A DNA stretch of 64,000 bases from Promethearchaeota archaeon. Its GTDB lineage: Archaea > Asgardarchaeota > Lokiarchaeia > Sigyniarchaeales > SOKP01. Below the pieces are notes generated by a model. It had not been told where the DNA came from. It ran no database searches and worked only from the letters and a program-made list of their open reading frames with translations. Both the position numbers and the translations under genes were made by a program. The stretch spans positions 32,001-96,000 of the forward strand of contig JAHLWS010000077.1 in the NCBI GenBank assembly GCA_019057795.1, written 5' to 3'. Positions 1-64,000 of this stretch are shown here, one piece after another. Within the stretch, counting starts at the first letter, position 1, and every line of letters begins with the position of its first letter.

Positions 1-2
1 GA

Positions 3-2495
3 CCAAATTTATTAAATGAACATCCTAATCTCTCGTCTTTGAAAATAAAAGCGGTCGATTCGAATCTTAAAGTAAAGTGCTGTGTTCTTGTTGGTTTGGA
101 TTATAACATTAGTGAACCTCGATCTGTTTCTATTGATGGTAAACAAATGCCTTTAAATACTTGGTGGGGTGAGATAGCTTATCAATTAGGAGGTGAAAAA
201 GCGTATAAAAAAATACAATCGAATGATAAAGATTGGATACCGCCCTCTAAGTCTTCTCTTAATGAAGTATTTAAAACGATTGATAACCCGTGTTTAATTC
301 TACTTGATGAGATTGTGCATTATTTAATAAATGTACATAAAAAAAACCCAGAATATTACGGGCTTATGATAAACTTTTTCCAAGTTCTAGTTGAGGAAGT
401 ATCAAATCATCCTAATGTCATTTTAGTTTTTACATTACCTGCTTCTGATTTGGAATTAGTGAATAAATTGGGTCGCCAAGCATTTCATACAATTGATAAA
501 CACACAAAAAGGCATAAAACAACAATCGATCCTGTTCAATATGAAGAAGTATATCATATTATTCGATGTAGGTTATTTGAACCAGTAAATCAATCTCAAG
601 ATGATGGAATAAAAAGAGTTTGCAATGATTATCTAAATTATTATATGTCGAAAAAGAAATTTTTTCCAGAAAAAGTAACTAAAAAAGATATTACTAAGAG
701 ATCTCTTTCTTTCAATGAAAAAATGAATATTGGATATCCTTTTCATCCCGCATTAATCGATGTTTTATATCAAAAATGGGGGCCTCATCCAGATTTTCAA
801 CGGACGCGTGGTATTTTACGAGTTTTTGCTAAAATTTTAAATGCCGCTTATAGAAATATAAAATCGGATATTATCACAATAGGAGATGTTCCCCTAACGG
901 ATGCATCCGTAAAAGGTGAACTGCTTGGATATTTAGGTACTAATTTTGAGCCTGTATTAACAACAGATTTGGGGCGAGCTACTGACCTTGAAGAAAGCCT
1001 AGGTGATGATTATTTAACTTTTCATTTAGGACAAGCGATATTTACAGGCTTTTTTTTCCATTCAATGAGATCTACCACAACTAATATTGGTGCAACAAGA
1101 GAAGAACTATGTTTAGCTATATTAAAACCCAGTATCAAATATCCAGCGTTAGTAATTGATATGTTGGAAGAAATGAAAAATCATTTATTTCATCTTTTCG
1201 AGATGGGAGACAGATATTATTTATTAACACAAGCAAATCCAGTTTCCATGATCTTAGCTGAAAAAGAGAATCTATCTCAAGATACAATTAAAATAGAAGC
1301 TTTCATTGAAAAACTCATGGATAAAGCTATTCCTAAAGCACATAGCGTAATAATTTGGCCTGACGATTCAAAAAATATCCCAGATCAATCCAATATCACG
1401 CTAATCGCAATGAATCCTAACTATTTAGTTCCAAAAGGTTTATCGCTTCTGCCAAATGTTTTTGCTTCTAAAATCGAAGATTGGATGACAACTAGAGGAA
1501 CAGTTCCAAGAGAAAATAAAAATGGGTTAGTTTTTATATTTTTTGAGGAAACCGAATATATAAGCTTAAGGGATAATGTTTTAGACCTAATGGCAATAGA
1601 GAATGTCATTAAGCAAGCTAAAAACAGTTCAATTCTTGAAAAGGCTCAAATAAATGATTTAACGATAAAGAAAAAGAATTTAGAGACATACCTTCCTAAA
1701 TTAATTATTTCCTCTTATTCTTATATTGGTAGACCAACCCTTTCTAATATTGATGGGATTTCGAAGGTAACTCTCTCTTTATATAGTATAGATAATTCTA
1801 AGAGAATTTTTGTTCAACGTATTAAAGAAGAAATGAAAACCCGTGATTGGTTGTTAGATCAAATAGGGCGTAAAATAATTCCCTCGAATTTTTCTGATTA
1901 TATCACTACACATGAACTATGGCAGCGTCAATTCAATGTTCCAGGGCTCGAATTGTATGACGATAAGAAGGTTCTCTTATCTGCTATTCAATCTATTATC
2001 AGTACCACGAAAGAAGGACATGAAAAATTTGGTTTTGGTAATCTTAAAGAAGATCAAAATTTCACTGATAATTTAAAACCTGATGATTTTACCTTCTTTG
2101 CAAAACCGGGAACTCAAGTTCAAATGAGAGATTTGAAAGTCTCGGGAACATCATATCTTATGTCTGAATCCTTTTTAAAAAAAATTGAGTCTAACGCATC
2201 ACCTCCTGAACCCCCGATTGATGAACCACCAATTGACGAACCACCAGGATTATCAGATACAGAAACAAATATAAAATTAAATTTGGATGTTTCATGGGAT
2301 CGTATTAATGATTTAAGAAAGTTTGTGACTTTGTGCAATTTTCTTGGTCAAAAAGATCCAAATACCAGAGGTAAATTCACCCTTGAATTCAAATCAGAAT
2401 CTGCTCTTTCAAAATTAGTTTTTAAAAATTTGAAAAAAGCTTTGGAAGATTTAAAAGTTCTTTGGGGGGATGATATCACAATTGAGTTTGAGTAA
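3..2495 (+). CDS. DUF499-family AAA+ ATPase (5' end outside window)
   Basis: Frame is open from position 3. Motifs TWWGEIAYQLGG, LILLDE (Walker B), YPFHP and FQRTRGILR are typical of DUF499. Walker A is not in the window. Pro-rich linker PPEPPIDEPPIDEPP near the C-terminus. Confidence 0.85.
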   Translation, partial: PNLLNEHPNLSSLKIKAVDSNLKVKCCVLVGLDYNISEPRSVSIDGKQMPLNTWWGEIAYQLGGEKAYKKIQSNDKDWIPPSKSSLNEVFKTIDNPCLILLDEIVHYLINVHKKNPEYYGLMINFFQVLVEEVSNHPNVILVFTLPASDLELVNKLGRQAFHTIDKHTKRHKTTIDPVQYEEVYHIIRCRLFEPVNQSQDDGIKRVCNDYLNYYMSKKKFFPEKVTKKDITKRSLSFNEKMNIGYPFHPALIDVLYQKWGPHPDFQRTRGILRVFAKILNAAYRNIKSDIITIGDVPLTDASVKGELLGYLGTNFEPVLTTDLGRATDLEESLGDDYLTFHLGQAIFTGFFFHSMRSTTTNIGATREELCLAILKPSIKYPALVIDMLEEMKNHLFHLFEMGDRYYLLTQANPVSMILAEKENLSQDTIKIEAFIEKLMDKAIPKAHSVIIWPDDSKNIPDQSNITLIAMNPNYLVPKGLSLLPNVFASKIEDWMTTRGTVPRENKNGLVFIFFEETEYISLRDNVLDLMAIENVIKQAKNSSILEKAQINDLTIKKKNLETYLPKLIISSYSYIGRPTLSNIDGISKVTLSLYSIDNSKRIFVQRIKEEMKTRDWLLDQIGRKIIPSNFSDYITTHELWQRQFNVPGLELYDDKKVLLSAIQSIISTTKEGHEKFGFGNLKEDQNFTDNLKPDDFTFFAKPGTQVQMRDLKVSGTSYLMSESFLKKIESNASPPEPPIDEPPIDEPPGLSDTETNIKLNLDVSWDRINDLRKFVTLCNFLGQKDPNTRGKFTLEFKSESALSKLVFKNLKKALEDLKVLWGDDITIEFE

Positions 2496-2506
2496 TCCTC
2501 TTAAAT

Positions 2507-3106
2507 TTAATCCAGAGGAGAGATTATAACAAAATATAATGAATTTTTACAAAGTAATATCTTTTTATTATTTTGAAGAATTGAGATATTTTTTTTAAGA
2601 ATTCTACAAGCTTCACCAAGATGGAGAAAATTATAGTATTTATTATGAAAAAAAACTATGATTTGAGAATTTCTACTTTCAACCAACTCAAGAAATTTAT
2701 CCCTATTAAAATCTAGCCCTTTCAATGAAAAGGAATTAGATATTTTTCTATCTGATAATACTTTTTCAAAAGAATCAAGCGCTCCAAATATCATTGATTT
2801 CTTTTTGTTGACAAATCCAATATTATTTTTTAAAGCAATCCATTCATCTCCTAATTCTTCTACTAAACTTTCATAAGAAACCTCGTTCGATGTATTTTGG
2901 TTGTCTAATTCAGCTTCAGTTTCTTTCTTTTTAGATATTCTATCTAAAGATTTATGTAAAGACTCAATATTTAAGTTTTGATTGTCTGTAGTACTATTAA
3001 GGTTATTAAAAAATCGCTTTAAATTCAATTGAATTATTTTTTTTTCATTCATTATATCTTTTTCTTTTTTACAATCCATTTTACATATATATATACTCAA
3101 AATCAT
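2507..3106 (-). CDS. hypothetical protein
   Basis: 199-aa ORF converging on the DUF499 gene; no recognised motif; start uncertain. Confidence 0.5.
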   Translation of the reverse strand: MILSIYICKMDCKKEKDIMNEKKIIQLNLKRFFNNLNSTTDNQNLNIESLHKSLDRISKKKETEAELDNQNTSNEVSYESLVEELGDEWIALKNNIGFVNKKKSMIFGALDSFEKVLSDRKISNSFSLKGLDFNRDKFLELVESRNSQIIVFFHNKYYNFLHLGEACRILKKNISILQNNKKILLCKNSLYFVIISPLD

Positions 3107-3354
3107 TCTCTCTTTTTGTAATAATCTTATTGATCTATTATTCTATTAATAAATCCGCAGATTTTATTAAGAGATAAATAAAATTTATAATGATTTTAAC
3201 TACTATAATTTCTTCTTATTTAAACAAAAAAAAGACCTTGAAAATTTGGGGATAAATATTGGGTTAGCTTATTTTTTTTCAGTTTTTAAAAGATTTAAAT
3301 TTCGCTTGAATCAGTATTTTTTAATTAATAAAAATCATATTTGATTTCTTTACA

Positions 3355-3489
3355 CTAATCTTCATCTTGATCGTCTTTATTTTCCTGATGATTTGGATTC
3401 AATTGATCAGAACGATTATCCATTGAAGCTTGGTATGCTGGATTGTTTGGATTCATGCTATTGGACCTATCATCATTTCTTTTTCCCAT
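3355..3489 (-). CDS. 44-aa small protein with two D[DN]RS..[ML]NPN repeats (not in ORF track)
   Basis: Manual translation gives MGKRNDDRSNSMNPNNPAYQASMDNRSDQLNPNHQENKDDQDED*. A GAGGTGA ribosome-binding site lies just upstream of the ATG. Confidence 0.75.
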   Translation of the reverse strand: MGKRNDDRSNSMNPNNPAYQASMDNRSDQLNPNHQENKDDQDED

Positions 3490-3550
3490 TATTTCTCACC
3501 TCTTCTCCTTGTCGATTTTTTTTTCACCCATTAACAAAAAAATAAGATCA

Positions 3551-3583
3551 TTTATAAATATTATTGATTTAGATCAATAATAT
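3551..3583. promoter_or_regulatory. TATA-like element plus 11-bp inverted repeat (candidate operator)
   Basis: TTTATAAA at 3551-3558 abuts ATATTATTGAT-ttag-ATCAATAATAT (3558-3583), between the divergent small ORF and the CARF gene. Confidence 0.55.
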
Positions 3584-3650
3584 AGAGAAAAAACAATATT
3601 TAAATTTGAAAAACTCCAATAATAAATAAAGATGAATAAAGTGATTTCTA

Positions 3651-4316
3651 ATGAAAATACAAATTGCTACTTTTGCAGGGGTTCCGAGTCATATTTATGA
3701 TGCAGAAAAACATTTCCATGCAGAAAAACTATTTTTAATCCTTAGTGATGAAAATAAAGATGATAACTACCAAGAGAATCAAGAATTTATTTCAAATATT
3801 AATGAAGTATCTCAATTTTACGGAAAATTAAATGTTCCCATTATGAAGGTGTATGTGAACTATAAGAACTTTATAGAAATGACATTTAAGTTGGCTAATC
3901 TTCTAAGAGAATTTCAAGAAGGTGATGAGATTTTATTAAATCTAAGCGGTGGTAGAAGATCAATGCCGATCTCATTAATCTATGCGGGAACATTTATTAG
4001 TAATTTCAAAGATATTAATATTAAGTGTGTAGTAATTCCAGAAGATAAAACTTATGAACCATTCAATCTACTTCCAAACTATTTACCAGACAGTATTGAT
4101 GTTAAATTAATGTCTAAATTATCGGAGAAAAAGCCATTAACTGAATTAGAAGAATTTTTAGGAATAAAACAGCCTACAATTTCAATGAGGCTCAAGCGAC
4201 TAGAAAAGTATGAATACATTATCCTTAATGGTAGAGAAAGGAATTTAACAGATTTAGGACACATGGTGGTAGATATTAACGTATCAAGGTTAAATAATAT
4301 AAAGGAGAAAAACTAA
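3651..4316 (+). CDS. CARF-wHTH protein (Csa3-like transcriptional regulator)
   Basis: CARF motif LLNLSGGRRSM; C-terminal wHTH LTELEEFLGIKQPTISMRLKRLEK...LTDLG. Confidence 0.8.
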   Translation: MKIQIATFAGVPSHIYDAEKHFHAEKLFLILSDENKDDNYQENQEFISNINEVSQFYGKLNVPIMKVYVNYKNFIEMTFKLANLLREFQEGDEILLNLSGGRRSMPISLIYAGTFISNFKDINIKCVVIPEDKTYEPFNLLPNYLPDSIDVKLMSKLSEKKPLTELEEFLGIKQPTISMRLKRLEKYEYIILNGRERNLTDLGHMVVDINVSRLNNIKEKN

Positions 4317-4317
4317 G

Positions 4318-5172
4318 ATGATTACTTGGATAACAACGGTAGGTTGGAGCCCTTTTGCTGTAATCAATCCAGTTTGGGCGTATTGCAAGGAATTTAAGGA
4401 GTGCCCAAGTAAGTTTATATTGGTTCATACTGAAAATGAAAGAATTAAAAAAAACCTCTCTCTTGTTAAATCTTATCTCAAGGAGATCGCTTGGGGGTAT
4501 TCGAATGAAAATTTTTTGGAAAATAATATAATTATCCATCAAATTGATGGTGAAGATATTCAAAATTATGCTAATACTCTAAAAAAAATAATCTCAACAG
4601 AAATAGATAACAGTCCTAAAAAAATCATCTTAGATATGACACCTGGGAGAAAATACATGTCTGCGATTAACGTATATTATGGTCTACAGAGATCCAATAT
4701 TCCAATCCAAGTTTTCTATTTACACCTAGAAGAGAGTAGATATCAAGATGTCCCATATCCTTTAACTCCTATTATTAAAAATGATTTGGTAGATATAATC
4801 GATTCAACGGAGATATTTACTAAAGACATAGGAGAACTCAAAGATAGCAAAGTAGAGATTGGAAATGAGCAATTGGATGATATTGTGAAGCGAATTGGAA
4901 GTGATCAAGAGAGAAGGGAAAAATTGATTTTACTGGCAATTTCAAAGGGATTAAGTTCCAAAAATAAAATAAGCCGATTTCTATATGACGAGGGCGATTC
5001 TATCCAAGGCTCTGAACTTAGAAAACTAATAAAGAAATTAGAAAGTAAAAACCTAATAAAAACTACAAAAATGAGGAATAAAGCAACAGAGTATCTCGGA
5101 TATAAAATAATAGAGAAGGGTTTAGATTTATTAAAAAAAATCCAAAGAGAGAATAGAAATGAAAGAAAATAA
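4318..5172 (+). CDS. CARF domain protein with C-terminal wHTH
   Basis: N-terminal ITTVGWSP and LDMTPGRKYM CARF motifs; C-terminal wHTH. Confidence 0.75.
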   Translation: MITWITTVGWSPFAVINPVWAYCKEFKECPSKFILVHTENERIKKNLSLVKSYLKEIAWGYSNENFLENNIIIHQIDGEDIQNYANTLKKIISTEIDNSPKKIILDMTPGRKYMSAINVYYGLQRSNIPIQVFYLHLEESRYQDVPYPLTPIIKNDLVDIIDSTEIFTKDIGELKDSKVEIGNEQLDDIVKRIGSDQERREKLILLAISKGLSSKNKISRFLYDEGDSIQGSELRKLIKKLESKNLIKTTKMRNKATEYLGYKIIEKGLDLLKKIQRENRNERK

Positions 5173-6247
5173 TGCAACTCTATCAATTCAACAGTCAATG
5201 CTGCTGTTGAATGAATTATATTTGGATGCTAAAACGAGATTTGTGATAAAAGACTGCTTATATGGATTAGAATTAATGGAAGTCGAGTTATCTGAGAAAG
5301 TTGATATTAATATTTGGGTTAAACCCAAAGACATTGAAGATGCATACAATAAGATAATTCCAAAATACGCCTATGAATTTCCAAACAAATTTGATTATTT
5401 TGATATATTTCTACGCTCTGGATTCTTTTTTAATAATTACTATCAGAAATTTTTTGAAAATAGTATAAATGCAAATGAAGATACAAATTTATTAGAAGGA
5501 GATTTACCTATTGCACTTGCATTTGATACAAATTTATATTACAATCTGTTCTTCGATCAATTAACCGAATTGCTCCGCAAAAGATATGGATCTCCTCCTT
5601 ATTTGATAAATTTTTTATGTTCGACTGGTGTTAAAAAAGAGCTGACGGGGTATGAATGGAAATATAAATCAAACGATATAGAAGATTTTAAGGAAATTTG
5701 TAAAGATCCTGATGTAATTGATAACTTTCTCAATCAAAATAAACTCAGATCAAGATTATGGCATCTAGGACATGTAGATTATTTAGATTCGATTGATTCA
5801 ACTCAGTCAAAAATAGTTGATATGGATAAAACCATAGAAACTGATGATATGGATTCTAAAATTCTTGAGGGTCTTGTCGAATATATTAACCAGCAAAATA
5901 TTAAACTTTACTTGTATAGCCAAGATTCCGACTTCATTTCGAGAGCTAAAGGGAATCGAAACGTCATTCCTATTTATTTGGATAAGATTCCGTTTCATAA
6001 GCTAAATAGTCGATTATCTTGCGAATGGGAGCAATTTGCAAAGTTACTTTATGTAATATTAATTACATTTGGAGCTATTCGACTGGAATTTGAAGATTCT
6101 GCCTTATCCACTTTTGGTATTTGGAAAGGAAAGAAATACCATCATTGGCTCGATAAGAGCATAAAGATTGTATCAAAAGATAATATTATAACTAATATCC
6201 AAAAGGACCTACAAATCCTTGAGAATATAAAATTTAAGGAGGTATAA
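5159..6247 (+). CDS. PIN-domain ribonuclease-like protein
   Basis: ALAFDTN, later D..I and SQDSDF acidic PIN motifs; overlaps the upstream CARF gene by 14 nt. Confidence 0.7.
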   Translation: MKENNATLSIQQSMLLLNELYLDAKTRFVIKDCLYGLELMEVELSEKVDINIWVKPKDIEDAYNKIIPKYAYEFPNKFDYFDIFLRSGFFFNNYYQKFFENSINANEDTNLLEGDLPIALAFDTNLYYNLFFDQLTELLRKRYGSPPYLINFLCSTGVKKELTGYEWKYKSNDIEDFKEICKDPDVIDNFLNQNKLRSRLWHLGHVDYLDSIDSTQSKIVDMDKTIETDDMDSKILEGLVEYINQQNIKLYLYSQDSDFISRAKGNRNVIPIYLDKIPFHKLNSRLSCEWEQFAKLLYVILITFGAIRLEFEDSALSTFGIWKGKKYHHWLDKSIKIVSKDNIITNIQKDLQILENIKFKEV

Positions 6248-6331
6248 CATACATGCGTAATCACTTCTATTTCTATATCGGAAGATATGAAAAATTGTAT
6301 TCTTTAAATGATAGCAATTATTTAGGGGAGG

Positions 6332-8923
6332 TTGTCTACTATTAGTTATCTTTACTACGAAAATCTACCAGATATTGAGGAAATTGAAAGATTTCGAAAA
6401 GATTGTTTTTATAATTTATCAGATTTTATTAGATTTTTGAATGTTTCTAAATATGCACAACTTAATAGAGTAATTAAACTCTCTTATCGAATTCTATCAA
6501 GTGAGCAAGTTAATAAAATGTTCAAAGATATGCATTTTAAGTTTTGGGAAGTTTATGGATATGAAATGGAAGATATAATTAATGATTACACCGAAGATGG
6601 TATTTTTATTGAAATTTTTGATCCAACGGGAAAAGCTGATAAACATATTTTTGAAGATTTTATTAAATCATCTATTATAACGGATATCGAGCCGAATTTT
6701 AATGATAGAGAAAATTGGATTAATGTGATACAAAGTTATCCTTTATATAATATACTTCAAATTGATCGAGAACCAGAGTCTAAATGGATTTATTTTAAAC
6801 CTAATACCTATGATATACAGCGACAAATTAACGCAATTCATAATCTTCAAAGCAAGCCTAGAAGAGAACATTTACCCTTGTTAAAACTATTTGTAAGTAA
6901 GCAAAGGACCATATGGCCCAATTTTGATCGAGTTAAGATTAAGAATTGGAAGTTATTAAGTGATCCAAATTTTCCTGGAATTACCAATCAAAGAAATTAC
7001 GTTCAAATAGCATTGGGTACTCCGGATTTCGCACTTTTAGAAGGACCACCTGGTTCAGGCAAAACTCATACCATTTGTGAGATAATACTTCAAGCTATAG
7101 AAAGAAATATGAGAATATTATTATGTGCCTCTACTCATGTTGCTGTGGACAATGTTTTAGAGTATTTAATGGATAGAGATGAAGTAATTGCGGTGAGAAT
7201 TGGTAATCAAAATAGTAAATCAATATCTCCTGATGCTAAGAAATATTTATTAAGTAATAGAACAATTACCGAAAGAAAAAGATTAATCAAAAAGTTAACA
7301 GAACTTGGAGAAGACAAAAATAAAGGTCAGAAGTATTTCTTAAATGTATTAAAATCTACTGATGGTGAATCTGAAGTAGAACGTATGATCTTAGATAATG
7401 CAAATTTAGTATGTGGTACGGTAATTGGAATATTGCAACACCCAGACATAAAATCTGAAATAAATACTCCCCAAGCTGTATTCGATGTTCTAATTATTGA
7501 TGAAGCAAGCAAGACAACACTCCAAGAATTTATTGTACCTGCTATGTATTGTAGTAAATGGATATTAGTTGGAGATATAAAGCAACTTTCTCCTTTTGTA
7601 GATGATCTAATAGTAAGAAAAACAATAGATGGATTTCTTAATGATGACGAAAAAAACATCTGTAGAGATGCATTTTGTTCTTGGAAATATCCTAAATTCA
7701 ATACTATTATATCAGAATCAGATCAAAAGATTAGAGACCTATACAAAGAACAGTTTCAATCGTTAGGCCTTGAATTTTTAGATTTAGATGAACAAGTTGA
7801 AGAAAAGATTTCCAATTTCTTAGCTCATCAAATTTTTATTGGAACTCCCGAAATGATCAAAAAATATGAAAAAAATTTACCAATGGATGCTTATTTAAGA
7901 GGAGGAGGTTTTTTCCTTAGATTGAAATATGCACACTCGTATTGGCAAAAAATTTTTGAGAAAGAGAAATATTCAAATAGATTTAAGGGAAATTTTGGGG
8001 AAATATTATCTTGGCGTTTAATTAGTTTATTCAATTTAAGGTTTGCTGAGAGAGATCTTAAAAAACAAGAGTTTTTAGAGGATATTGAGAAAATACTTCC
8101 AAATTGGAAGGATAAATATGAAAAAAACCAATTACGATATGATTTTTTACTTCTAAAAAAAATTGCATTTCCCTCAATACTTGAAATTCTACAAGAGGGT
8201 TTTTATGAATATAAAGCAGAAAATCAGCCTTATTTTAAGCATACCGTATCAAGTCATGGTTTCAATCTTGAGGATAAAGAAAGGCGCTATGAAATTTTAG
8301 AATATCAACATCGTATGCATCCTGAAATTTCAAAATTTCCAAGAGAGAATATATATAAAGGAGAAGCATTAAGGGATAATCCTAATTTATCTGTAGAGAG
8401 AGAATGGAAATATCAAAAATATACATCAAGAACTATTTGGGTTAATGTTCTGGAAAGAAATAAATCTAAAATAAATATTAATCTAAAGGAAGCTCAAAGA
8501 CTACTAGAAGAATTAACTTCCTTTTTAAATTTCTCTAAAGATAATCCTAAAGACGGAAATGATTATTGGGAAATCGCAGTCCTAACATTTTACAGCTATC
8601 AAGAAGATTATTTGCGTACTATCATAAATAGGAAATATAATATAAAGTTAAATTTACAGGAATTTGAATTACCAAATTATAATGCGAGATTAAGTATTTG
8701 TACTGTTGATAGATTTCAAGGTCATGAAGCAGACATTGTTTTCTTATCATTTGTTAAGACAAATAGCGTAGGATTTCTAAACTCGATAAATAGACTTAAT
8801 GTGGCAATAACTAGAGCTAGATATCAATTAGTAATGATTGGTAATAAAAAATTCTTTTTTAATCAAAAAATTTCGTCTACACTTAAGGAATTAGCGGAAA
8901 TTAAAGATGATATAAGTATTTAG
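6332..8923 (+). CDS. DNA2/NAM7 (Upf1-like) superfamily 1 helicase
   Basis: GPPGSGKT, IIDEAS, LVGDIKQL, QHRMHPEIS, TVDRFQGHEAD, NRLNVAITRAR. The true start may be ATG 6253, which has a strong RBS but is in another frame. Confidence 0.9.
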   Translation: MSTISYLYYENLPDIEEIERFRKDCFYNLSDFIRFLNVSKYAQLNRVIKLSYRILSSEQVNKMFKDMHFKFWEVYGYEMEDIINDYTEDGIFIEIFDPTGKADKHIFEDFIKSSIITDIEPNFNDRENWINVIQSYPLYNILQIDREPESKWIYFKPNTYDIQRQINAIHNLQSKPRREHLPLLKLFVSKQRTIWPNFDRVKIKNWKLLSDPNFPGITNQRNYVQIALGTPDFALLEGPPGSGKTHTICEIILQAIERNMRILLCASTHVAVDNVLEYLMDRDEVIAVRIGNQNSKSISPDAKKYLLSNRTITERKRLIKKLTELGEDKNKGQKYFLNVLKSTDGESEVERMILDNANLVCGTVIGILQHPDIKSEINTPQAVFDVLIIDEASKTTLQEFIVPAMYCSKWILVGDIKQLSPFVDDLIVRKTIDGFLNDDEKNICRDAFCSWKYPKFNTIISESDQKIRDLYKEQFQSLGLEFLDLDEQVEEKISNFLAHQIFIGTPEMIKKYEKNLPMDAYLRGGGFFLRLKYAHSYWQKIFEKEKYSNRFKGNFGEILSWRLISLFNLRFAERDLKKQEFLEDIEKILPNWKDKYEKNQLRYDFLLLKKIAFPSILEILQEGFYEYKAENQPYFKHTVSSHGFNLEDKERRYEILEYQHRMHPEISKFPRENIYKGEALRDNPNLSVEREWKYQKYTSRTIWVNVLERNKSKININLKEAQRLLEELTSFLNFSKDNPKDGNDYWEIAVLTFYSYQEDYLRTIINRKYNIKLNLQEFELPNYNARLSICTVDRFQGHEADIVFLSFVKTNSVGFLNSINRLNVAITRARYQLVMIGNKKFFFNQKISSTLKELAEIKDDISI

Positions 8924-8936
8924 TAGGAGGATTATT

Positions 8937-10055
8937 ATGGAAATTATTTTAAAAAAAAAAATAAAAGTAAAAAAATTTAAAGCTCTCATTGATATAGGCG
9001 TTAAAGAAAAGCGGACAGATATTGTCGCACTTCTAATGATTGCGAAATCTCATGGTGATGTATTATCTGAAAAGATTATTTTTAATGAATTTATTTTTCG
9101 AGAGAATAGAACTATAGCTAAACGTATTCTTCAGAGATGTCAAGATTTAGGCGTAATCGATGAAAATCTTAAAATAACAAAAGATGGTATAAATGCTCGA
9201 GAGGATGGAATGATATATCGCCCATATACAGGGACTTATTATGTATGGGCAACTAAAGATCCATTATTACCCCAAAGAATACTAAACATAGAAATAGTAG
9301 GAGAAAAAATCAATTTTAAAAAAGAAATTTTGGGACCGAGAAACCCAGAGGGAGTTACCATAGAAAAAAATATTGAATCTTTACCAGAGTGGTTAAAAGA
9401 TACTGAAAAAATAAAAAATATTAAACTTCTTGATGAAAAAAAAAGAGATATCAGGATTGAATCTATTCAGGAGAAAATTGAGCCTATATCTGTTTCCGAA
9501 GAATTAAAAGCTCAAATAAAATTAAAAACTCATTCTAAATTGATTAAATTCACGGAACTCTTTGAGGATGAAAGGGAATTATCTATATTTCCTGATATTC
9601 GCTCAGTATGGGAGCAACTAATAGGAAATAGATATGAGCAATGGAATTGGGATGACGAAACTCTAAAAGTAAGTTTAAAAGAATTAAACGAAAAGGAGAT
9701 ATTATCATTTATTAAAAAATTTGAATTTGATTCCCCCAAAATCGAGAATTTCGGTAGTTTTAATGATTTTTCTCTGAATCTTAACATTAGACCGCAATCA
9801 GACGCAGAAGCAGAGTCTTGGGCTAATAAGTTATTAGAGAATCAAATTAAAGAATACATGTTCCCGAATACATTTGAGAATTATAAAGAAGGAATAAATA
9901 AGAAATTTAAGGACTACAAAATCAAATTTCAGGATTTAGATGAATTATCTATGAGATTTATTGATAAAATTTTAGAAGATGAAGTCCCAAATGAGCTTTG
10001 GTTTGTCCAGGCACCATTAGATGTCTTTCCTATAAAAAACGAAGGAGATGATTAA
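8937..10055 (+). CDS. hypothetical protein between helicase and PLD (possible N-terminal wHTH)
   Basis: 372-aa ORF with AGGAGG RBS, tightly coupled to its neighbours. Confidence 0.7.
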   Translation: MEIILKKKIKVKKFKALIDIGVKEKRTDIVALLMIAKSHGDVLSEKIIFNEFIFRENRTIAKRILQRCQDLGVIDENLKITKDGINAREDGMIYRPYTGTYYVWATKDPLLPQRILNIEIVGEKINFKKEILGPRNPEGVTIEKNIESLPEWLKDTEKIKNIKLLDEKKRDIRIESIQEKIEPISVSEELKAQIKLKTHSKLIKFTELFEDERELSIFPDIRSVWEQLIGNRYEQWNWDDETLKVSLKELNEKEILSFIKKFEFDSPKIENFGSFNDFSLNLNIRPQSDAEAESWANKLLENQIKEYMFPNTFENYKEGINKKFKDYKIKFQDLDELSMRFIDKILEDEVPNELWFVQAPLDVFPIKNEGDD

Positions 10056-11580
10056 AATCGTAGAAAAAATAATACCTATCGAACACCAACAGATATTAAA
10101 AAATAAAACGCTTTTAGAAAATGTTTGGCATCTTAGGGATAGTAGAGATTTTGAAAAAAACCTACTAGAATTTTATGAGCCAGATATATGGTTTACAGGT
10201 AAAGAAAGGGTGTTTGAAACATATATTGCAAATAATATTATTAAGAATGCTAAAGATTCTATTGTTTTATGTTCTTTTTTACTTGAAAAAACAAAAATTA
10301 CTGATGCTATTTTAGAAGCTGTAGAAAATTCCATCAGGGTATATATCATAACTGCGTCTGAAAATCAATTAGATAAAATCTACGATTTAGAAAACGAGCT
10401 TGAAGATGAAAGGGTTGTGGAGCATAAAAATCTCCTAAAAACACTAAGAAAGAAGTGTCTAATTAGAACTGCACCTCATTTTCATGCTAAATATGTATTG
10501 ATTGATCCAAAACAAGAAACTCGATTAGGTTTTATATCAAGCGCAAATTTTACACAACATGCTTTCTCTAAAAATGTTGAGATAGGTCTGCAGTTAAACC
10601 AAGACCAAATAATTGATTTGTTTAATTTATTTTGTTATATTTTTTGGAATGAGAGTAAACACGAATATCTTGTTGAAAAAACATTAAGATCTGTTAAAAA
10701 ACCCACTAAGAATTTTTTTGATACCCCCCAATTGAGTCATATTATATCTCCTGGCATGAATATAGATTTTGAAAAGACACTAAAGGATTACATTGAATCG
10801 TCGAATGGAGATGTTTATTTAAGTACTTATTCAATCGACTCCAAGAATTCCATATTTAAACTCTTATTGGATGAGCTAGAAAAAAATAGAAGAGTTAAAA
10901 TTTATGTTAGACCAAGAAAAAAGGATTTGGAAACTTTAAGCAGTCTCCGACAAGCGGGAGCAGAAATCAAAGGACATCCCTATTTACATTTCAAGTGTTT
11001 ATTGATTGATGATGCTTCATATAAGAAGGGTTTGATTTTCTCTGGAAATATAACTGAAGAAAGTTTTGGAAAAAGCCATGATGTTGGAATCTTTCTAAAT
11101 TCTACACAATATGATTTACTATTAAATATTGTGAAGAAATGGGAAAATGTTATCCCTGGAGTTTTCGTAGCGAAAGAATCTATAAGTAATTTACCAACAG
11201 GAAAGTATTGGAAATGGAATAAAAATAAGTATGAATTTTATATTCAACCATCTGAAATTCATAAGGCTGGAGTGTTTGAAGGAGATAATATTGATACTTA
11301 TGATAATTATAAACCAAATTTTGAAATTCCAGAAGCATTAAAGGAAACTACCAAAGAAATTATATTCAAATGGGTAAACTTACCTCCCCAATTACCTAAA
11401 AAATCAGAACAACTAAAAGAATTACCCGAAAAATTACCTAAAAAAGTTAAAGATTTACTTCAAAAATATAGAATTTACCAGAATGGAAAGGAGTTTTATT
11501 TATTATATCAAGAGGGAGATAATCTTAAGGAATTAAGAAAGTTATCAGAACTAACTAATTATAAGATTGTTATAAATTAG
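10048..11580 (+). CDS. phospholipase D-family nuclease with two HKD motifs
   Basis: HAKYVLID...SANFT...N.E.G and HFKCLLID...SGNIT. Confidence 0.85.
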   Translation: MIKIVEKIIPIEHQQILKNKTLLENVWHLRDSRDFEKNLLEFYEPDIWFTGKERVFETYIANNIIKNAKDSIVLCSFLLEKTKITDAILEAVENSIRVYIITASENQLDKIYDLENELEDERVVEHKNLLKTLRKKCLIRTAPHFHAKYVLIDPKQETRLGFISSANFTQHAFSKNVEIGLQLNQDQIIDLFNLFCYIFWNESKHEYLVEKTLRSVKKPTKNFFDTPQLSHIISPGMNIDFEKTLKDYIESSNGDVYLSTYSIDSKNSIFKLLLDELEKNRRVKIYVRPRKKDLETLSSLRQAGAEIKGHPYLHFKCLLIDDASYKKGLIFSGNITEESFGKSHDVGIFLNSTQYDLLLNIVKKWENVIPGVFVAKESISNLPTGKYWKWNKNKYEFYIQPSEIHKAGVFEGDNIDTYDNYKPNFEIPEALKETTKEIIFKWVNLPPQLPKKSEQLKELPEKLPKKVKDLLQKYRIYQNGKEFYLLYQEGDNLKELRKLSELTNYKIVIN

Positions 11581-11597
11581 GTAATAATTTTAAAGAG

Positions 11598-12698
11598 ATG
11601 AGAAAGTTGTATAAAAAAGAGTTAAAAGAATTCTTTAATTTACATAGTAAGGATAAGATATTTATGGATGTGATAACACCTAAATCTTGCGGTGGTGGAG
11701 AAGGTTTCAAATATTTAGCCCTCCTTGGAGATTATGTCTTAAATCTCACGCTATTTAATTATTTTTCGAAAAAGGGGATTAAAAATTCGGGTGAGCTAAC
11801 TAAAAAAATTCAATCCGTTCACAACGAATGGACACTCTGCCAACTTGGAGAATTTCTTGAAATTACTAACGAGATGAATCCAACGGATCCTAATCATAAG
11901 ATTACGGATAATGAGCTTAAAGAAAGCGTTGAAGCATTAATTGGGGCAAATAATAAAATCCACGGACTTTCGAAAAGTGAATTAGATGTTGAAAAACTAA
12001 TAAAAATCATAGATAAAAATGATTTTTATGATTCAAATCCAGTAGGGGAACTTATAGAATTCTTTCAAGATAATGGGAGAACTTTACTTTTTCCTGACCC
12101 TGTAAGGATTAGTAAAGCTAATGAACCTCCATTATTCCGTTGCACAATAAGAGAAAGTATTATGAGCAAAGATTTTCTCATAATCAGCGAAGAATTTAGT
12201 AGAAAATGTTACGCCAGAAAAGACGCAGCTCAAAAATTTCTATATGATCTTGGATTGACAGATAAAGATGGTATAGGGATTAAATCCAGAAAGAAAGAAG
12301 TTACAACTATTCCCAAACAATCACTATCAAGTGAAGATATAATCTTTTCTAAATCAACTATAGGTGGAGGTTATTTTAAACAAGAACCAATGGAACTTTC
12401 CACTGAAAAGGGAGAAAATATCGCAGAATATACTATGCGAAAAGTAGAAAAAAAACCATTTTTCACTTTAATTTCCTTAAGCGGAAGATTAAATACACTT
12501 TCTGGATCAACATGGCACACATCATTGCCAAATGGCGAATTAATCCTTCTACATCTGAAGTTAGATGAACAAGATTATTTTGATATTGGTCTTGCCGAAT
12601 CTAAAAGTAAAGCTAAAAAAAAAGTTGCTTTAAAAATTATTAAAAATTCAAACTTAATCCAATGGTTAAAAGATAATTATAGAGAAAAAATGATTTAA
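11598..12698 (+). CDS. RNase III-domain protein with dsRBD-like domains
   Basis: LALLGDYVL and ESVEALIGA RNase III motifs; NPVGELIEFFQ...AAQKFL dsRBD-like; a second dsRBD-like C-terminal helix KSKAKKKVA. Confidence 0.75.
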   Translation: MRKLYKKELKEFFNLHSKDKIFMDVITPKSCGGGEGFKYLALLGDYVLNLTLFNYFSKKGIKNSGELTKKIQSVHNEWTLCQLGEFLEITNEMNPTDPNHKITDNELKESVEALIGANNKIHGLSKSELDVEKLIKIIDKNDFYDSNPVGELIEFFQDNGRTLLFPDPVRISKANEPPLFRCTIRESIMSKDFLIISEEFSRKCYARKDAAQKFLYDLGLTDKDGIGIKSRKKEVTTIPKQSLSSEDIIFSKSTIGGGYFKQEPMELSTEKGENIAEYTMRKVEKKPFFTLISLSGRLNTLSGSTWHTSLPNGELILLHLKLDEQDYFDIGLAESKSKAKKKVALKIIKNSNLIQWLKDNYREKMI

Positions 12699-12872
12699 TT
12701 TTAGAGTAATAATTATTGAATTAAGACTCCTTGAAAATTTCGTATGTATAATGAAAACACATTAGAGGTTTAAAAGTTTATTGGTTGAATAAGGTAAATT
12801 GATTAAGGATAAACTTATTTAAATCAGCTTATTAAAGATTGGATCCAGCAATTTAGATTTATTAACTGAATC

Positions 12873-13685
12873 CTAATCTTTATGTTTTTTAACCAAACTA
12901 GCCAATTGCTGCGCGAAATGTTGCTTTCCAAACTCAAATTCTTGAGAGAAACGCTGTATCTTTAATCTCTGGTGCTTCTCAGTAATTTTATCCTTTGCCC
13001 AGCCAAGAAATTCGTGAAAATTTAGAAGGGTGTAATTGTTCACTCTTGAGGGCGTAACATTTTTTTCTTCTAGAAACATCGATCCTAATTTATCTAAGAT
13101 AATTTTTAACTCCCATATTTTAAAGCTTATGATATTGGCACGGAGGAAAAATTCAATAGGAAACGCAGAAGCCATTTGGTCTTGAGAGAAAGGGTAGTAT
13201 ACTAATTCTCCTTCTTTAACGTTCGAATCCACATGGTGCACCATTTCTATTACTCCCGTACACGTTGCTTCAGGGAGAAGGTTCAAACCTTCAAATGCGT
13301 TACATCCTAATGGGTAAGACCTACAAATTACAGGTCTTATAGGATAGATTTTACACTCTCGTTTAGAGAGATCGTAGAACATGCAGTATTTCTTTTTCTT
13401 TACTCCTAATTGATAGGAGTATATGAATCCATAAGGATAATCCTTCATAAAAAAAACCATACCAGGATAAAACCGTGCTTTTAGGTCGTAGTTGAGGAGA
13501 TTTTGTTCTAATTCGTACTTTTCATTATATAAAATAATTAATGAGGTCCTTGGATTTAGTAATAGTTCCCCTTGAAAGTTGTAACCATACTCGCCTGTGT
13601 CTTGTTCTCGTAGAATGTTATAACAGCAATTTCCACACTTAAAACAATTAAATTTTTGATCTGAAATATCTATTGAATGCATCAT
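12873..13685 (-). CDS. YkgJ-family cysteine-cluster (Zn/Fe-S) protein
   Basis: FNCFKCGNCC; C.FYD....C.IY..RP.ICRSYP. Confidence 0.85.
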   Translation of the reverse strand: MMHSIDISDQKFNCFKCGNCCYNILREQDTGEYGYNFQGELLLNPRTSLIILYNEKYELEQNLLNYDLKARFYPGMVFFMKDYPYGFIYSYQLGVKKKKYCMFYDLSKRECKIYPIRPVICRSYPLGCNAFEGLNLLPEATCTGVIEMVHHVDSNVKEGELVYYPFSQDQMASAFPIEFFLRANIISFKIWELKIILDKLGSMFLEEKNVTPSRVNNYTLLNFHEFLGWAKDKITEKHQRLKIQRFSQEFEFGKQHFAQQLASLVKKHKD

Positions 13686-13840
13686 AGATTACCTTTTGGA
13701 CGAGTGTTTATAAGTAAAAATTTTCAAAGACTTAAATAACGATACTATTTTTGATACATTAATTAACAAAGCAAAAAAAATTCTTTTTTATTTAAAATCA
13801 AAAACAGCTAAGAGAAAAAATAATCTCCTAAAAATTTATT

Positions 13841-14344
13841 CTAACTCTCCCTGAGAAACCACTTATATTTATCACTTTCATTTTGTAAACCAATCCTTAG
13901 AAAAAGACCAAACTTATATTTATAAGGAGGTTCCATGAGTTCTTCTATTTTTTTAATATCAAAATCTTCACCTATATTATTTGAGGTTTTTTTAACCTCA
14001 ATTACTAATAGATTATTATAATGTGAATTTCTTTTATGAATAATAATATCGGGATAAATAGTAAGTGCGTTTTTATCCTCCCATATAAGTTTTTCTATCT
14101 GATATTCTTTGAATTTACTGATATCTAATGATCTATTTTTTATACTTCTTATTCTTTCTGTATCCTTTTCATATCGATTATATTCACAATCTACATCATA
14201 ACTTGGGAATTGATTTTGTAAATACTCAGCTAATTTATGGGTAATTGTCCTCTCATTTACATCTATATCAAGCAAATCTTGATCTTTTTCTCTTAATATT
14301 TGCAAACAATACTCTACTTTTTCTTTAATTCCATCTATATCCAT
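13841..14344 (-). CDS. putative PD-(D/E)xK nuclease-fold protein
   Basis: ERTITHKLA...VDCEYNR...YPDIIIH...LVIEVKK. Confidence 0.6.
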   Translation of the reverse strand: MDIDGIKEKVEYCLQILREKDQDLLDIDVNERTITHKLAEYLQNQFPSYDVDCEYNRYEKDTERIRSIKNRSLDISKFKEYQIEKLIWEDKNALTIYPDIIIHKRNSHYNNLLVIEVKKTSNNIGEDFDIKKIEELMEPPYKYKFGLFLRIGLQNESDKYKWFLRES

Positions 14345-14450
14345 ATCTCTCTTCTTCTCCTAAACATTATTTAATAACTATAACACAAATTAAATAAATA
14401 ATTATTAAAAACTATTTATTTGCCAAAATAATTAAAAAAAAATTGAAAAT

Positions 14451-14475
14451 TGTTCCCATATGGGAACATTTATAT
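14451..14475 (+). promoter_or_regulatory. perfect 18-bp palindrome abutting a TATA box at the head of the UFM-like operon
   Basis: TGTTCCCATATGGGAACA (14451-14468) followed directly by TTTATAT, about 60 nt before ATG 14530. Confidence 0.65.
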
Positions 14476-14529
14476 GTTAAAATTTCTATTACATTATCGT
14501 ACAAAAAATATAAATTTAGGTTTCAATAC

Positions 14530-15909
14530 ATGCCAATAGAAGAAGATCGTACTCGGGAATTACCAAAAAGCCTTCAAGGGATAGAAATTATACTAACCTA
14601 TTTAAACGAGAGAAATACAGAATCTTTAAGCATAAGAAACATAAGCGAAAACACAGGACTTTCGATGCGAGTTACTAAAAACATTTTATTGCAATTAGAG
14701 AAATTTAATCAAATAGAAAGAGTCGTAGAAAAAAATAATATTCTTCCAAAATGGAAAATAACTAAGTTTGGTAGAAAAGTTCTGAAAGAAGCGGAGGGAA
14801 TACAAAAAGAAATTCAATTTCCTAGTAGAGAAGATGAATTATTAAATAATATATTAATTCCAGATAACATTGAGACTCTTAAGGCAAAAATTAAAGAAAA
14901 CATCGAAAATAATATTTCAAAATTAAAATCAATGCAAAATGACTTAAGTAAAATGTTAGGAATTGTGTTGAATTTAAACGATCCCATTTTTGAAGACTTG
15001 ATGGGTGTTATCATTAACCGTATCAAATATATTAGACAACAAATTACAAATTTTCCTTCAGATCCGTTAGCAGTTTATCAATTGAAGAAAATAGAAGAAA
15101 AGCAGAAAAAGGTTCCAAAAGAGGAGATGAAAATTCTGTTGACAGAAATTTTCTTCATTGACTCTATTATGAACAATGAGTTGAATCGTATAAATGATTA
15201 TAATATGAAATTATCTCAATTTTTAGAGAGAGAGGGAATATCTAAAGGTTATTCAACAGCAAAAGATTTACGTGAAGAAATCAGGATTTTTCTAAATTTA
15301 ATTCGTAAAAGAGAGTCCATTAAAATTAATTCTCATGTCCTATCTCCTGAAAATTTAATACTAATTTCTAAAAATAAATTTACTCCAGAAATTTTAAATA
15401 CTATAATCGAAAGTCCTATTACTGAAGAAGAACAAACTGAAAAAATTAAAATTATTGTAATAAGACTTATAACAAAATTAAATAAAGGAGAGAAACAAAT
15501 CGAAGGTTATAGTGTTGATATAACTGAAAATATACCATTATATACTTTTTATCAATTAATACTAGACGAAAATCCAAATTTTGATATTACTATCGAACAA
15601 CTGGAAGAAATTATAAATTCGCTTGCGGAGGAAGGGTATCTGCCAGGTATTAAAATAATTCAAGAAGATGAGGATCACTACCTTAAATTAGTTCAGTTTA
15701 AAGTTAGAGATATTTCTAAAAATGAGTTAGAATTAATTACCAATGCGTTAAGATTTCAGAGCTTTACATTAGCAGATATGGTTGGAGCAACGGGATGGAG
15801 CTCTATTCAAGTGGTAAAAATTTTGAATCATCTTACTGAATTAGGAATTTTAAAATATTTAAAAAATCACCTCCATGGTGATCGTTGGTATATTGTATCT
15901 GAAAAATAA
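14530..15909 (+). CDS. N-terminal wHTH, helical middle and C-terminal tandem winged helices resembling ESCRT-II Vps22/Vps36 (EAP30)
   Basis: ATG 14530 is preferred over TTG 14443. The C-terminus (FTLADMVGATGWSSIQVVKILNHLTELG...RWY) parallels the Vps22 pattern VTVSEI...LKWETERARQVLEHLLKEG...HYW (recalled). Confidence 0.65.
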   Translation: MPIEEDRTRELPKSLQGIEIILTYLNERNTESLSIRNISENTGLSMRVTKNILLQLEKFNQIERVVEKNNILPKWKITKFGRKVLKEAEGIQKEIQFPSREDELLNNILIPDNIETLKAKIKENIENNISKLKSMQNDLSKMLGIVLNLNDPIFEDLMGVIINRIKYIRQQITNFPSDPLAVYQLKKIEEKQKKVPKEEMKILLTEIFFIDSIMNNELNRINDYNMKLSQFLEREGISKGYSTAKDLREEIRIFLNLIRKRESIKINSHVLSPENLILISKNKFTPEILNTIIESPITEEEQTEKIKIIVIRLITKLNKGEKQIEGYSVDITENIPLYTFYQLILDENPNFDITIEQLEEIINSLAEEGYLPGIKIIQEDEDHYLKLVQFKVRDISKNELELITNALRFQSFTLADMVGATGWSSIQVVKILNHLTELGILKYLKNHLHGDRWYIVSEK

Positions 15910-15942
15910 AATTTTTTAATATAAAAAATGTAAATAGAGAAA

Positions 15943-16800
15943 GTGAAAAAAATGTTTAAAAAAATTAAAGATAAAAAATTCAAAGACTACGATCCCGAGA
16001 TCATTGCGTGGCAGAGAGAAACGAAGGAAGGATTAGAAACCCCTTTAATGTATTTATTTCCTCAACCAGGAGATAATATTAAAGAAAAGAAATTTTTTGC
16101 GGTAAAAGATTATGAAAAAACACTTTTTTACAATAAAGGAGAGTTGATTGGCGTTCTTGGAGGAGGAGTTTATGAACTTGAAAAGAAAGCACGAATTAAA
16201 GGAACAGAAATTGTTTGGATTGATACGTCCTTTACTGAAATTCCATGGGGTATTCCACAATCGGAGGGCATTCCTACTAAAGATGGATACATAGTTGGAT
16301 TATATGGGGATTTAAAACTTAAAATTAGCGATGTAAAAGTGTTCTATAACGATGTAGTAGCAGGTACGAAAATATGGACCGTTCAAAACCTTAAAGAGTG
16401 GATTGTTAGTCTTATGCATACATCTTTACGAGATATATTTAAAACCTATACAGCTAAAAGTATACTTTTAGAAGATCGCGAGCGTGTAATTAATTTAATA
16501 ACATCTAAAGTTACTGAAGAATTTTTAAGATATGGCTTAGAACTTGAAACTCTTAATGTAATTGGCATTAAAGCTCCAGATGATGCTGAAAAACTTTTTA
16601 AGGAAGATAAAGAGAGAATTGAATATTTTGCTAAACAAAAAAAGAACCTCCAGAAACGCATTGAGGAATTAAAGAATAAATTGAAAGAACAGCAAGATCT
16701 TTTATTGAAAGATAAAATTACTCAACAAGATTACAATAAGAAGAAAAAACAAATTCAAATGTTTATTGATGAAGTTCAAGATGAATTAAAAAAGGATTAG
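15943..16800 (+). CDS. SPFH/band-7 domain protein with coiled coil and SHOCT-like tail
   Basis: GVLGGGVYEL, IPWG, TKDG..VGLYG, LRDIF, YGLELETLNV SPFH pattern; tail LLKDKITQQDYNKKKKQI. Confidence 0.75.
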   Translation: MKKMFKKIKDKKFKDYDPEIIAWQRETKEGLETPLMYLFPQPGDNIKEKKFFAVKDYEKTLFYNKGELIGVLGGGVYELEKKARIKGTEIVWIDTSFTEIPWGIPQSEGIPTKDGYIVGLYGDLKLKISDVKVFYNDVVAGTKIWTVQNLKEWIVSLMHTSLRDIFKTYTAKSILLEDRERVINLITSKVTEEFLRYGLELETLNVIGIKAPDDAEKLFKEDKERIEYFAKQKKNLQKRIEELKNKLKEQQDLLLKDKITQQDYNKKKKQIQMFIDEVQDELKKD

Positions 16801-16814
16801 TCAAAAAATGTACA

Positions 16815-18590
16815 ATGAAATACAATAAAATCATTATCCAATTTAACTCCCAATCAAAATCAGGAAAAATTTCTGAAGCAATTAAACTTGCTAAAAGCCT
16901 TAAAGCCAAATTTGATGGAAAATATTATGAAGTACTTTTTAATTCTATCAATGATAAAAATCTTCTATTATTAAGCAATTTAATAGGATTTCTGAGCGGT
17001 TCTCGGATTTTTATTGACGATGAAGATTGTGGGCGACCCTATAGATTGGGTGAAAGACTAGATTTTAAAAATAATTGTCCAGATTATGAAGATTTTTGTA
17101 ATGGAAATTGTTCAATTACCATGTTTAGGACTGAGAATGATCTTAAAATTGCGAGGAGGATTTGTAAAAAGTTTAAAGAACCTAAAATACAAAACACAAT
17201 AACAAATGAAAAAAAAGAGAGAAAGAAAATTATTTTTCAATTTAACTCCAAATCTAGAGGAGGGGATGTTCCTGAGGCTATAAAAATTGCAAAATCTCTT
17301 AGATCAGAATTCGATGGGAAAAATTATAAGGTCTATTTCGATTCTGTAAGCAATGAAAATCTGTTATTATTAGATAATCTAGTCGGGAGCCTAAGTGGAA
17401 CTCGATTTTTTGTGAATGGCGAAGAGTTAGAACCTTACATATTGTCTTCCATTTTTAATTGTCCACAAAAATCAAAATGTGATGGAAAATGTGTATATAT
17501 TTACCACGAACCTTCATCTGCTACAGCAAAGAAGTATTGCAAAAAATTTAATGAAACTCTTAGTATAAAAAAACCAATAATCACATACAACGGGCGTGAG
17601 ATCTTATGGATCAACAATGAAGATGATCCTGCATTCCCTAAAAACCCAGATAATAAATATATATTGATTGATAGTCCCAGAGGTTTTGGGCCTAATTCAA
17701 TTATAGGTGTTGAGATGGAAAAAGCAGACTTAATTTTTGATGATATGAAATATAGTATGATGGACGAGGAGGAATCTATACCTGAGGAAAAAGGATTTGT
17801 ATTAAATATACCCTTCGTAGGCATAATAGATATATCAAAGATTGAAGGATTGGAAAAACTTACTGAATTGAAAAGATTGGACCTTTATGGAAATGAGATT
17901 TTTGAAATTAAAGGACTTGAAAGACTTATTAATTTGGAGTACTTGGATTTGAGCGGAAGTGAGATTACGGAGATTAAAGGGCTAGAAAATCTCATTAATC
18001 TAAAGGGCTTAATTTTGAAAGCAAACAACATTAATGAAATTAGGGGATTAGAAAATCTTGTTAATTTAATTTATTTAGATATATCTGAGAATCCAATTTC
18101 TGAAATTAAGGGATTAGAAAACTTGGTAAATTTAAAGCATCTTGTTCTTACTGATATTAAAATTGAAGAAGAATCATTAAATCAAATTGCTGAAGAAAAT
18201 GTTCCAGAAGAATTAAAACAAGTTATTAAAGAAAATACTTTATTTATGTATAATTATTATAGTTTTCCTAATTACGCTCAGAAGTTTGTAGAATATTGTC
18301 AAAGAAAGAAAACTAAGTCTTATCGAGAGGATAAAGAGAAAATCAAAAAGATTGAGGAAATTATGATTGAATCAGATTCCCTTAGTCTTGATACCTTAAG
18401 AGACACTCTAAAAATGGATGCTCATACTTTTAGTAATAAAATTTTAGATTGGGCTATAGAATATGGGTTTGAAATTGATGGAGATTATTTAATTACTAAT
18501 AAAAATACTCTCTCTGACTTTATTGATGAATTAGATAAATATTTTACTTTATGGAAAAAAGAAAGTAGTATACCAAAAAAAAAAGTTTAA
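16815..18590 (+). CDS. LRR protein (EIKGLE type) with duplicated Cys-rich N-terminal domain and C-terminal WH plus ID.L...F..W helix
   Basis: 22-aa SDS22-like LRRs; two ~115-aa N-terminal repeats; tail FIDELDKYFTLWK. Confidence 0.85.
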   Translation: MKYNKIIIQFNSQSKSGKISEAIKLAKSLKAKFDGKYYEVLFNSINDKNLLLLSNLIGFLSGSRIFIDDEDCGRPYRLGERLDFKNNCPDYEDFCNGNCSITMFRTENDLKIARRICKKFKEPKIQNTITNEKKERKKIIFQFNSKSRGGDVPEAIKIAKSLRSEFDGKNYKVYFDSVSNENLLLLDNLVGSLSGTRFFVNGEELEPYILSSIFNCPQKSKCDGKCVYIYHEPSSATAKKYCKKFNETLSIKKPIITYNGREILWINNEDDPAFPKNPDNKYILIDSPRGFGPNSIIGVEMEKADLIFDDMKYSMMDEEESIPEEKGFVLNIPFVGIIDISKIEGLEKLTELKRLDLYGNEIFEIKGLERLINLEYLDLSGSEITEIKGLENLINLKGLILKANNINEIRGLENLVNLIYLDISENPISEIKGLENLVNLKHLVLTDIKIEEESLNQIAEENVPEELKQVIKENTLFMYNYYSFPNYAQKFVEYCQRKKTKSYREDKEKIKKIEEIMIESDSLSLDTLRDTLKMDAHTFSNKILDWAIEYGFEIDGDYLITNKNTLSDFIDELDKYFTLWKKESSIPKKKV

Positions 18591-18597
18591 TTCTAAG

Positions 18598-19734
18598 ATG
18601 TCATTTAACGATCAAGCTTTATCAGCGATAAAAAATAATTGGTGGTTAAGACGATTTTCTAGACGCTTTTGGATTCTTAATACCACAAATTTTATTTTTA
18701 TCTTACACGATAATATCGCAAATTGGATGGGTAAGGCAGTCCCGTTATATTTGCCAAAGGAAATGATACTATTATATTATAATAGAAGAACAAAGAAATT
18801 TCGACTATATGTAAAAAATAAAATTACAATTAAAATGCTTAACGCTTTATGTAATGCTCTTAAATGTACGAGCCCTTCCTTTAAGACTCATGGAATATAT
18901 TTAGATTCATTTGACGATCCTGATCTCACTAAATTTAAAAAAACTCCAGAAGGAGAAATATATTTTCAAGAATTACAATGCGGAGAAAATTGCGTTATTT
19001 ATAACGGAGAGTATTATTTGATTAAAATGGTAAATTTTTATTCTCATAATTTTGGAATGTTAGATTTGAGTAAAAAAGGAATTCGAGATACTTCTGAAAT
19101 AAAGGGATTAGATACTCTTCAAATTTTAGGTGAATTAGATTTAAGCAATAATAAAATTACTGAAATAAAGTGTCTTGAGAATCTTAATAATTTATATAAA
19201 TTAGATCTTAACAATAATAGAATTACTGAAATAAAAGGAATAGAATCTCTTAAACGATTGCGATATTTATATCTAAAAACTAATCTGATCAAGGAGATCA
19301 AGGGGCTTGAGAACTTTGCAATTGATCGAACTGGAGGAGATATGGAGTTAAATTTGGGAGATAATCCAATACCCTTAACTCTATTAAATAAATTAGGAGG
19401 ACTAAATAAAGATGGTTTCGCTAACAATCTTGAAGAACTTGTGGATTACTGCATTAAGAAAAACATAGAAATCGAAAAATTAGATAGAAGTTCTATTGTG
19501 AAATTAAAAAAGATCTTAAGAATTTCTAATCGTTTCAGGCTAGATATGCTGATGGATATACTTGATATAGATAAAAAAACTCTTATTAAAATCGTTGAAA
19601 AATGGTCTGCTGATTTCGGTCTTGAAATAAATGGAAATTATTTAATAATTAAAAAAGATACGGTTTTGGAATTCATTGACGCTTTAGATAAGCAATTTAA
19701 TGAATGGGAAAAAACAGATATGAAAAATAATTAA
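18598..19734 (+). CDS. LRR protein (EIKGLE type) with C-terminal WH plus helix
   Basis: LDLSNNKITEIKCLE repeats; tail FIDALDKQFNEWE, homologous to the upstream gene's tail. Confidence 0.85.
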   Translation: MSFNDQALSAIKNNWWLRRFSRRFWILNTTNFIFILHDNIANWMGKAVPLYLPKEMILLYYNRRTKKFRLYVKNKITIKMLNALCNALKCTSPSFKTHGIYLDSFDDPDLTKFKKTPEGEIYFQELQCGENCVIYNGEYYLIKMVNFYSHNFGMLDLSKKGIRDTSEIKGLDTLQILGELDLSNNKITEIKCLENLNNLYKLDLNNNRITEIKGIESLKRLRYLYLKTNLIKEIKGLENFAIDRTGGDMELNLGDNPIPLTLLNKLGGLNKDGFANNLEELVDYCIKKNIEIEKLDRSSIVKLKKILRISNRFRLDMLMDILDIDKKTLIKIVEKWSADFGLEINGNYLIIKKDTVLEFIDALDKQFNEWEKTDMKNN

Positions 19735-19772
19735 AATCTCATAATTTAATTTTTTTAAGAACAGAACTCAAT

Positions 19773-19895
19773 ATGCGAACCTATAAATTGATTCAACAGT
19801 TTCGAGAAAATTGCATTATTCAAGGTAGAAAAGAGGATTTATTAAAATTTAAAGTAGGAGATACTATTTTTTTATTTTTGTTTAAGCAAAAATAA
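19773..19895 (+). pseudogene. truncated copy of the 5' end of the CDC48-N-like gene at 21447
   Basis: MRTYKLIQQFRENCIIQGRKEDLLKFKVGDTIFL versus MNTYKLIPQLRNGLIIQAKKEWLSDFKIGDTIFL (22/34 identical), then a stop. Confidence 0.8.
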
Positions 19896-20034
19896 TCGAT
19901 AATAATGGGTGAGGTGATATTTTTTTAATATAAAAAAAGGAAAATTCGATAATGCAGAATGGCTAAGAGAAGAATTTATAAATAAGGAGAAATCAGTTTA
20001 TCAGATAGCAAAAGAATGTAAAGTACCTACTCAG

Positions 20035-21411
20035 GTGATATACAAAAGATTAAATGATTTTGGGATAAAATTAGAAAATCCTTGGACGGAAATTAGAAGA
20101 ATGGGAGCCCAAAGTGCTAGAAAAGAAAGAGAAAAATTGAAAAAAAAATATAGCACAAAGAAATTATTCGAAATGGCGCTATCTTATACATTAAAGAATA
20201 AATTAGATGATGCGATTAAATTTTTTGAATTAATGACTGAAAAAGATCCTAATCATTTTCTTGCTTGGGTAAATATGGGTGTGCTTTTTACATACTACGA
20301 TTTATCATATACTACGGCTTATTCTGCAAGACATTATGATAAAGGTGTTGAAAGCTTTACAAAGGCACTTGAACAAAGACCAAATGATATCACCAGTTTG
20401 ATTGGTTTAGGAGATGCTTATAGTGGAAAGAAAGAATTTTCTAAATCAATTGAATCTTTTCAAGAAATTTCAAATAAAACGCCTAATAATTCTGAAGATT
20501 TGAGTGGGATTGGATTTACATTTTTAAATGCAAACAGTATCGATTATCAAATGAGGGATGTAGCTAACGATGGATACGTCCCTATTAATAAGGATTATCA
20601 ATTATTGAGCCATTTAAACTCTCATCTTAAAAAAGAAAAGAAAGAAAAGTACAATAGCGCATTGAGAAGTATGTCGAAAGTTTTAAAATTCCAAAAAATG
20701 CAAAATATACCAAATAAATATCTAATTAGTCGAGAAGTTTACAGCAACAAATTAGAATCTATAATAAAAATAATAAGAGCCATCGAATATGAAAAGGAGA
20801 AAGCAGAATGGAAAGAAACTAAAGAGTATAGAGATCTGGAAGATAAAAAGATAATAGAATTCGTTAAACCCTATAAAGAAATTGCCATTCATGATATTGT
20901 AGAACATTTTCTTTCAAAAAGTAAAATTGATAATACAGAAAAATTTTATCAGCCGGCTAAAGAGAGGATAGAACAAAAATTAAGATATTTAATCGATAGA
21001 AATATGATTCAAGGTTCTATTCAATATCTACCCAATAAAACGGGTTTATATTTTATAAACGAAGAAAAAATTAAGGATATTAAAAAAGACATTGTCTATC
21101 AAACGTTATTAGAATTTTTAGAAAACTATTCGAGATTATCCTTACTTGAGTTAGTTGAAAAAGTTAATCATCAAGTTGAAAAACAATTCGGCAACTCTGG
21201 TAAAATGTTGCCTACAAAAGTGAAGGAATTAGCTATGAATTTTATAAATAAAGGGTTAATTCCAGCAAACTATGACGAAGCTTCAGAAGGTATAGATTCT
21301 ACCATTATGGAACAAAAAATTGACGAATTATCCACTACAATTGAAGGGTGGGGTAAAGGAGACAACGAAAAGGTTGATTCTTCTTTAAAAAAAAAAAATA
21401 AAAAAATATGA
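20035..21411 (+). CDS. HTH-TPR protein with two C-terminal WH (PCI-like) domains and an ID.L.....W helix
   Basis: TPR motifs; WH segments EFVKPYKEIAIHDI...LIDRNMIQG and YSRLSLLEL...FINKGLIPANYD; tail KIDELSTTIEGW. The frame is open upstream to 19918 and encodes an HTH (WLREEFINKEKSVYQIAKECKV). Confidence 0.75.
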   Translation: MIYKRLNDFGIKLENPWTEIRRMGAQSARKEREKLKKKYSTKKLFEMALSYTLKNKLDDAIKFFELMTEKDPNHFLAWVNMGVLFTYYDLSYTTAYSARHYDKGVESFTKALEQRPNDITSLIGLGDAYSGKKEFSKSIESFQEISNKTPNNSEDLSGIGFTFLNANSIDYQMRDVANDGYVPINKDYQLLSHLNSHLKKEKKEKYNSALRSMSKVLKFQKMQNIPNKYLISREVYSNKLESIIKIIRAIEYEKEKAEWKETKEYRDLEDKKIIEFVKPYKEIAIHDIVEHFLSKSKIDNTEKFYQPAKERIEQKLRYLIDRNMIQGSIQYLPNKTGLYFINEEKIKDIKKDIVYQTLLEFLENYSRLSLLELVEKVNHQVEKQFGNSGKMLPTKVKELAMNFINKGLIPANYDEASEGIDSTIMEQKIDELSTTIEGWGKGDNEKVDSSLKKKNKKI

Positions 21412-21446
21412 AGAGATCAAAAAATTAAAGTCGGAAATTAAGAAGA

Positions 21447-22529
21447 ATGAATACTTACAAATTAATTCCACAGCTTAGAAATGGCTTAATTATTCAGGCG
21501 AAAAAAGAGTGGCTATCAGATTTTAAGATTGGGGATACAATTTTTTTGATTTCTGATTTACCCACTAAAAAATACTCAATAATATCTAAAATTGAAGCAA
21601 TTGAATACGCTGAAGAATCAAAAATTTTTATAGATAATAGGAATTTGGGCAATTTTGGAGAGGGAGAGGAGGTTTATATCATTAAATACAACCCTGCCGA
21701 AGCTTTAGAGGTTCACATAAATGTTTCAAACGAACACGCCATAATTACTAAAGGTGATTGGACATCTAATATAAAACCTTCGTTAATTAACAGACTTATA
21801 GATTACGGACAAGAAGTTGCTTTCTTAATTCCATGGGAAGGTGGTGCGCCTATAGTTGCTACGGGAATTATAAATTCAACGCTTCCAAATCCACCTGTAT
21901 ATATTGGGGATAAAACCAAGATTTTCATAGATAAAAGTTCAAATGAAGAACTCTCAGAAATCAAGAGAGAAAAATTGTTGATCCAAGAGGATCGCGTTGA
22001 TATTTTAGAAAGACAAATAAAACAGAAAACTATTAAGCTAATCAGAGAGATAAAACAGAATAATTATCCAAATAAAGGTCAAAAATACAAGTTTAAAGCA
22101 ATAAATCCAAGACAATTATTTAAATCCATTCTCAGCGTTTTTAGAGGGTTAGATTCTATTGAAGATCCTATAGAAGAATCGTTTGATGAGAAGGAACAAG
22201 ATTATCTTGCTTCAGCTGTATTTTTGACTAAGCAAAAGTCAGATTCATTCCAATTAATAGATATACAAATAATGGCATCTGGGCATTCGGGAACTTTAAC
22301 GTTATGGGTTACAGGAGAAAACGAATCAATAATTTCTGAAACTTTAAAAAATTACGATTCAAGAATTTCGCAATTACAACAAGGATTAGAACAAAAGATT
22401 GAAGTTTTAAGCACTCAATGTCCAGAATGTGGAGGGCATCTCCCTATTAAAAATATAGATATAAATGGTGTAGTTGAATGTATATATTGTAATAAAATTT
22501 CAAAAATACCAAAAGCTTTAAGATATTAA
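21447..22529 (+). CDS. stand-alone CDC48/p97-N-like domain protein with C-terminal zinc ribbon
   Basis: GEGEEVYI...AEALEV...LINRLIDYGQEV...STLPNPPVYIGDKTKIFI follows the CDC48 N-domain pattern; no AAA domain; CPECGG...CIYC. Confidence 0.6.
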   Translation: MNTYKLIPQLRNGLIIQAKKEWLSDFKIGDTIFLISDLPTKKYSIISKIEAIEYAEESKIFIDNRNLGNFGEGEEVYIIKYNPAEALEVHINVSNEHAIITKGDWTSNIKPSLINRLIDYGQEVAFLIPWEGGAPIVATGIINSTLPNPPVYIGDKTKIFIDKSSNEELSEIKREKLLIQEDRVDILERQIKQKTIKLIREIKQNNYPNKGQKYKFKAINPRQLFKSILSVFRGLDSIEDPIEESFDEKEQDYLASAVFLTKQKSDSFQLIDIQIMASGHSGTLTLWVTGENESIISETLKNYDSRISQLQQGLEQKIEVLSTQCPECGGHLPIKNIDINGVVECIYCNKISKIPKALRY

Positions 22530-22535
22530 ATAATC

Positions 22536-23363
22536 ATGACTAAAAATAGATATACAAGATTGAACGCTATAAAAGAATTTGGTTACGATATTACTTGGGA
22601 CGATCTTAAACGCTATCACATAGGAATAGTTGGAGTTGGGGGACTTGGTTGCGTTTCTGCGGAAATGGCAGCTAGATGTGGCATTGGAAAATTATCATTG
22701 TTTGATTTTGATACGGTAGATATTGTTAATTTAAATCGTAGTATGTTTAAGGAAAAGCATATAGGACAATCAAAAGTAAAAATCGCTTCTAAAATATTAA
22801 AAAAAATCAATCCTGATGTTGAAGTTTACAATTTTGAAAACGATATTATGAACCCAAATTTTGAATCCGATTTTGAAAAAGAAATTTCACACATGGATAT
22901 AGTTTTAAATGGGCTCGATAACATTCCTGCTAGAGAATATTTGAATGCTAAATGTGTTCGTTTAAGAGTGCCCTACATTGATGCTGGAGCCTCAAGGAGT
23001 GGATTATCTGGATATGTGCATCCCGTTATTCCTTATAAAACAGCATGTGCAAAATGTATGAGTATTATTGCAATTGACATTCCAGATGAAAGGGGTGATC
23101 CATGTGTTGCATCCTTACCTTCTACAATGGCAATACTAGCAAGTATACAAATTCAAGAAATGTTAAAATACCTTCTAAAGTTTGGAGAAATGATTGACTA
23201 TCTCATGTATGACATGATAACGGGGAAATTTTTAAATTATGAAACTAAAAGAGACAAGAATTGTCCTATTTGCGGTATAAAATCTCAAAATAATAAAAAA
23301 TTAATGAAACCTAAAATTTCACGAGGAGAAATAGACGATTTAATTGATAAACTCAAAGAATAA
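22536..23363 (+). CDS. uba5: UBA5-like E1 activating enzyme (ThiF family)
   Basis: YTRLNAIKEFG, GVGGLG..AEM..RCGIGKL.LFD, CAKC, catalytic C in CVASLPSTM..LKYLLKFG, compared with recalled human UBA5 YSRLMALKRMG and CAASLPTTM..LKFLLNFG. Confidence 0.85.
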   Translation: MTKNRYTRLNAIKEFGYDITWDDLKRYHIGIVGVGGLGCVSAEMAARCGIGKLSLFDFDTVDIVNLNRSMFKEKHIGQSKVKIASKILKKINPDVEVYNFENDIMNPNFESDFEKEISHMDIVLNGLDNIPAREYLNAKCVRLRVPYIDAGASRSGLSGYVHPVIPYKTACAKCMSIIAIDIPDERGDPCVASLPSTMAILASIQIQEMLKYLLKFGEMIDYLMYDMITGKFLNYETKRDKNCPICGIKSQNNKKLMKPKISRGEIDDLIDKLKE

Positions 23364-23537
23364 AAGGTGAAAGTCAAAAAAAACATTACAATTAATAAAT
23401 AATAAATAAACAGAGATAGAATATTATATTCGAATGAGAACATCTTATTCCAATGAAAAGTAAATGTCTAGAATATCTTAAAATTCACACCCTCTCTGGA
23501 AAAAATTGCGACAATAACAAAAAGGAATAAAATAAAA

Positions 23538-25004
23538 ATGGAAAAAATAAAGTCTGATCAAGAGAAAGTTTTAGAGGAAATATTAGGGAAAAAATGGAAA
23601 AATATTCCTCAAGTGGATAAAATTGAATGGAACACATTCGGAGTTAGAATTAAGGATGGTGACATTATTGGTTTAGGATTATCTAGGAATCAATTAACAA
23701 CTCTCCCAGAGTCAATAGGCAACCTAACATCGCTCCAAACACTAAAGTTGTGGAAAAATCAGTTGACAACCCTCCCGGAGTCAATAGTAAACCTTTCCTT
23801 CCTTAAAGAATTAGATTTACATTATAATAGTTTAACGACTCTCCCGGAGTCAATAGGAGATCTTACATCTCTCAAAACACTAGGTTTATCACACAATAGG
23901 TTAATAACCCTCCCGGAGTCAATAGGTGATCTAAAATCGCTCCAAAACCTAGATTTGTTTGATAATAAGTTAACGACCCTTCTGGAGTCTATAAGTGACC
24001 TAAAATCGCTCCAAACACTAGATCTGAGTGATAATAAGTTAACCACTCTCCCGGAGTCAATAGTAAACCTTTCCTCCCTTAAAGAATTAGATTTACAGGA
24101 TAATAGTTTAACGACTCTCCCGGAGTCAATAGGAGATCTTACATCACTCCAAACACTAGGTTTATCGCACAATAGGTTAATAACTCTCCCAGAGTCGATA
24201 GGCAATCTAGCATCGCTCCAAACACTATATTTAGGCGAAAATAAGTTTACGACTCTCCCAGAGTCAATAGTAAACCTTTCCTCCCTTAAATGGTTTGATT
24301 TAGGGGGTAATAGTTTAGCAACTCTCCCAGAGTCGATAGGCAATCTAGCATCGCTCCAAGCACTATTATTACATGAAAATAAGTTAATGACTCTCCCGGA
24401 GTCAATAGTAAACCTTTCCTCCCTTAAACGGTTTTATTTAGAGGGTAATCCGTTAAATCAGGAATTCAAAGGAATAATTAAAATGGCTGGAGATACTCAA
24501 TTTATACTAAGAAAACTAAGAGAAATTTTTGAAAAAGAAAGGTTAGAAAAAGAAAAGTTAAAAAAAGAAAGGTTAGAAAAAAGGTATAAAAGAGAGAGAC
24601 CAATTATTAAAAAGTTAATACAAGAAATGAAATTTTCAGACGCTGTTTTGAAGTTAAAAGATTTTAAAAATACTGCCAAAAGATATAATTTAAGCGAAAT
24701 TATTAATTGGACAGAGAAAAATTTAACACTTTGTAATATACAAATAATTAAAAAAACTGTTTTAGAGTTAGGAATTAAATTTGCCCGATTGCAAATTGCA
24801 GAAATTTCGGAAGTATCCGATCTAGATAACTTCCAATTAATTGTAGACACTGTAAACAATATGATTGATAATAAAGAAATATACGCCCAATATTTTTCTA
24901 GCACTAAATCTGTTGCGTTTGACCAGCAAGCAAATATTGATGAGATCGATAAACTAATGAGCGCATATAAAGATTGGGAAGATAAAGAGGTCGGAAAGAA
25001 ATAA
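23538..25004 (+). CDS. LRR protein (LPESI type, ~11-12 x 23 aa) with C-terminal PCI-like WH plus helix
   Basis: Highly regular LRRs; tail LGIKFARLQIAEI...EIYAQYF...FDQQANIDEIDKLMSAYKDWE. Confidence 0.9.
   Translation: MEKIKSDQEKVLEEILGKKWKNIPQVDKIEWNTFGVRIKDGDIIGLGLSRNQLTTLPESIGNLTSLQTLKLWKNQLTTLPESIVNLSFLKELDLHYNSLTTLPESIGDLTSLKTLGLSHNRLITLPESIGDLKSLQNLDLFDNKLTTLLESISDLKSLQTLDLSDNKLTTLPESIVNLSSLKELDLQDNSLTTLPESIGDLTSLQTLGLSHNRLITLPESIGNLASLQTLYLGENKFTTLPESIVNLSSLKWFDLGGNSLATLPESIGNLASLQALLLHENKLMTLPESIVNLSSLKRFYLEGNPLNQEFKGIIKMAGDTQFILRKLREIFEKERLEKEKLKKERLEKRYKRERPIIKKLIQEMKFSDAVLKLKDFKNTAKRYNLSEIINWTEKNLTLCNIQIIKKTVLELGIKFARLQIAEISEVSDLDNFQLIVDTVNNMIDNKEIYAQYFSSTKSVAFDQQANIDEIDKLMSAYKDWEDKEVGKK
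23690..24450 (+). repeat. 69-bp tandem repeats encoding LRRs
   Basis: Recurrent ctccc(g/a)gagtc(a/g)atag every 69 nt; the block at 23775 is nearly identical to the block at 24051 (276 nt apart). Confidence 0.9.
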
Positions 25005-25062
25005 AAATTTTATAATCCAGTAAAATATTAAAAGAAATTCAGAAAATAAAGGGTGACAACCT

Positions 25063-26247
25063 ATAGAAACTTTTCATATCTCTGAAACACTCGTTAAGAT
25101 AATTAAAAATCAAGCGTTATTAAGCGAAAATGAGATATATGGGTGGTTAATCGGGTATCTAGAAGATAAAACTCCAAAAGTTTTAGCTATTATTGAATGT
25201 AAACGATTTGAGCAACAAACACTTATAAGTGCAATTCCACACGCCCAAGAATTTCAGGAAATAAGTTCTGTGATGCCGCAAGGAATAGGTCCTATTGGGA
25301 TATATCATTCACACCCGTTTTCTAGCGAAATTTTTCACAGTCATACTGACGATTCTACTTTGTTAAGTCTAAGTAATCAGTTTTCTAATTGCGTTTCGAT
25401 CGTAACAAATGGAAAAGATATTAATTATTACCAAATGGGAAAGGAGAGTAAAACTATAGAAATTAACGTTAAATATATCGAACCAGAGATTCCAAAGTTT
25501 TTATTAATTTTGTTTGATGAAACTCTTTTAATCAAGATAAATAAAAGTATTTTAAATAATGTAGAGAATGTCAGCAACTTAAAAATAAGAATTTTGAACG
25601 AAGTAAATAATTTTTTAGAGAATATCTGGAGCGATTTAGAGTTATTTGCGAACTATTCGAAGATATCTGAGAACGATGTTGTTACTAAATATTTAGTAAA
25701 TAATTTAAAAGCGCGTCCAATTCAACTAAAGATTTCAGCAGAAACGAAGAATAAAGGTAAAATCCAAATAGTAATAGACAACGATAATGAATCAAATATT
25801 ATAACTGATTCTATTGATAACGATTACAAGTATTATAGATTAGATTTAAATGCCAAAGTTCCAATTTATGTCAGCAACGATAATAAGATTTTCAAAGATA
25901 TAAATAACGCAATTAAGACAGAATTATTGAGCAATAATATTCTCCAAAAGATTTATAATTGTGTTATCGATTACGATAAAAAAATTATTATAACTCCCGA
26001 TGATTTTTATCTTAATTTCTTCGGATTTTATATAAGAGTTTTGTACTTCAATAAAAACGAATTAAACGAATTCGAATTTTCCCATAGAACTTTTGATTTG
26101 ATATATAAATTTATATCTCTATTTAATTCTCTTCTAAATAAAGAATTATCAAATAAATTCAAAAGCCAAATTAAAACGTTTTTTAATGATATAAAAAAAA
26201 TCTCTAAAAAATTTAGCTGGCATTATGAAATTAATAAAAACTATTAG
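25063..26247 (+). CDS. JAB/MPN+ metallo-isopeptidase with long C-terminal extension
   Basis: NEIYGWLIG (catalytic Glu) lies in frame upstream of the track start at 25270; YHSHP...HSHTD JAMM motif. No canonical start codon; ATA 25063 follows a GGGTGA RBS. Confidence 0.8.
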   Translation: METFHISETLVKIIKNQALLSENEIYGWLIGYLEDKTPKVLAIIECKRFEQQTLISAIPHAQEFQEISSVMPQGIGPIGIYHSHPFSSEIFHSHTDDSTLLSLSNQFSNCVSIVTNGKDINYYQMGKESKTIEINVKYIEPEIPKFLLILFDETLLIKINKSILNNVENVSNLKIRILNEVNNFLENIWSDLELFANYSKISENDVVTKYLVNNLKARPIQLKISAETKNKGKIQIVIDNDNESNIITDSIDNDYKYYRLDLNAKVPIYVSNDNKIFKDINNAIKTELLSNNILQKIYNCVIDYDKKIIITPDDFYLNFFGFYIRVLYFNKNELNEFEFSHRTFDLIYKFISLFNSLLNKELSNKFKSQIKTFFNDIKKISKKFSWHYEINKNY

Positions 26248-26286
26248 AAAATAATTAAAAATAGAAAGTATTTGAGATAAACAAAA

Positions 26287-27333
26287 ATGTCAAGATGGAC
26301 CGATTTTAAAATCTCTTTTGGAAAACCTGGTATCTTATCCAAGGATATGAAATTTCTAAAATTTCATGATGACTTTTTTACTATTGAATCATTAAAGTGG
26401 AACAATATAAATGATCTTAAATCAGATGAGATTTTAACTATAATAGAATTTTACGAAGAATTCCTCTTAAAATTCGATGAAATCTACCCAGAGTTTAAAT
26501 CGAAGAAATCTATCCAGAGTCTATATAAATTAGAAAATAAATATAAATTTCTTCGTTATTTATTTCCATTTCACTATATATTGGAAGATAGATTAAATTT
26601 CTTTAAAAACTTAAAAATTGGAATTGATTTTTGGAATCAAAAAAAATTTGATGGTGTTTTAAAACATTTTAAAATTATATATGATTCAATTTTAGAAATA
26701 GAAAAGGAAAAAACCTATGGGCAACGGTATAGGAAGTATAAAACAATGTACAGTTCTCCCACTCGTCCAGTCAATGACTATGTAGGAGGATTTAGTCGTG
26801 ATGATCTAAAGAATGGGAATTTTAATGAATTAATAAATGTAGTAAAAAATAGAACAGAGGATTTGAATCAGTTTTTCCAGTATAGAGAAATCATTGAATT
26901 ATTTAATGAAAATTACAAAATAAAGTCGTATAATAGAGCTTTTGACAATTATCTCAAAGCGGAGTATTATAGAAACAAGATCCAGCGTTCAAATTTAGCA
27001 TATTTTGGAATATTGGAAAAAGAAGAGAAATTTAAAGAAAAATTTGCGGTTGTATTACTAAATCTAACAAATAAAATTAGAAGAGTTGTATTGGATTTAG
27101 GTACTAAATTTACTAGATTAGAAATAAGAGAAATTAAAGAAAAATGTTATGTGGAATCCAAAGACCTCATAGTTAATGTCATTAAAAATATGATTAAAAA
27201 TCATGAAATCTATGCTGAATACTTTTCAAGTTCGAGTGCCATAGCATTTAATCAACAAGCAAATATTGAGGAAATAGATAATTTAATGAAAAAATATGAG
27301 CAGTGGGAAAAAGGAGAAAAAAGAAAAATTTAG
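26287..27333 (+). CDS. unknown N-terminal domain plus C-terminal PCI-like WH and helix
   Basis: Tail LGTKFTRLEIREI...EIYAEYF...FNQQANIEEIDNLMKKYEQWE. Confidence 0.8.
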   Translation: MSRWTDFKISFGKPGILSKDMKFLKFHDDFFTIESLKWNNINDLKSDEILTIIEFYEEFLLKFDEIYPEFKSKKSIQSLYKLENKYKFLRYLFPFHYILEDRLNFFKNLKIGIDFWNQKKFDGVLKHFKIIYDSILEIEKEKTYGQRYRKYKTMYSSPTRPVNDYVGGFSRDDLKNGNFNELINVVKNRTEDLNQFFQYREIIELFNENYKIKSYNRAFDNYLKAEYYRNKIQRSNLAYFGILEKEEKFKEKFAVVLLNLTNKIRRVVLDLGTKFTRLEIREIKEKCYVESKDLIVNVIKNMIKNHEIYAEYFSSSSAIAFNQQANIEEIDNLMKKYEQWEKGEKRKI

Positions 27334-27451
27334 ATAAATCGAATATAAACATAGAGTTTTTAATAATTAAAATATCCCCGAATTAACAAAAAATTAAAAA
27401 AAATAATTTATGATATTAATTTAAGGTAAAAAGTTTAAGGTTAAGAATAAA

Positions 27452-27718
27452 ATGGCATCAGAATTAAATACGATATATTTTGTTAACAAATTTGGCTCAG
27501 AAAAAAAGCAAATCCCTTTTCCAATTGCTCCGAATATAAAATTAATGGATGTTATACCAGAGATTTCAAAAAAATTTGGAATATCATCTCAAAATATATG
27601 TATTGCTAATATGGGAGGGCAGGTTTTAACTTCTACAGATTTACTAAGCCCTGTTAGAGAATTAGTAGAAAAATTTGGCAACACATTCGATATTATAGAT
27701 CGAGGTATTGTTGGTTGA
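27452..27718 (+). CDS. ufm1: UFM1-like ubiquitin-fold modifier ending in Val-Gly
   Basis: 88 aa; C-terminus VEKFGNTFDIIDRGIVG* versus recalled human UFM1 FLKHGSELRIIPRDRVG; single terminal Gly. Confidence 0.8.
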   Translation: MASELNTIYFVNKFGSEKKQIPFPIAPNIKLMDVIPEISKKFGISSQNICIANMGGQVLTSTDLLSPVRELVEKFGNTFDIIDRGIVG

Positions 27719-28257
27719 GTACTACAAATTCTCGCTGGCAAAGGTCTATTTTAGACGAAATTATCCAAGAATTTCCTGAAAAATGGGTATCTGTGGGACC
27801 AAAACACCCTGCTTGGAAAGATCGTGTTAAATTAGAGATCGAAAAAATTATGCAATACATAAATTTTCTTAGAAATACAAAAAATAGACCTTGGTTTAAA
27901 TTATATCCCGAAAAAAATCCTCGTTATAACTATCTAATCTGGACTGGAAACTTACTCGTTCCAGACTATCCCGAAATTAATTTTGTTATTAAAGTACTCT
28001 TAACTTCTGAATATCCAAAAGTATGTCCACGATGTTTTGCTGAAGAAAAAATTGTGGAATATTGTGGAAAAATCTTTTTGAAAAATATCTGGGAACAAGA
28101 AGGTAAGAAATATGTAATGATATGCCATGAACACATGTCAAATACTCACGCTTGGAGAGAGAATCTCGGAATTGCTCACTTTTTTATACGACAAGTTTGG
28201 GTTTGGTGGGCTGCCCAACAAAATGTAATTATTAAAGAATATGATAAGAAAAAGTAA
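27715..28257 (+). CDS. ufc1: UFC1-like E2 conjugating enzyme
   Basis: GPKHPAWKDRVKLE..IMQYI..WFKL, YP..P, ICHEH, LGIAHF versus recalled UFC1 GPRDRELWVQRLKEE..IRYV..WFRL, ICLTDH, FGLAHL. TTG start overlaps the UFM1 stop (TTGA). Confidence 0.85.
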   Translation: MSTTNSRWQRSILDEIIQEFPEKWVSVGPKHPAWKDRVKLEIEKIMQYINFLRNTKNRPWFKLYPEKNPRYNYLIWTGNLLVPDYPEINFVIKVLLTSEYPKVCPRCFAEEKIVEYCGKIFLKNIWEQEGKKYVMICHEHMSNTHAWRENLGIAHFFIRQVWVWWAAQQNVIIKEYDKKK

Positions 28258-28327
28258 AAATGTTAAGTATTTAATAGAGCGATTAAAATATTAAAAGAAT
28301 TAAATAATGAAATTTAATTGATCTAAT

Positions 28328-29762
28328 ATGAAAATCCCAAAAGAAGCACAAAAATTGTTTAATCTAGCCAATGAACATAGTGATAATAAAGAATTTGAAA
28401 TAGCTTTAAAATATTTAAATCAAGCTTTAGAAATTGACCCTAATTACGCCGAGGCTATGAGTAAATTAGGTTATATACATTATCGGCTTGATTATAAAGA
28501 AATTTCAAAGGAAGAAGTGTTTAATCTCTCTAAAAAAGCCTTAGATTTGAATCCGAAATCTCCAATTGTGTGGCGATCTATGGGAATTGCTTATAAAAAT
28601 AAAAAAGAATACGATAAAGCAATCGAGTGCTATGATAAAGCGATCGAGTTGGATCCGAACTATGTCAATGGCTGGTATAGTATGGGAAGTGCTTATGATG
28701 ATAAAAAAAAATACGATAAAGCTATTGAGTGCTACAAAAAGGCAATCGAGTTAGATCCGAATGATGTATATGCCTGGAATAATATGGGAAATGCTTATAG
28801 TGATAAAAAAGAATACGATAAAGCAATCGAGTGCTATGAAAAAGCGGTTGAGATTGACCCGAATTATGTCTCTGCGTGGTATAATATGGGACTCGCTTAT
28901 AAACATAAAAAAGAATACGATAAAGCTATTGAGTGTTATGAAAAAGCGGTTGAGATTGACCCGAATTATGTCTCAACATGGATTAGTATGGGAATTGCTT
29001 ATTATAAAAAAAAATTTGTACGATAAAGCAATTCAGTGTTATGAAAAAGCGGTTGAGATTGACCCGAATTATGTCTCAACATGGATTAGTATGGGGATTG
29101 CTTATGAAAGTAAAAAAGAATACGATAAAGCAATCGAATGCTATGAAAAAGCACTCGAGTTAGATCCGAATCATGTATCTGCTTGGTATAGGATGGGAAT
29201 TGCTTATAGTGATAAAAAAGAGTACAATAAAGCAATCGAATGCTACGAAAAATCACTCGAGTTAGATCCGAATTATATCTTTGCCTGGATTGATATGAAA
29301 GATGCTAAAGAAGAACATAGGCGGAATAAATTGTATCAACTTTTTAGGGAACTTCAATCAATTTTGCGTGAAAAATATCCAGATTTTGATTTAACCAATT
29401 ATAAGAATTTTCTTAAAAGTGGAGTTATAGAAGTTCCTGAAGATTTTATTTCTGTAATTGAGAAATTAGATGTCTTATCTATAATACCTTTATCAATACA
29501 AAGTACAATAAGAGAAACAATATTAGAATTAGGTGTAAAATACAATCGCTTACAAATTGCCGAGATCGCTGAGAAATGCGGTGAGCCAGAAGATTGTATT
29601 ATTGTTGTTACCCATGATATGATTGAAAATAAAGATATCTATGCTGAATTTTTTAAATCGACTAAATCGCTTGTATTTGATCAACAGGCAAATATCGAAG
29701 AAATAGATAAATTAATGGATCAATATCGACAATGGGAAAAGGAAGGGATAAGCAAAAAATAA
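28328..29762 (+). pseudogene. TPR protein with C-terminal PCI-like WH plus helix, split by +1 base in the A9 tract (29006-29014)
   Basis: Track ORFs 28328-29026 and 28761-29762 join if A9 becomes A8 (AYYKKNLYDKA, in TPR register). Two ~60-nt identical repeat copies sit 103 nt apart instead of 102. Tail EIDKLMDQYRQWE. Confidence 0.8.
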
Positions 29763-29812
29763 TTATTGATTAATTAGATGTTTTAGAAAAAATTCTTTAA
29801 TTATTAATAAAT

Positions 29813-31450
29813 ATGGCGGATAGAGATAAAAATCTACAAAAATTTAGTAAAATTCTAAATGTATATAATGAAATTAATTTAGACAAAATGGCTAAATTAA
29901 TCGGATTTAGAAACTCTATAGATCTAGAACAATGGATTCTAGATTTGCCAGAAAAGTATCACACATATTTAACAATTAGAGGAAAAAATGTTATTATTCA
30001 ATCTAATATCTCGGAAACGATCGATGACCTATTAAATGAATTTGAAAAATGGGATAGTCGAAAAAGTGGAAAAATAATAGAAAGTATCGATTTAAGAAGA
30101 CCCTTTTTTAGAACAACATCGAAAACCGAATCATCCATTTTAGGAGATTCAAGATTAGGCTCTGCAGGTAAAAAGTTTCTTAGTTTATTGTCTACCCATA
30201 AAAGCATTACAAGAAACCGATTTATTAAGGTCTTTGAACTTGAAGCGCTCGTAGATATCGATGATTGGCTATTAGGCCTTCCGAAAGAATTAGGTATTTT
30301 TCTTAATGTAAAGGGCGATGTTATAAAATTCGAGCAAAAAGCTTCAGATAAAGCAAAATTGAAATTAGCCGAACATTTTGATGATTGGATTACAGATTCA
30401 ATGAATGAGTTGACAAAGATTGATGAATCCGCTGTTAGTAAAGAAATAAGAAGAATACCAAGTATTTTAGGAGATGGTTATCACGATTTTTTTAAAATGG
30501 ATATTAAAAAAGAAAAAAGAAAATTTCTTATTCTCCACTTAACAGGTGAAAACCAATTTACGACAAAATCTGATTATGGTGATAGAACTTATACGGCATT
30601 TACAGTTAATATGGATGTTAAAAAGAGTGTCTTAGATTTCCAGCCTGATATAATAGAAAAGGCAAAAAAATCAGTTATACAAAGTGAAATTTATCAGAGA
30701 AATGGAAAAAGGTATTATTATGTAAGCCCCGCTGGTCGTCATATTAGCCGACTAATTAGAACATCGGAAAAGGATTTTCAAATTAGGTTAAAAAACCTTT
30801 TGATTGAAGTGGTACCAGCAGAAAACTTCTCATTTTCAATTCTTTCTCCATCAAGAAAACAAAATATCTTACTTGTATCTTCACCTAGAAAAATGTGTGT
30901 TAAGTGTGGTGATATTTTTACACCTGTAATGTGGGATGGGTGGGAAATTAAGTATCTATCAACAAAAAATGTTTATATCTGTGAGGAATGTAATCCAAAA
31001 CTAAAAAAAACTGTTCAAGAAGAAAATGTTAATAGAGCTATGTGTGAGTTAAAAATTAAAAAAGTAATTTCAAAAAAAGCAAAGATAAGAATCTTTTCTA
31101 TATTAAATCTAATACTTCTTCTGGCTGTTGGATTGCCTTTATTATCATATATTTTCCCTATTATTATATTTACTATATTAGAGGTTTATTTATTAATAAA
31201 ATGGAAACTCATCTCTAACCAAATTAAAAATATGAGAACCGAGGAGTCTATTCGAAAAAAAGTGGTTTTAAATAGTGTTAAGCAGTATGATGGAAATTTA
31301 TTAAAAAAAAAATTTATACCTAAATTTTGTAAACAATGTCGTTGGTTTGATAAAAGCGACCAGAAATGTCATGTTGATGAAGAATCAGGAGAGATCTACG
31401 ACCATTTTAATTTAAATGGTGAAAAAGAGTGCTTCGAGCCAAGAAAATAA
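29813..31450 (+). CDS. membrane protein with two N-terminal WH-helix units, Zn finger, TM hairpin and C-terminal Cys cluster
   Basis: N-terminal ...TIDDLLNEFEKWD; CVKC..CEEC; hydrophobic IFSILNLILLLAVGLPLLSYIFPIIIFTILEVYLLI; CKQC..C..C. Confidence 0.7.
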   Translation: MADRDKNLQKFSKILNVYNEINLDKMAKLIGFRNSIDLEQWILDLPEKYHTYLTIRGKNVIIQSNISETIDDLLNEFEKWDSRKSGKIIESIDLRRPFFRTTSKTESSILGDSRLGSAGKKFLSLLSTHKSITRNRFIKVFELEALVDIDDWLLGLPKELGIFLNVKGDVIKFEQKASDKAKLKLAEHFDDWITDSMNELTKIDESAVSKEIRRIPSILGDGYHDFFKMDIKKEKRKFLILHLTGENQFTTKSDYGDRTYTAFTVNMDVKKSVLDFQPDIIEKAKKSVIQSEIYQRNGKRYYYVSPAGRHISRLIRTSEKDFQIRLKNLLIEVVPAENFSFSILSPSRKQNILLVSSPRKMCVKCGDIFTPVMWDGWEIKYLSTKNVYICEECNPKLKKTVQEENVNRAMCELKIKKVISKKAKIRIFSILNLILLLAVGLPLLSYIFPIIIFTILEVYLLIKWKLISNQIKNMRTEESIRKKVVLNSVKQYDGNLLKKKFIPKFCKQCRWFDKSDQKCHVDEESGEIYDHFNLNGEKECFEPRK

Positions 31451-31505
31451 TTAATTGAAGAAAAGTTTGAAAGTTTCTGATAGAATAAGGATAACAAAAA
31501 GTTAA

Positions 31506-31637
31506 TATGTTATCCCGGAAATTGTTTTTAAAATCAAGGGCTTAGAAACTTTAAGCTTAAGTGCTAATCGGCTAAAAAATATTCCAGAGGAAATTTCTAC
31601 TCCATATTTTCTCTTTTTAAATCAATCAATTGCATAG
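31506..31637 (+). pseudogene. orphan LRR fragment
   Basis: Translates as IPEIVFKIKGLETLSLSANRLKNIPEEIS; no start codon and an in-frame stop upstream. Confidence 0.6.
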
Positions 31638-31678
31638 ACGAGAAAGAAATTGTATCCATATCTCAAAGAAATTTAGTA

Positions 31679-32764
31679 TTATTTTTTTCCATTTCCACTC
31701 ATTTCCCATTTTTTATATTGGTCCATCAGGTTATCAATCTCAGCAAGATTTGACTGCAGATTAAACGCAACAGATTTTGTACTATCGAAGTATTTAGCAT
31801 AAATCTCATCATTTGAAATCATTTCCTTTACTGTTAGTATTATTAAATCTTCCCTTTCGTTTACTTCTTCCACGATTTCTATTATTTGTAGCCTTGCAAA
31901 CTGTGTTCCCAGAGTTAAAATTGTATTCTTAATCTTAGCAATTTTTGTTTGTTGAATCAGATCTTTTATCATTTTAGTCTGATCATTTTTCTTGGCATAA
32001 TTGTTAATCTCTTTTACTTTTGATAAAGCGTCATTAAGAAGAGTTATCGATTGATTATGTTCTCTTTTTTGTTGATCTGCTTGTGTTATAATACTATTAA
32101 TTTCTGTAATATGGATCTGATCAAGCTCTTGTTCACATTTGCTTAATTTAAATTTAATTTCTTTTCTAAATTTCATATCTTGTCTAGAACACTCAATACT
32201 AACTGCCTTTTTAAACAGTTCACGTGCTTCTTCATAGTTTTGTTTGTTAAATTTAGCTAATCCTTGTTCGTACAAACTCTTTACGTTAGCGATTTGAAGG
32301 CTTTTTTGGAAAAAATTAAGGATTTTCGTATCATAGTATTCTCCGTCTCCGTTATCTTTTAGTGGAGTTTCATTTAATGCTTTTTTAGTTATTTTAATGC
32401 CAAGATCTGGATCTTCCCAGAATTCTTCTACTAAATCCTTTACAATTTCAGTGGTTAAATTTTCAAAATTGAAATACTTAGAGGAGTTTTCCATGTATTG
32501 TATATATGGAATATCTAACAACCAATTATCCATACTCTCTCGTACAAACTGAATGAAATGAAAGTCATAATTAGTAAAACCTATAAACGTTTCCACTCGT
32601 AATTTATCAATTTCTTTTAATGCTTCACTTAAAGTTATGAATTCCTTAAAGTTGGAAGTATCGATATGCATCGAAGTATCGATATACATTTTGAATTTTT
32701 TATGCCATTTTTCAGTATGTAATTGGCCACGCAGTGTTTCATTTGGTCTCTGCGACTTTTCCAT
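31679..32764 (-). CDS. unknown N-terminal domain, TPR-like helices and PCI-like WH plus helix
   Basis: Tail LGTQFARLQIIEI...EIYAKYF...FNLQSNLAEIDNLMDQYKKWE. Confidence 0.8.
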   Translation of the reverse strand: MEKSQRPNETLRGQLHTEKWHKKFKMYIDTSMHIDTSNFKEFITLSEALKEIDKLRVETFIGFTNYDFHFIQFVRESMDNWLLDIPYIQYMENSSKYFNFENLTTEIVKDLVEEFWEDPDLGIKITKKALNETPLKDNGDGEYYDTKILNFFQKSLQIANVKSLYEQGLAKFNKQNYEEARELFKKAVSIECSRQDMKFRKEIKFKLSKCEQELDQIHITEINSIITQADQQKREHNQSITLLNDALSKVKEINNYAKKNDQTKMIKDLIQQTKIAKIKNTILTLGTQFARLQIIEIVEEVNEREDLIILTVKEMISNDEIYAKYFDSTKSVAFNLQSNLAEIDNLMDQYKKWEMSGNGKK

Positions 32765-32979
32765 ATTTGAATAATAATTCCTTAGTAGGTTGTCTTTCTC
32801 TTCTTTTGAAATTTTAAATACTCTTTTTTTTAATTTCTTTACTATGTCTAGTTTTATTTATTAATATTATATAATAAAAATTTAATGTTGCACTATGATT
32901 CTATGAATGACTTAAATTTTCAATTCAGTCTCACCTTCTAAGATTTATGAGTTTTTCTTTATTAATAATTTTTCTTTCA

Positions 32980-33216
32980 TTACTTCTTTCCAAATTCCTT
33001 ATCTTCCCATTCTTTATAGGTTGTCATTAATTTGTCAATCTCGTTAATATTCGCTTGTTGATCAAAAGCTACTGATTTGCTGCTCTCGAAATATTCTGCA
33101 TAAATTTCCTTATCATCTATCATACTATTAACCACCTCTACTATTAAATCTTGATTATTTATTTTAGATTTTTCTCCAATTTCCTCTATTGATAGTATCT
33201 TACATCTCCCAATGCA
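32980..33216 (-). pseudogene. orphan WH-plus-helix tail remnant
   Basis: Translates as ...SIEEIGEKSKINNQDLIVEVVNSMIDDKEIYAEYFESSKSVAFDQQANINEIDKLMTTYKEWEDKEFGKK*; in-frame TGA at 33219-33217 upstream. Confidence 0.8.
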
Positions 33217-33387
33217 TCATAATGTTCTTTAAAAAACTTTAGACTTAATCTTGACACTCCTCTGCGTTCTTCTAGAATCCCAGCATTCAGTACAGAGTGA
33301 ATTAAAATTCATGCCTTTCTCCTCTTAAAAATTTAAAATTAACTTTTTATTAGGTTGAATTGTTTTATCAGAATAATAACAGGATTA

Positions 33388-34284
33388 TTAACCCTTTAAT
33401 CTCCACGCGTTTTTTCCATTTTTTAAACCATCTTCGATCAATTTTAAGCTAACTAATTCATTCAACTTATCTAATAATGCAATTGCAAACCATCTACTTG
33501 TAATTCTATTATTATTAATAATATCAAGAATTGTCTGATCCTCGATTGATAATAGACTTAGAGCGTGTTCTTTTGAAATATCCTCAAATTCTATTATCAT
33601 GTCATGGACAAGTTTTGATTTTTCAGAAGAAATTGGAATTGAAGAATTATCAAATCCAGAGTTATTTTCATCATTACTTACGCGAGAATTAGCATATTCT
33701 TCATAATCAGAATTGTTCAATGGTACAACGTTAATCTCTTCTTGTCTTGGAACATTATTTCTTCTGTTTAATCTTCTAGTAAGGTTTTCCTCTTCATACC
33801 TTCTTATATCGTCCTCAGTAAGTGGTAATTTAAAATTATTATTGAAAGCATTAAAAAAATCTTCATAGTTCTCAATGCTATAATTATCTTCGATAAATTC
33901 CACCATATTGTTCCGTAAAAGATACTTATAGAATTTTCTACCGTAACTAGTAAGTGCACAATACAATGCCGGTATAGAATGCATTGATTTTTTCCAGTTT
34001 TTTCTCGGTCTTACCCTAATTAAATAGTTATTTCTAGAAACTTTATTTGAGGGATTATTTGCTAACTTTAAACAATCGATTTCTCTGTCCTTAAGAATTC
34101 CTCTTGGATCGAAGGAAGTAATCTTTTTCCCTCTTTGTTTTATGTGGTTCCAAGACCCTCTTCGACAGATGAAATATAACAAATCTGATTTTTGAACTAA
34201 TAACCTATAAAGCAATTTTTCCAAGTCAGCATCCTCTTTTTTATTCAAACTTTCGATTATTTTTTCCGTGCTATGCTCTACCAT
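33388..34284 (-). CDS. hypothetical protein
   Basis: 298-aa ORF co-oriented with the wHTH gene; no confident family. Confidence 0.65.
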   Translation of the reverse strand: MVEHSTEKIIESLNKKEDADLEKLLYRLLVQKSDLLYFICRRGSWNHIKQRGKKITSFDPRGILKDREIDCLKLANNPSNKVSRNNYLIRVRPRKNWKKSMHSIPALYCALTSYGRKFYKYLLRNNMVEFIEDNYSIENYEDFFNAFNNNFKLPLTEDDIRRYEEENLTRRLNRRNNVPRQEEINVVPLNNSDYEEYANSRVSNDENNSGFDNSSIPISSEKSKLVHDMIIEFEDISKEHALSLLSIEDQTILDIINNNRITSRWFAIALLDKLNELVSLKLIEDGLKNGKNAWRLKG

Positions 34285-34313
34285 AATTTATTCACTATGT
34301 GTATTTGATTGTT

Positions 34314-34880
34314 TTAAGTATGCTCTCTAACTTTCGATTTCTCAGGTGAATCTGAAATTAGAGCTCTTAAAAAAGGATATTCTATTATTGATTTGACGCG
34401 ATCATACATATATTCTTCCAAGTTCCTGAAGAAATCAGTATTGATATCCTTCTGAGACTTTAATTGATCAAGATATTCTTTAATTAGTATTATTATGTTT
34501 GGTATGATATCATACTTAAATTTAGCAATTTCATCTCTCATTATTTCTAAGGAAACATCATTCTCAATGGAATTTTTGCAAAACTTTTTTAAAAATTCCA
34601 TAATATCACGCTTAATAAAAAAGAGAAATTCATTCAAACTATCAGTGCTACGATAATTTATTAGGGAATGATTATTTTCCCCCTCCTGTTTTCCATCCCT
34701 TATAATTAGATTTTCCTCTTCCAATTTCCCTAAAAATTTATAAAGCGTACTTTGTGGAAAACCGAATTTTTTCTTTAATTTTTCAGCGGTACATTTTCCG
34801 CTTTCACTGAAAAATTTTAAAGTTAGTAGTTTTAGAAAGCTTCTTTTTAATTCAACTCTAACTTTCTTAGTAAACATCAT
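34314..34880 (-). CDS. winged-helix transcriptional regulator
   Basis: TAEKLKKKFGFPQSTLYKFLGKLEEENLI HTH pattern. Confidence 0.7.
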   Translation of the reverse strand: MMFTKKVRVELKRSFLKLLTLKFFSESGKCTAEKLKKKFGFPQSTLYKFLGKLEEENLIIRDGKQEGENNHSLINYRSTDSLNEFLFFIKRDIMEFLKKFCKNSIENDVSLEIMRDEIAKFKYDIIPNIIILIKEYLDQLKSQKDINTDFFRNLEEYMYDRVKSIIEYPFLRALISDSPEKSKVREHT

Positions 34881-35179
34881 ACATTTATTTTCTAGCCGAA
34901 TCTATTTAAAGAAAAAGATAAAAAAAAGTTATCAGTTACTTTAAAGAAACTCTGAATCACACCTCAACAAGAGAGCATGGAATGCATTTTAAGCATAAAA
35001 GAATAAAGCTTGATCAACATTTTGGAAATTACCAGCAACTTTGGGACCAGGATTACGGTGTTTCTTAAGAAAACCAGATATCGAAAGATTTAAAACTCTT
35101 CATAAAGTTTTGAAACTACCCTAATATTGCTAAATCAGAATTTGATCATAAAATCTTTTTTGATTTTTACAAAGAATAA

Positions 35180-35230
35180 AAATTCTCAAAGTGGAGAATT
35201 TCATATTTAAATATAGAACTCCTTAGTTCT
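35180..35230. promoter_or_regulatory. palindromic TATA element flanked by two inverted repeats (candidate divergent promoter/operators)
   Basis: AAATTCTC-N6-GAGAATTT (35180-35201), ATATTTAAATAT (35203-35214), AGAACT-N4-AGTTCT (35215-35230). Confidence 0.5.
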
Positions 35231-35508
35231 TTGATAATATTAATATATTGTACAATTATCAAAGGTCTTGTCTTTAATATTTTAGAAATGGAAGGTTTAG
35301 AGTTCAGCGCTGCGCATCGTAAGTTTTCTGGGGGGTGTATGCAAACTGAAAGAGATGGAACTCAAAAAACGCGAGGGATCTATATTTTTGGAAACTCAAG
35401 ATTTTATCTTTTCTTTAAATACTTACGAAATCTTAAGATGGGAAATTATAAAATTTTATTGAAATATACCAAGAACGATAAAAATTACCAAATGGGGAGT
35501 AATTTAAA

Positions 35509-35877
35509 ATGAAAGTTAATAATCATCGATCTTTTTTTTCAAAAAACGATCTCGCTATTTCAGGTCAAAAACAAGGTGAAAGTAGTTCCCTTAAAAAAGA
35601 TGGGTGCGAAAAAACTTATGAATTCCAAGTTTTTTACAATGGAGGGGTTTCTACTGAGAGAATAACCGTAGAATCCCCTATACAAAGGTTTGTACCTGAT
35701 TTCGAAGTAACCAGATACGAAGAATCTTGCGATTACGCGATTAAATACGATAAAGAATCATGCTTTAAAGATTTTCAAAAAGAGGAAAAACTTCCTACAG
35801 TAGAAAAAAAAAAGTTTCGTTTGATAATGTATTGGATAAATTCTACTTCGGTAACTATGAAGACCCATTTTCTTTGA
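35509..35877 (+). CDS. 122-aa ORF, probably the frameshift-separated N-terminus of the giant protein
   Basis: Overlaps the giant frame; a -1 shift in the A10 tract (35804-35813) joins them. Confidence 0.5.
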   Translation: MKVNNHRSFFSKNDLAISGQKQGESSSLKKDGCEKTYEFQVFYNGGVSTERITVESPIQRFVPDFEVTRYEESCDYAIKYDKESCFKDFQKEEKLPTVEKKKFRLIMYWINSTSVTMKTHFL

Positions 35878-38800
35878 AACCAAAGTCGAATAATAAAAAT
35901 CATCTAACCTTGAAGGTTGTTGATATAAATTCCAATACATCACAACTGAATGAAAAGAAGCAAAAACTCGATAAAAATTCTAATAAAAAATTAAGATTTG
36001 AAAAGGGGAAAAAAACACTTCTTATATTAATAAAATGCTGTTTAGTATTTTGTTGTATTGGATTTCTTGTTTACATATTAACGCTAAGTTATTCTTCAAA
36101 CACTGTTGTTTCCAACAATAATTCAGGGATTTTTATTTTTATGATATTTGCTTTCGCGAGTTTATCATTAAGTTTATTTTTAAATAGTAATAAAAGAAAA
36201 AAAGGAAGTGCACTATGGATTTTCCTATTTTTAATCTTAGGAGCATCAATTTATAATTATTGGTTATTTTATCCGCTCCAAATATTACTAATTCCTATAA
36301 CTATAATTCTTATTTACACTCTACTTTATACGCGGAAGAATAATAGGAACAATAGAAAATTGCGACCGGTATCCCTTATAGCGATTTTTCTGATTGGGTT
36401 GCCATTATTTCTTTCTATACCTTCATTAATCGGTATTAATACTCCTGATTATCAATTCGGAAAAATTAATCCGGGTGATAGAATAGAAATAGAATCCTCA
36501 ATAGATCCTGCTAAGTTACAATATTATTCAAACTTTGACGAATTTGAACTTACAATTAACGATTTATTTGTTACTCGTTGTGCGATTTCTCCTAAATTTG
36601 GCGCTGCATCAACCGTTCAAGTTCGCCTTATACCTCAAGATGTCTCGGATGTGGAAGGGTATTATGTAAGAGATCATTATGATGTCGGTTCTGATTATAT
36701 TGTTGGTCCAAAATCTAATTTCTCTATGTATACTAATATACCACTAAATACATTAGACTTATTGCCCGGGTCCTATAAAGCTCAAATCGCATACAGTGAA
36801 CTTACAGTGGGGGGATTCAAAACTTCTGAACCTCAAGAATATACTATTAGCTTAGAAAAAGATAATCTGAAAGCCGTACCCTACGAAGATTTTGGTCTCG
36901 AAGTAGAATATGGTTCGGTTTATACGATCAAGCAAAATAATTCGTGGAATATCGTATTCTCAGGAAAGATCGTTAATTCCTTGCATGAAGCCGTACCTGT
37001 TCAGAATTTAAGCTTATATATTGAAGAATACGATAAATTTGTAAAGGTTGCAATGGTTAATACCGATGAAAATGCTCACTTTTATTACAATCATACTATA
37101 TATGGCTCAATGGAAACAAATCTACTTGTGAAGGTTGAATCTAATGCGGAACATGCCCGTTACAAGAAATTGGAGCATATTGAGTATGCGGGAATCGAGT
37201 ACAAGACTGATAAGTTTTACTTCACTCCTGATGGAGATGACGCGGATTCGTTTCCTGATTGGCCATTTTCTCTGTACGATCTTCTTTTTGCTTTACAATC
37301 AGCAGAATTACATGAAATGCCACATCAGTGGGATGATTTTGAACTAGGAATGAACGATGAAACTCTAAGTACAGGAGATTTAGAGTATGATGACGGTAAT
37401 GAAAACCATATATATGCTTATGGTGAATTTCAAGCATCTCTATGGGCTATAGTAACATGGAAGCCAAGCGGAACCGTAGAGTCGATGGATTATTTGCATT
37501 ATGCTTATAGAATGGATGCACAATATCAAAATTTTTATATTTACAACTGGAATACTTCAGCATATGAAGACATTACTGCATTTCCTAATAGTGGAAGTGT
37601 TACTCTTACCCCTGAATATTATGACGAAGATTATTACGTGAAAGTTAGATTTTTTGCAAGTACGGGAGGAATTCCTGTATTGAGTTCATCCAACCCACAC
37701 ACAGCATCTCCTGGTGGGGTCGAAGCCGACTTATGGATCGATCAACTGCGTATTGATTATACCGGAGATCCTACTCCACCCCCTCCACCAGAACCACTCG
37801 CATTCTGTGCTGAATTTGACGATGGTTCTGGAATTTATACGTATGATTCGGTAAATAATTTTGAAGGAATTTTGCATGGGAACGCCTTATGGACAAATGG
37901 TATGTACGGTACGTATTGTCTTTCTTTTGACGGAGATGGAACAGTTTATGTTCCAGAGGTTATAGGAACCACGATTTATACGACTTATGCAGATGTATCC
38001 TATAAAGAGAAATCTGGACTAGTGAAATCTGTGGAGCATGTAGAACTTATACTGACAGGTACATCTAATTCATATCAGTTAACGAAATTTCAAAATATCG
38101 ATAATTGTATACCATTTGTCACCATGAAACAAGATGTTGGAGATGACTGGGATAATATTCCGTGTGATGTGTATTTTACAAATACTGGTACTCCAACGGT
38201 ACACGCAGAACGAGCAGGGTCGTTGAATAGTGTTACTCTCAGCATATATATTGTTGAATTTGACGAAACTAGAGTTAATGTGCAAAGCGGCTCATTTTCC
38301 TCGTCTGGAACAACTTCAGATCCAACTATTAATGAGGTTGATCTTTCTAAAGCTGTGCCACTAGCGTATTATAAGGTAGATGGCGGAGATGATGATTGGG
38401 ACGGGGCGATGGTATCCACAGATTTTTTAGATAGCACAACAATTCACATGGAAAGGGACCAATCAAGCGGTACGATGAGCGGGCATTATTACGTGTTCGA
38501 AACCCAAGGTTCGGGATTTTCCGTACAAAAAGCAGAATTGAGCATGTCAACAAGCGACGGCTATGATACGGCGACGATCAATTCGATTGACATGTCAAAA
38601 TCGTTTATTGTATCCTCCTATGAAGCTGCTGTTATGAATGATGATAGTGAAGATGCTGCCGTAGATGTATGGCTGAACTCTCCAACAGAAGTTCGGGCAG
38701 AACGGCATTCTGAATCGTATTATTCTGGAGCAATACCTACAATTAATGTATTTGTAGTTACATTTAGTGGAAATGAAAGTGTGCAGCGCGGAGACTTTAC

Positions 38801-41800
38801 ATGGGGGGCTTCCGACGATTATAAGGAAACAGATATTACAGAAGTAGATTTGTATTCGGCTATGATTAAATCGAATATATACGGGATCATACAGTGTGAT
38901 GGCACACAAGGTAATGATGTGAAACCTTCTTTTGTTAAGCATGAGTTTATTGATAATAATACAATACGGTTGGAACGATATACCAACGGTGAAGATGGAA
39001 TTGGACATTGGGAAGTAGTTCAGTGGGAGTTAGTGCAATATTATAATGGAATCGTGCGGCCAAATAATGATAATTTAGCACAATGGGAAGCATCAGAAGC
39101 GAATAGTCATTATGAACTACTTAATGACAATGTAATAGATCCTGCAGCCCCATATATCAATGAAAGTTATATTTATACATCCAGTTTTAATAATGAGAGT
39201 GTTTCGGACATCCTTGAAATGGATACAATCACTATTGGAAGCGATAGGATAGTTTCGCAGATTCTACTTAAGGTGTACGGAAAAGAGATCAATATCGCAT
39301 CTACCATTGATGTATACATTGGAGGTCAGTGGTTAGGCGCGAAAAATCTTGATATGAATACGAACCCAGGGTGGCATACTTATATATGGTCTAGCTTAAA
39401 TGTTTCTCAGTCGGATTTGGATAGTATGCAAATAAAATTTGAATCAGAACAACCAGAACTAGCAGACCCGATTTATGAGAACTATGATTATGTGGCTTGG
39501 GGCGATATTCTTGATAATCCCCTTGGTACATCTAGTAATGAGTTTGTGATTTCTGCCTGGATAAAACCTACAATATTCTCATCAAAACAAAGTGAGAATG
39601 GTATTAAAAACGTATTTATTTCAAAGAATGGAAATTTGGAAATTGGAATTGATGAGAACGGATTCGTTGAACTTTATATTAAGACCTCAGACATTGAAAC
39701 ATCAGCTAGCTATGGAGTACATTACGCAGTTAAATTAAATCAATTTAATTATATTTCAATTTTGTATAATCAGAGCAACGTAGATGTGCTTATTAACGAT
39801 TTCTGGTACACTTCAGCAATCGGGGCAAATCCAGAGCCGTGGAATGCTAGCGGAAATATTGCGAGTGGTGGCAATTTTGCAATAGGTCTTGAGACTATAT
39901 CATTTTCTTCTTGCTTCACAGGTAAAATTGATAATGTCACCGTTTTTAGAGGAGCACTATCACATGAAGAAATTGAAGCTTACAGGAACTTGCTAGAAAT
40001 TTCATGTACTGTATTAAAAGATGATGAACAGAACGGTTGGACGCCTGTAAATTCTTCAGAGGTCTTAGCCGGCTATATTAATTTTCAATGTAATAAAACC
40101 GCCGGAATCCAAAATGAAATTAAAGCATTAGAGTTTTACCTGTCAACCTATGAGCCTGCATTTTTTGAAGATCCTGTGCCGGATGATTGGTCGTTAATAA
40201 AAACAATAACATATGACAGCATTTCTAATTCTTACGTAATTCACAGCCGAGATCTACCCGATGAAGAGGAGTTCTATTTTATTGTACGGGCTGTATATAA
40301 AAATGATATAGAAAACGTCACATTTGATTGTTTTTCAACTCCATTTTCAATTTCACATTTCATCAATGGTTCGCTTTCTTTTACCTATACGGCAAGAGGT
40401 AATAGAATTAATCAAAATTCTCAAATTGGAGTTATATTAAATGATGGATTTGAATGGTGGCATATCAATTATTTAGACGTATATGTTAACTATTCAGAAA
40501 ATATAGAATTCTTAACTTCCGTAAATATTACTGAATTATATTATAATCATCAGTTTATTGATTTAGATATATTGGAATCCTGGATCGAAAATAGGGGACT
40601 ATCTAATAGAGAAACTAATATTAATTTTTTAATCGCTGCAAATTACACCTTCGGTCCTGAATTTCCGACATATGCGTATAATTACACATTAGACCAAGTT
40701 ATACTTGATACTAAGGGTCCCGATATAACTATTGGATCACCCAATCCATTTGGAACAACTTATAACGATCCGGACAATCACATATTAACCGCAAATATTA
40801 CTTTTACAGACGAACATTTTACTTCTGTATCTTTAGATTACATGTATGACACGCATGAGGTCGGATCAGAAATCTGGAGAAATATTGGCACCTTTGTAGG
40901 AGAAGGTCCTTCACTATTAGTAAATTTCAGCATTTTAAACATGAGAGATAATAAAATAATTTTCAGATTTAGTTGTTTAGATGATCTGGCAAATAGTCTA
41001 GTGTTAAGCGATTCAGGTCTATGGATCGTCAAGGATATGAACAACCACGGGAATTTTATCGTCGAAGGATTAGACAACGAGTTGTATGGTCTTGACGGAG
41101 ATGACACGATAGATTTATCTCTTAAAGTTATCCCTGTTGATAATGATATAGATAAAGTAGTCCTTAGCACTTTGTACGAAACATTTGAGCTTACCTACGT
41201 GTATTATAATAAAGATTTCATTTATTTTGAAGATGTAGGCTCAGAAGATATCCGTCTAAATGCAAGTTTCTATGATGTTATAGGAACTGAGTTTTCTTAC
41301 ATCACCATCGATATAAAGTTATATCAAGGCGCTACTTTAATTGCCTACGATGAAAAAGTAATTACCGCAACTGATACAATTTTTGAAGACACTGTAGAAA
41401 TTTCAAATATTGAAATCGATACTGAAATTGAAACGCATAATATATGGATGAGTTTTGCCAATGGCACGAATGCATACAATAATACTCACGGTATTCCGTT
41501 TGTTTTGAACAATAATTTCCCCGTAGTGAAATTATATGATTCTAACAATATATTAACAGCAACAATACCTTTACAACCTTGGTGCGATAATTACGCAACA
41601 GAAGTGTATGATGCAGTTTCAATTGAAATTGTAGATAATCATTTTATTATAACGCTTCCAAATCCAGCTACAGGTGAAGTTTGCTCAATTAAAGAAGTGT
41701 GGGTAAACTTTACCCAATACGAGTTTTCATATCTTATAAACAGCGATGGCGACCTATTTGTTCAATTACTAACCGAAGAAGATATAGATGGAATTTATGC

Positions 41801-44800
41801 CTCATCAGGACCAATTGAGGTAAAGTATGGCGTTTCAACTGCTCTTCGCAATACGCGTCAGTTCTATACAACTTTCGATTTTACAACAATACCTCAGGAT
41901 GAATATGTTGTTCTTGGAGAATTTTGCGACATTTCGGGAAGTATCTCAAGTTTTACTATGAATGACACAATTCCGATAGACTTTGAAGGTCCTTATGCTT
42001 TTAAACAATTCGAAAATGGAGTTTCTGTAAACCCTGATACTGGATCTATTTCATTTATAATTACCGATTATTCAAATATCGCGGATTATTATTTTAATGT
42101 ATCGTTTACAGAGGGATACTGGGTACTCGATGGCACCCTATATACTTTTTATTTCAATAGTGATAGCGTACCGGAAGGTATTACCTTTCTTAAATTGACA
42201 TGTAAGGATTCTCTTGGGTATAATAGCAGCGTTGACTTTAACATTGTATTTGACAAAACTGCTCCTAATATCGTGCAATTATATAAGGATAACGATATTT
42301 CAAACCATCTCTTTTTAATTAACGTTTCAATAAGCGATATCTCTGATTATACCATTTATTTGAAATGTGTAAACTGTTATTCAAGCGTTGTATATGATGA
42401 TATGGAGTACACCGCACTTGAAATCGAAGATAATATGTGGCAAATCGTATTTGATACGTCTCAATTACCGAATGGATATTATGATGTATACATATGCGGG
42501 ACAGATAGTGCGGGAAATTATGCAGAAAAGCTCATTGATCCATATTTTGATAATACCCCTCCTCAGATAGTTTCTATAACAGATAAAATATTTGCAGAAG
42601 GAGAAAATATTTATAATAATACTATTGCAAATACCATATTTTTCAACGACCAGAAATACATCTCACTTACCGCAGTGGATGAAACAGAGAGCGGTTTTGA
42701 TTGGGCTTCTGTAAGCCAAGAATTAGGCTATCAAATGGGCGTTCAATCAGTTGTAATGTATTATACCGAACCTTTGGCGTGGCATAATTTATCGATTGCA
42801 GGAACATTTAATTACGATATACTATCATACGAAATAATAGGATATGATCAAAGTTCTGATAAATCAAGGATAAAAAACATCCAAGCAATAAAAATTGCAG
42901 GTCATCTCGTAGATAAATTCTCAATATTGATGAGCGGAACTTCACTTATACTTAAGATTGATGAGCAGTACCGCTTCTTGCTGTCGTCTGAAAATACTGA
43001 TGAGATAACCGCATTATTCTATGAATATACTGACAAAAACGGTATTCCACTTGAATTTGATAATATTAACAAAGAATGGGATTTATTGTCTTCCGGAACT
43101 AATTATTTTAACGTTTCTGAATTCCTTTCACTTTCAGAAGGGGAAGAATTTCTTTTCTGGTTCTCCCTAAAGGATAACTTACCAAATGAATTTATCTCAC
43201 ACGTATTTAAAGGAATTTATGATCGTGCTATTATACGGAATTCTAATAATAGTTTGTTCAGCTGGCATCTTGGAACGAATAGCACAGGTGCAGGAGTTCT
43301 GATATTCGGCTCTGATACCTATGAAGATAGTACTATTCAGATAGACACTTCTTCTATAGCACTGGATGTATGGAACGAAGAAGATATTACTAGAGTTTAC
43401 TTTTATGGTTCTGAAGATGAGACAACATGGCAAATTATCGGAAGGGCATACTATTCCTCCAAAGAAACTCTCTGGAGTTATTACTGGAACGGTGAATTGC
43501 TAAAATCACAGGGTCAACTTCCGCCTAAGAATTATTTTATAAAATCTATACTATTTGACAAAGCTGGAAATTATATAATAGAAAATAGTAAAATACACAT
43601 ATACGATTATATTGAATTTAATTTAATAACCAACTTAGTGTTTGGAGAAATATTAGAATTCGACGAAAATTTACTGGAGAATATCCATGATATCACCGGA
43701 ACCATAGAAAATTTCATTGGAGATGTGAATTTATGGGATGTAATCGCCCAATATTACGATCCCTTAGCAAACGAATGGATTCCGCTAAATATTAATCCTG
43801 CAGTGATAGCAACCCAGGGGACATATACTATTACATGGGATATCAATGCTGATTACATGTTTATGGAATCAATGTATGATTTTAATTATACCTATTTACC
43901 GATGCACGTAACTCCCAAGACAGATGCAGATCTATGGGGCTCATGGGGTATATTCACGGAAAACGGCACATGGCAACCGATCATTGTATCTCAAGTTGGT
44001 TCTCTCTTGGATATTACTATATATCAATTTAACGAAACATTGGGGTGGTTAGTGGATTATTCTATAAGCACTGAAGCAACCATCGGAACACTTGAGGGAC
44101 AAGTGTTCAAATTAACTGATATTGACGGTAATGGTATTAGTGAGATCATTCGAATCTCTCCCTCCCAACTAGATGTTCTATATCTGAAAGAAAGCTCAAT
44201 ATGGGTAATAAAAGAAAACATTATAGCCCGTACTGGGTTTGAATATTTCTCATTTGATTTTTCTTTTAATTCATTTGGCGATTGTACGATGATTATTCAT
44301 CAGCAAGACACATCAGGCAATTCTTATTTATCAAAATATATTTTTGATTCAGAATTCAATCTTGAATTTATAAAAGAAGTTGGAGCGCCTTTAAATTTTG
44401 ATATTACCTCAATTAAAATTATAAATCAATTTTCTTCAGACAGTAGAAAGGCAATACTTATCGGTGGCCTAATGGAAAATTCATATTCCTCTCAATTACT
44501 TGAGTACGATTTTGACTTAAACTTTAAAAATATCGTATTAGAATCAATTCTGGGAAAAATATCTGTTATAGATTACGGTGAATTGGACGGTGTTGACATG
44601 ATTATGCTAGGTATCGATAGAATTACCATTGGACGAATGGATGCTGTTATTGCTTTAAACCAAATCGCCGGCACAGAGACCTGGAATGAATTTGAGTTGA
44701 CCGGATTTGACGATGTAAAGTTCAAGGTTTATGATATGCTTATCATTAGCGAAAATAATATAAAAAAACTATTATTAGCATCAGAGACAGGAGTGTATGA

Positions 44801-47800
44801 GACCACATTCGAATATAAAGAAGACTTAAGCACCATTACCAGCCCAATTTGCTTTATTCATGAGATATTTGCGAGAGATGAACTGTCCAGCGGCACTCCA
44901 ACTATAGAACTGGTTCACCAGCCGATCTACTCGATTGAAAAAATATTTTATAAGTCTGCTAATAAATGGATAGAATTGGATATAGATGAAGTTCTTGTGC
45001 GCCATTCACGGCGGGACGTTGAATTAGATTTAACTTCTGTGTGGTCCGGTTTATCTTACCTGAAAATTGCTTATGCATTCGAATCTTTTGTCGCAGAAGA
45101 GACCTCTATGGTTGATCCCTCTTTTGACTGGAAAGAGGGCACTTCTAACACTCAGAGTATTTCGGCTTTTGGAAAGTTCTTTGATGCATCCACTCTACCG
45201 CTGATGTGGTTAAATCCTACCTCTACTTATATAAATCCAAATTGGAACTCTTTACCAAACGCGATGACATATCGTTATTCCCCTGTTATATCTAAATTAG
45301 GAACATCAACTATGTATCCAGCAATATCTAATACATGGGGTCCTGAATATAACATACCGGAATTAGAAAACAGCCTTATTCATTACGATGGTACCTACGA
45401 TTCGGGAATATTAGTGGAAGATCTGTCAGGTCAAGAATTTACACGGGATGATCTTGCCGATGATGAGTTTTACGGTCAATTTGAAAATAATTATATAGAT
45501 GGGGTATGGATAAGTAATCCAGTACAAAGTACAAATTACAACTTCACTGAAATGTATAATGATATAATTTACAGCACGAACGGAATATATAATGAATACC
45601 TTAGCACTCAGATGGTTCTTGTTAAAAATAGAATAAATAGCTATTATGTGGACGCTTCCTATACCCAAAGCGGTATCTCTTCAACAGGTTCCCTCCCTTC
45701 AGGTTCAATATATAAGTATTTATCACAAGCGTCTACAAAAGATGTTGAGTATGCATTATCTTCATGGGACGAATATCTTTCTATCTACATGAATAACGAA
45801 GATACCTACAGTCTAGAACTTACATGTGAATTACCAGTTGTAGATAGAAATGGTATCGATTCTATTCAAATCGCACTTGATGGATCCATTGTTTCATCGG
45901 ATTTCAGCAAGAATTATCCACTTTCAATACAAATGTTTAACTTCAACTATAATAGTGGGCAGGGTCGTTGGGAATCTATTCCAATGGGTAATGTTTATTA
46001 CAGCTCCGGTAAGTATTACTATGATATTTCTAGTTCTTCATTTCCGTTTAAAGAACGAAATGTATTTGATTATGATTTTTGGACATGGGAAGATTCCACC
46101 CTTGTTGATGCATTCAGACCAAACTGGGGAACTACTGCTTCAAATGATATGAGTACAATAAACTTCGGAGACTGTTTCCCAAGTGTTGTGGATGCTAGTG
46201 GCAATGCGTGGTTCGATACAACTGTATTTAATCCAATATATGGGTCCAACTTCATGATACCAAGTCACACTGACAATTATGTAAGAAATACGTTGTGGAG
46301 CGATGACTATAGAGTATTATATTACGATGATTCACATATCTCAAATTCTAATAAATTTCAGTTTACCAATCTAGAAGTAGATCCATCAGATTTCTGTACA
46401 ACTAGCACACCATTTCCAGCCCCAACAAGTTCAACCGTGTTTTCACCCGCTAATTTTTACAATGATTTTGTTAGCGAGAATAGTGAGTTTAAAGTTAGAA
46501 TCATCACACAAAAGGAAGCTGGACAAGCAGGTAGTGCGTATTTATGTATAGGGGACTTAAAAACGTATGTCCATACCGACAGCAATTACTTAAACTACAA
46601 AAATTTTGAATATGAAGGGATTCACCATGTTAGTGATAATATTGATGTTACGATCTCAGGTGTAGAACTAGGAGGGAAAAGCGGATTTAAAGAAGTAGAT
46701 ACAAAGTATTTAGAGGATAAATATAATGAACCACACGATGTATATAAAGCGTCATTTACCTTTGATTATGACGTTAAAGATCAAGGTGGTAAATTTTATT
46801 TCTCATTAAATGACCATGTTACTTACTGTGTAAATGATGACAACAGTCAGCTTTATTTCCCAGGGTATGGTAATGAATTTATATTTTATTATAACTGTTC
46901 GACAGGATGGTGGGAGGCATATCTTAACCCGCAAGATTTTTCAACCCCTATATGGAACTACCAAGAAGGTGTTACGCAGGTTGAAATCGCCCCTCAGGTA
47001 ACATCAGAGTGTGCGGGATCTCAAAAACTTATCGTTTCTTCTATGGAATCGCAATTTCTAAAAAGAATTCGTGATAAATACGATTTTGCGGATTACAAAA
47101 CACTCGTTGCCAATGATAAAACAGGACAGTATGTGGATCTACTTGATATGGATTTTGAAGAAGCTTTTATGACTCCAGAAAATACATTTGCACAAGTATC
47201 TTCTGATATTGATCTGTACTATAGCTTCAATGACGAAATGGTACAAGAAAATCTTGAAAACGGTCTGTGGAGCATGACTATTGATCCTACTTTTGAGTAT
47301 GACCGAATGGATGATGATTATGATACACCGTACACCTATTATGAAGAAGGGTTTATTCCAAACGGTTACCAATCGCTGGATTTCACGTATATCACTGATG
47401 TGAATAGGGAAGAAGTCAGAAGGTGGGATTTACGTTCAGGGGATGCGTTGTCTGACATGCATGATGATGACGGAAATACATATAGAGTGACCCGACATGG
47501 GAATAAAAATTGGATTTACTTGGATCCTAATACACGTAATCATGTGAATGTGATGGACTTTTATCAAATTTATATGTCGAATTACCATGTGGATTCCACT
47601 TCTGGTTTTGAATCTTCTAATTGGTATAAACTTATAGATGGTTACGAGGCATATATAAGAGCTTACGGTAGTATCCCATCTATGGCTGGCTATGATACCT
47701 GGCATCTTTTGCGTCAAGGTATTAGGATACCTTGTCCAAACTTCAACCCTTCAGATCCAGTAGACTCTATAAGTGGTAGAATTAGTGCAAGATCATGGTG

Positions 47801-50800
47801 CTTACCCGGTACAAATTTTGCAGGTGGAATCGATATCATATCTAAATATGGCCAAAATGTGAATCTTCGTAATTTGTACTGGAGTATGGTAGAACCTATT
47901 AATTACGACTTTCAACTATACGGTCCTAATCTTAACGATTTTATCCATTTTGATGGTAATCAATATTACATTGAACTTCAAGTATGGGACGCCGCGTATT
48001 CTGAGTATGATGGCTCTTATTATTGGAATATAAATCTTAATCTATTCACAGATCAAGTATATGTAGATGTAATGTGGGGGATGGGGAGTACTTCTACTTT
48101 TGAAGTTGATGCGGTTGATGACACAATAAACAATGATTTCATGTTATTCTTTCAAGGGGAATACTACGATCCTGAACCTCCTTATAGAACATCGGAATTA
48201 TATATTAACAATCAAGTAGAGATTAGTAATCTTGGAAGTAAAACAATACATAAACTTGTAGACGCATCTGTATTAGGAAATATGTATATACCAATCGCTC
48301 AGCCCCTAAGTGATGATGATAATTATATCGATATAGATTATCTATTTCTCTATAGGATGAACCAACAAACTACCATCCCAATCGCAAACAAAGATGGTAT
48401 TATTTTACCATCAACATTATCTAACACATATAATGACACTATTACTCATCCATTTGTTAAGTACGATCCATTTTTAGGGAATAATACAGTCAGATTTACT
48501 CTGGGACGCAGTGTTTTGACTCATATATTCGGAAGAGGATCAAGCACACAGATCTATGCAAATGCAACATTAGACGATGTAAGACTACTTTTTAATTTGT
48601 TCCCACCAGATGAATCGTATGTAAATTTTCCTACAACCCACCAATATGTCGAGGGATTTGATAATAATAAACACAATCCGGAGGATTTAAGGGATTACGA
48701 TAATTATGCGATAAGTAGATTCAAGAATAGCGCGTTAGATGATATCCAGATACCTCTTGTAAGCCCAATTATATTAGACTTTAGTGATGATACTAGTGAT
48801 TTTGAAAACGATTTTAGTTTGGAACTTGCTCTTGATTTAGATATAGCGCTTAATAACAGATTGGTTAATTCTAACTGGAGCTTGCGTTTCAGATTATTAT
48901 ATTACAACTATGTTTCGGGAAAATGGAAAGATATTAATTCGCTCCTGTGGGCAGAAAGTGAAGGACAAGCAGAACCGGTATGGGATCCAGATTGGTCTGA
49001 TAATCATATCGTATATTTAAAGAATGCAAGTGCTGAATTGTCGAATAGGCTCATTCCAATACAAGATAATTCAGATATCACTATATTGAACCCCATTTGC
49101 TTTGATACGCTAAATAGTGATATGATCTCTCAAGGAAAAATGAAACTCGCATTTATTTCATACATAATGCCGGGTAATCTTTCCGTTGATACGCAGGGAT
49201 ATTTCTCGTACGAGAGATTTGACCCGATGGTGCCGATAAATATCTCCCAAACTGTTACCGTACTCGATGCATCAATTTCTTCCTATTTGGATCGGTCATT
49301 AAATTTAGAAAATTATTTGACAAAAAGTCTTGTTTTAGATAACAGCAAGGCAAATATGAGTGCAGTTGAAAATATTGGAGAAATTCTTGCTGTAAGAGGG
49401 ATTTTTGAAGATGAAAATGGTATCATTTATGAATATCTAATAGATGATTATACGATTGAAAATGACGAGCTTGTTATTAATTCTCCAATGGCGGATATAT
49501 TCTGCAATGTATCAATAGAATACGTGCCCGAGGTGGAATTGGAATACCGCCATAATCGCTGGTATTTACCTGATTCGTTGCATATCGATTCTATTAATTT
49601 TACGCAGCCTTTCTTTGTGTCTAACCTTAAAGACGATAACAAATTCTACGGTACCTATGTATATAAGGATACTGGGGTTGGTTATGTCTTGATGTACGAC
49701 ATAACAGGACAATATGCAGGTGTGTATGTAGATTTTGATGATCCGGCGCAAGTGACCGGAACCCCACGGGGTGCGGTGAGATACGGAAAGTTCAATGATA
49801 TATCACTTACTGAGTTTTCTCTTACAGATGAATTATTGTACCAATATGATGTACTAAGCTCCCCTTCGAACTGGACGGGCGGTACACTGAATTTACAAAT
49901 AAGCGCAGGGTTCAATGATGTGCTCTATTCTGAATTATCCCAAGTATGGTGTGACTCCTACAATATTGTAATTGAATTGTATAAACTTGATTCAAATAAT
50001 TTATTGACAAAAATCGGCACTATAACAGAAGATCTTGACACATTTTTGCTTGGTTTTCACGTGTATGATTTGGAAATAGACTTACTTGAAGATATTTTAT
50101 TTGAGCAAAATGGACAGCAGTTGTTTGGAGAGGCGGTTGCGATGAATTTGGGCAATGATTTATATATGACAATCAAAACATCAATAGAAAATACAACTGT
50201 GGATGGTTACTTATTCGAAGGTTTTTACGCTCAAGAAATTCACTCTGCCACGTTAAAAATAGATGCATCGGATTCAGGATTAAGGGTAAACGGAAATCTA
50301 ATAGATAAAACATATATGGAAATCGTGCAAAATCACACGATGTTAACAAAAACAGAAAATGGATTATATGAATTTGATTCATTAAAATATGATTTTAAGG
50401 TAGAAATTAAGAACCTTTATGTAGAAGGAGTAAAGCTTCAAGAATTTGCTGATTATGAATTTGATCAAGAGAATTCCCAGCTCTTATTAATTGCCAATTA
50501 CAGCGACTATTCTGGTCTGTTATTTGCAGATATTTCATATCGTGCATTTGAATGGAAGAAAGGTATGGTATCAGCTTTAGAACCGGTCAGAGTCTCTTTT
50601 GATCACGAATACATGGAAAAAATTACAAAATATTTAGAAATTGAATTGGGATATTCTTCAACAGGATTTCCGGGTTATGAGGTGGAGGTGATCGACGAAG
50701 CAACAGGGAAAGTCTTACTCGCGAGCGAAGAGAAAGGCGCAGAAATGCTGAATATCTACATGTATAATTACATGAAAGGCAAATGGGAGAAAATACAGTT

Positions 50801-53800
50801 TGTCGCTTATGATGATTATAGAGAGAGTAATTCCATATCTTATGTAGCCGATAGAAATTACCTCACATTCGAGAATTTTTTCAATAGAACTGTAGCGGGA
50901 ACGTTTGAAATGCAATTTCTTCCCACAATAGAAGCGTCGATAGGAAAGTGCTTTTTATCCACTATCGGTTTTGATATTAATTCAATCAATGCAAAGATCT
51001 ATTATTCCAGTCCTCAAATGGGTTTCTTTGCTAATCCGCAGATTGAATTCGATGTGGACATAACTCAGTATATTAAAAATAAAAATATTTGTATCGACGA
51101 AATTACGCTTGATTTAAGTTTTGCAGGTGAAGTGTTGCTCGATACCGCATTTATCTATTCTGATTACGCGATAATAGAAGAGGTTTTTAATATATACCTC
51201 AGAAATGAATATTTAGAATTTGAGGAATATCAATTGAATGAAGACGGTTCGATTATAATTCTAAGAGGAGATCTTAATAGGTTATTGTATTATGACATCG
51301 CAAACGATAAATATTACATACGTGTAATGTTAGAATACGATTGGACGTGCCATCTTGATTTAAGCTTGGGCGGAAACTCTATGCTCGATATTGTAGCCAC
51401 GCTAAACTTGATTAAATACGATCTCACCGTAACCTATACAATCCACAAAACTACGAGAATTTCAGCGCAAAAAATAGATATTCCATATGAATTAGTACCT
51501 ATTTTAGCTCCAAACTATATGCAAGACAATGAAACTATAACTATATTAGACGATGATGAACAGCTTGATATCGGGGTTTTCGGCGGTTTTTTAAGAAATG
51601 TTGATACGCGCCAAAGGTTAATGCTTCGGCAACAGTTAATTTACAATTTCACTGAAGCTCAAGAGGGATGGAGCCAAATCATTTTAGATCAAGAATATAC
51701 CGATTTAATTATGCGATTTATTAGTCCTGTTGGATATCTCAATACCCCCATAGAATACCTTACCGATAATACGTATTTCGCGTTTGTCGCAGATCATGAA
51801 GTTGTATCAGTTGAATTATATTGGAAGAACGGTTCTTTATATGAGAAAATAGGAGATATGATACCTAACGACGAATATCCTACCTTATTTGAGTATACTT
51901 GGTATGATATTTCGGAAAATACAGAAGCTTTAACCAATGATATTGTTGGAATTATGTTCAAACTCACAGATATTTTTAATAATACCAATCAATATGATTA
52001 TAATCTAACCGCTGATTTTACCCCTCCGCAACCTTCAATTTCAGTAGGAGATGGTTCTGAAAGTTTTGAAAGTATGAACGCAGATCCCCTAACAAGTATC
52101 GAGTTTATTAATAATGAACAGGTAGGGAACTTTATAGAGTATTACAGGATAATAGATCTTATTTCAGGGCAAGCATCTGAGTGGATCAATTTTAATTCAT
52201 CAGAAATTTTTATTTTAAATGACTTAATAGATACACCTACTAATTTTTCTATTGAGTATAAAATAATTGACGCTGCAGGAAATGAAAACAGTACATTACT
52301 CTATAATAATGGATATGAATTTATGCTATTTTCGCGCAAAATTTCGATATATTTAACAGATAATACTATTGATCTAAATAGCGACAGTATTTACGAGCGA
52401 GAAATAATATTTGAGGATAATAATCAATTTAATGGAGAAGATCTTGATATATATATCAATGGTTTTAAATATGGCACAGCGGTATCAAACGGCACTCATT
52501 ATATCATATCGTTTGGAACAGAAAATAATGAATCTTCATTAATGGCATATTCAGATTCATTAATGAGCGAGAATATATATTCCAATACCAACCCTCTCAA
52601 TCACGTCAGCTGGAAGATTACTGAAGATAATCTCTTCGGCGTTTCAAAACATGTTTTAGTAAACGGTGATATAGTTATTATTAATCCACTTACCTATAAT
52701 GCAACGGCAACTTTAGAGTTAGCACACCTTTATGACGGAAGTTTTGCATTGCCAAATTTTATGAGATTACAACAAGTATATTATTATAATGCTTCAAATA
52801 ACGATATTTGTTATCTTATTTATGGAAAAGATTATATAATTACAGATGCCTCAGGCACAATCGTATTTCCGGAGGGTTCTCTTGTCCATGATCTATTTGA
52901 GAACCACACTTCTGAGGTTCTTCGTGGTCTTATCTATTTTGAATATGCAGCATCTAAGGTATGTGATCTACTATCATTATCCAACGCAGATGGTCTTTTT
53001 GTAAATTTCATAATGCCTGCGGTGTTTTACGACCATACTACAATAGAAAAACTTACCGTGAGAGTCCAAGACTTTTTAGGAAACTCATTTGTAAAAGTTT
53101 TTTACGATCTTGACTTAAGAAAGTATTTCTTAGAGGGAGAAAAAGATAAGTATGAAACTGATATCTACGGGTTAGGGAAGATGATGGTAATACCCCTATA
53201 TATCGATTTTAATGAACTATCTTTTTCCAATCCCGGAGTAACGTTTGATTTAAGTCTTTTAGAAACCATATCTTTTGAGGTTTCTGATTCCAAACGATGG
53301 CCGGGGTCATTTATGCAAGAATACGAAGAATTTAGCGTATTAAATCTCCCCTATCAACGTATTGCAATTACAGATCTTTCGCTCTATAATTTAATATGCG
53401 ATTCTGTTGAGGAAGATGAGGATAATTACGTTGCTTCTTCATTCAAGGTTATTGCTCCTAACTATTACAATTATTACGCTCAAGATGAATTTAAGATTAA
53501 ACGCCTTGATATTGCATTTACTAACGTGATGGCATTTGCAAATAATAGCCAGATCACTCAAGGAAGCGAGGTAGATGTTGAATATTCTGATTATATTGAA
53601 CTAAATTATCTGTTCAATAATACAATTTTGCCCGTACTATTAAATGATATTATTACCTTACCAATAACGTTAAATAATGCAACCGGTTCCAATGAGATAT
53701 TAGCATTTAGCATAGCAAATTGGATAACAAAGTCAGATATTGATTCATTATCTGGCTATACAAATTATTATTATTCCAAATTCCAGGTACCACCCGTTCT

Positions 53801-56800
53801 GGGAGAATATTACAGCACATTTGGGTCGACAGGAACTCCGATATTCAATATTGCGTTTGTTAATCCGCCAATATTTACCCTTAATATAACTCAAGAATCT
53901 CTCTATGAACCTGAACCAATATATCTCTCAAAAAATTCATACGAATTAGAATACGGTAATTCTCTTTTGCTTGAAGGGTGCATTAAAGATAACGATGAGT
54001 ATTTAATTGAAGATGAGATATACCTTTACGAATATCAAGAGGCAATGGACGGAGAGACGGTTCACGTCCTTAAAATTATAGCGCCTGTAGATGACGCTAA
54101 TTTTATCAGCAAAGAAGAATTCGCCATCTATTACGTTAATAGGGAATTAAAGAAGCTTCCTTTGTTCTCTACTCTAAATAATAAATTTTTCAAAAACGAT
54201 ACAATTTTAAAAAATAATACAAATCCTGAAATTACTTATGTGAATAATAAGTATTTGTTAACTATCTACTGGAATACAACCATAAATGAATTTATTGACT
54301 ACGATACCCACCTTTTAATAACTTATAAGGCTGTGAGAGGAAGACCAATTTCCCCTGCTTCCTACAGTACTGTAGATTCCTACGGCAATAATATTTATAG
54401 TAATTTAATTGAGATTCCTTTTGCCAGATATAATATGATTACTAGAAGCTGGGAGTTTGAAGATGACTTTACAGAACAATTTATTGTTGATAAAAATTTA
54501 TTATATGAAGATGTCGAGGGTACAAGTGCTACCCTACAGGGAATTCAATACGATGATGGACAGGTTATTCAGACGGGAGTGATTTCTCTTGAGGGTATAT
54601 ACGTAAATTGGAGCGGTTCCAACACTTTTGAATTGCTAAATGAAAGTCGGTATTCATGGGACATTAATCAAAACGGGGAATTACATATTACCGGACTTCC
54701 GTATAATTCTTCCGGGGATGTATTTAGAATTTTATATTATGGTATTAATCCTACTCCGATTATTCATTCACTTATCAATCCTGTATCTTCAATATATTCC
54801 ATTAAAGTAATTAATAATACAGGGTTTGAATATGAATTTGAAGTAGGCACCGATTATGTAATATCTGAAGATGGTTACGCGATCTATTTCAAAGACTTGT
54901 ATAATACGATTTTAAAAAGCGGAAACTTTTCGATTTATAGCAGATTTTTAATTAGTTACCATTCAACACACTCAAGGAAGATTGATCTTTCCCGGAACCT
55001 GCTCTTAATGCTTCAGGATTCAAGCGGTCACGATATCCCCGTTGATAATATACCAGTTGATAATTTAGGATTTTTTAAATATCAACAATCCCTAAAAGAA
55101 AATAGTCCGCTTTCTATTCCGGTTGGCGGTGGAGAGCGAATTGTCCACATGTCATTAGCCTATTTACCAATATCGGTATATAACATTTCCTCCGGTGGAT
55201 TTGTTAATTTAAGTTATGAAGTCGAGAACGGTAATAAAATCTACTCGCATAAAGAAGGTAATTGGGTAAAATTTTTTAGCATTATTACCAATCCTAAGAA
55301 AGTAAAACTTGAGATGGTTGAAGATCCTTCGCAAAATATCGTAATTACTCAGAAATTTTACGAAGAGCGTGAATATCAATATAACTATAATCCTTTAGAA
55401 ACTCTTGAGAAAGGGGAAGAGTATACAAAAGTGATGATTGATGCTCTTGTAAAAGACGATTATGAATTTACATTTAAGCTGACCACCTTTGAGGATAAAC
55501 CGATAAAAGATTCAATTGTTTGGATGCACCTGGGCTTCATGCCGAAAAGTAAAACTAAATTTCTCAATGAGCGAGCCCTTATCAATGATTTGGATCTACA
55601 TCCATATTTCGAATCGTTTGGAACAGAAGAGATCACCTCAATAGGTCCTGGTGTAGGCCCTCAAAAGATGTTTGGAAAGCCTCTTACATATGAGATCAAG
55701 AATTATACTTCTGAGCAAAATGCGTACGGTCCTTATGCGTGGGTATATGGAATAACAGATGCATTAGGGGAAGTTACGTTTAATGTATCGTTTGATCAAG
55801 ATTTTAGGGAAGATTTTGCACGATGCTTCGGAAGTAGGGAAGGTATCACTTCTGTAGAGGATAATGTGCTCTATCTTAGGGCATTTAGCACGTATTTTGA
55901 AAGCTGGGAAGATATGGCAATTAATAACCCTGAACAGTATATCTGCTCACGAGACGGTGATATTTTTGATGGTAGCACCATAATAGAAAATTACAACTTT
56001 ACGGGTATGATCACTCAAGACAGCACTTATGTTGAAGGTCCTGTGAGAGTGCATAAAAAAGACACCGCATTAGCGATTGCAGATAGTATCTCCTACGATT
56101 TACCAGACCCTGATCTCCAAGAAAATAGATATGACGACTTGCGATTACACCTATACGTTACTGAAGCGCATCCAATTCCGAACGCTAAAGGCAGCTTCTC
56201 GATTGAAGATCTTACTCGACAGTATACTATGCGTGAGTTGGAAGCGACGGCAAAAAGTATACTTGAAGATGAGAATAATTATGAAGCTCATATAAAAATA
56301 TATGATCCTTCGGGAAATTATATTATTACATTTAAACCTCCGATTATCGAAACTCCTGATGGCGGCGGATATATCTCCATAGATAACGAATCTTTAGTTG
56401 ATACTTTACTTAAGTGTGGACCAGGCTTATCCTCATTGGTAATATATATCCCAGAATCTGAGTATTACAAGAACTCGCCTGTGGTTACTATACCTATTGA
56501 AATCAGACCTCCAAATTGGTTAAAGTTCGGTGAAAAGAACACTAAAATCCCGCTAATCGATCCATTTGTCTCAGCGTGGGGCTCTGCATATAATAACGAA
56601 AAGGAAATGACTTTTGAGTCGAATTACCCGTTCCTAACCGGTACTGTGTGGGTAGAACCGTTTTATAATAGTACAGGCGCAGAATCATCCGTTCAAGATT
56701 ATATTGATATTAATTTAGATTGTACGATTTACAATGGTGATGGAACCACCAGTACGTTTCCCTTACAGAATAATATAATGTTAAGACCCGGGAATAGGGA

Positions 56801-59800
56801 TGGAATTTTGACTTTTAGTATAGGTTTAGGTCCTGAAAGTGCCTTTTTGATGGGTCTGCAGTGTGATCTTAACCTATCATTTAACATTGACTTTAATAAA
56901 GACCAAATTTTCGAAGAAAAAAGAAACGTTGAAATAGTCCTATTAGATTTACGCTTAGAATCAAATCCTTCTAGCAATACTCCAAATACTATCTGGTCAA
57001 TATACGATAATGAATTTATTTCCAGCGATATTACAGTAGACATCATTGATGATACAATTACAAAACACGACGATACTATTCTTAATTTAGGCGGAGTTAA
57101 GAATGGACAAATTTACGGACAAGAAATTGCCTTCTTATTTAGCGATGATACATTAGAATATGGTTTGGATGCTGATAGTGAATTATTATCTCTTTTGGCG
57201 TTAACAGGAATTGAAGCATTGAAAGTTGTTGGAATAAAGGACGGAGATGAGTATGAATTTGAGCAGGGAACAGAATGGACAATTCCATATTATTCTTCTG
57301 GATTTTTATACAATAACTCGATTATTCGTTTCACAGGAGCTAGTATACCAGATAGTGGCACGGAATTTTCAATAACCTATCAATTAACGTTTACTTTTGC
57401 TCAGAATAAATATTATGGAAATATTACATTAGGTTATACCAATAGTTATAACGAAAGTTCGATTGAACTGCAATTACCTGATGGTTTCTTACCAGAAAGT
57501 GATGAATCGTATTCTCCTATGTTTACGCGATTTACCGATAATTTTACAGGCACAGGCTCGCAAACACAATTTAAATTGAATTATGGGCTTAGCGGAGTGA
57601 CTCAATGGAATGATAATTATTTCATTATTTATAATGAACAGGAGCTTAATAATACGTTTGGACAGTTCGCTAAAGGAGTTTCTCAAGAACACCCAACATT
57701 AACATTTTCCCAAGCACCTTTAAACAATTCCAAAATTATTATCACCTATGGAATTAAATCCCAATATATTTTGAGCTATGGCTTCCAGAAGGTTGATAAA
57801 TCGTTTAGCGATTCTATTCGGTTAATGGACACTGATGATACTTCCCCTAAAATAATCGATGAGTCAAATAGTGAAATGTCTGCTTTAACTTTTGAAAACT
57901 CTTCGTTATATATTTCCCTAGATAATTCAGATGAAAAGACCATTCTAAAGCTGATTAACGTACCTTTACTATATTCACCTGAACTTAACATAACTTTTAC
58001 GTTTGATCACCTTATATTGGATTTATTGGATAGTTACGGGAATGATTTTAATAATTTAGCTATTGAATTTAAATATATAACAAACGATGGATATTATGAA
58101 TTTTATTCAGATCCACTGATAATTCCTCTGAATTATTCAGAAATTTCATCAAATATTATCGATAATACCTATGCAATTAGCTATAATAAGGACTTACAGG
58201 CGATTTATGACGTGGTTGGGGCTGATAGCGTCGATATTGAGATTATAATACATCAATCAGGAAAAAGTAATAACTATATCCCTTACTTAATCTTAAATCA
58301 ATACGATTATTTATCTGATACTCATTTGGTTGAAACTTACGATAGAATGCCTTTAAATGAATATTGTAATCTCGATATAAATTCGGTGATTACCACACCC
58401 CATTATTTCCAAATATTTTCCCGCCCCTTCGTGGATGGTGCATATGGAGATTCACCGTTTAACCTTTTCGATGGCAGTCAGGTCACAGTCGCTCTTACAG
58501 ATTTACCTAACTCAACATTAGTCTCGTTAGATCGTAATGGTGATAATTACAACTTCAATTACTTGGGTACTTCAAATACTCTTTCTGTAAGCGAAGATAA
58601 TTTCTATATGATCCCAAACTTAGGCATGTTTATTGATACTTACAATATTGATGAGATGTTATACCAAGACGGTTATCTTGATTTGTATTATGGAAGTGGA
58701 ACAGAAATTGACGGAGAAAAACAATATAATAATAATATATTTATGGATTATGCAGGTGTTCCGGTAGAAGATTATACATCATCCATTTTAAATAACGCTC
58801 CTACTTCATGGAATAATACCTATGATTTTACCAATAAATTTTTAACTACAGATGCAATAACAGCGGAGGGACGAGTGTTTTATCACCAAATATTCGATTT
58901 GGACGCGGATTTAAACAGCTCTTCAGTTATAAATAATATTTTCCCAAACTATGCCAACGATATTTATTTCGGTTTACAGCTAACTTCAAATTTTGATATT
59001 GATGAAATTAGGGCTGTGGGTAAGCCATATTTCTACTCCTTGTCAGTTCAAGGCTTTCCCACAGGAAAATATAAAGAAAATTATTGTTCTATTCATACAA
59101 CTTCCAGCGGAGATTTTGAGCCTACTCCAACGCTATATACGCTTAATATTGATGAGGATTATACTCTAGATTATGATGAGAATGGAACGGCTTACGTTTT
59201 ATTCTTTAGACCGGTTAGTGATTTGAGTTCTTATACAGATTCTCAAAACAAAATTATGATTGATTATTGGGTAAATCATCAGTTTATTAATAATTATGAT
59301 TATTATATTAAAGAAAATCCAGAAGATCCATACACATCCCAAATAGAATGGGATTATAGTTATATCGATTATGATACATTCCATCTACACCCTGACTTCA
59401 CCGGTGAGACATATTTCACTGTCGATTATCTCGCCTTAGAATGGGAGATTTTCGACGACGAGTACATTAAAGACGGCGACGATTCGTTTGACTTCCAACC
59501 GAGAGAATTTTACAACGTTTCTGTGTTATATACGGGAGATACAAGCACCGATGAATTTAGCGTTCAATATATCGTACCCGAGGGACAATATTTAGAAGAC
59601 CATATAATTTTCCCAACTATCTATGCGTTGGCTCAGATAGGTGACGATGAGGAGACCATGAAAGTAATTAAAATTTACAATAGTTTGATGGATAATTATA
59701 TTTCTCAAAACGCTCCTGATTCGTACGATTATACCGTTAATTTCGCCGAAATTGAGACTTATATTAATACTTATTACCCAAGCTATCAACTAGTCGAAAA

Positions 59801-62800
59801 TTCGTTTATGTATATAACCGCCGAATACGACTCTATTTTACTGCGATATCCAATGGGCCATACTCCGTTCAATTACGACTATTTAGGACCTGATCATTAT
59901 GCTTACCATATCGCTTTATATATCAACGGTGAATTTATCGCTTATTCAAATGAAACGGTATTTAACGATTACGTGTTAAAAGTTGAAGATAATTATATTT
60001 ATTTCAATAATAAATCACAAGGACAGCCAGGGTATATCGCTCCTAATAGTGAAATTCAACTTATATATAAATTTAAAGTTCAACCTGGGTTACTTGATAG
60101 AAAGCATTTCCTAATTGTTACCTATCCGTGGACCAATGTTTTTGATACACCATACAATCCGATTGTACCTGATGATCAGATAACTTATAGAGAAAAATAT
60201 AGAAAGCTAAGCGGAGGCTCCATTATTTCGCCCTTCGAATATAGTTTATCCATTGAAAATAGATACAGTCTTTATCTAAGCTACCGCCTAAATGAAAGAG
60301 AATATTACGAAGAAAAATTTGAAATAAGTTCTGAATACTATAAATCCAGCAAAGATGGCTATGTGTATAATTTTATAACACAACAACTCGACAACTATGT
60401 GGATGTTCTGGAGTTAGATGGTGAAAATTCGATAAATGTTTATTATTTCGATACACTAGGAAATATGAAATTCTTAGATCCATCCCAGTATGTAGTTAAT
60501 ATTGCCTTACGCGAAATTATTATCAAAAACGATGGCAATCTTTTAGTAAAATCTAATAAAATCTCAGAATTTTACATATCCTTTATTCCAAAAAGCAATG
60601 ATAAAGAATTTGCTGCATATCGCTTCTCCTATGATCCTACAGAAACCATAACACTAACCATGGATATGACCTATTGGGATATCATTGGTTTAGAGGGATT
60701 AGATGTAATTCCAAATTTAGATGCATATTATTTCCTAAATGAACATGAATCAACAATAGGAAATACCGTGTGCCATGCTTCTCAAGTGGCAGCATACCTT
60801 AGCGAAGGGTATGAGTTAGAGTTTAATATTATAGGTGAATTGGGAGGGTTTGACCAGGAGTTAAATAATGGAATTCATAATGGTGAATATCTTGCTTTCT
60901 ATATTGATACAAATATAAAAAATATCGAGAGTTTAGAATACCTTACTATTGAGGTTCATAACAATTCAGGGAAAATGTCTAAATTTTCTAAAAACATGAC
61001 CCGCGAAGAGTTAGAGATGGCTGATTTCACCATAAAAATAGATTTACCAACTGAGTCAAATACTCTACAAAAAATCAGGTTTATTCCTCATTTTAGAGAA
61101 GATAATGAATATTCTATTGATAATACTCAAGGGATTTCCCGAATGCAAACAATTCAGTGGGCTACCGAGCAAGTTATTGTTCTAGAGGACGGTCAAGAAT
61201 ATATGCCTATAACCTTAGACCATGATCTAAAGACAGAGCTAAACGGATTTGAATTAGCATATGTGTATAATGATAAATTGCAATATTTGACCTTCCCAGA
61301 AGGCTTTGCTCTTTCCTATAATTATGACGAAATCACAGAATCTTATAGATTTCTTATACCAACTGTATATACTAATCCAGATACGCATGAAATAGTAGAA
61401 TTTAAGGAAGAACAATTACTCTTAATTCGATATAATTCACCTGTGAAAAGAGGGATTGCTATTGGTATTGGTAAAATGTATTTTGAACATAAAGGGTATA
61501 ATTATGATGCTCATCTAGATATTCCCAAAGCGGAACTCTTATTAGTTAATGCAGATTCAGAAAAAGCATGTTCTGAATTTACAAGCGACTATTATTATCA
61601 AATACCAATAGAATTAACTCCATTTGAGACTGAATTAAATAATAGATATAAAGCTATTAAAATTGATCTAAATCTCACATCTTTATATGAATTAACAAGT
61701 AGTACTATTCTAAACTTCAGTCATATCATATTTTCTGTACCTGATCCTTCTTACGAACTGACTGTAAATGAAGTGCTTATCTTAGAAAAATCTTATGAAA
61801 CGACAATAGAATATGGAAGCATGGACAGTCGTGTATGGCAATATACTGAAATTGAGATGTTTACTAGCAGTGCAAGTCCAGAGGAGGATTCCTATCAATT
61901 AACATTAGAAAATACACCGCTATTCCATCCTGATTCAGAATGGCTCGATTATCTCAATATATATGATGAGGATGGTAATTATTACACAGCAGGAATAAAT
62001 GGAAATGACCATCAGCTACATTATGAACCTTCCACTAATATATTCACGTGGAATAATGAATTTAACCAGTTTCCTGAGTATTTTGGCATGGAATTTCAAG
62101 AACCTTTAATAATCGAACCCAATAAGACCTTATTCTTTGAATATACAACAAATACTTCCTGGACTGAACCAGTTCGAATTAAAGTAGAAAACCTTGATCT
62201 TGAGTCAATTCGTGTTATTTATGACTACAATTATCTGCTTAAACCAGAATTTTATGATTGGTATTCCCAAGAATTTTCTATGGAGCATTCGTATGAGAAT
62301 ATTGCCTATTCGTTTAAAGAAGAAGCGGAATACAAGGTTATTCAGTATTATTATGAGTTTTTTACCGTATATACTAATACTTCTGAATATACACATACAT
62401 TTGATATTGGAGATCTTTCTTTTGAAGAAGATTTTGTGAATTTAAGCACGTATAAAGTAATTGGACTCACCCCTACGTTTGAGACCGAGATTTTAACTGA
62501 TAATACTGAGTATTCCATTGAATTTAATAAACCTTCAAAAGAAATTATAATTAACGATTTAGATACCAGTGATGGGTATTATCTGAATAAGTTTGACCAG
62601 ATTACAGTTATTATAAATTTTTCATACGCTCCAATCTCTTCTTTTACTGAGATTTTTCTTTTAGATACATTTAATCAAACATATTTAAGCGATCCTGAAG
62701 ATACTTTTTATAATTATATAGATCTTGATTATCGCTACTTAGCAATTTCAGGAGCTACATTATTTGCCGAGGGCTCTGATGTAATAACAAGCGATACTAC

Positions 62801-64000
62801 TTCGTTTACAGCAATAGATTATTGTCGAAATCCCGACATGAGCATAAATAACAAACTCATTGGCTATGGTTCAGAGCTATTTGATAATTTTGAAATTTAT
62901 AAGGATGAAAGCTCCATTATCTATGTAGCGGACATAGATATGGACGGCGAACCAGATTATAAGCATACGATTGATTTAAATGGTGATGGGATAATTGACA
63001 TTATTAAATATGGAATCAACGACCCAGAAAATCCTGAAGAAATTTATTGGTACACTATCATTCAAGATATCCATAACGAACAAGTTAAAATAGACCAACA
63101 CCTTGACGATGTGAAAAGAACAGAATGGTTTGATATTGATGATCGCACATTCGCCCAGTTTGATTTTAATGTGTTTGAGCTGATGGTATGTTTATTTACA
63201 ATGCCAACATTACTTTATTATGCTGCGAGGATGGTTCTCCCCGATGTGGACTACTGGGCTCAAAAATCAACCCAACAAGCCATTAATAAAGAGGAGCATG
63301 TTAGCTCTAACTTTTACAGCGTAAAAGTTGACGATAATCGAGATGGTATTCCAGATTCTCAAATTAATTACGAGAGGATCAGTGTCAGTATATATTATGA
63401 AGTAACTGAATATAGGAAAACTATTCTTGCCGCAAAACAACAAAATATAATTAGATATTTAAGCGAATATATCACAAAAAGCTTTAATTCATTATTTGGA
63501 GGTCCTACAGATGATGGCATATTTAATAAACATTTAACTGAAGATGTACTTGATTCTCAGGATTTTACCAGTTGTAATTTATATACTCGATTTAATGCTC
63601 CAACATTGCGGGCAACATATAGAAAATTCACACAAAACATCACTACAGCATATACAGATACTTTTGAGCAGGTAACAATCACAATTACAGATTTTGATGA
63701 TGAAGGAGAGATTGAAGAGCAAAGATTTTATAAAGATGATTTTAAGACAGGAGAGGTTGATAATGTAGAGGATTATTTCTCAGATTTATCAGCGGAGCAT
63801 TCCATCACCAATGTTGATACAGGGCAAGAAACCATGGTTTCTTTTGATCCCGAACTTCCATTTTCGCACCCTGTAAATATTAGTTGGGATACAAAAACAT
63901 GGGGACCTGATAATGTTCCTATTAAATATGATTCTTTGCAAGTTATTGGAGAAGATTATTCTTACAGTACAAATGCATTTGAAACAACCATCATTATCAG
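35832..64000 (+). CDS. giant (>9,300 aa, 3'-truncated) membrane-anchored surface protein with LamG, Ig-like, FG-GAP/DxDxDG and phage-tail-like modules
   Basis: Frame +3 is open after TAA 35766-35768 (first TTG 35832, first ATG 36141). Spot translations at 36, 38, 42, 45, 50, 57 and 63-64 kb are all in the same frame, and the track shows no terminated long + ORF there. About 5 N-terminal TM segments; SAWIKP and FTGKIDNV LamG motifs; DSAGN/DNTPP Ig-like motifs; many N-x-S/T sequons. Confidence 0.9.
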   Translation, partial: MDKFYFGNYEDPFSLKPKSNNKNHLTLKVVDINSNTSQLNEKKQKLDKNSNKKLRFEKGKKTLLILIKCCLVFCCIGFLVYILTLSYSSNTVVSNNNSGIFIFMIFAFASLSLSLFLNSNKRKKGSALWIFLFLILGASIYNYWLFYPLQILLIPITIILIYTLLYTRKNNRNNRKLRPVSLIAIFLIGLPLFLSIPSLIGINTPDYQFGKINPGDRIEIESSIDPAKLQYYSNFDEFELTINDLFVTRCAISPKFGAASTVQVRLIPQDVSDVEGYYVRDHYDVGSDYIVGPKSNFSMYTNIPLNTLDLLPGSYKAQIAYSELTVGGFKTSEPQEYTISLEKDNLKAVPYEDFGLEVEYGSVYTIKQNNSWNIVFSGKIVNSLHEAVPVQNLSLYIEEYDKFVKVAMVNTDENAHFYYNHTIYGSMETNLLVKVESNAEHARYKKLEHIEYAGIEYKTDKFYFTPDGDDADSFPDWPFSLYDLLFALQSAELHEMPHQWDDFELGMNDETLSTGDLEYDDGNENHIYAYGEFQASLWAIVTWKPSGTVESMDYLHYAYRMDAQYQNFYIYNWNTSAYEDITAFPNSGSVTLTPEYYDEDYYVKVRFFASTGGIPVLSSSNPHTASPGGVEADLWIDQLRIDYTGDPTPPPPPEPLAFCAEFDDGSGIYTYDSVNNFEGILHGNALWTNGMYGTYCLSFDGDGTVYVPEVIGTTIYTTYADVSYKEKSGLVKSVEHVELILTGTSNSYQLTKFQNIDNCIPFVTMKQDVGDDWDNIPCDVYFTNTGTPTVHAERAGSLNSVTLSIYIVEFDETRVNVQSGSFSSSGTTSDPTINEVDLSKAVPLAYYKVDGGDDDWDGAMVSTDFLDSTTIHMERDQSSGTMSGHYYVFETQGSGFSVQKAELSMSTSDGYDTATINSIDMSKSFIVSSYEAAVMNDDSEDAAVDVWLNSPTEVRAERHSESYYSGAIPTINVFVVTFSGNESVQRGDFTWGASDDYKETDITEVDLYSAMIKSNIYGIIQCDGTQGNDVKPSFVKHEFIDNNTIRLERYTNGEDGIGHWEVVQWELVQYYNGIVRPNNDNLAQWEASEANSHYELLNDNVIDPAAPYINESYIYTSSFNNESVSDILEMDTITIGSDRIVSQILLKVYGKEINIASTIDVYIGGQWLGAKNLDMNTNPGWHTYIWSSLNVSQSDLDSMQIKFESEQPELADPIYENYDYVAWGDILDNPLGTSSNEFVISAWIKPTIFSSKQSENGIKNVFISKNGNLEIGIDENGFVELYIKTSDIETSASYGVHYAVKLNQFNYISILYNQSNVDVLINDFWYTSAIGANPEPWNASGNIASGGNFAIGLETISFSSCFTGKIDNVTVFRGALSHEEIEAYRNLLEISCTVLKDDEQNGWTPVNSSEVLAGYINFQCNKTAGIQNEIKALEFYLSTYEPAFFEDPVPDDWSLIKTITYDSISNSYVIHSRDLPDEEEFYFIVRAVYKNDIENVTFDCFSTPFSISHFINGSLSFTYTARGNRINQNSQIGVILNDGFEWWHINYLDVYVNYSENIEFLTSVNITELYYNHQFIDLDILESWIENRGLSNRETNINFLIAANYTFGPEFPTYAYNYTLDQVILDTKGPDITIGSPNPFGTTYNDPDNHILTANITFTDEHFTSVSLDYMYDTHEVGSEIWRNIGTFVGEGPSLLVNFSILNMRDNKIIFRFSCLDDLANSLVLSDSGLWIVKDMNNHGNFIVEGLDNELYGLDGDDTIDLSLKVIPVDNDIDKVVLSTLYETFELTYVYYNKDFIYFEDVGSEDIRLNASFYDVIGTEFSYITIDIKLYQGATLIAYDEKVITATDTIFEDTVEISNIEIDTEIETHNIWMSFANGTNAYNNTHGIPFVLNNNFPVVKLYDSNNILTATIPLQPWCDNYATEVYDAVSIEIVDNHFIITLPNPATGEVCSIKEVWVNFTQYEFSYLINSDGDLFVQLLTEEDIDGIYASSGPIEVKYGVSTALRNTRQFYTTFDFTTIPQDEYVVLGEFCDISGSISSFTMNDTIPIDFEGPYAFKQFENGVSVNPDTGSISFIITDYSNIADYYFNVSFTEGYWVLDGTLYTFYFNSDSVPEGITFLKLTCKDSLGYNSSVDFNIVFDKTAPNIVQLYKDNDISNHLFLINVSISDISDYTIYLKCVNCYSSVVYDDMEYTALEIEDNMWQIVFDTSQLPNGYYDVYICGTDSAGNYAEKLIDPYFDNTPPQIVSITDKIFAEGENIYNNTIANTIFFNDQKYISLTAVDETESGFDWASVSQELGYQMGVQSVVMYYTEPLAWHNLSIAGTFNYDILSYEIIGYDQSSDKSRIKNIQAIKIAGHLVDKFSILMSGTSLILKIDEQYRFLLSSENTDEITALFYEYTDKNGIPLEFDNINKEWDLLSSGTNYFNVSEFLSLSEGEEFLFWFSLKDNLPNEFISHVFKGIYDRAIIRNSNNSLFSWHLGTNSTGAGVLIFGSDTYEDSTIQIDTSSIALDVWNEEDITRVYFYGSEDETTWQIIGRAYYSSKETLWSYYWNGELLKSQGQLPPKNYFIKSILFDKAGNYIIENSKIHIYDYIEFNLITNLVFGEILEFDENLLENIHDITGTIENFIGDVNLWDVIAQYYDPLANEWIPLNINPAVIATQGTYTITWDINADYMFMESMYDFNYTYLPMHVTPKTDADLWGSWGIFTENGTWQPIIVSQVGSLLDITIYQFNETLGWLVDYSISTEATIGTLEGQVFKLTDIDGNGISEIIRISPSQLDVLYLKESSIWVIKENIIARTGFEYFSFDFSFNSFGDCTMIIHQQDTSGNSYLSKYIFDSEFNLEFIKEVGAPLNFDITSIKIINQFSSDSRKAILIGGLMENSYSSQLLEYDFDLNFKNIVLESILGKISVIDYGELDGVDMIMLGIDRITIGRMDAVIALNQIAGTETWNEFELTGFDDVKFKVYDMLIISENNIKKLLLASETGVYETTFEYKEDLSTITSPICFIHEIFARDELSSGTPTIELVHQPIYSIEKIFYKSANKWIELDIDEVLVRHSRRDVELDLTSVWSGLSYLKIAYAFESFVAEETSMVDPSFDWKEGTSNTQSISAFGKFFDASTLPLMWLNPTSTYINPNWNSLPNAMTYRYSPVISKLGTSTMYPAISNTWGPEYNIPELENSLIHYDGTYDSGILVEDLSGQEFTRDDLADDEFYGQFENNYIDGVWISNPVQSTNYNFTEMYNDIIYSTNGIYNEYLSTQMVLVKNRINSYYVDASYTQSGISSTGSLPSGSIYKYLSQASTKDVEYALSSWDEYLSIYMNNEDTYSLELTCELPVVDRNGIDSIQIALDGSIVSSDFSKNYPLSIQMFNFNYNSGQGRWESIPMGNVYYSSGKYYYDISSSSFPFKERNVFDYDFWTWEDSTLVDAFRPNWGTTASNDMSTINFGDCFPSVVDASGNAWFDTTVFNPIYGSNFMIPSHTDNYVRNTLWSDDYRVLYYDDSHISNSNKFQFTNLEVDPSDFCTTSTPFPAPTSSTVFSPANFYNDFVSENSEFKVRIITQKEAGQAGSAYLCIGDLKTYVHTDSNYLNYKNFEYEGIHHVSDNIDVTISGVELGGKSGFKEVDTKYLEDKYNEPHDVYKASFTFDYDVKDQGGKFYFSLNDHVTYCVNDDNSQLYFPGYGNEFIFYYNCSTGWWEAYLNPQDFSTPIWNYQEGVTQVEIAPQVTSECAGSQKLIVSSMESQFLKRIRDKYDFADYKTLVANDKTGQYVDLLDMDFEEAFMTPENTFAQVSSDIDLYYSFNDEMVQENLENGLWSMTIDPTFEYDRMDDDYDTPYTYYEEGFIPNGYQSLDFTYITDVNREEVRRWDLRSGDALSDMHDDDGNTYRVTRHGNKNWIYLDPNTRNHVNVMDFYQIYMSNYHVDSTSGFESSNWYKLIDGYEAYIRAYGSIPSMAGYDTWHLLRQGIRIPCPNFNPSDPVDSISGRISARSWCLPGTNFAGGIDIISKYGQNVNLRNLYWSMVEPINYDFQLYGPNLNDFIHFDGNQYYIELQVWDAAYSEYDGSYYWNINLNLFTDQVYVDVMWGMGSTSTFEVDAVDDTINNDFMLFFQGEYYDPEPPYRTSELYINNQVEISNLGSKTIHKLVDASVLGNMYIPIAQPLSDDDNYIDIDYLFLYRMNQQTTIPIANKDGIILPSTLSNTYNDTITHPFVKYDPFLGNNTVRFTLGRSVLTHIFGRGSSTQIYANATLDDVRLLFNLFPPDESYVNFPTTHQYVEGFDNNKHNPEDLRDYDNYAISRFKNSALDDIQIPLVSPIILDFSDDTSDFENDFSLELALDLDIALNNRLVNSNWSLRFRLLYYNYVSGKWKDINSLLWAESEGQAEPVWDPDWSDNHIVYLKNASAELSNRLIPIQDNSDITILNPICFDTLNSDMISQGKMKLAFISYIMPGNLSVDTQGYFSYERFDPMVPINISQTVTVLDASISSYLDRSLNLENYLTKSLVLDNSKANMSAVENIGEILAVRGIFEDENGIIYEYLIDDYTIENDELVINSPMADIFCNVSIEYVPEVELEYRHNRWYLPDSLHIDSINFTQPFFVSNLKDDNKFYGTYVYKDTGVGYVLMYDITGQYAGVYVDFDDPAQVTGTPRGAVRYGKFNDISLTEFSLTDELLYQYDVLSSPSNWTGGTLNLQISAGFNDVLYSELSQVWCDSYNIVIELYKLDSNNLLTKIGTITEDLDTFLLGFHVYDLEIDLLEDILFEQNGQQLFGEAVAMNLGNDLYMTIKTSIENTTVDGYLFEGFYAQEIHSATLKIDASDSGLRVNGNLIDKTYMEIVQNHTMLTKTENGLYEFDSLKYDFKVEIKNLYVEGVKLQEFADYEFDQENSQLLLIANYSDYSGLLFADISYRAFEWKKGMVSALEPVRVSFDHEYMEKITKYLEIELGYSSTGFPGYEVEVIDEATGKVLLASEEKGAEMLNIYMYNYMKGKWEKIQFVAYDDYRESNSISYVADRNYLTFENFFNRTVAGTFEMQFLPTIEASIGKCFLSTIGFDINSINAKIYYSSPQMGFFANPQIEFDVDITQYIKNKNICIDEITLDLSFAGEVLLDTAFIYSDYAIIEEVFNIYLRNEYLEFEEYQLNEDGSIIILRGDLNRLLYYDIANDKYYIRVMLEYDWTCHLDLSLGGNSMLDIVATLNLIKYDLTVTYTIHKTTRISAQKIDIPYELVPILAPNYMQDNETITILDDDEQLDIGVFGGFLRNVDTRQRLMLRQQLIYNFTEAQEGWSQIILDQEYTDLIMRFISPVGYLNTPIEYLTDNTYFAFVADHEVVSVELYWKNGSLYEKIGDMIPNDEYPTLFEYTWYDISENTEALTNDIVGIMFKLTDIFNNTNQYDYNLTADFTPPQPSISVGDGSESFESMNADPLTSIEFINNEQVGNFIEYYRIIDLISGQASEWINFNSSEIFILNDLIDTPTNFSIEYKIIDAAGNENSTLLYNNGYEFMLFSRKISIYLTDNTIDLNSDSIYEREIIFEDNNQFNGEDLDIYINGFKYGTAVSNGTHYIISFGTENNESSLMAYSDSLMSENIYSNTNPLNHVSWKITEDNLFGVSKHVLVNGDIVIINPLTYNATATLELAHLYDGSFALPNFMRLQQVYYYNASNNDICYLIYGKDYIITDASGTIVFPEGSLVHDLFENHTSEVLRGLIYFEYAASKVCDLLSLSNADGLFVNFIMPAVFYDHTTIEKLTVRVQDFLGNSFVKVFYDLDLRKYFLEGEKDKYETDIYGLGKMMVIPLYIDFNELSFSNPGVTFDLSLLETISFEVSDSKRWPGSFMQEYEEFSVLNLPYQRIAITDLSLYNLICDSVEEDEDNYVASSFKVIAPNYYNYYAQDEFKIKRLDIAFTNVMAFANNSQITQGSEVDVEYSDYIELNYLFNNTILPVLLNDIITLPITLNNATGSNEILAFSIANWITKSDIDSLSGYTNYYYSKFQVPPVLGEYYSTFGSTGTPIFNIAFVNPPIFTLNITQESLYEPEPIYLSKNSYELEYGNSLLLEGCIKDNDEYLIEDEIYLYEYQEAMDGETVHVLKIIAPVDDANFISKEEFAIYYVNRELKKLPLFSTLNNKFFKNDTILKNNTNPEITYVNNKYLLTIYWNTTINEFIDYDTHLLITYKAVRGRPISPASYSTVDSYGNNIYSNLIEIPFARYNMITRSWEFEDDFTEQFIVDKNLLYEDVEGTSATLQGIQYDDGQVIQTGVISLEGIYVNWSGSNTFELLNESRYSWDINQNGELHITGLPYNSSGDVFRILYYGINPTPIIHSLINPVSSIYSIKVINNTGFEYEFEVGTDYVISEDGYAIYFKDLYNTILKSGNFSIYSRFLISYHSTHSRKIDLSRNLLLMLQDSSGHDIPVDNIPVDNLGFFKYQQSLKENSPLSIPVGGGERIVHMSLAYLPISVYNISSGGFVNLSYEVENGNKIYSHKEGNWVKFFSIITNPKKVKLEMVEDPSQNIVITQKFYEEREYQYNYNPLETLEKGEEYTKVMIDALVKDDYEFTFKLTTFEDKPIKDSIVWMHLGFMPKSKTKFLNERALINDLDLHPYFESFGTEEITSIGPGVGPQKMFGKPLTYEIKNYTSEQNAYGPYAWVYGITDALGEVTFNVSFDQDFREDFARCFGSREGITSVEDNVLYLRAFSTYFESWEDMAINNPEQYICSRDGDIFDGSTIIENYNFTGMITQDSTYVEGPVRVHKKDTALAIADSISYDLPDPDLQENRYDDLRLHLYVTEAHPIPNAKGSFSIEDLTRQYTMRELEATAKSILEDENNYEAHIKIYDPSGNYIITFKPPIIETPDGGGYISIDNESLVDTLLKCGPGLSSLVIYIPESEYYKNSPVVTIPIEIRPPNWLKFGEKNTKIPLIDPFVSAWGSAYNNEKEMTFESNYPFLTGTVWVEPFYNSTGAESSVQDYIDINLDCTIYNGDGTTSTFPLQNNIMLRPGNRDGILTFSIGLGPESAFLMGLQCDLNLSFNIDFNKDQIFEEKRNVEIVLLDLRLESNPSSNTPNTIWSIYDNEFISSDITVDIIDDTITKHDDTILNLGGVKNGQIYGQEIAFLFSDDTLEYGLDADSELLSLLALTGIEALKVVGIKDGDEYEFEQGTEWTIPYYSSGFLYNNSIIRFTGASIPDSGTEFSITYQLTFTFAQNKYYGNITLGYTNSYNESSIELQLPDGFLPESDESYSPMFTRFTDNFTGTGSQTQFKLNYGLSGVTQWNDNYFIIYNEQELNNTFGQFAKGVSQEHPTLTFSQAPLNNSKIIITYGIKSQYILSYGFQKVDKSFSDSIRLMDTDDTSPKIIDESNSEMSALTFENSSLYISLDNSDEKTILKLINVPLLYSPELNITFTFDHLILDLLDSYGNDFNNLAIEFKYITNDGYYEFYSDPLIIPLNYSEISSNIIDNTYAISYNKDLQAIYDVVGADSVDIEIIIHQSGKSNNYIPYLILNQYDYLSDTHLVETYDRMPLNEYCNLDINSVITTPHYFQIFSRPFVDGAYGDSPFNLFDGSQVTVALTDLPNSTLVSLDRNGDNYNFNYLGTSNTLSVSEDNFYMIPNLGMFIDTYNIDEMLYQDGYLDLYYGSGTEIDGEKQYNNNIFMDYAGVPVEDYTSSILNNAPTSWNNTYDFTNKFLTTDAITAEGRVFYHQIFDLDADLNSSSVINNIFPNYANDIYFGLQLTSNFDIDEIRAVGKPYFYSLSVQGFPTGKYKENYCSIHTTSSGDFEPTPTLYTLNIDEDYTLDYDENGTAYVLFFRPVSDLSSYTDSQNKIMIDYWVNHQFINNYDYYIKENPEDPYTSQIEWDYSYIDYDTFHLHPDFTGETYFTVDYLALEWEIFDDEYIKDGDDSFDFQPREFYNVSVLYTGDTSTDEFSVQYIVPEGQYLEDHIIFPTIYALAQIGDDEETMKVIKIYNSLMDNYISQNAPDSYDYTVNFAEIETYINTYYPSYQLVENSFMYITAEYDSILLRYPMGHTPFNYDYLGPDHYAYHIALYINGEFIAYSNETVFNDYVLKVEDNYIYFNNKSQGQPGYIAPNSEIQLIYKFKVQPGLLDRKHFLIVTYPWTNVFDTPYNPIVPDDQITYREKYRKLSGGSIISPFEYSLSIENRYSLYLSYRLNEREYYEEKFEISSEYYKSSKDGYVYNFITQQLDNYVDVLELDGENSINVYYFDTLGNMKFLDPSQYVVNIALREIIIKNDGNLLVKSNKISEFYISFIPKSNDKEFAAYRFSYDPTETITLTMDMTYWDIIGLEGLDVIPNLDAYYFLNEHESTIGNTVCHASQVAAYLSEGYELEFNIIGELGGFDQELNNGIHNGEYLAFYIDTNIKNIESLEYLTIEVHNNSGKMSKFSKNMTREELEMADFTIKIDLPTESNTLQKIRFIPHFREDNEYSIDNTQGISRMQTIQWATEQVIVLEDGQEYMPITLDHDLKTELNGFELAYVYNDKLQYLTFPEGFALSYNYDEITESYRFLIPTVYTNPDTHEIVEFKEEQLLLIRYNSPVKRGIAIGIGKMYFEHKGYNYDAHLDIPKAELLLVNADSEKACSEFTSDYYYQIPIELTPFETELNNRYKAIKIDLNLTSLYELTSSTILNFSHIIFSVPDPSYELTVNEVLILEKSYETTIEYGSMDSRVWQYTEIEMFTSSASPEEDSYQLTLENTPLFHPDSEWLDYLNIYDEDGNYYTAGINGNDHQLHYEPSTNIFTWNNEFNQFPEYFGMEFQEPLIIEPNKTLFFEYTTNTSWTEPVRIKVENLDLESIRVIYDYNYLLKPEFYDWYSQEFSMEHSYENIAYSFKEEAEYKVIQYYYEFFTVYTNTSEYTHTFDIGDLSFEEDFVNLSTYKVIGLTPTFETEILTDNTEYSIEFNKPSKEIIINDLDTSDGYYLNKFDQITVIINFSYAPISSFTEIFLLDTFNQTYLSDPEDTFYNYIDLDYRYLAISGATLFAEGSDVITSDTTSFTAIDYCRNPDMSINNKLIGYGSELFDNFEIYKDESSIIYVADIDMDGEPDYKHTIDLNGDGIIDIIKYGINDPENPEEIYWYTIIQDIHNEQVKIDQHLDDVKRTEWFDIDDRTFAQFDFNVFELMVCLFTMPTLLYYAARMVLPDVDYWAQKSTQQAINKEEHVSSNFYSVKVDDNRDGIPDSQINYERISVSIYYEVTEYRKTILAAKQQNIIRYLSEYITKSFNSLFGGPTDDGIFNKHLTEDVLDSQDFTSCNLYTRFNAPTLRATYRKFTQNITTAYTDTFEQVTITITDFDDEGEIEEQRFYKDDFKTGEVDNVEDYFSDLSAEHSITNVDTGQETMVSFDPELPFSHPVNISWDTKTWGPDNVPIKYDSLQVIGEDYSYSTNAFETTIII

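Follow-up and report, generated by a model that had tools for sequence, protein, structure and literature searches.

A UFM1-like operon of an Asgard archaeon as a site of receptor-like gene insertions: a putative adaptor set with a predicted PCI-type module

A UFM1-like operon and its inserted genes

As listed in Table 1, the window (the whole stretch of 64,000 nucleotides analyzed here, from a Promethearchaeota, that is Asgard, genome) contains a UFM1-like operon that is a site of receptor-like gene insertions. The first-pass annotation had assigned the system to the UFM1 type, and comparisons with PDB entries agreed: the E1 matched UBA5 best (8.5e-48; MoeB, 1.5e-28), and a profile of the E2 matched UFC1 (5.5e-6). 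The E1 does end, as reported, in EIDDLIDKLKE.

Table 1. Features of the UFM1-like locus, in window coordinates
Feature	Position	Strand	Supporting match or remark
Multi-winged-helix (WH) protein, 488 aa, conserved operon core gene	14443..15909	+	Weak HTH/WH Pfam matches
SPFH/Band 7 protein, conserved core gene	15943..16800	+	Pfam Band_7 3.3e-11
Adaptor: LRR, subfamily-B WH module, tail (FIDELDKYFTLWK)	16815..18590	+	
Adaptor: LRR, subfamily-B WH module, tail	18598..19734	+	
Insertion scar, 40 codons: diverged duplicate of the 5' end of gene 21447, adjoining adaptor 20035	19773..19895	+	
Adaptor: TPR, PCI-like WH, variant tail, WG-ended	20035..21411	+	Pfam PCI E 0.001, below cut-off
Core protein, 360 aa, zinc ribbon at C-terminus	21447..22529	+	Kept upstream of E1, 20 loci
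UBA5-like E1, C-terminal helix tail	22536..23363	+	Pfam ThiF 2e-53
Adaptor: 11-unit LRR, subfamily-A PCI module, tail	23538..25004	+	Module folded, matched PCI subunits
JAB/MPN metallopeptidase with 250-aa C-terminal domain	25063..26247	+	
Adaptor: unknown N-terminal part, subfamily-A PCI module, tail	26287..27333	+	
Ufm1-like modifier, 88 aa, C-terminus RGIVG	27452..27718	+	
UFC1-like E2, invariant Cys137	27715..28257	+	Pfam UFC1 7e-5 (23 bits, below the 25-bit cut-off)
Adaptor: ~10 TPR units, subfamily-A PCI module, tail; frameshifted	28328..29762	+	
Two N-terminal subfamily-B modules (tail-like helix in each) followed by TM segments and a Cys-rich end	29813..31450	+	
Adaptor: unknown part, TPR, subfamily-A PCI module, tail	31679..32764	-	
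Remnant, 78-codon open frame: WH and tail of subfamily A, nothing else	32983..33216	-	

Among the other core genes, the multi-winged-helix protein has orthologs in at least 12 related loci and a paralog in a second UFM-like locus, on C49, and the SPFH/Band 7 gene keeps its operon adjacency in other genomes. A Pfam search with the 360-aa protein gave no match. No canonical start codon precedes the conserved N-terminus of the JAB/MPN protein, whose MPN domain is nearest to Rpn11-type enzymes (Z 16-19.6, the upper value for a Caldiarchaeum Rpn11 homolog) and whose C-terminal extension forms a globular domain of mixed alpha/beta type, with three helices at its end. Several genomes encode the modifier and the E2 as one fused protein.

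PADLOC returned generic E1 and JAB matches only, and no sign of a defence role emerged. Bacterial Ubl defence operons (Bil, Bub, CBASS Cap2/Cap3) resemble this one in their E1, E2, Ubl and JAB gene set and their patchy distribution, SIR2-fused relatives and TIR-fused module-bearing relatives being further likenesses; however, the E1 of the present operon resembles UBA5 and its E2 UFC1, rather than Cap2 or Bil proteins.

All nine adaptor loci proposed between 16815 and 33216, eight genes and one remnant, proved real, with every quoted tail string in place, and so did the combination of varied domains with one common module. Two descriptions had to be amended. The adaptor starting at 28328 has the module and tail but is not a single ORF: a frameshift in an A9 run (29005-29013) splits it into 28328-29026 and 28761-29762, the module being in the second ORF only. 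In 29813 the module is present, but the expected layout with the variable domain first is not; the module is N-terminal and occurs twice, and the TM segments and Cys-rich end come after it.

The modules of 23538, 26287, 28761, 31679 and the remnant form subfamily A (46-67% identical), and those of 16815, 18598 and 29813 (two copies) form subfamily B. The module of 20035, an adaptor with an ortholog in identical position in loci L023 and L064, falls outside both. Kinship between A and B is weakly supported by a profile comparison (E 4e-4, probability 34%) in which the aligned stretch takes in the tail.

The adaptors are accessory cassettes. Core gene order is kept among the related loci, and adaptors are found in about 11 of 32 (roughly a third), at varying positions; this operon shows an insertion scar as well as a frameshift. 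Where present in this operon, they sit between core genes on one strand, with spacers of 6-60 bases. At many UFM-like loci, there is no adaptor within 10 kb.

The shared module and its tail

The common domain had been described as WH/PCI-like, and fold and sequence both identified it as PCI-type. An AF2 model of the module from 23538 (pLDDT 86.6) consisted of a long helix, a winged helix and a C-terminal helix. Nearly all of the Foldseek top 50 were PCI subunits of CSN, the proteasome lid, eIF3 or PCID2 (E 6e-4 to 1e-2), and VIA structure comparison matched the module to eIF3 (Z 10.5, 108 residues aligned) and CSN4 (Z 9.3). Pfam PCI matched 8 of 58 long relatives (best E 7e-21), and the module profile aligned with the PCI region of CSN3. 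As modeled, then, the module is a PCI-type winged helix plus a C-terminal helix. It is carried by 564 cluster representatives (of 1.84 billion proteins), nearly always at the extreme C-terminus, behind N-terminal parts that include TPR, LRR, beta-helix, WD40 and GTPase domains.

The likeness to PCI subunits (CSN2/3/4, Rpn5/6/7, eIF3a/c/e) extends to the alignment of all three elements over 100-110 residues, to TPR-like repeats ahead of the winged helix in several members, and to an MPN/JAMM peptidase encoded alongside. Unlike those subunits, the adaptors have a prokaryotic setting, often begin with LRR, WD40 or extracellular parts instead of a PCI solenoid, carry a tail with strictly conserved Trp-Glu and terminal Lys, and are linked to a UFM1-type, not a ubiquitin/NEDD8, system.

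The UFL1-UFBP1(DDRGK1) E3 is likewise a winged-helix scaffold working with UFC1. Its winged helices resembled the module with Z 8.4-8.8, a tie limited to the WH core, and its UFBP1 is anchored in the membrane, as are both tail proteins encoded in the compact C49 locus. However, the adaptor genes gave no match to the Pfam UFL1 and DDRGK1 families, which match a separate 802-aa ORF about 10 kb outside the window. In addition, the adaptor helix is C-terminal whereas that of UFL1 is N-terminal, a composite winged helix is not evident in the adaptors, and many paralogous receptors stand here against one ligase.

The tail motif first proposed, ID.L...[YF]..W, is present, but its extent was underestimated: the tail is longer and more specific, with the consensus I-D-x-L-M-x-x-[YF]-x-x-W-E and a near-invariant Lys about 2 residues before the C-terminus. 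Of 172 family members, 161 have this Lys 7 positions past the Trp, and 129 stop 8-9 residues beyond that Trp. Judged from sequence searches, the tail matches here are not chance, because 10 of the 13 matches of the tail regex in the six-frame ORFs of the genome (2.5 million residues) fall in two UFM-like loci and a tail-only profile finds these genes with E values of 1e-17 to 1e-9. Subfamily-B tails are more irregular.

Attachment of the modifier at the near-terminal Lys, which would make the module a tag acceptor and its carriers substrates or auto-modified switches, seems to us very unlikely. The regular placement of the Lys, 1-2 residues from the protein end, would suit an acceptor; the Lys is substituted when a TIR domain comes after it, and eukaryotic UFBP1/DDRGK1 offers a precedent, being UFMylated at Lys267, inside its WH domain (PMC10438457). 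However, a terminal Lys-Lys may equally be a recognition or charge feature, and the irregularity of the subfamily-B tails also speaks against an acceptor role.

Distribution relative to the UFM genes

In a set of 301 genomes from the phylum, 18 of the 25 genomes with the E2 also had the tail (not found in 7), as did 11 of the 276 without (not found in 265), counts that overstate the support because related genomes are not independent. Given these counts, the tail family is not equally abundant in genomes lacking the UFM genes but tracks them, as the first-pass annotation had expected. Among the genomes of family f7, 6 of the 7 that have the E2 also have the tail, against none of the 21 that lack it. 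The operon itself is patchy (25 of 301 genomes in the phylum, 5 of 27 in the genus), and the same operon was present on 2 of 4 long metagenomic contigs bearing module relatives.

The tail also occurs in 10-11 genomes in which an E2 was not detected, including two with a completeness rating of 100%. A profile built from 28 E2 sequences had no match in five of these genomes; one of the five, G094, has a 2.5-kb contig encoding an E1 and a JAB. Receptor-like proteins of G077 and G141 carry the module, with most of the tail, flanked by a membrane span on one side and a TIR domain on the other: two neighboring genes of G077 and their G141 relative encode signal/TM, beta-helix, TM, PCI-tail and TIR in this order. 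A UFC1-like E2 and a UFM-type JAB were sought in both genomes and neither was found, meaning that the module has some role that does not need the UFM machinery.

These cases raise the idea of a general oligomerization module of Asgard receptor-like (possibly immune) proteins, whose presence beside UFM genes would stem from shared genomic islands and not from direct coupling. TIR effectors are known to work as oligomers, and the TIR-ended architecture would accord with such a module, as would the tandem modules within single proteins (29813, and one in L027), the G234 arrays of small genes that encode the module only and lie apart from the E2, a WD40 relative (P0035) located among ribosomal genes, and the patchiness of the operon. 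Yet tail and UFM genes co-occur strongly, with the same pattern in two separate families, the adaptors are closely interleaved with core genes, and the module copies of this genome outside the UFM-like loci are tailless or fragments. We consider this idea unlikely.

Candidate contacts of the docking unit

In eukaryotes, the N-terminal helix of UFL1 occupies the E1-tail groove of UFC1. E1 and E3 compete there for one groove, shared by the UFL1 UBS helix and the E1 tail (PMC10438457), and the human UBA5 residues touching UFC1 are L394, L397, M398, M401 and M404 (PMC8481289). The adaptor tail, also a short terminal amphipathic helix, has its hydrophobic residues at the identical spacing (i, i+3, i+4, i+7, i+10), and the archaeal E1 tail is similar, the start [ILV]-D-x-L-[IM] being common to the E1 tails of 19 of 23 related operons. 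On the E2 side, the groove equivalents V/I38, I42, I/L/V45, I/V49, F61 and L63 are hydrophobic in 28 of 28 archaeal E2s. Docking of the adaptor tail on the E2 would fit both the spacing and the conserved groove.

As a whole mechanism, the tail would fill the E2 groove in mimicry of the E1 tail, and an E3-like adaptor would direct the charged E2 to the cargo of its variable domain. We hold this only tentatively. The co-occurrence of tail and E2 favors it, as does the direct fusion of SIR2 and TPR to the E2 and modifier in a G273 relative, and a weak hint comes from E2 position 46, which is Ser or Gly in three loci with a tailless E1 and no adaptor nearby and Leu in L037, where the adaptors are tailed. 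However, an amphipathic helix pattern is easily matched by chance, and the tail's invariant Asn, Glu, Trp, Glu and Lys lack counterparts in E1 tails; unlike the UBA5 UBS, the adaptor tails add a Trp-Glu and Lys-ended extension and come after a PCI domain. The PCI-type module, whose C-terminal helix is known to bundle and not to dock on an E2, and the retention of the tail in E2-lacking genomes and TIR fusions count against a reading in terms of E2 docking alone.

In all solved PCI complexes known to us (CSN, lid, eIF3), the helices after the winged helix bundle with MPN subunits. The adaptor helices might likewise bundle with the JAB/MPN protein in a lid- or CSN-like assembly, giving a receptor-equipped de-tagging or tag-processing complex. 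As a complete account this is doubtful, although it is at least as well founded as E2 docking. It would agree with the PCI fold and sequence, with the Rpn11-type MPN peptidase in the operon, one MPN gene accompanying up to 8 PCI genes here, and with L066, where a different Ubl operon, one with a Prok-JAB and without a UFC1-like E2, has two PCI-tail genes at a distance of 2-4 kb. On the other hand, the mixed alpha/beta extension of the JAB is not made of long helices like those of Rpn8/Rpn11 or CSN5/6, some genomes have the module without a UFM-type JAB, and many JAB-bearing operons have no nearby adaptor.

Considering that the module is PCI-type in fold, recurs behind varied domains, enters loci in accessory cassettes and co-occurs with UFM genes, we favor, at a probability of about 0.55, modular receptors or adaptors in which a variable ligand-binding part is joined to a constant docking unit tied to the Asgard UFM1-like machinery. 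The variable part would bind the ligand; in this locus it is made of one of two LRR types, of TPRs or of unknown domains, and in other carriers of the module it can be WD40, a small GTPase, or an extracellular beta-helix or beta-propeller followed by a membrane span. The constant unit, running from the PCI-type winged helix through the amphipathic helix to the short Lys-ended C-terminus, would be the docking or assembly module linking these receptors to the UBA5-like E1, UFC1-like E2, modifier and JAB/MPN protein. For such modular receptors, the leading, still tentative, candidate contact is the tail helix in the E2 groove used by the E1 tail; next comes a PCI-style arrangement in which the module would pack side by side with the MPN protein or with further carriers of the module. 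The bound ligand may then be tagged or untagged by UFM1-like conjugation or deconjugation. Overall, the locus points to an exchangeable adaptor set built on a eukaryote-style PCI docking module.

Adaptor genes and the fold of their shared module

Nine loci had been described in the first-pass annotation as combining a variable part, a winged-helix (WH) domain and an amphipathic tail helix, and we could find every one of these loci, and every motif quoted for them, in the sequence. The observation is real and non-random: a regular expression for the tail, run over the six-frame ORFs of the genome, gave 13 matches, 10 of which fell within two loci, so that the pattern is far from chance. Some details of the description had to be changed. 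Gene 28328 is present but not intact, being split by a frameshift at a run of nine A residues; the gene may truly be a pseudogene, the run may be a slippery site, or the assembly may be wrong at this point. Another adaptor is reduced to a remnant. In gene 29813 the module (the WH domain with its tail) does occur, but at the N-terminus and in two copies. The module is indeed common to the loci, yet it splits into subfamilies, with 20035 standing apart: the subfamily-A modules (23538, 26287, 28761, 31679 and the remnant) are 46–67% identical to one another, those of subfamily B (16815, 18598 and both copies in 29813) are looser, and the two were joined only weakly in profile comparison.

The tail helix was likewise there, but longer than first described. 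Its consensus in 172 relatives reads N-x-Q-A-N-I-x-E-I-D-x-L-M-x-x-[YF]-x-x-W-E-x3-[VI]-[GS]-K-K, with the first Lys of the K-K pair kept in 161 of them and the C-terminus of the protein lying 8–9 residues past the Trp in 129. The WH domain is directly preceded by TPR-like repeats in 20035, 28328/28761 and 31679, whereas 16815, 18598, 23538 and 26287 have an LRR or unknown part at this place. Neither the E1 tail nor an adaptor tail, used as short queries against the PDB, found a match, as expected at 30 residues, and an Rfam scan of the window found no RNA family.

The same annotation had called the shared domain WH/PCI-like, and fold comparison placed it with the PCI type, in agreement with the sequence matches of its profile and of some relatives. 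The C-terminal 110 residues of 23538, modelled with AF2 from a 34-sequence alignment (pLDDT 86.6), form a long helix followed by a winged helix and then a 22-residue C-terminal helix. The best 50 Foldseek matches in the PDB were nearly all PCI subunits (CSN2/3/4, lid, eIF3 and PCID2, probability 1.00); UFL1 and DDRGK1 were not among these 50, but tied on the WH core in the later VIA comparison. In that comparison, matches to the module (76–108 residues) reached Z values of 10.5 with eIF3 (108 residues), 9.3 with CSN4 (100 residues) and 9.2, whereas the UFL1/DDRGK1 WH domains gave 8.4–8.8 over a 66–86-residue core and the cullin WHB domain scored alike, that is, within ~1–2 Z of the PCI matches on the core only. 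Given this near-tie, the core is, by fold alone, common to several WH classes. An end-to-end match was obtained with PCI subunits only, and the module superposes on solved PCI subunits together with the preceding long helix and the following C-terminal helix.

Sequence profiles gave a similar picture. The best PDB match of the module profile was CSN3, and Pfam PCI (PF01399) matched 8 of 58 close relatives (best E 7e-21); proteins of the window scored 19.6 and 14.7 bits, under the gathering score of 22 bits, and a protein of locus L063 scored 25.3 bits. The UFL1 (PF09743) and DDRGK1 (PF09756) models, run in six frames over the whole genome with E up to 1, matched no adaptor gene; what they did match was an 802-aa ORF on the contig of the operon (C77) and one weak site on contig C70. 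By the tests run, the module is PCI-type and not UFL1/DDRGK1-type, although the modelled fold leaves room for some relationship to UFL1/DDRGK1. When its profile was compared with those of two operon proteins, the multi-WH protein and the JAB protein, the module showed no meaningful homology to either (probability ≤3%), and no core operon protein visibly carries the adaptor module. Archaeal ESCRT-linked proteins have already been noted to contain PCI-like winged helices (PMC10936438), and the papers covered by our search report no prokaryotic PCI family whose genes accompany those for an MPN peptidase and a Ubl system.

The UFM1-like operon

The source genome is 4.95 Mb long (31% G+C), and the window lies within its contig C77. 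Close relatives of the window genes occur in Promethearchaeota, i.e., Lokiarchaeia-type Asgard archaea, and more distant ones in Lokiarchaeum ossiferum, Heimdallarchaeum, Sigynarchaeum and Hermodarchaeota. Coordinates of the features discussed here are collected in the table.

Features of the window, of the rest of the source genome and of related loci (L-numbers)
Location	Coordinates (strand)	Feature
Window	19773-19895 (+)	Diverged copy, 40 codons long, of codons 1-34 of gene 21447 (360-aa protein), just upstream of adaptor 20035
Window	22536-23363	E1; UBA5 chains are the best PDB matches (8.5e-48 vs 1.5e-28 for MoeB)
Window	25057-25270	No ATG, GTG or TTG before the conserved JAB N-terminus, including the catalytic Glu region (EIYGWL)
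Window	25063-26247	JAB gene; C-terminal domain at residues 146-394
Window	29005-29013	A9 homopolymer, frameshift site splitting TPR adaptor 28328
Window	35832-63998 (+)	Single ORF of >9,389 codons, running off the window; codes for a giant protein and follows the locus directly on its downstream side
C77 (L006-L009)	105863-106750	802-codon ORF, ~10 kb past the window end; Pfam UFL1 8.9e-16, DDRGK 2.6e-8
C49		Second, compact operon copy: multi-WH, SPFH, 360-aa protein, E1, JAB, modifier, E2
L003	5384-5489	JAB ortholog, beginning near the conserved Ile codon
L040, Lokiarchaeum ossiferum	5838-7229 (-)	Fusion joining the 360-aa protein and the multi-WH protein's C-terminal winged helix
L057	9318-11276 (-)	Signal/TM, NosD beta-helix, TM, PCI-tail module, TIR; no operon
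L058	6972-8927	As for L057
L058	9089-14728	As for L057
L060 (genome G273)	7834-10524 (-)	P0045, 897 residues: SIR2_2 (ThsA-like), TPR, UFC1-like E2, Ufm1-like domain
L066	121-3804	PCI-tail gene, 2-4 kb from another Ubl-type operon
L066	5644-8513	PCI-tail gene, 2-4 kb from the same operon

The E1 is of the UBA5 type, as in UFM1 conjugation. In a profile search of the PDB, UFC1 was the best match of the E2 (5.5e-6, other E2s being at 0.1 or weaker); the E2 scored 23 bits with Pfam UFC1, below the 25-bit cut-off, and its Cys137 is invariant. The 88-residue modifier, whose C-terminus is RG[IV]VG in 27 orthologs, found no match to solved UFM1 in a sequence search. The peptidase is not the UfSP-type cysteine enzyme of the UFM1 system but a JAB/MPN (JAMM) enzyme, with an MPN domain nearest Rpn11-type enzymes (Z 19.6). 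Its C-terminal domain of ~250 residues contains no invariant Cys or His. When the whole JAB model was compared by Foldseek with C. elegans UfSP (5xda), ~378 columns were aligned at a TMq of 0.40–0.42, possibly a sign of an MPN-plus-second-domain layout common to this protein and UfSP2. The absence of a usual start codon ahead of the conserved JAB N-terminus suggests a non-canonical start or coupled translation; its orthologs in L023-L028, like that in L003, also begin near the conserved Ile codon.

The core order 360-aa protein–E1–JAB–modifier–E2 is kept in 32 loci of other Asgard genomes, usually accompanied by the multi-WH and SPFH genes. In the source genome itself, the C49 copy is followed by two membrane-anchored proteins, each with a terminal WH-tail module. 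In several genomes (L026, L028, L030, L034, L035, L037) modifier and E2 form one frame of 273–278 residues, so that freeing the modifier would fall to the JAB peptidase. The fusion in L. ossiferum suggests that the 360-aa and multi-WH core proteins work together. The 360-aa protein was also considered as a CDC48-N protein, and this was rejected: it gave no Pfam match, no similarity to the CDC48_N-bearing protein of L027 and no Atlas match. PADLOC gave generic E1, JAB and SIR2 matches only.

UFM1 and UFC1 have been called eukaryote-only, in a report that describes Asgard UFL1/DDRGK1 homologues (PMC10183829), and Ufm1 homologues in Asgard archaea were reported only recently (PMC12962969). The 802-codon ORF is of this known UFL1/DDRGK1 type. 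Our literature search brought up only the papers cited here and no account of the adaptor family or of a UBA5/UFC1 operon in Asgard archaea.

Distribution and modularity of the module

The first-pass annotation expected the tail to occur together with the UFM genes, and this was borne out when 301 genomes of the phylum were searched with the E2 and with a tail-only profile. The tail was found in 18 of the 25 genomes with an E2 (not found in 7) and in 11 of the 276 without (not found in 265), counts in which related genomes are non-independent. By family, the tail occurred in 6/7 genomes with and 0/21 without an E2 in a Heimdall-type family, and in 11/13 with and 10/56 without in the window's own family. 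The genomes richest in tail copies, with up to 14, are E2-bearing ones. G094, which counts among the 11 genomes with a tail but no E2, has an E1 and a JAB gene on a single 2.5-kb contig, meaning that the operon is probably present there too. The WH domain without the tail is far more widespread (154/301 genomes). Four long metagenomic contigs with relatives were available: in two the relatives lay within the same operon, in one near another Ubl operon and in one among ribosomal genes. The Ubl operon near the two L066 genes encodes a ThiF E1, a Prok-JAB, a Metal_CEHH-like protein and a DUF2604 beta-grasp protein.

In a library of 1.84 billion proteins, the subfamily-A module had 564 cluster representatives and stood almost always at the extreme C-terminus, preceded by TPR, LRR, beta-helix, WD40 or GTPase parts. 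Among the relatives encoded next to UFM-like operons are several transmembrane receptors: a signal/anchor leads into an extracellular part (beta-helix or beta-propeller with TSP3 repeats), and a single membrane span connects this to the module on the cytoplasmic side. Tail genes are within reach in ~11 of 32 E2 loci, and the positions of the adaptors among the core genes vary between genomes. The duplicate upstream of adaptor 20035 looks like the scar of a cassette insertion. Comparative genomics supports the general proposal that the adaptors are a repertoire of plug-in receptors linked to a UFM1-like system.

The coupling is not strict. A 28-sequence E2 profile found no match in four of five tail-bearing genomes examined, where JAB matches were generic only, and two of these E2-negative genomes are rated 100% complete. 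Receptor-like proteins of G077 and G141 have the module, in which I-E-x-L-I-x-x-Y-x-E-W-E is kept, flanked by a membrane span on one side and a TIR domain on the other, and two such TIR-receptor genes adjoin each other in G077; one of the NosD/TIR receptor-like proteins of L057 and L058 also carries SBP_bac_5. The presence of the module in TIR fusions of genomes without a detected E2 implies an independent function for it. PCI domains are known to serve in assembly or oligomerisation, which TIR effectors need. A search for natural fusions of E2 and module returned only the SIR2-TPR-E2-Ufm1 protein P0045, without a PCI module; its architecture has a defence-system flavour.

Candidate contacts and significance

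We propose that the module would act as a docking or assembly unit, plugging varied receptors into the UFM-like machinery. A possible contact, though still on the doubtful side, is the E2 groove, into which the tail helix would fit as E1 and E3 share the UFC1 groove in eukaryotes (PMC10438457). The hydrophobic residues of the tail are placed like those by which UBA5 touches UFC1 (PMC8481289), the archaeal E1 has a related tail in 19 of 23 operons, and the groove equivalents are hydrophobic in 28/28 archaeal E2s; tail spacing and groove are compatible with a UFC1-groove-binding helix. Mimicry of the E1 tail, as first suggested, would be an attractive candidate mechanism. At E2 residue 46 (~UFC1 I40), Ser or Gly occurs in L034, L040 and L048, whose E1 has no C-terminal tail, and loci with a tail on the E1 or on adaptors have Leu or Met (L037 being the contrast), a sample too small to weigh; Heimdall-type E2s have Ala or Thr there despite their tails.

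Docking on the JAB/MPN protein, which we consider unlikely, would follow the analogy with every known PCI complex; the JAB/MPN gene does adjoin PCI-module genes, and the peptidase is of the MPN class. Contact with other module-bearing proteins appears, if anything, slightly less probable, and the idea that the terminal Lys of the tail serves as a tagging site is the least probable of the four. A four-chain co-fold of E2, JAB, Ufm1-like protein and PCI-tail module, each with its alignment, scored 0.01 against a mark of 0.32, which speaks neither for nor against binding.

The locus adds a complete operon of UBA5-like E1, UFC1-like E2, modifier and peptidase, and a PCI-module receptor family that tracks it across Asgard lineages. 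Since neighbouring genes of the operon encode all components, and these are small and soluble, recombinant proteins could be used to address two old questions, namely the origin of target choice in UFM1-type systems and the origin of the PCI/MPN architecture. Our broadest reading, to which we give a probability of roughly 15%, is a prokaryotic PCI–MPN machine joined to UFM1-type tagging, in which exchangeable PCI-module receptors of LRR, TPR, WD40 or transmembrane-sensor type would assemble with the JAB/MPN protein and the UFC1-like E2 and tag or untag recognised targets. In view of the fusions to TIR and SIR2 among relatives, this machine may serve an immune-like function, perhaps a surveillance akin to innate immunity, unlike the ribosome quality control known for UFM1 in eukaryotes. 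If true, it would represent both a living model for the origin of the lid, CSN and eIF3 and an ancestral, multi-receptor UFM1 E3.
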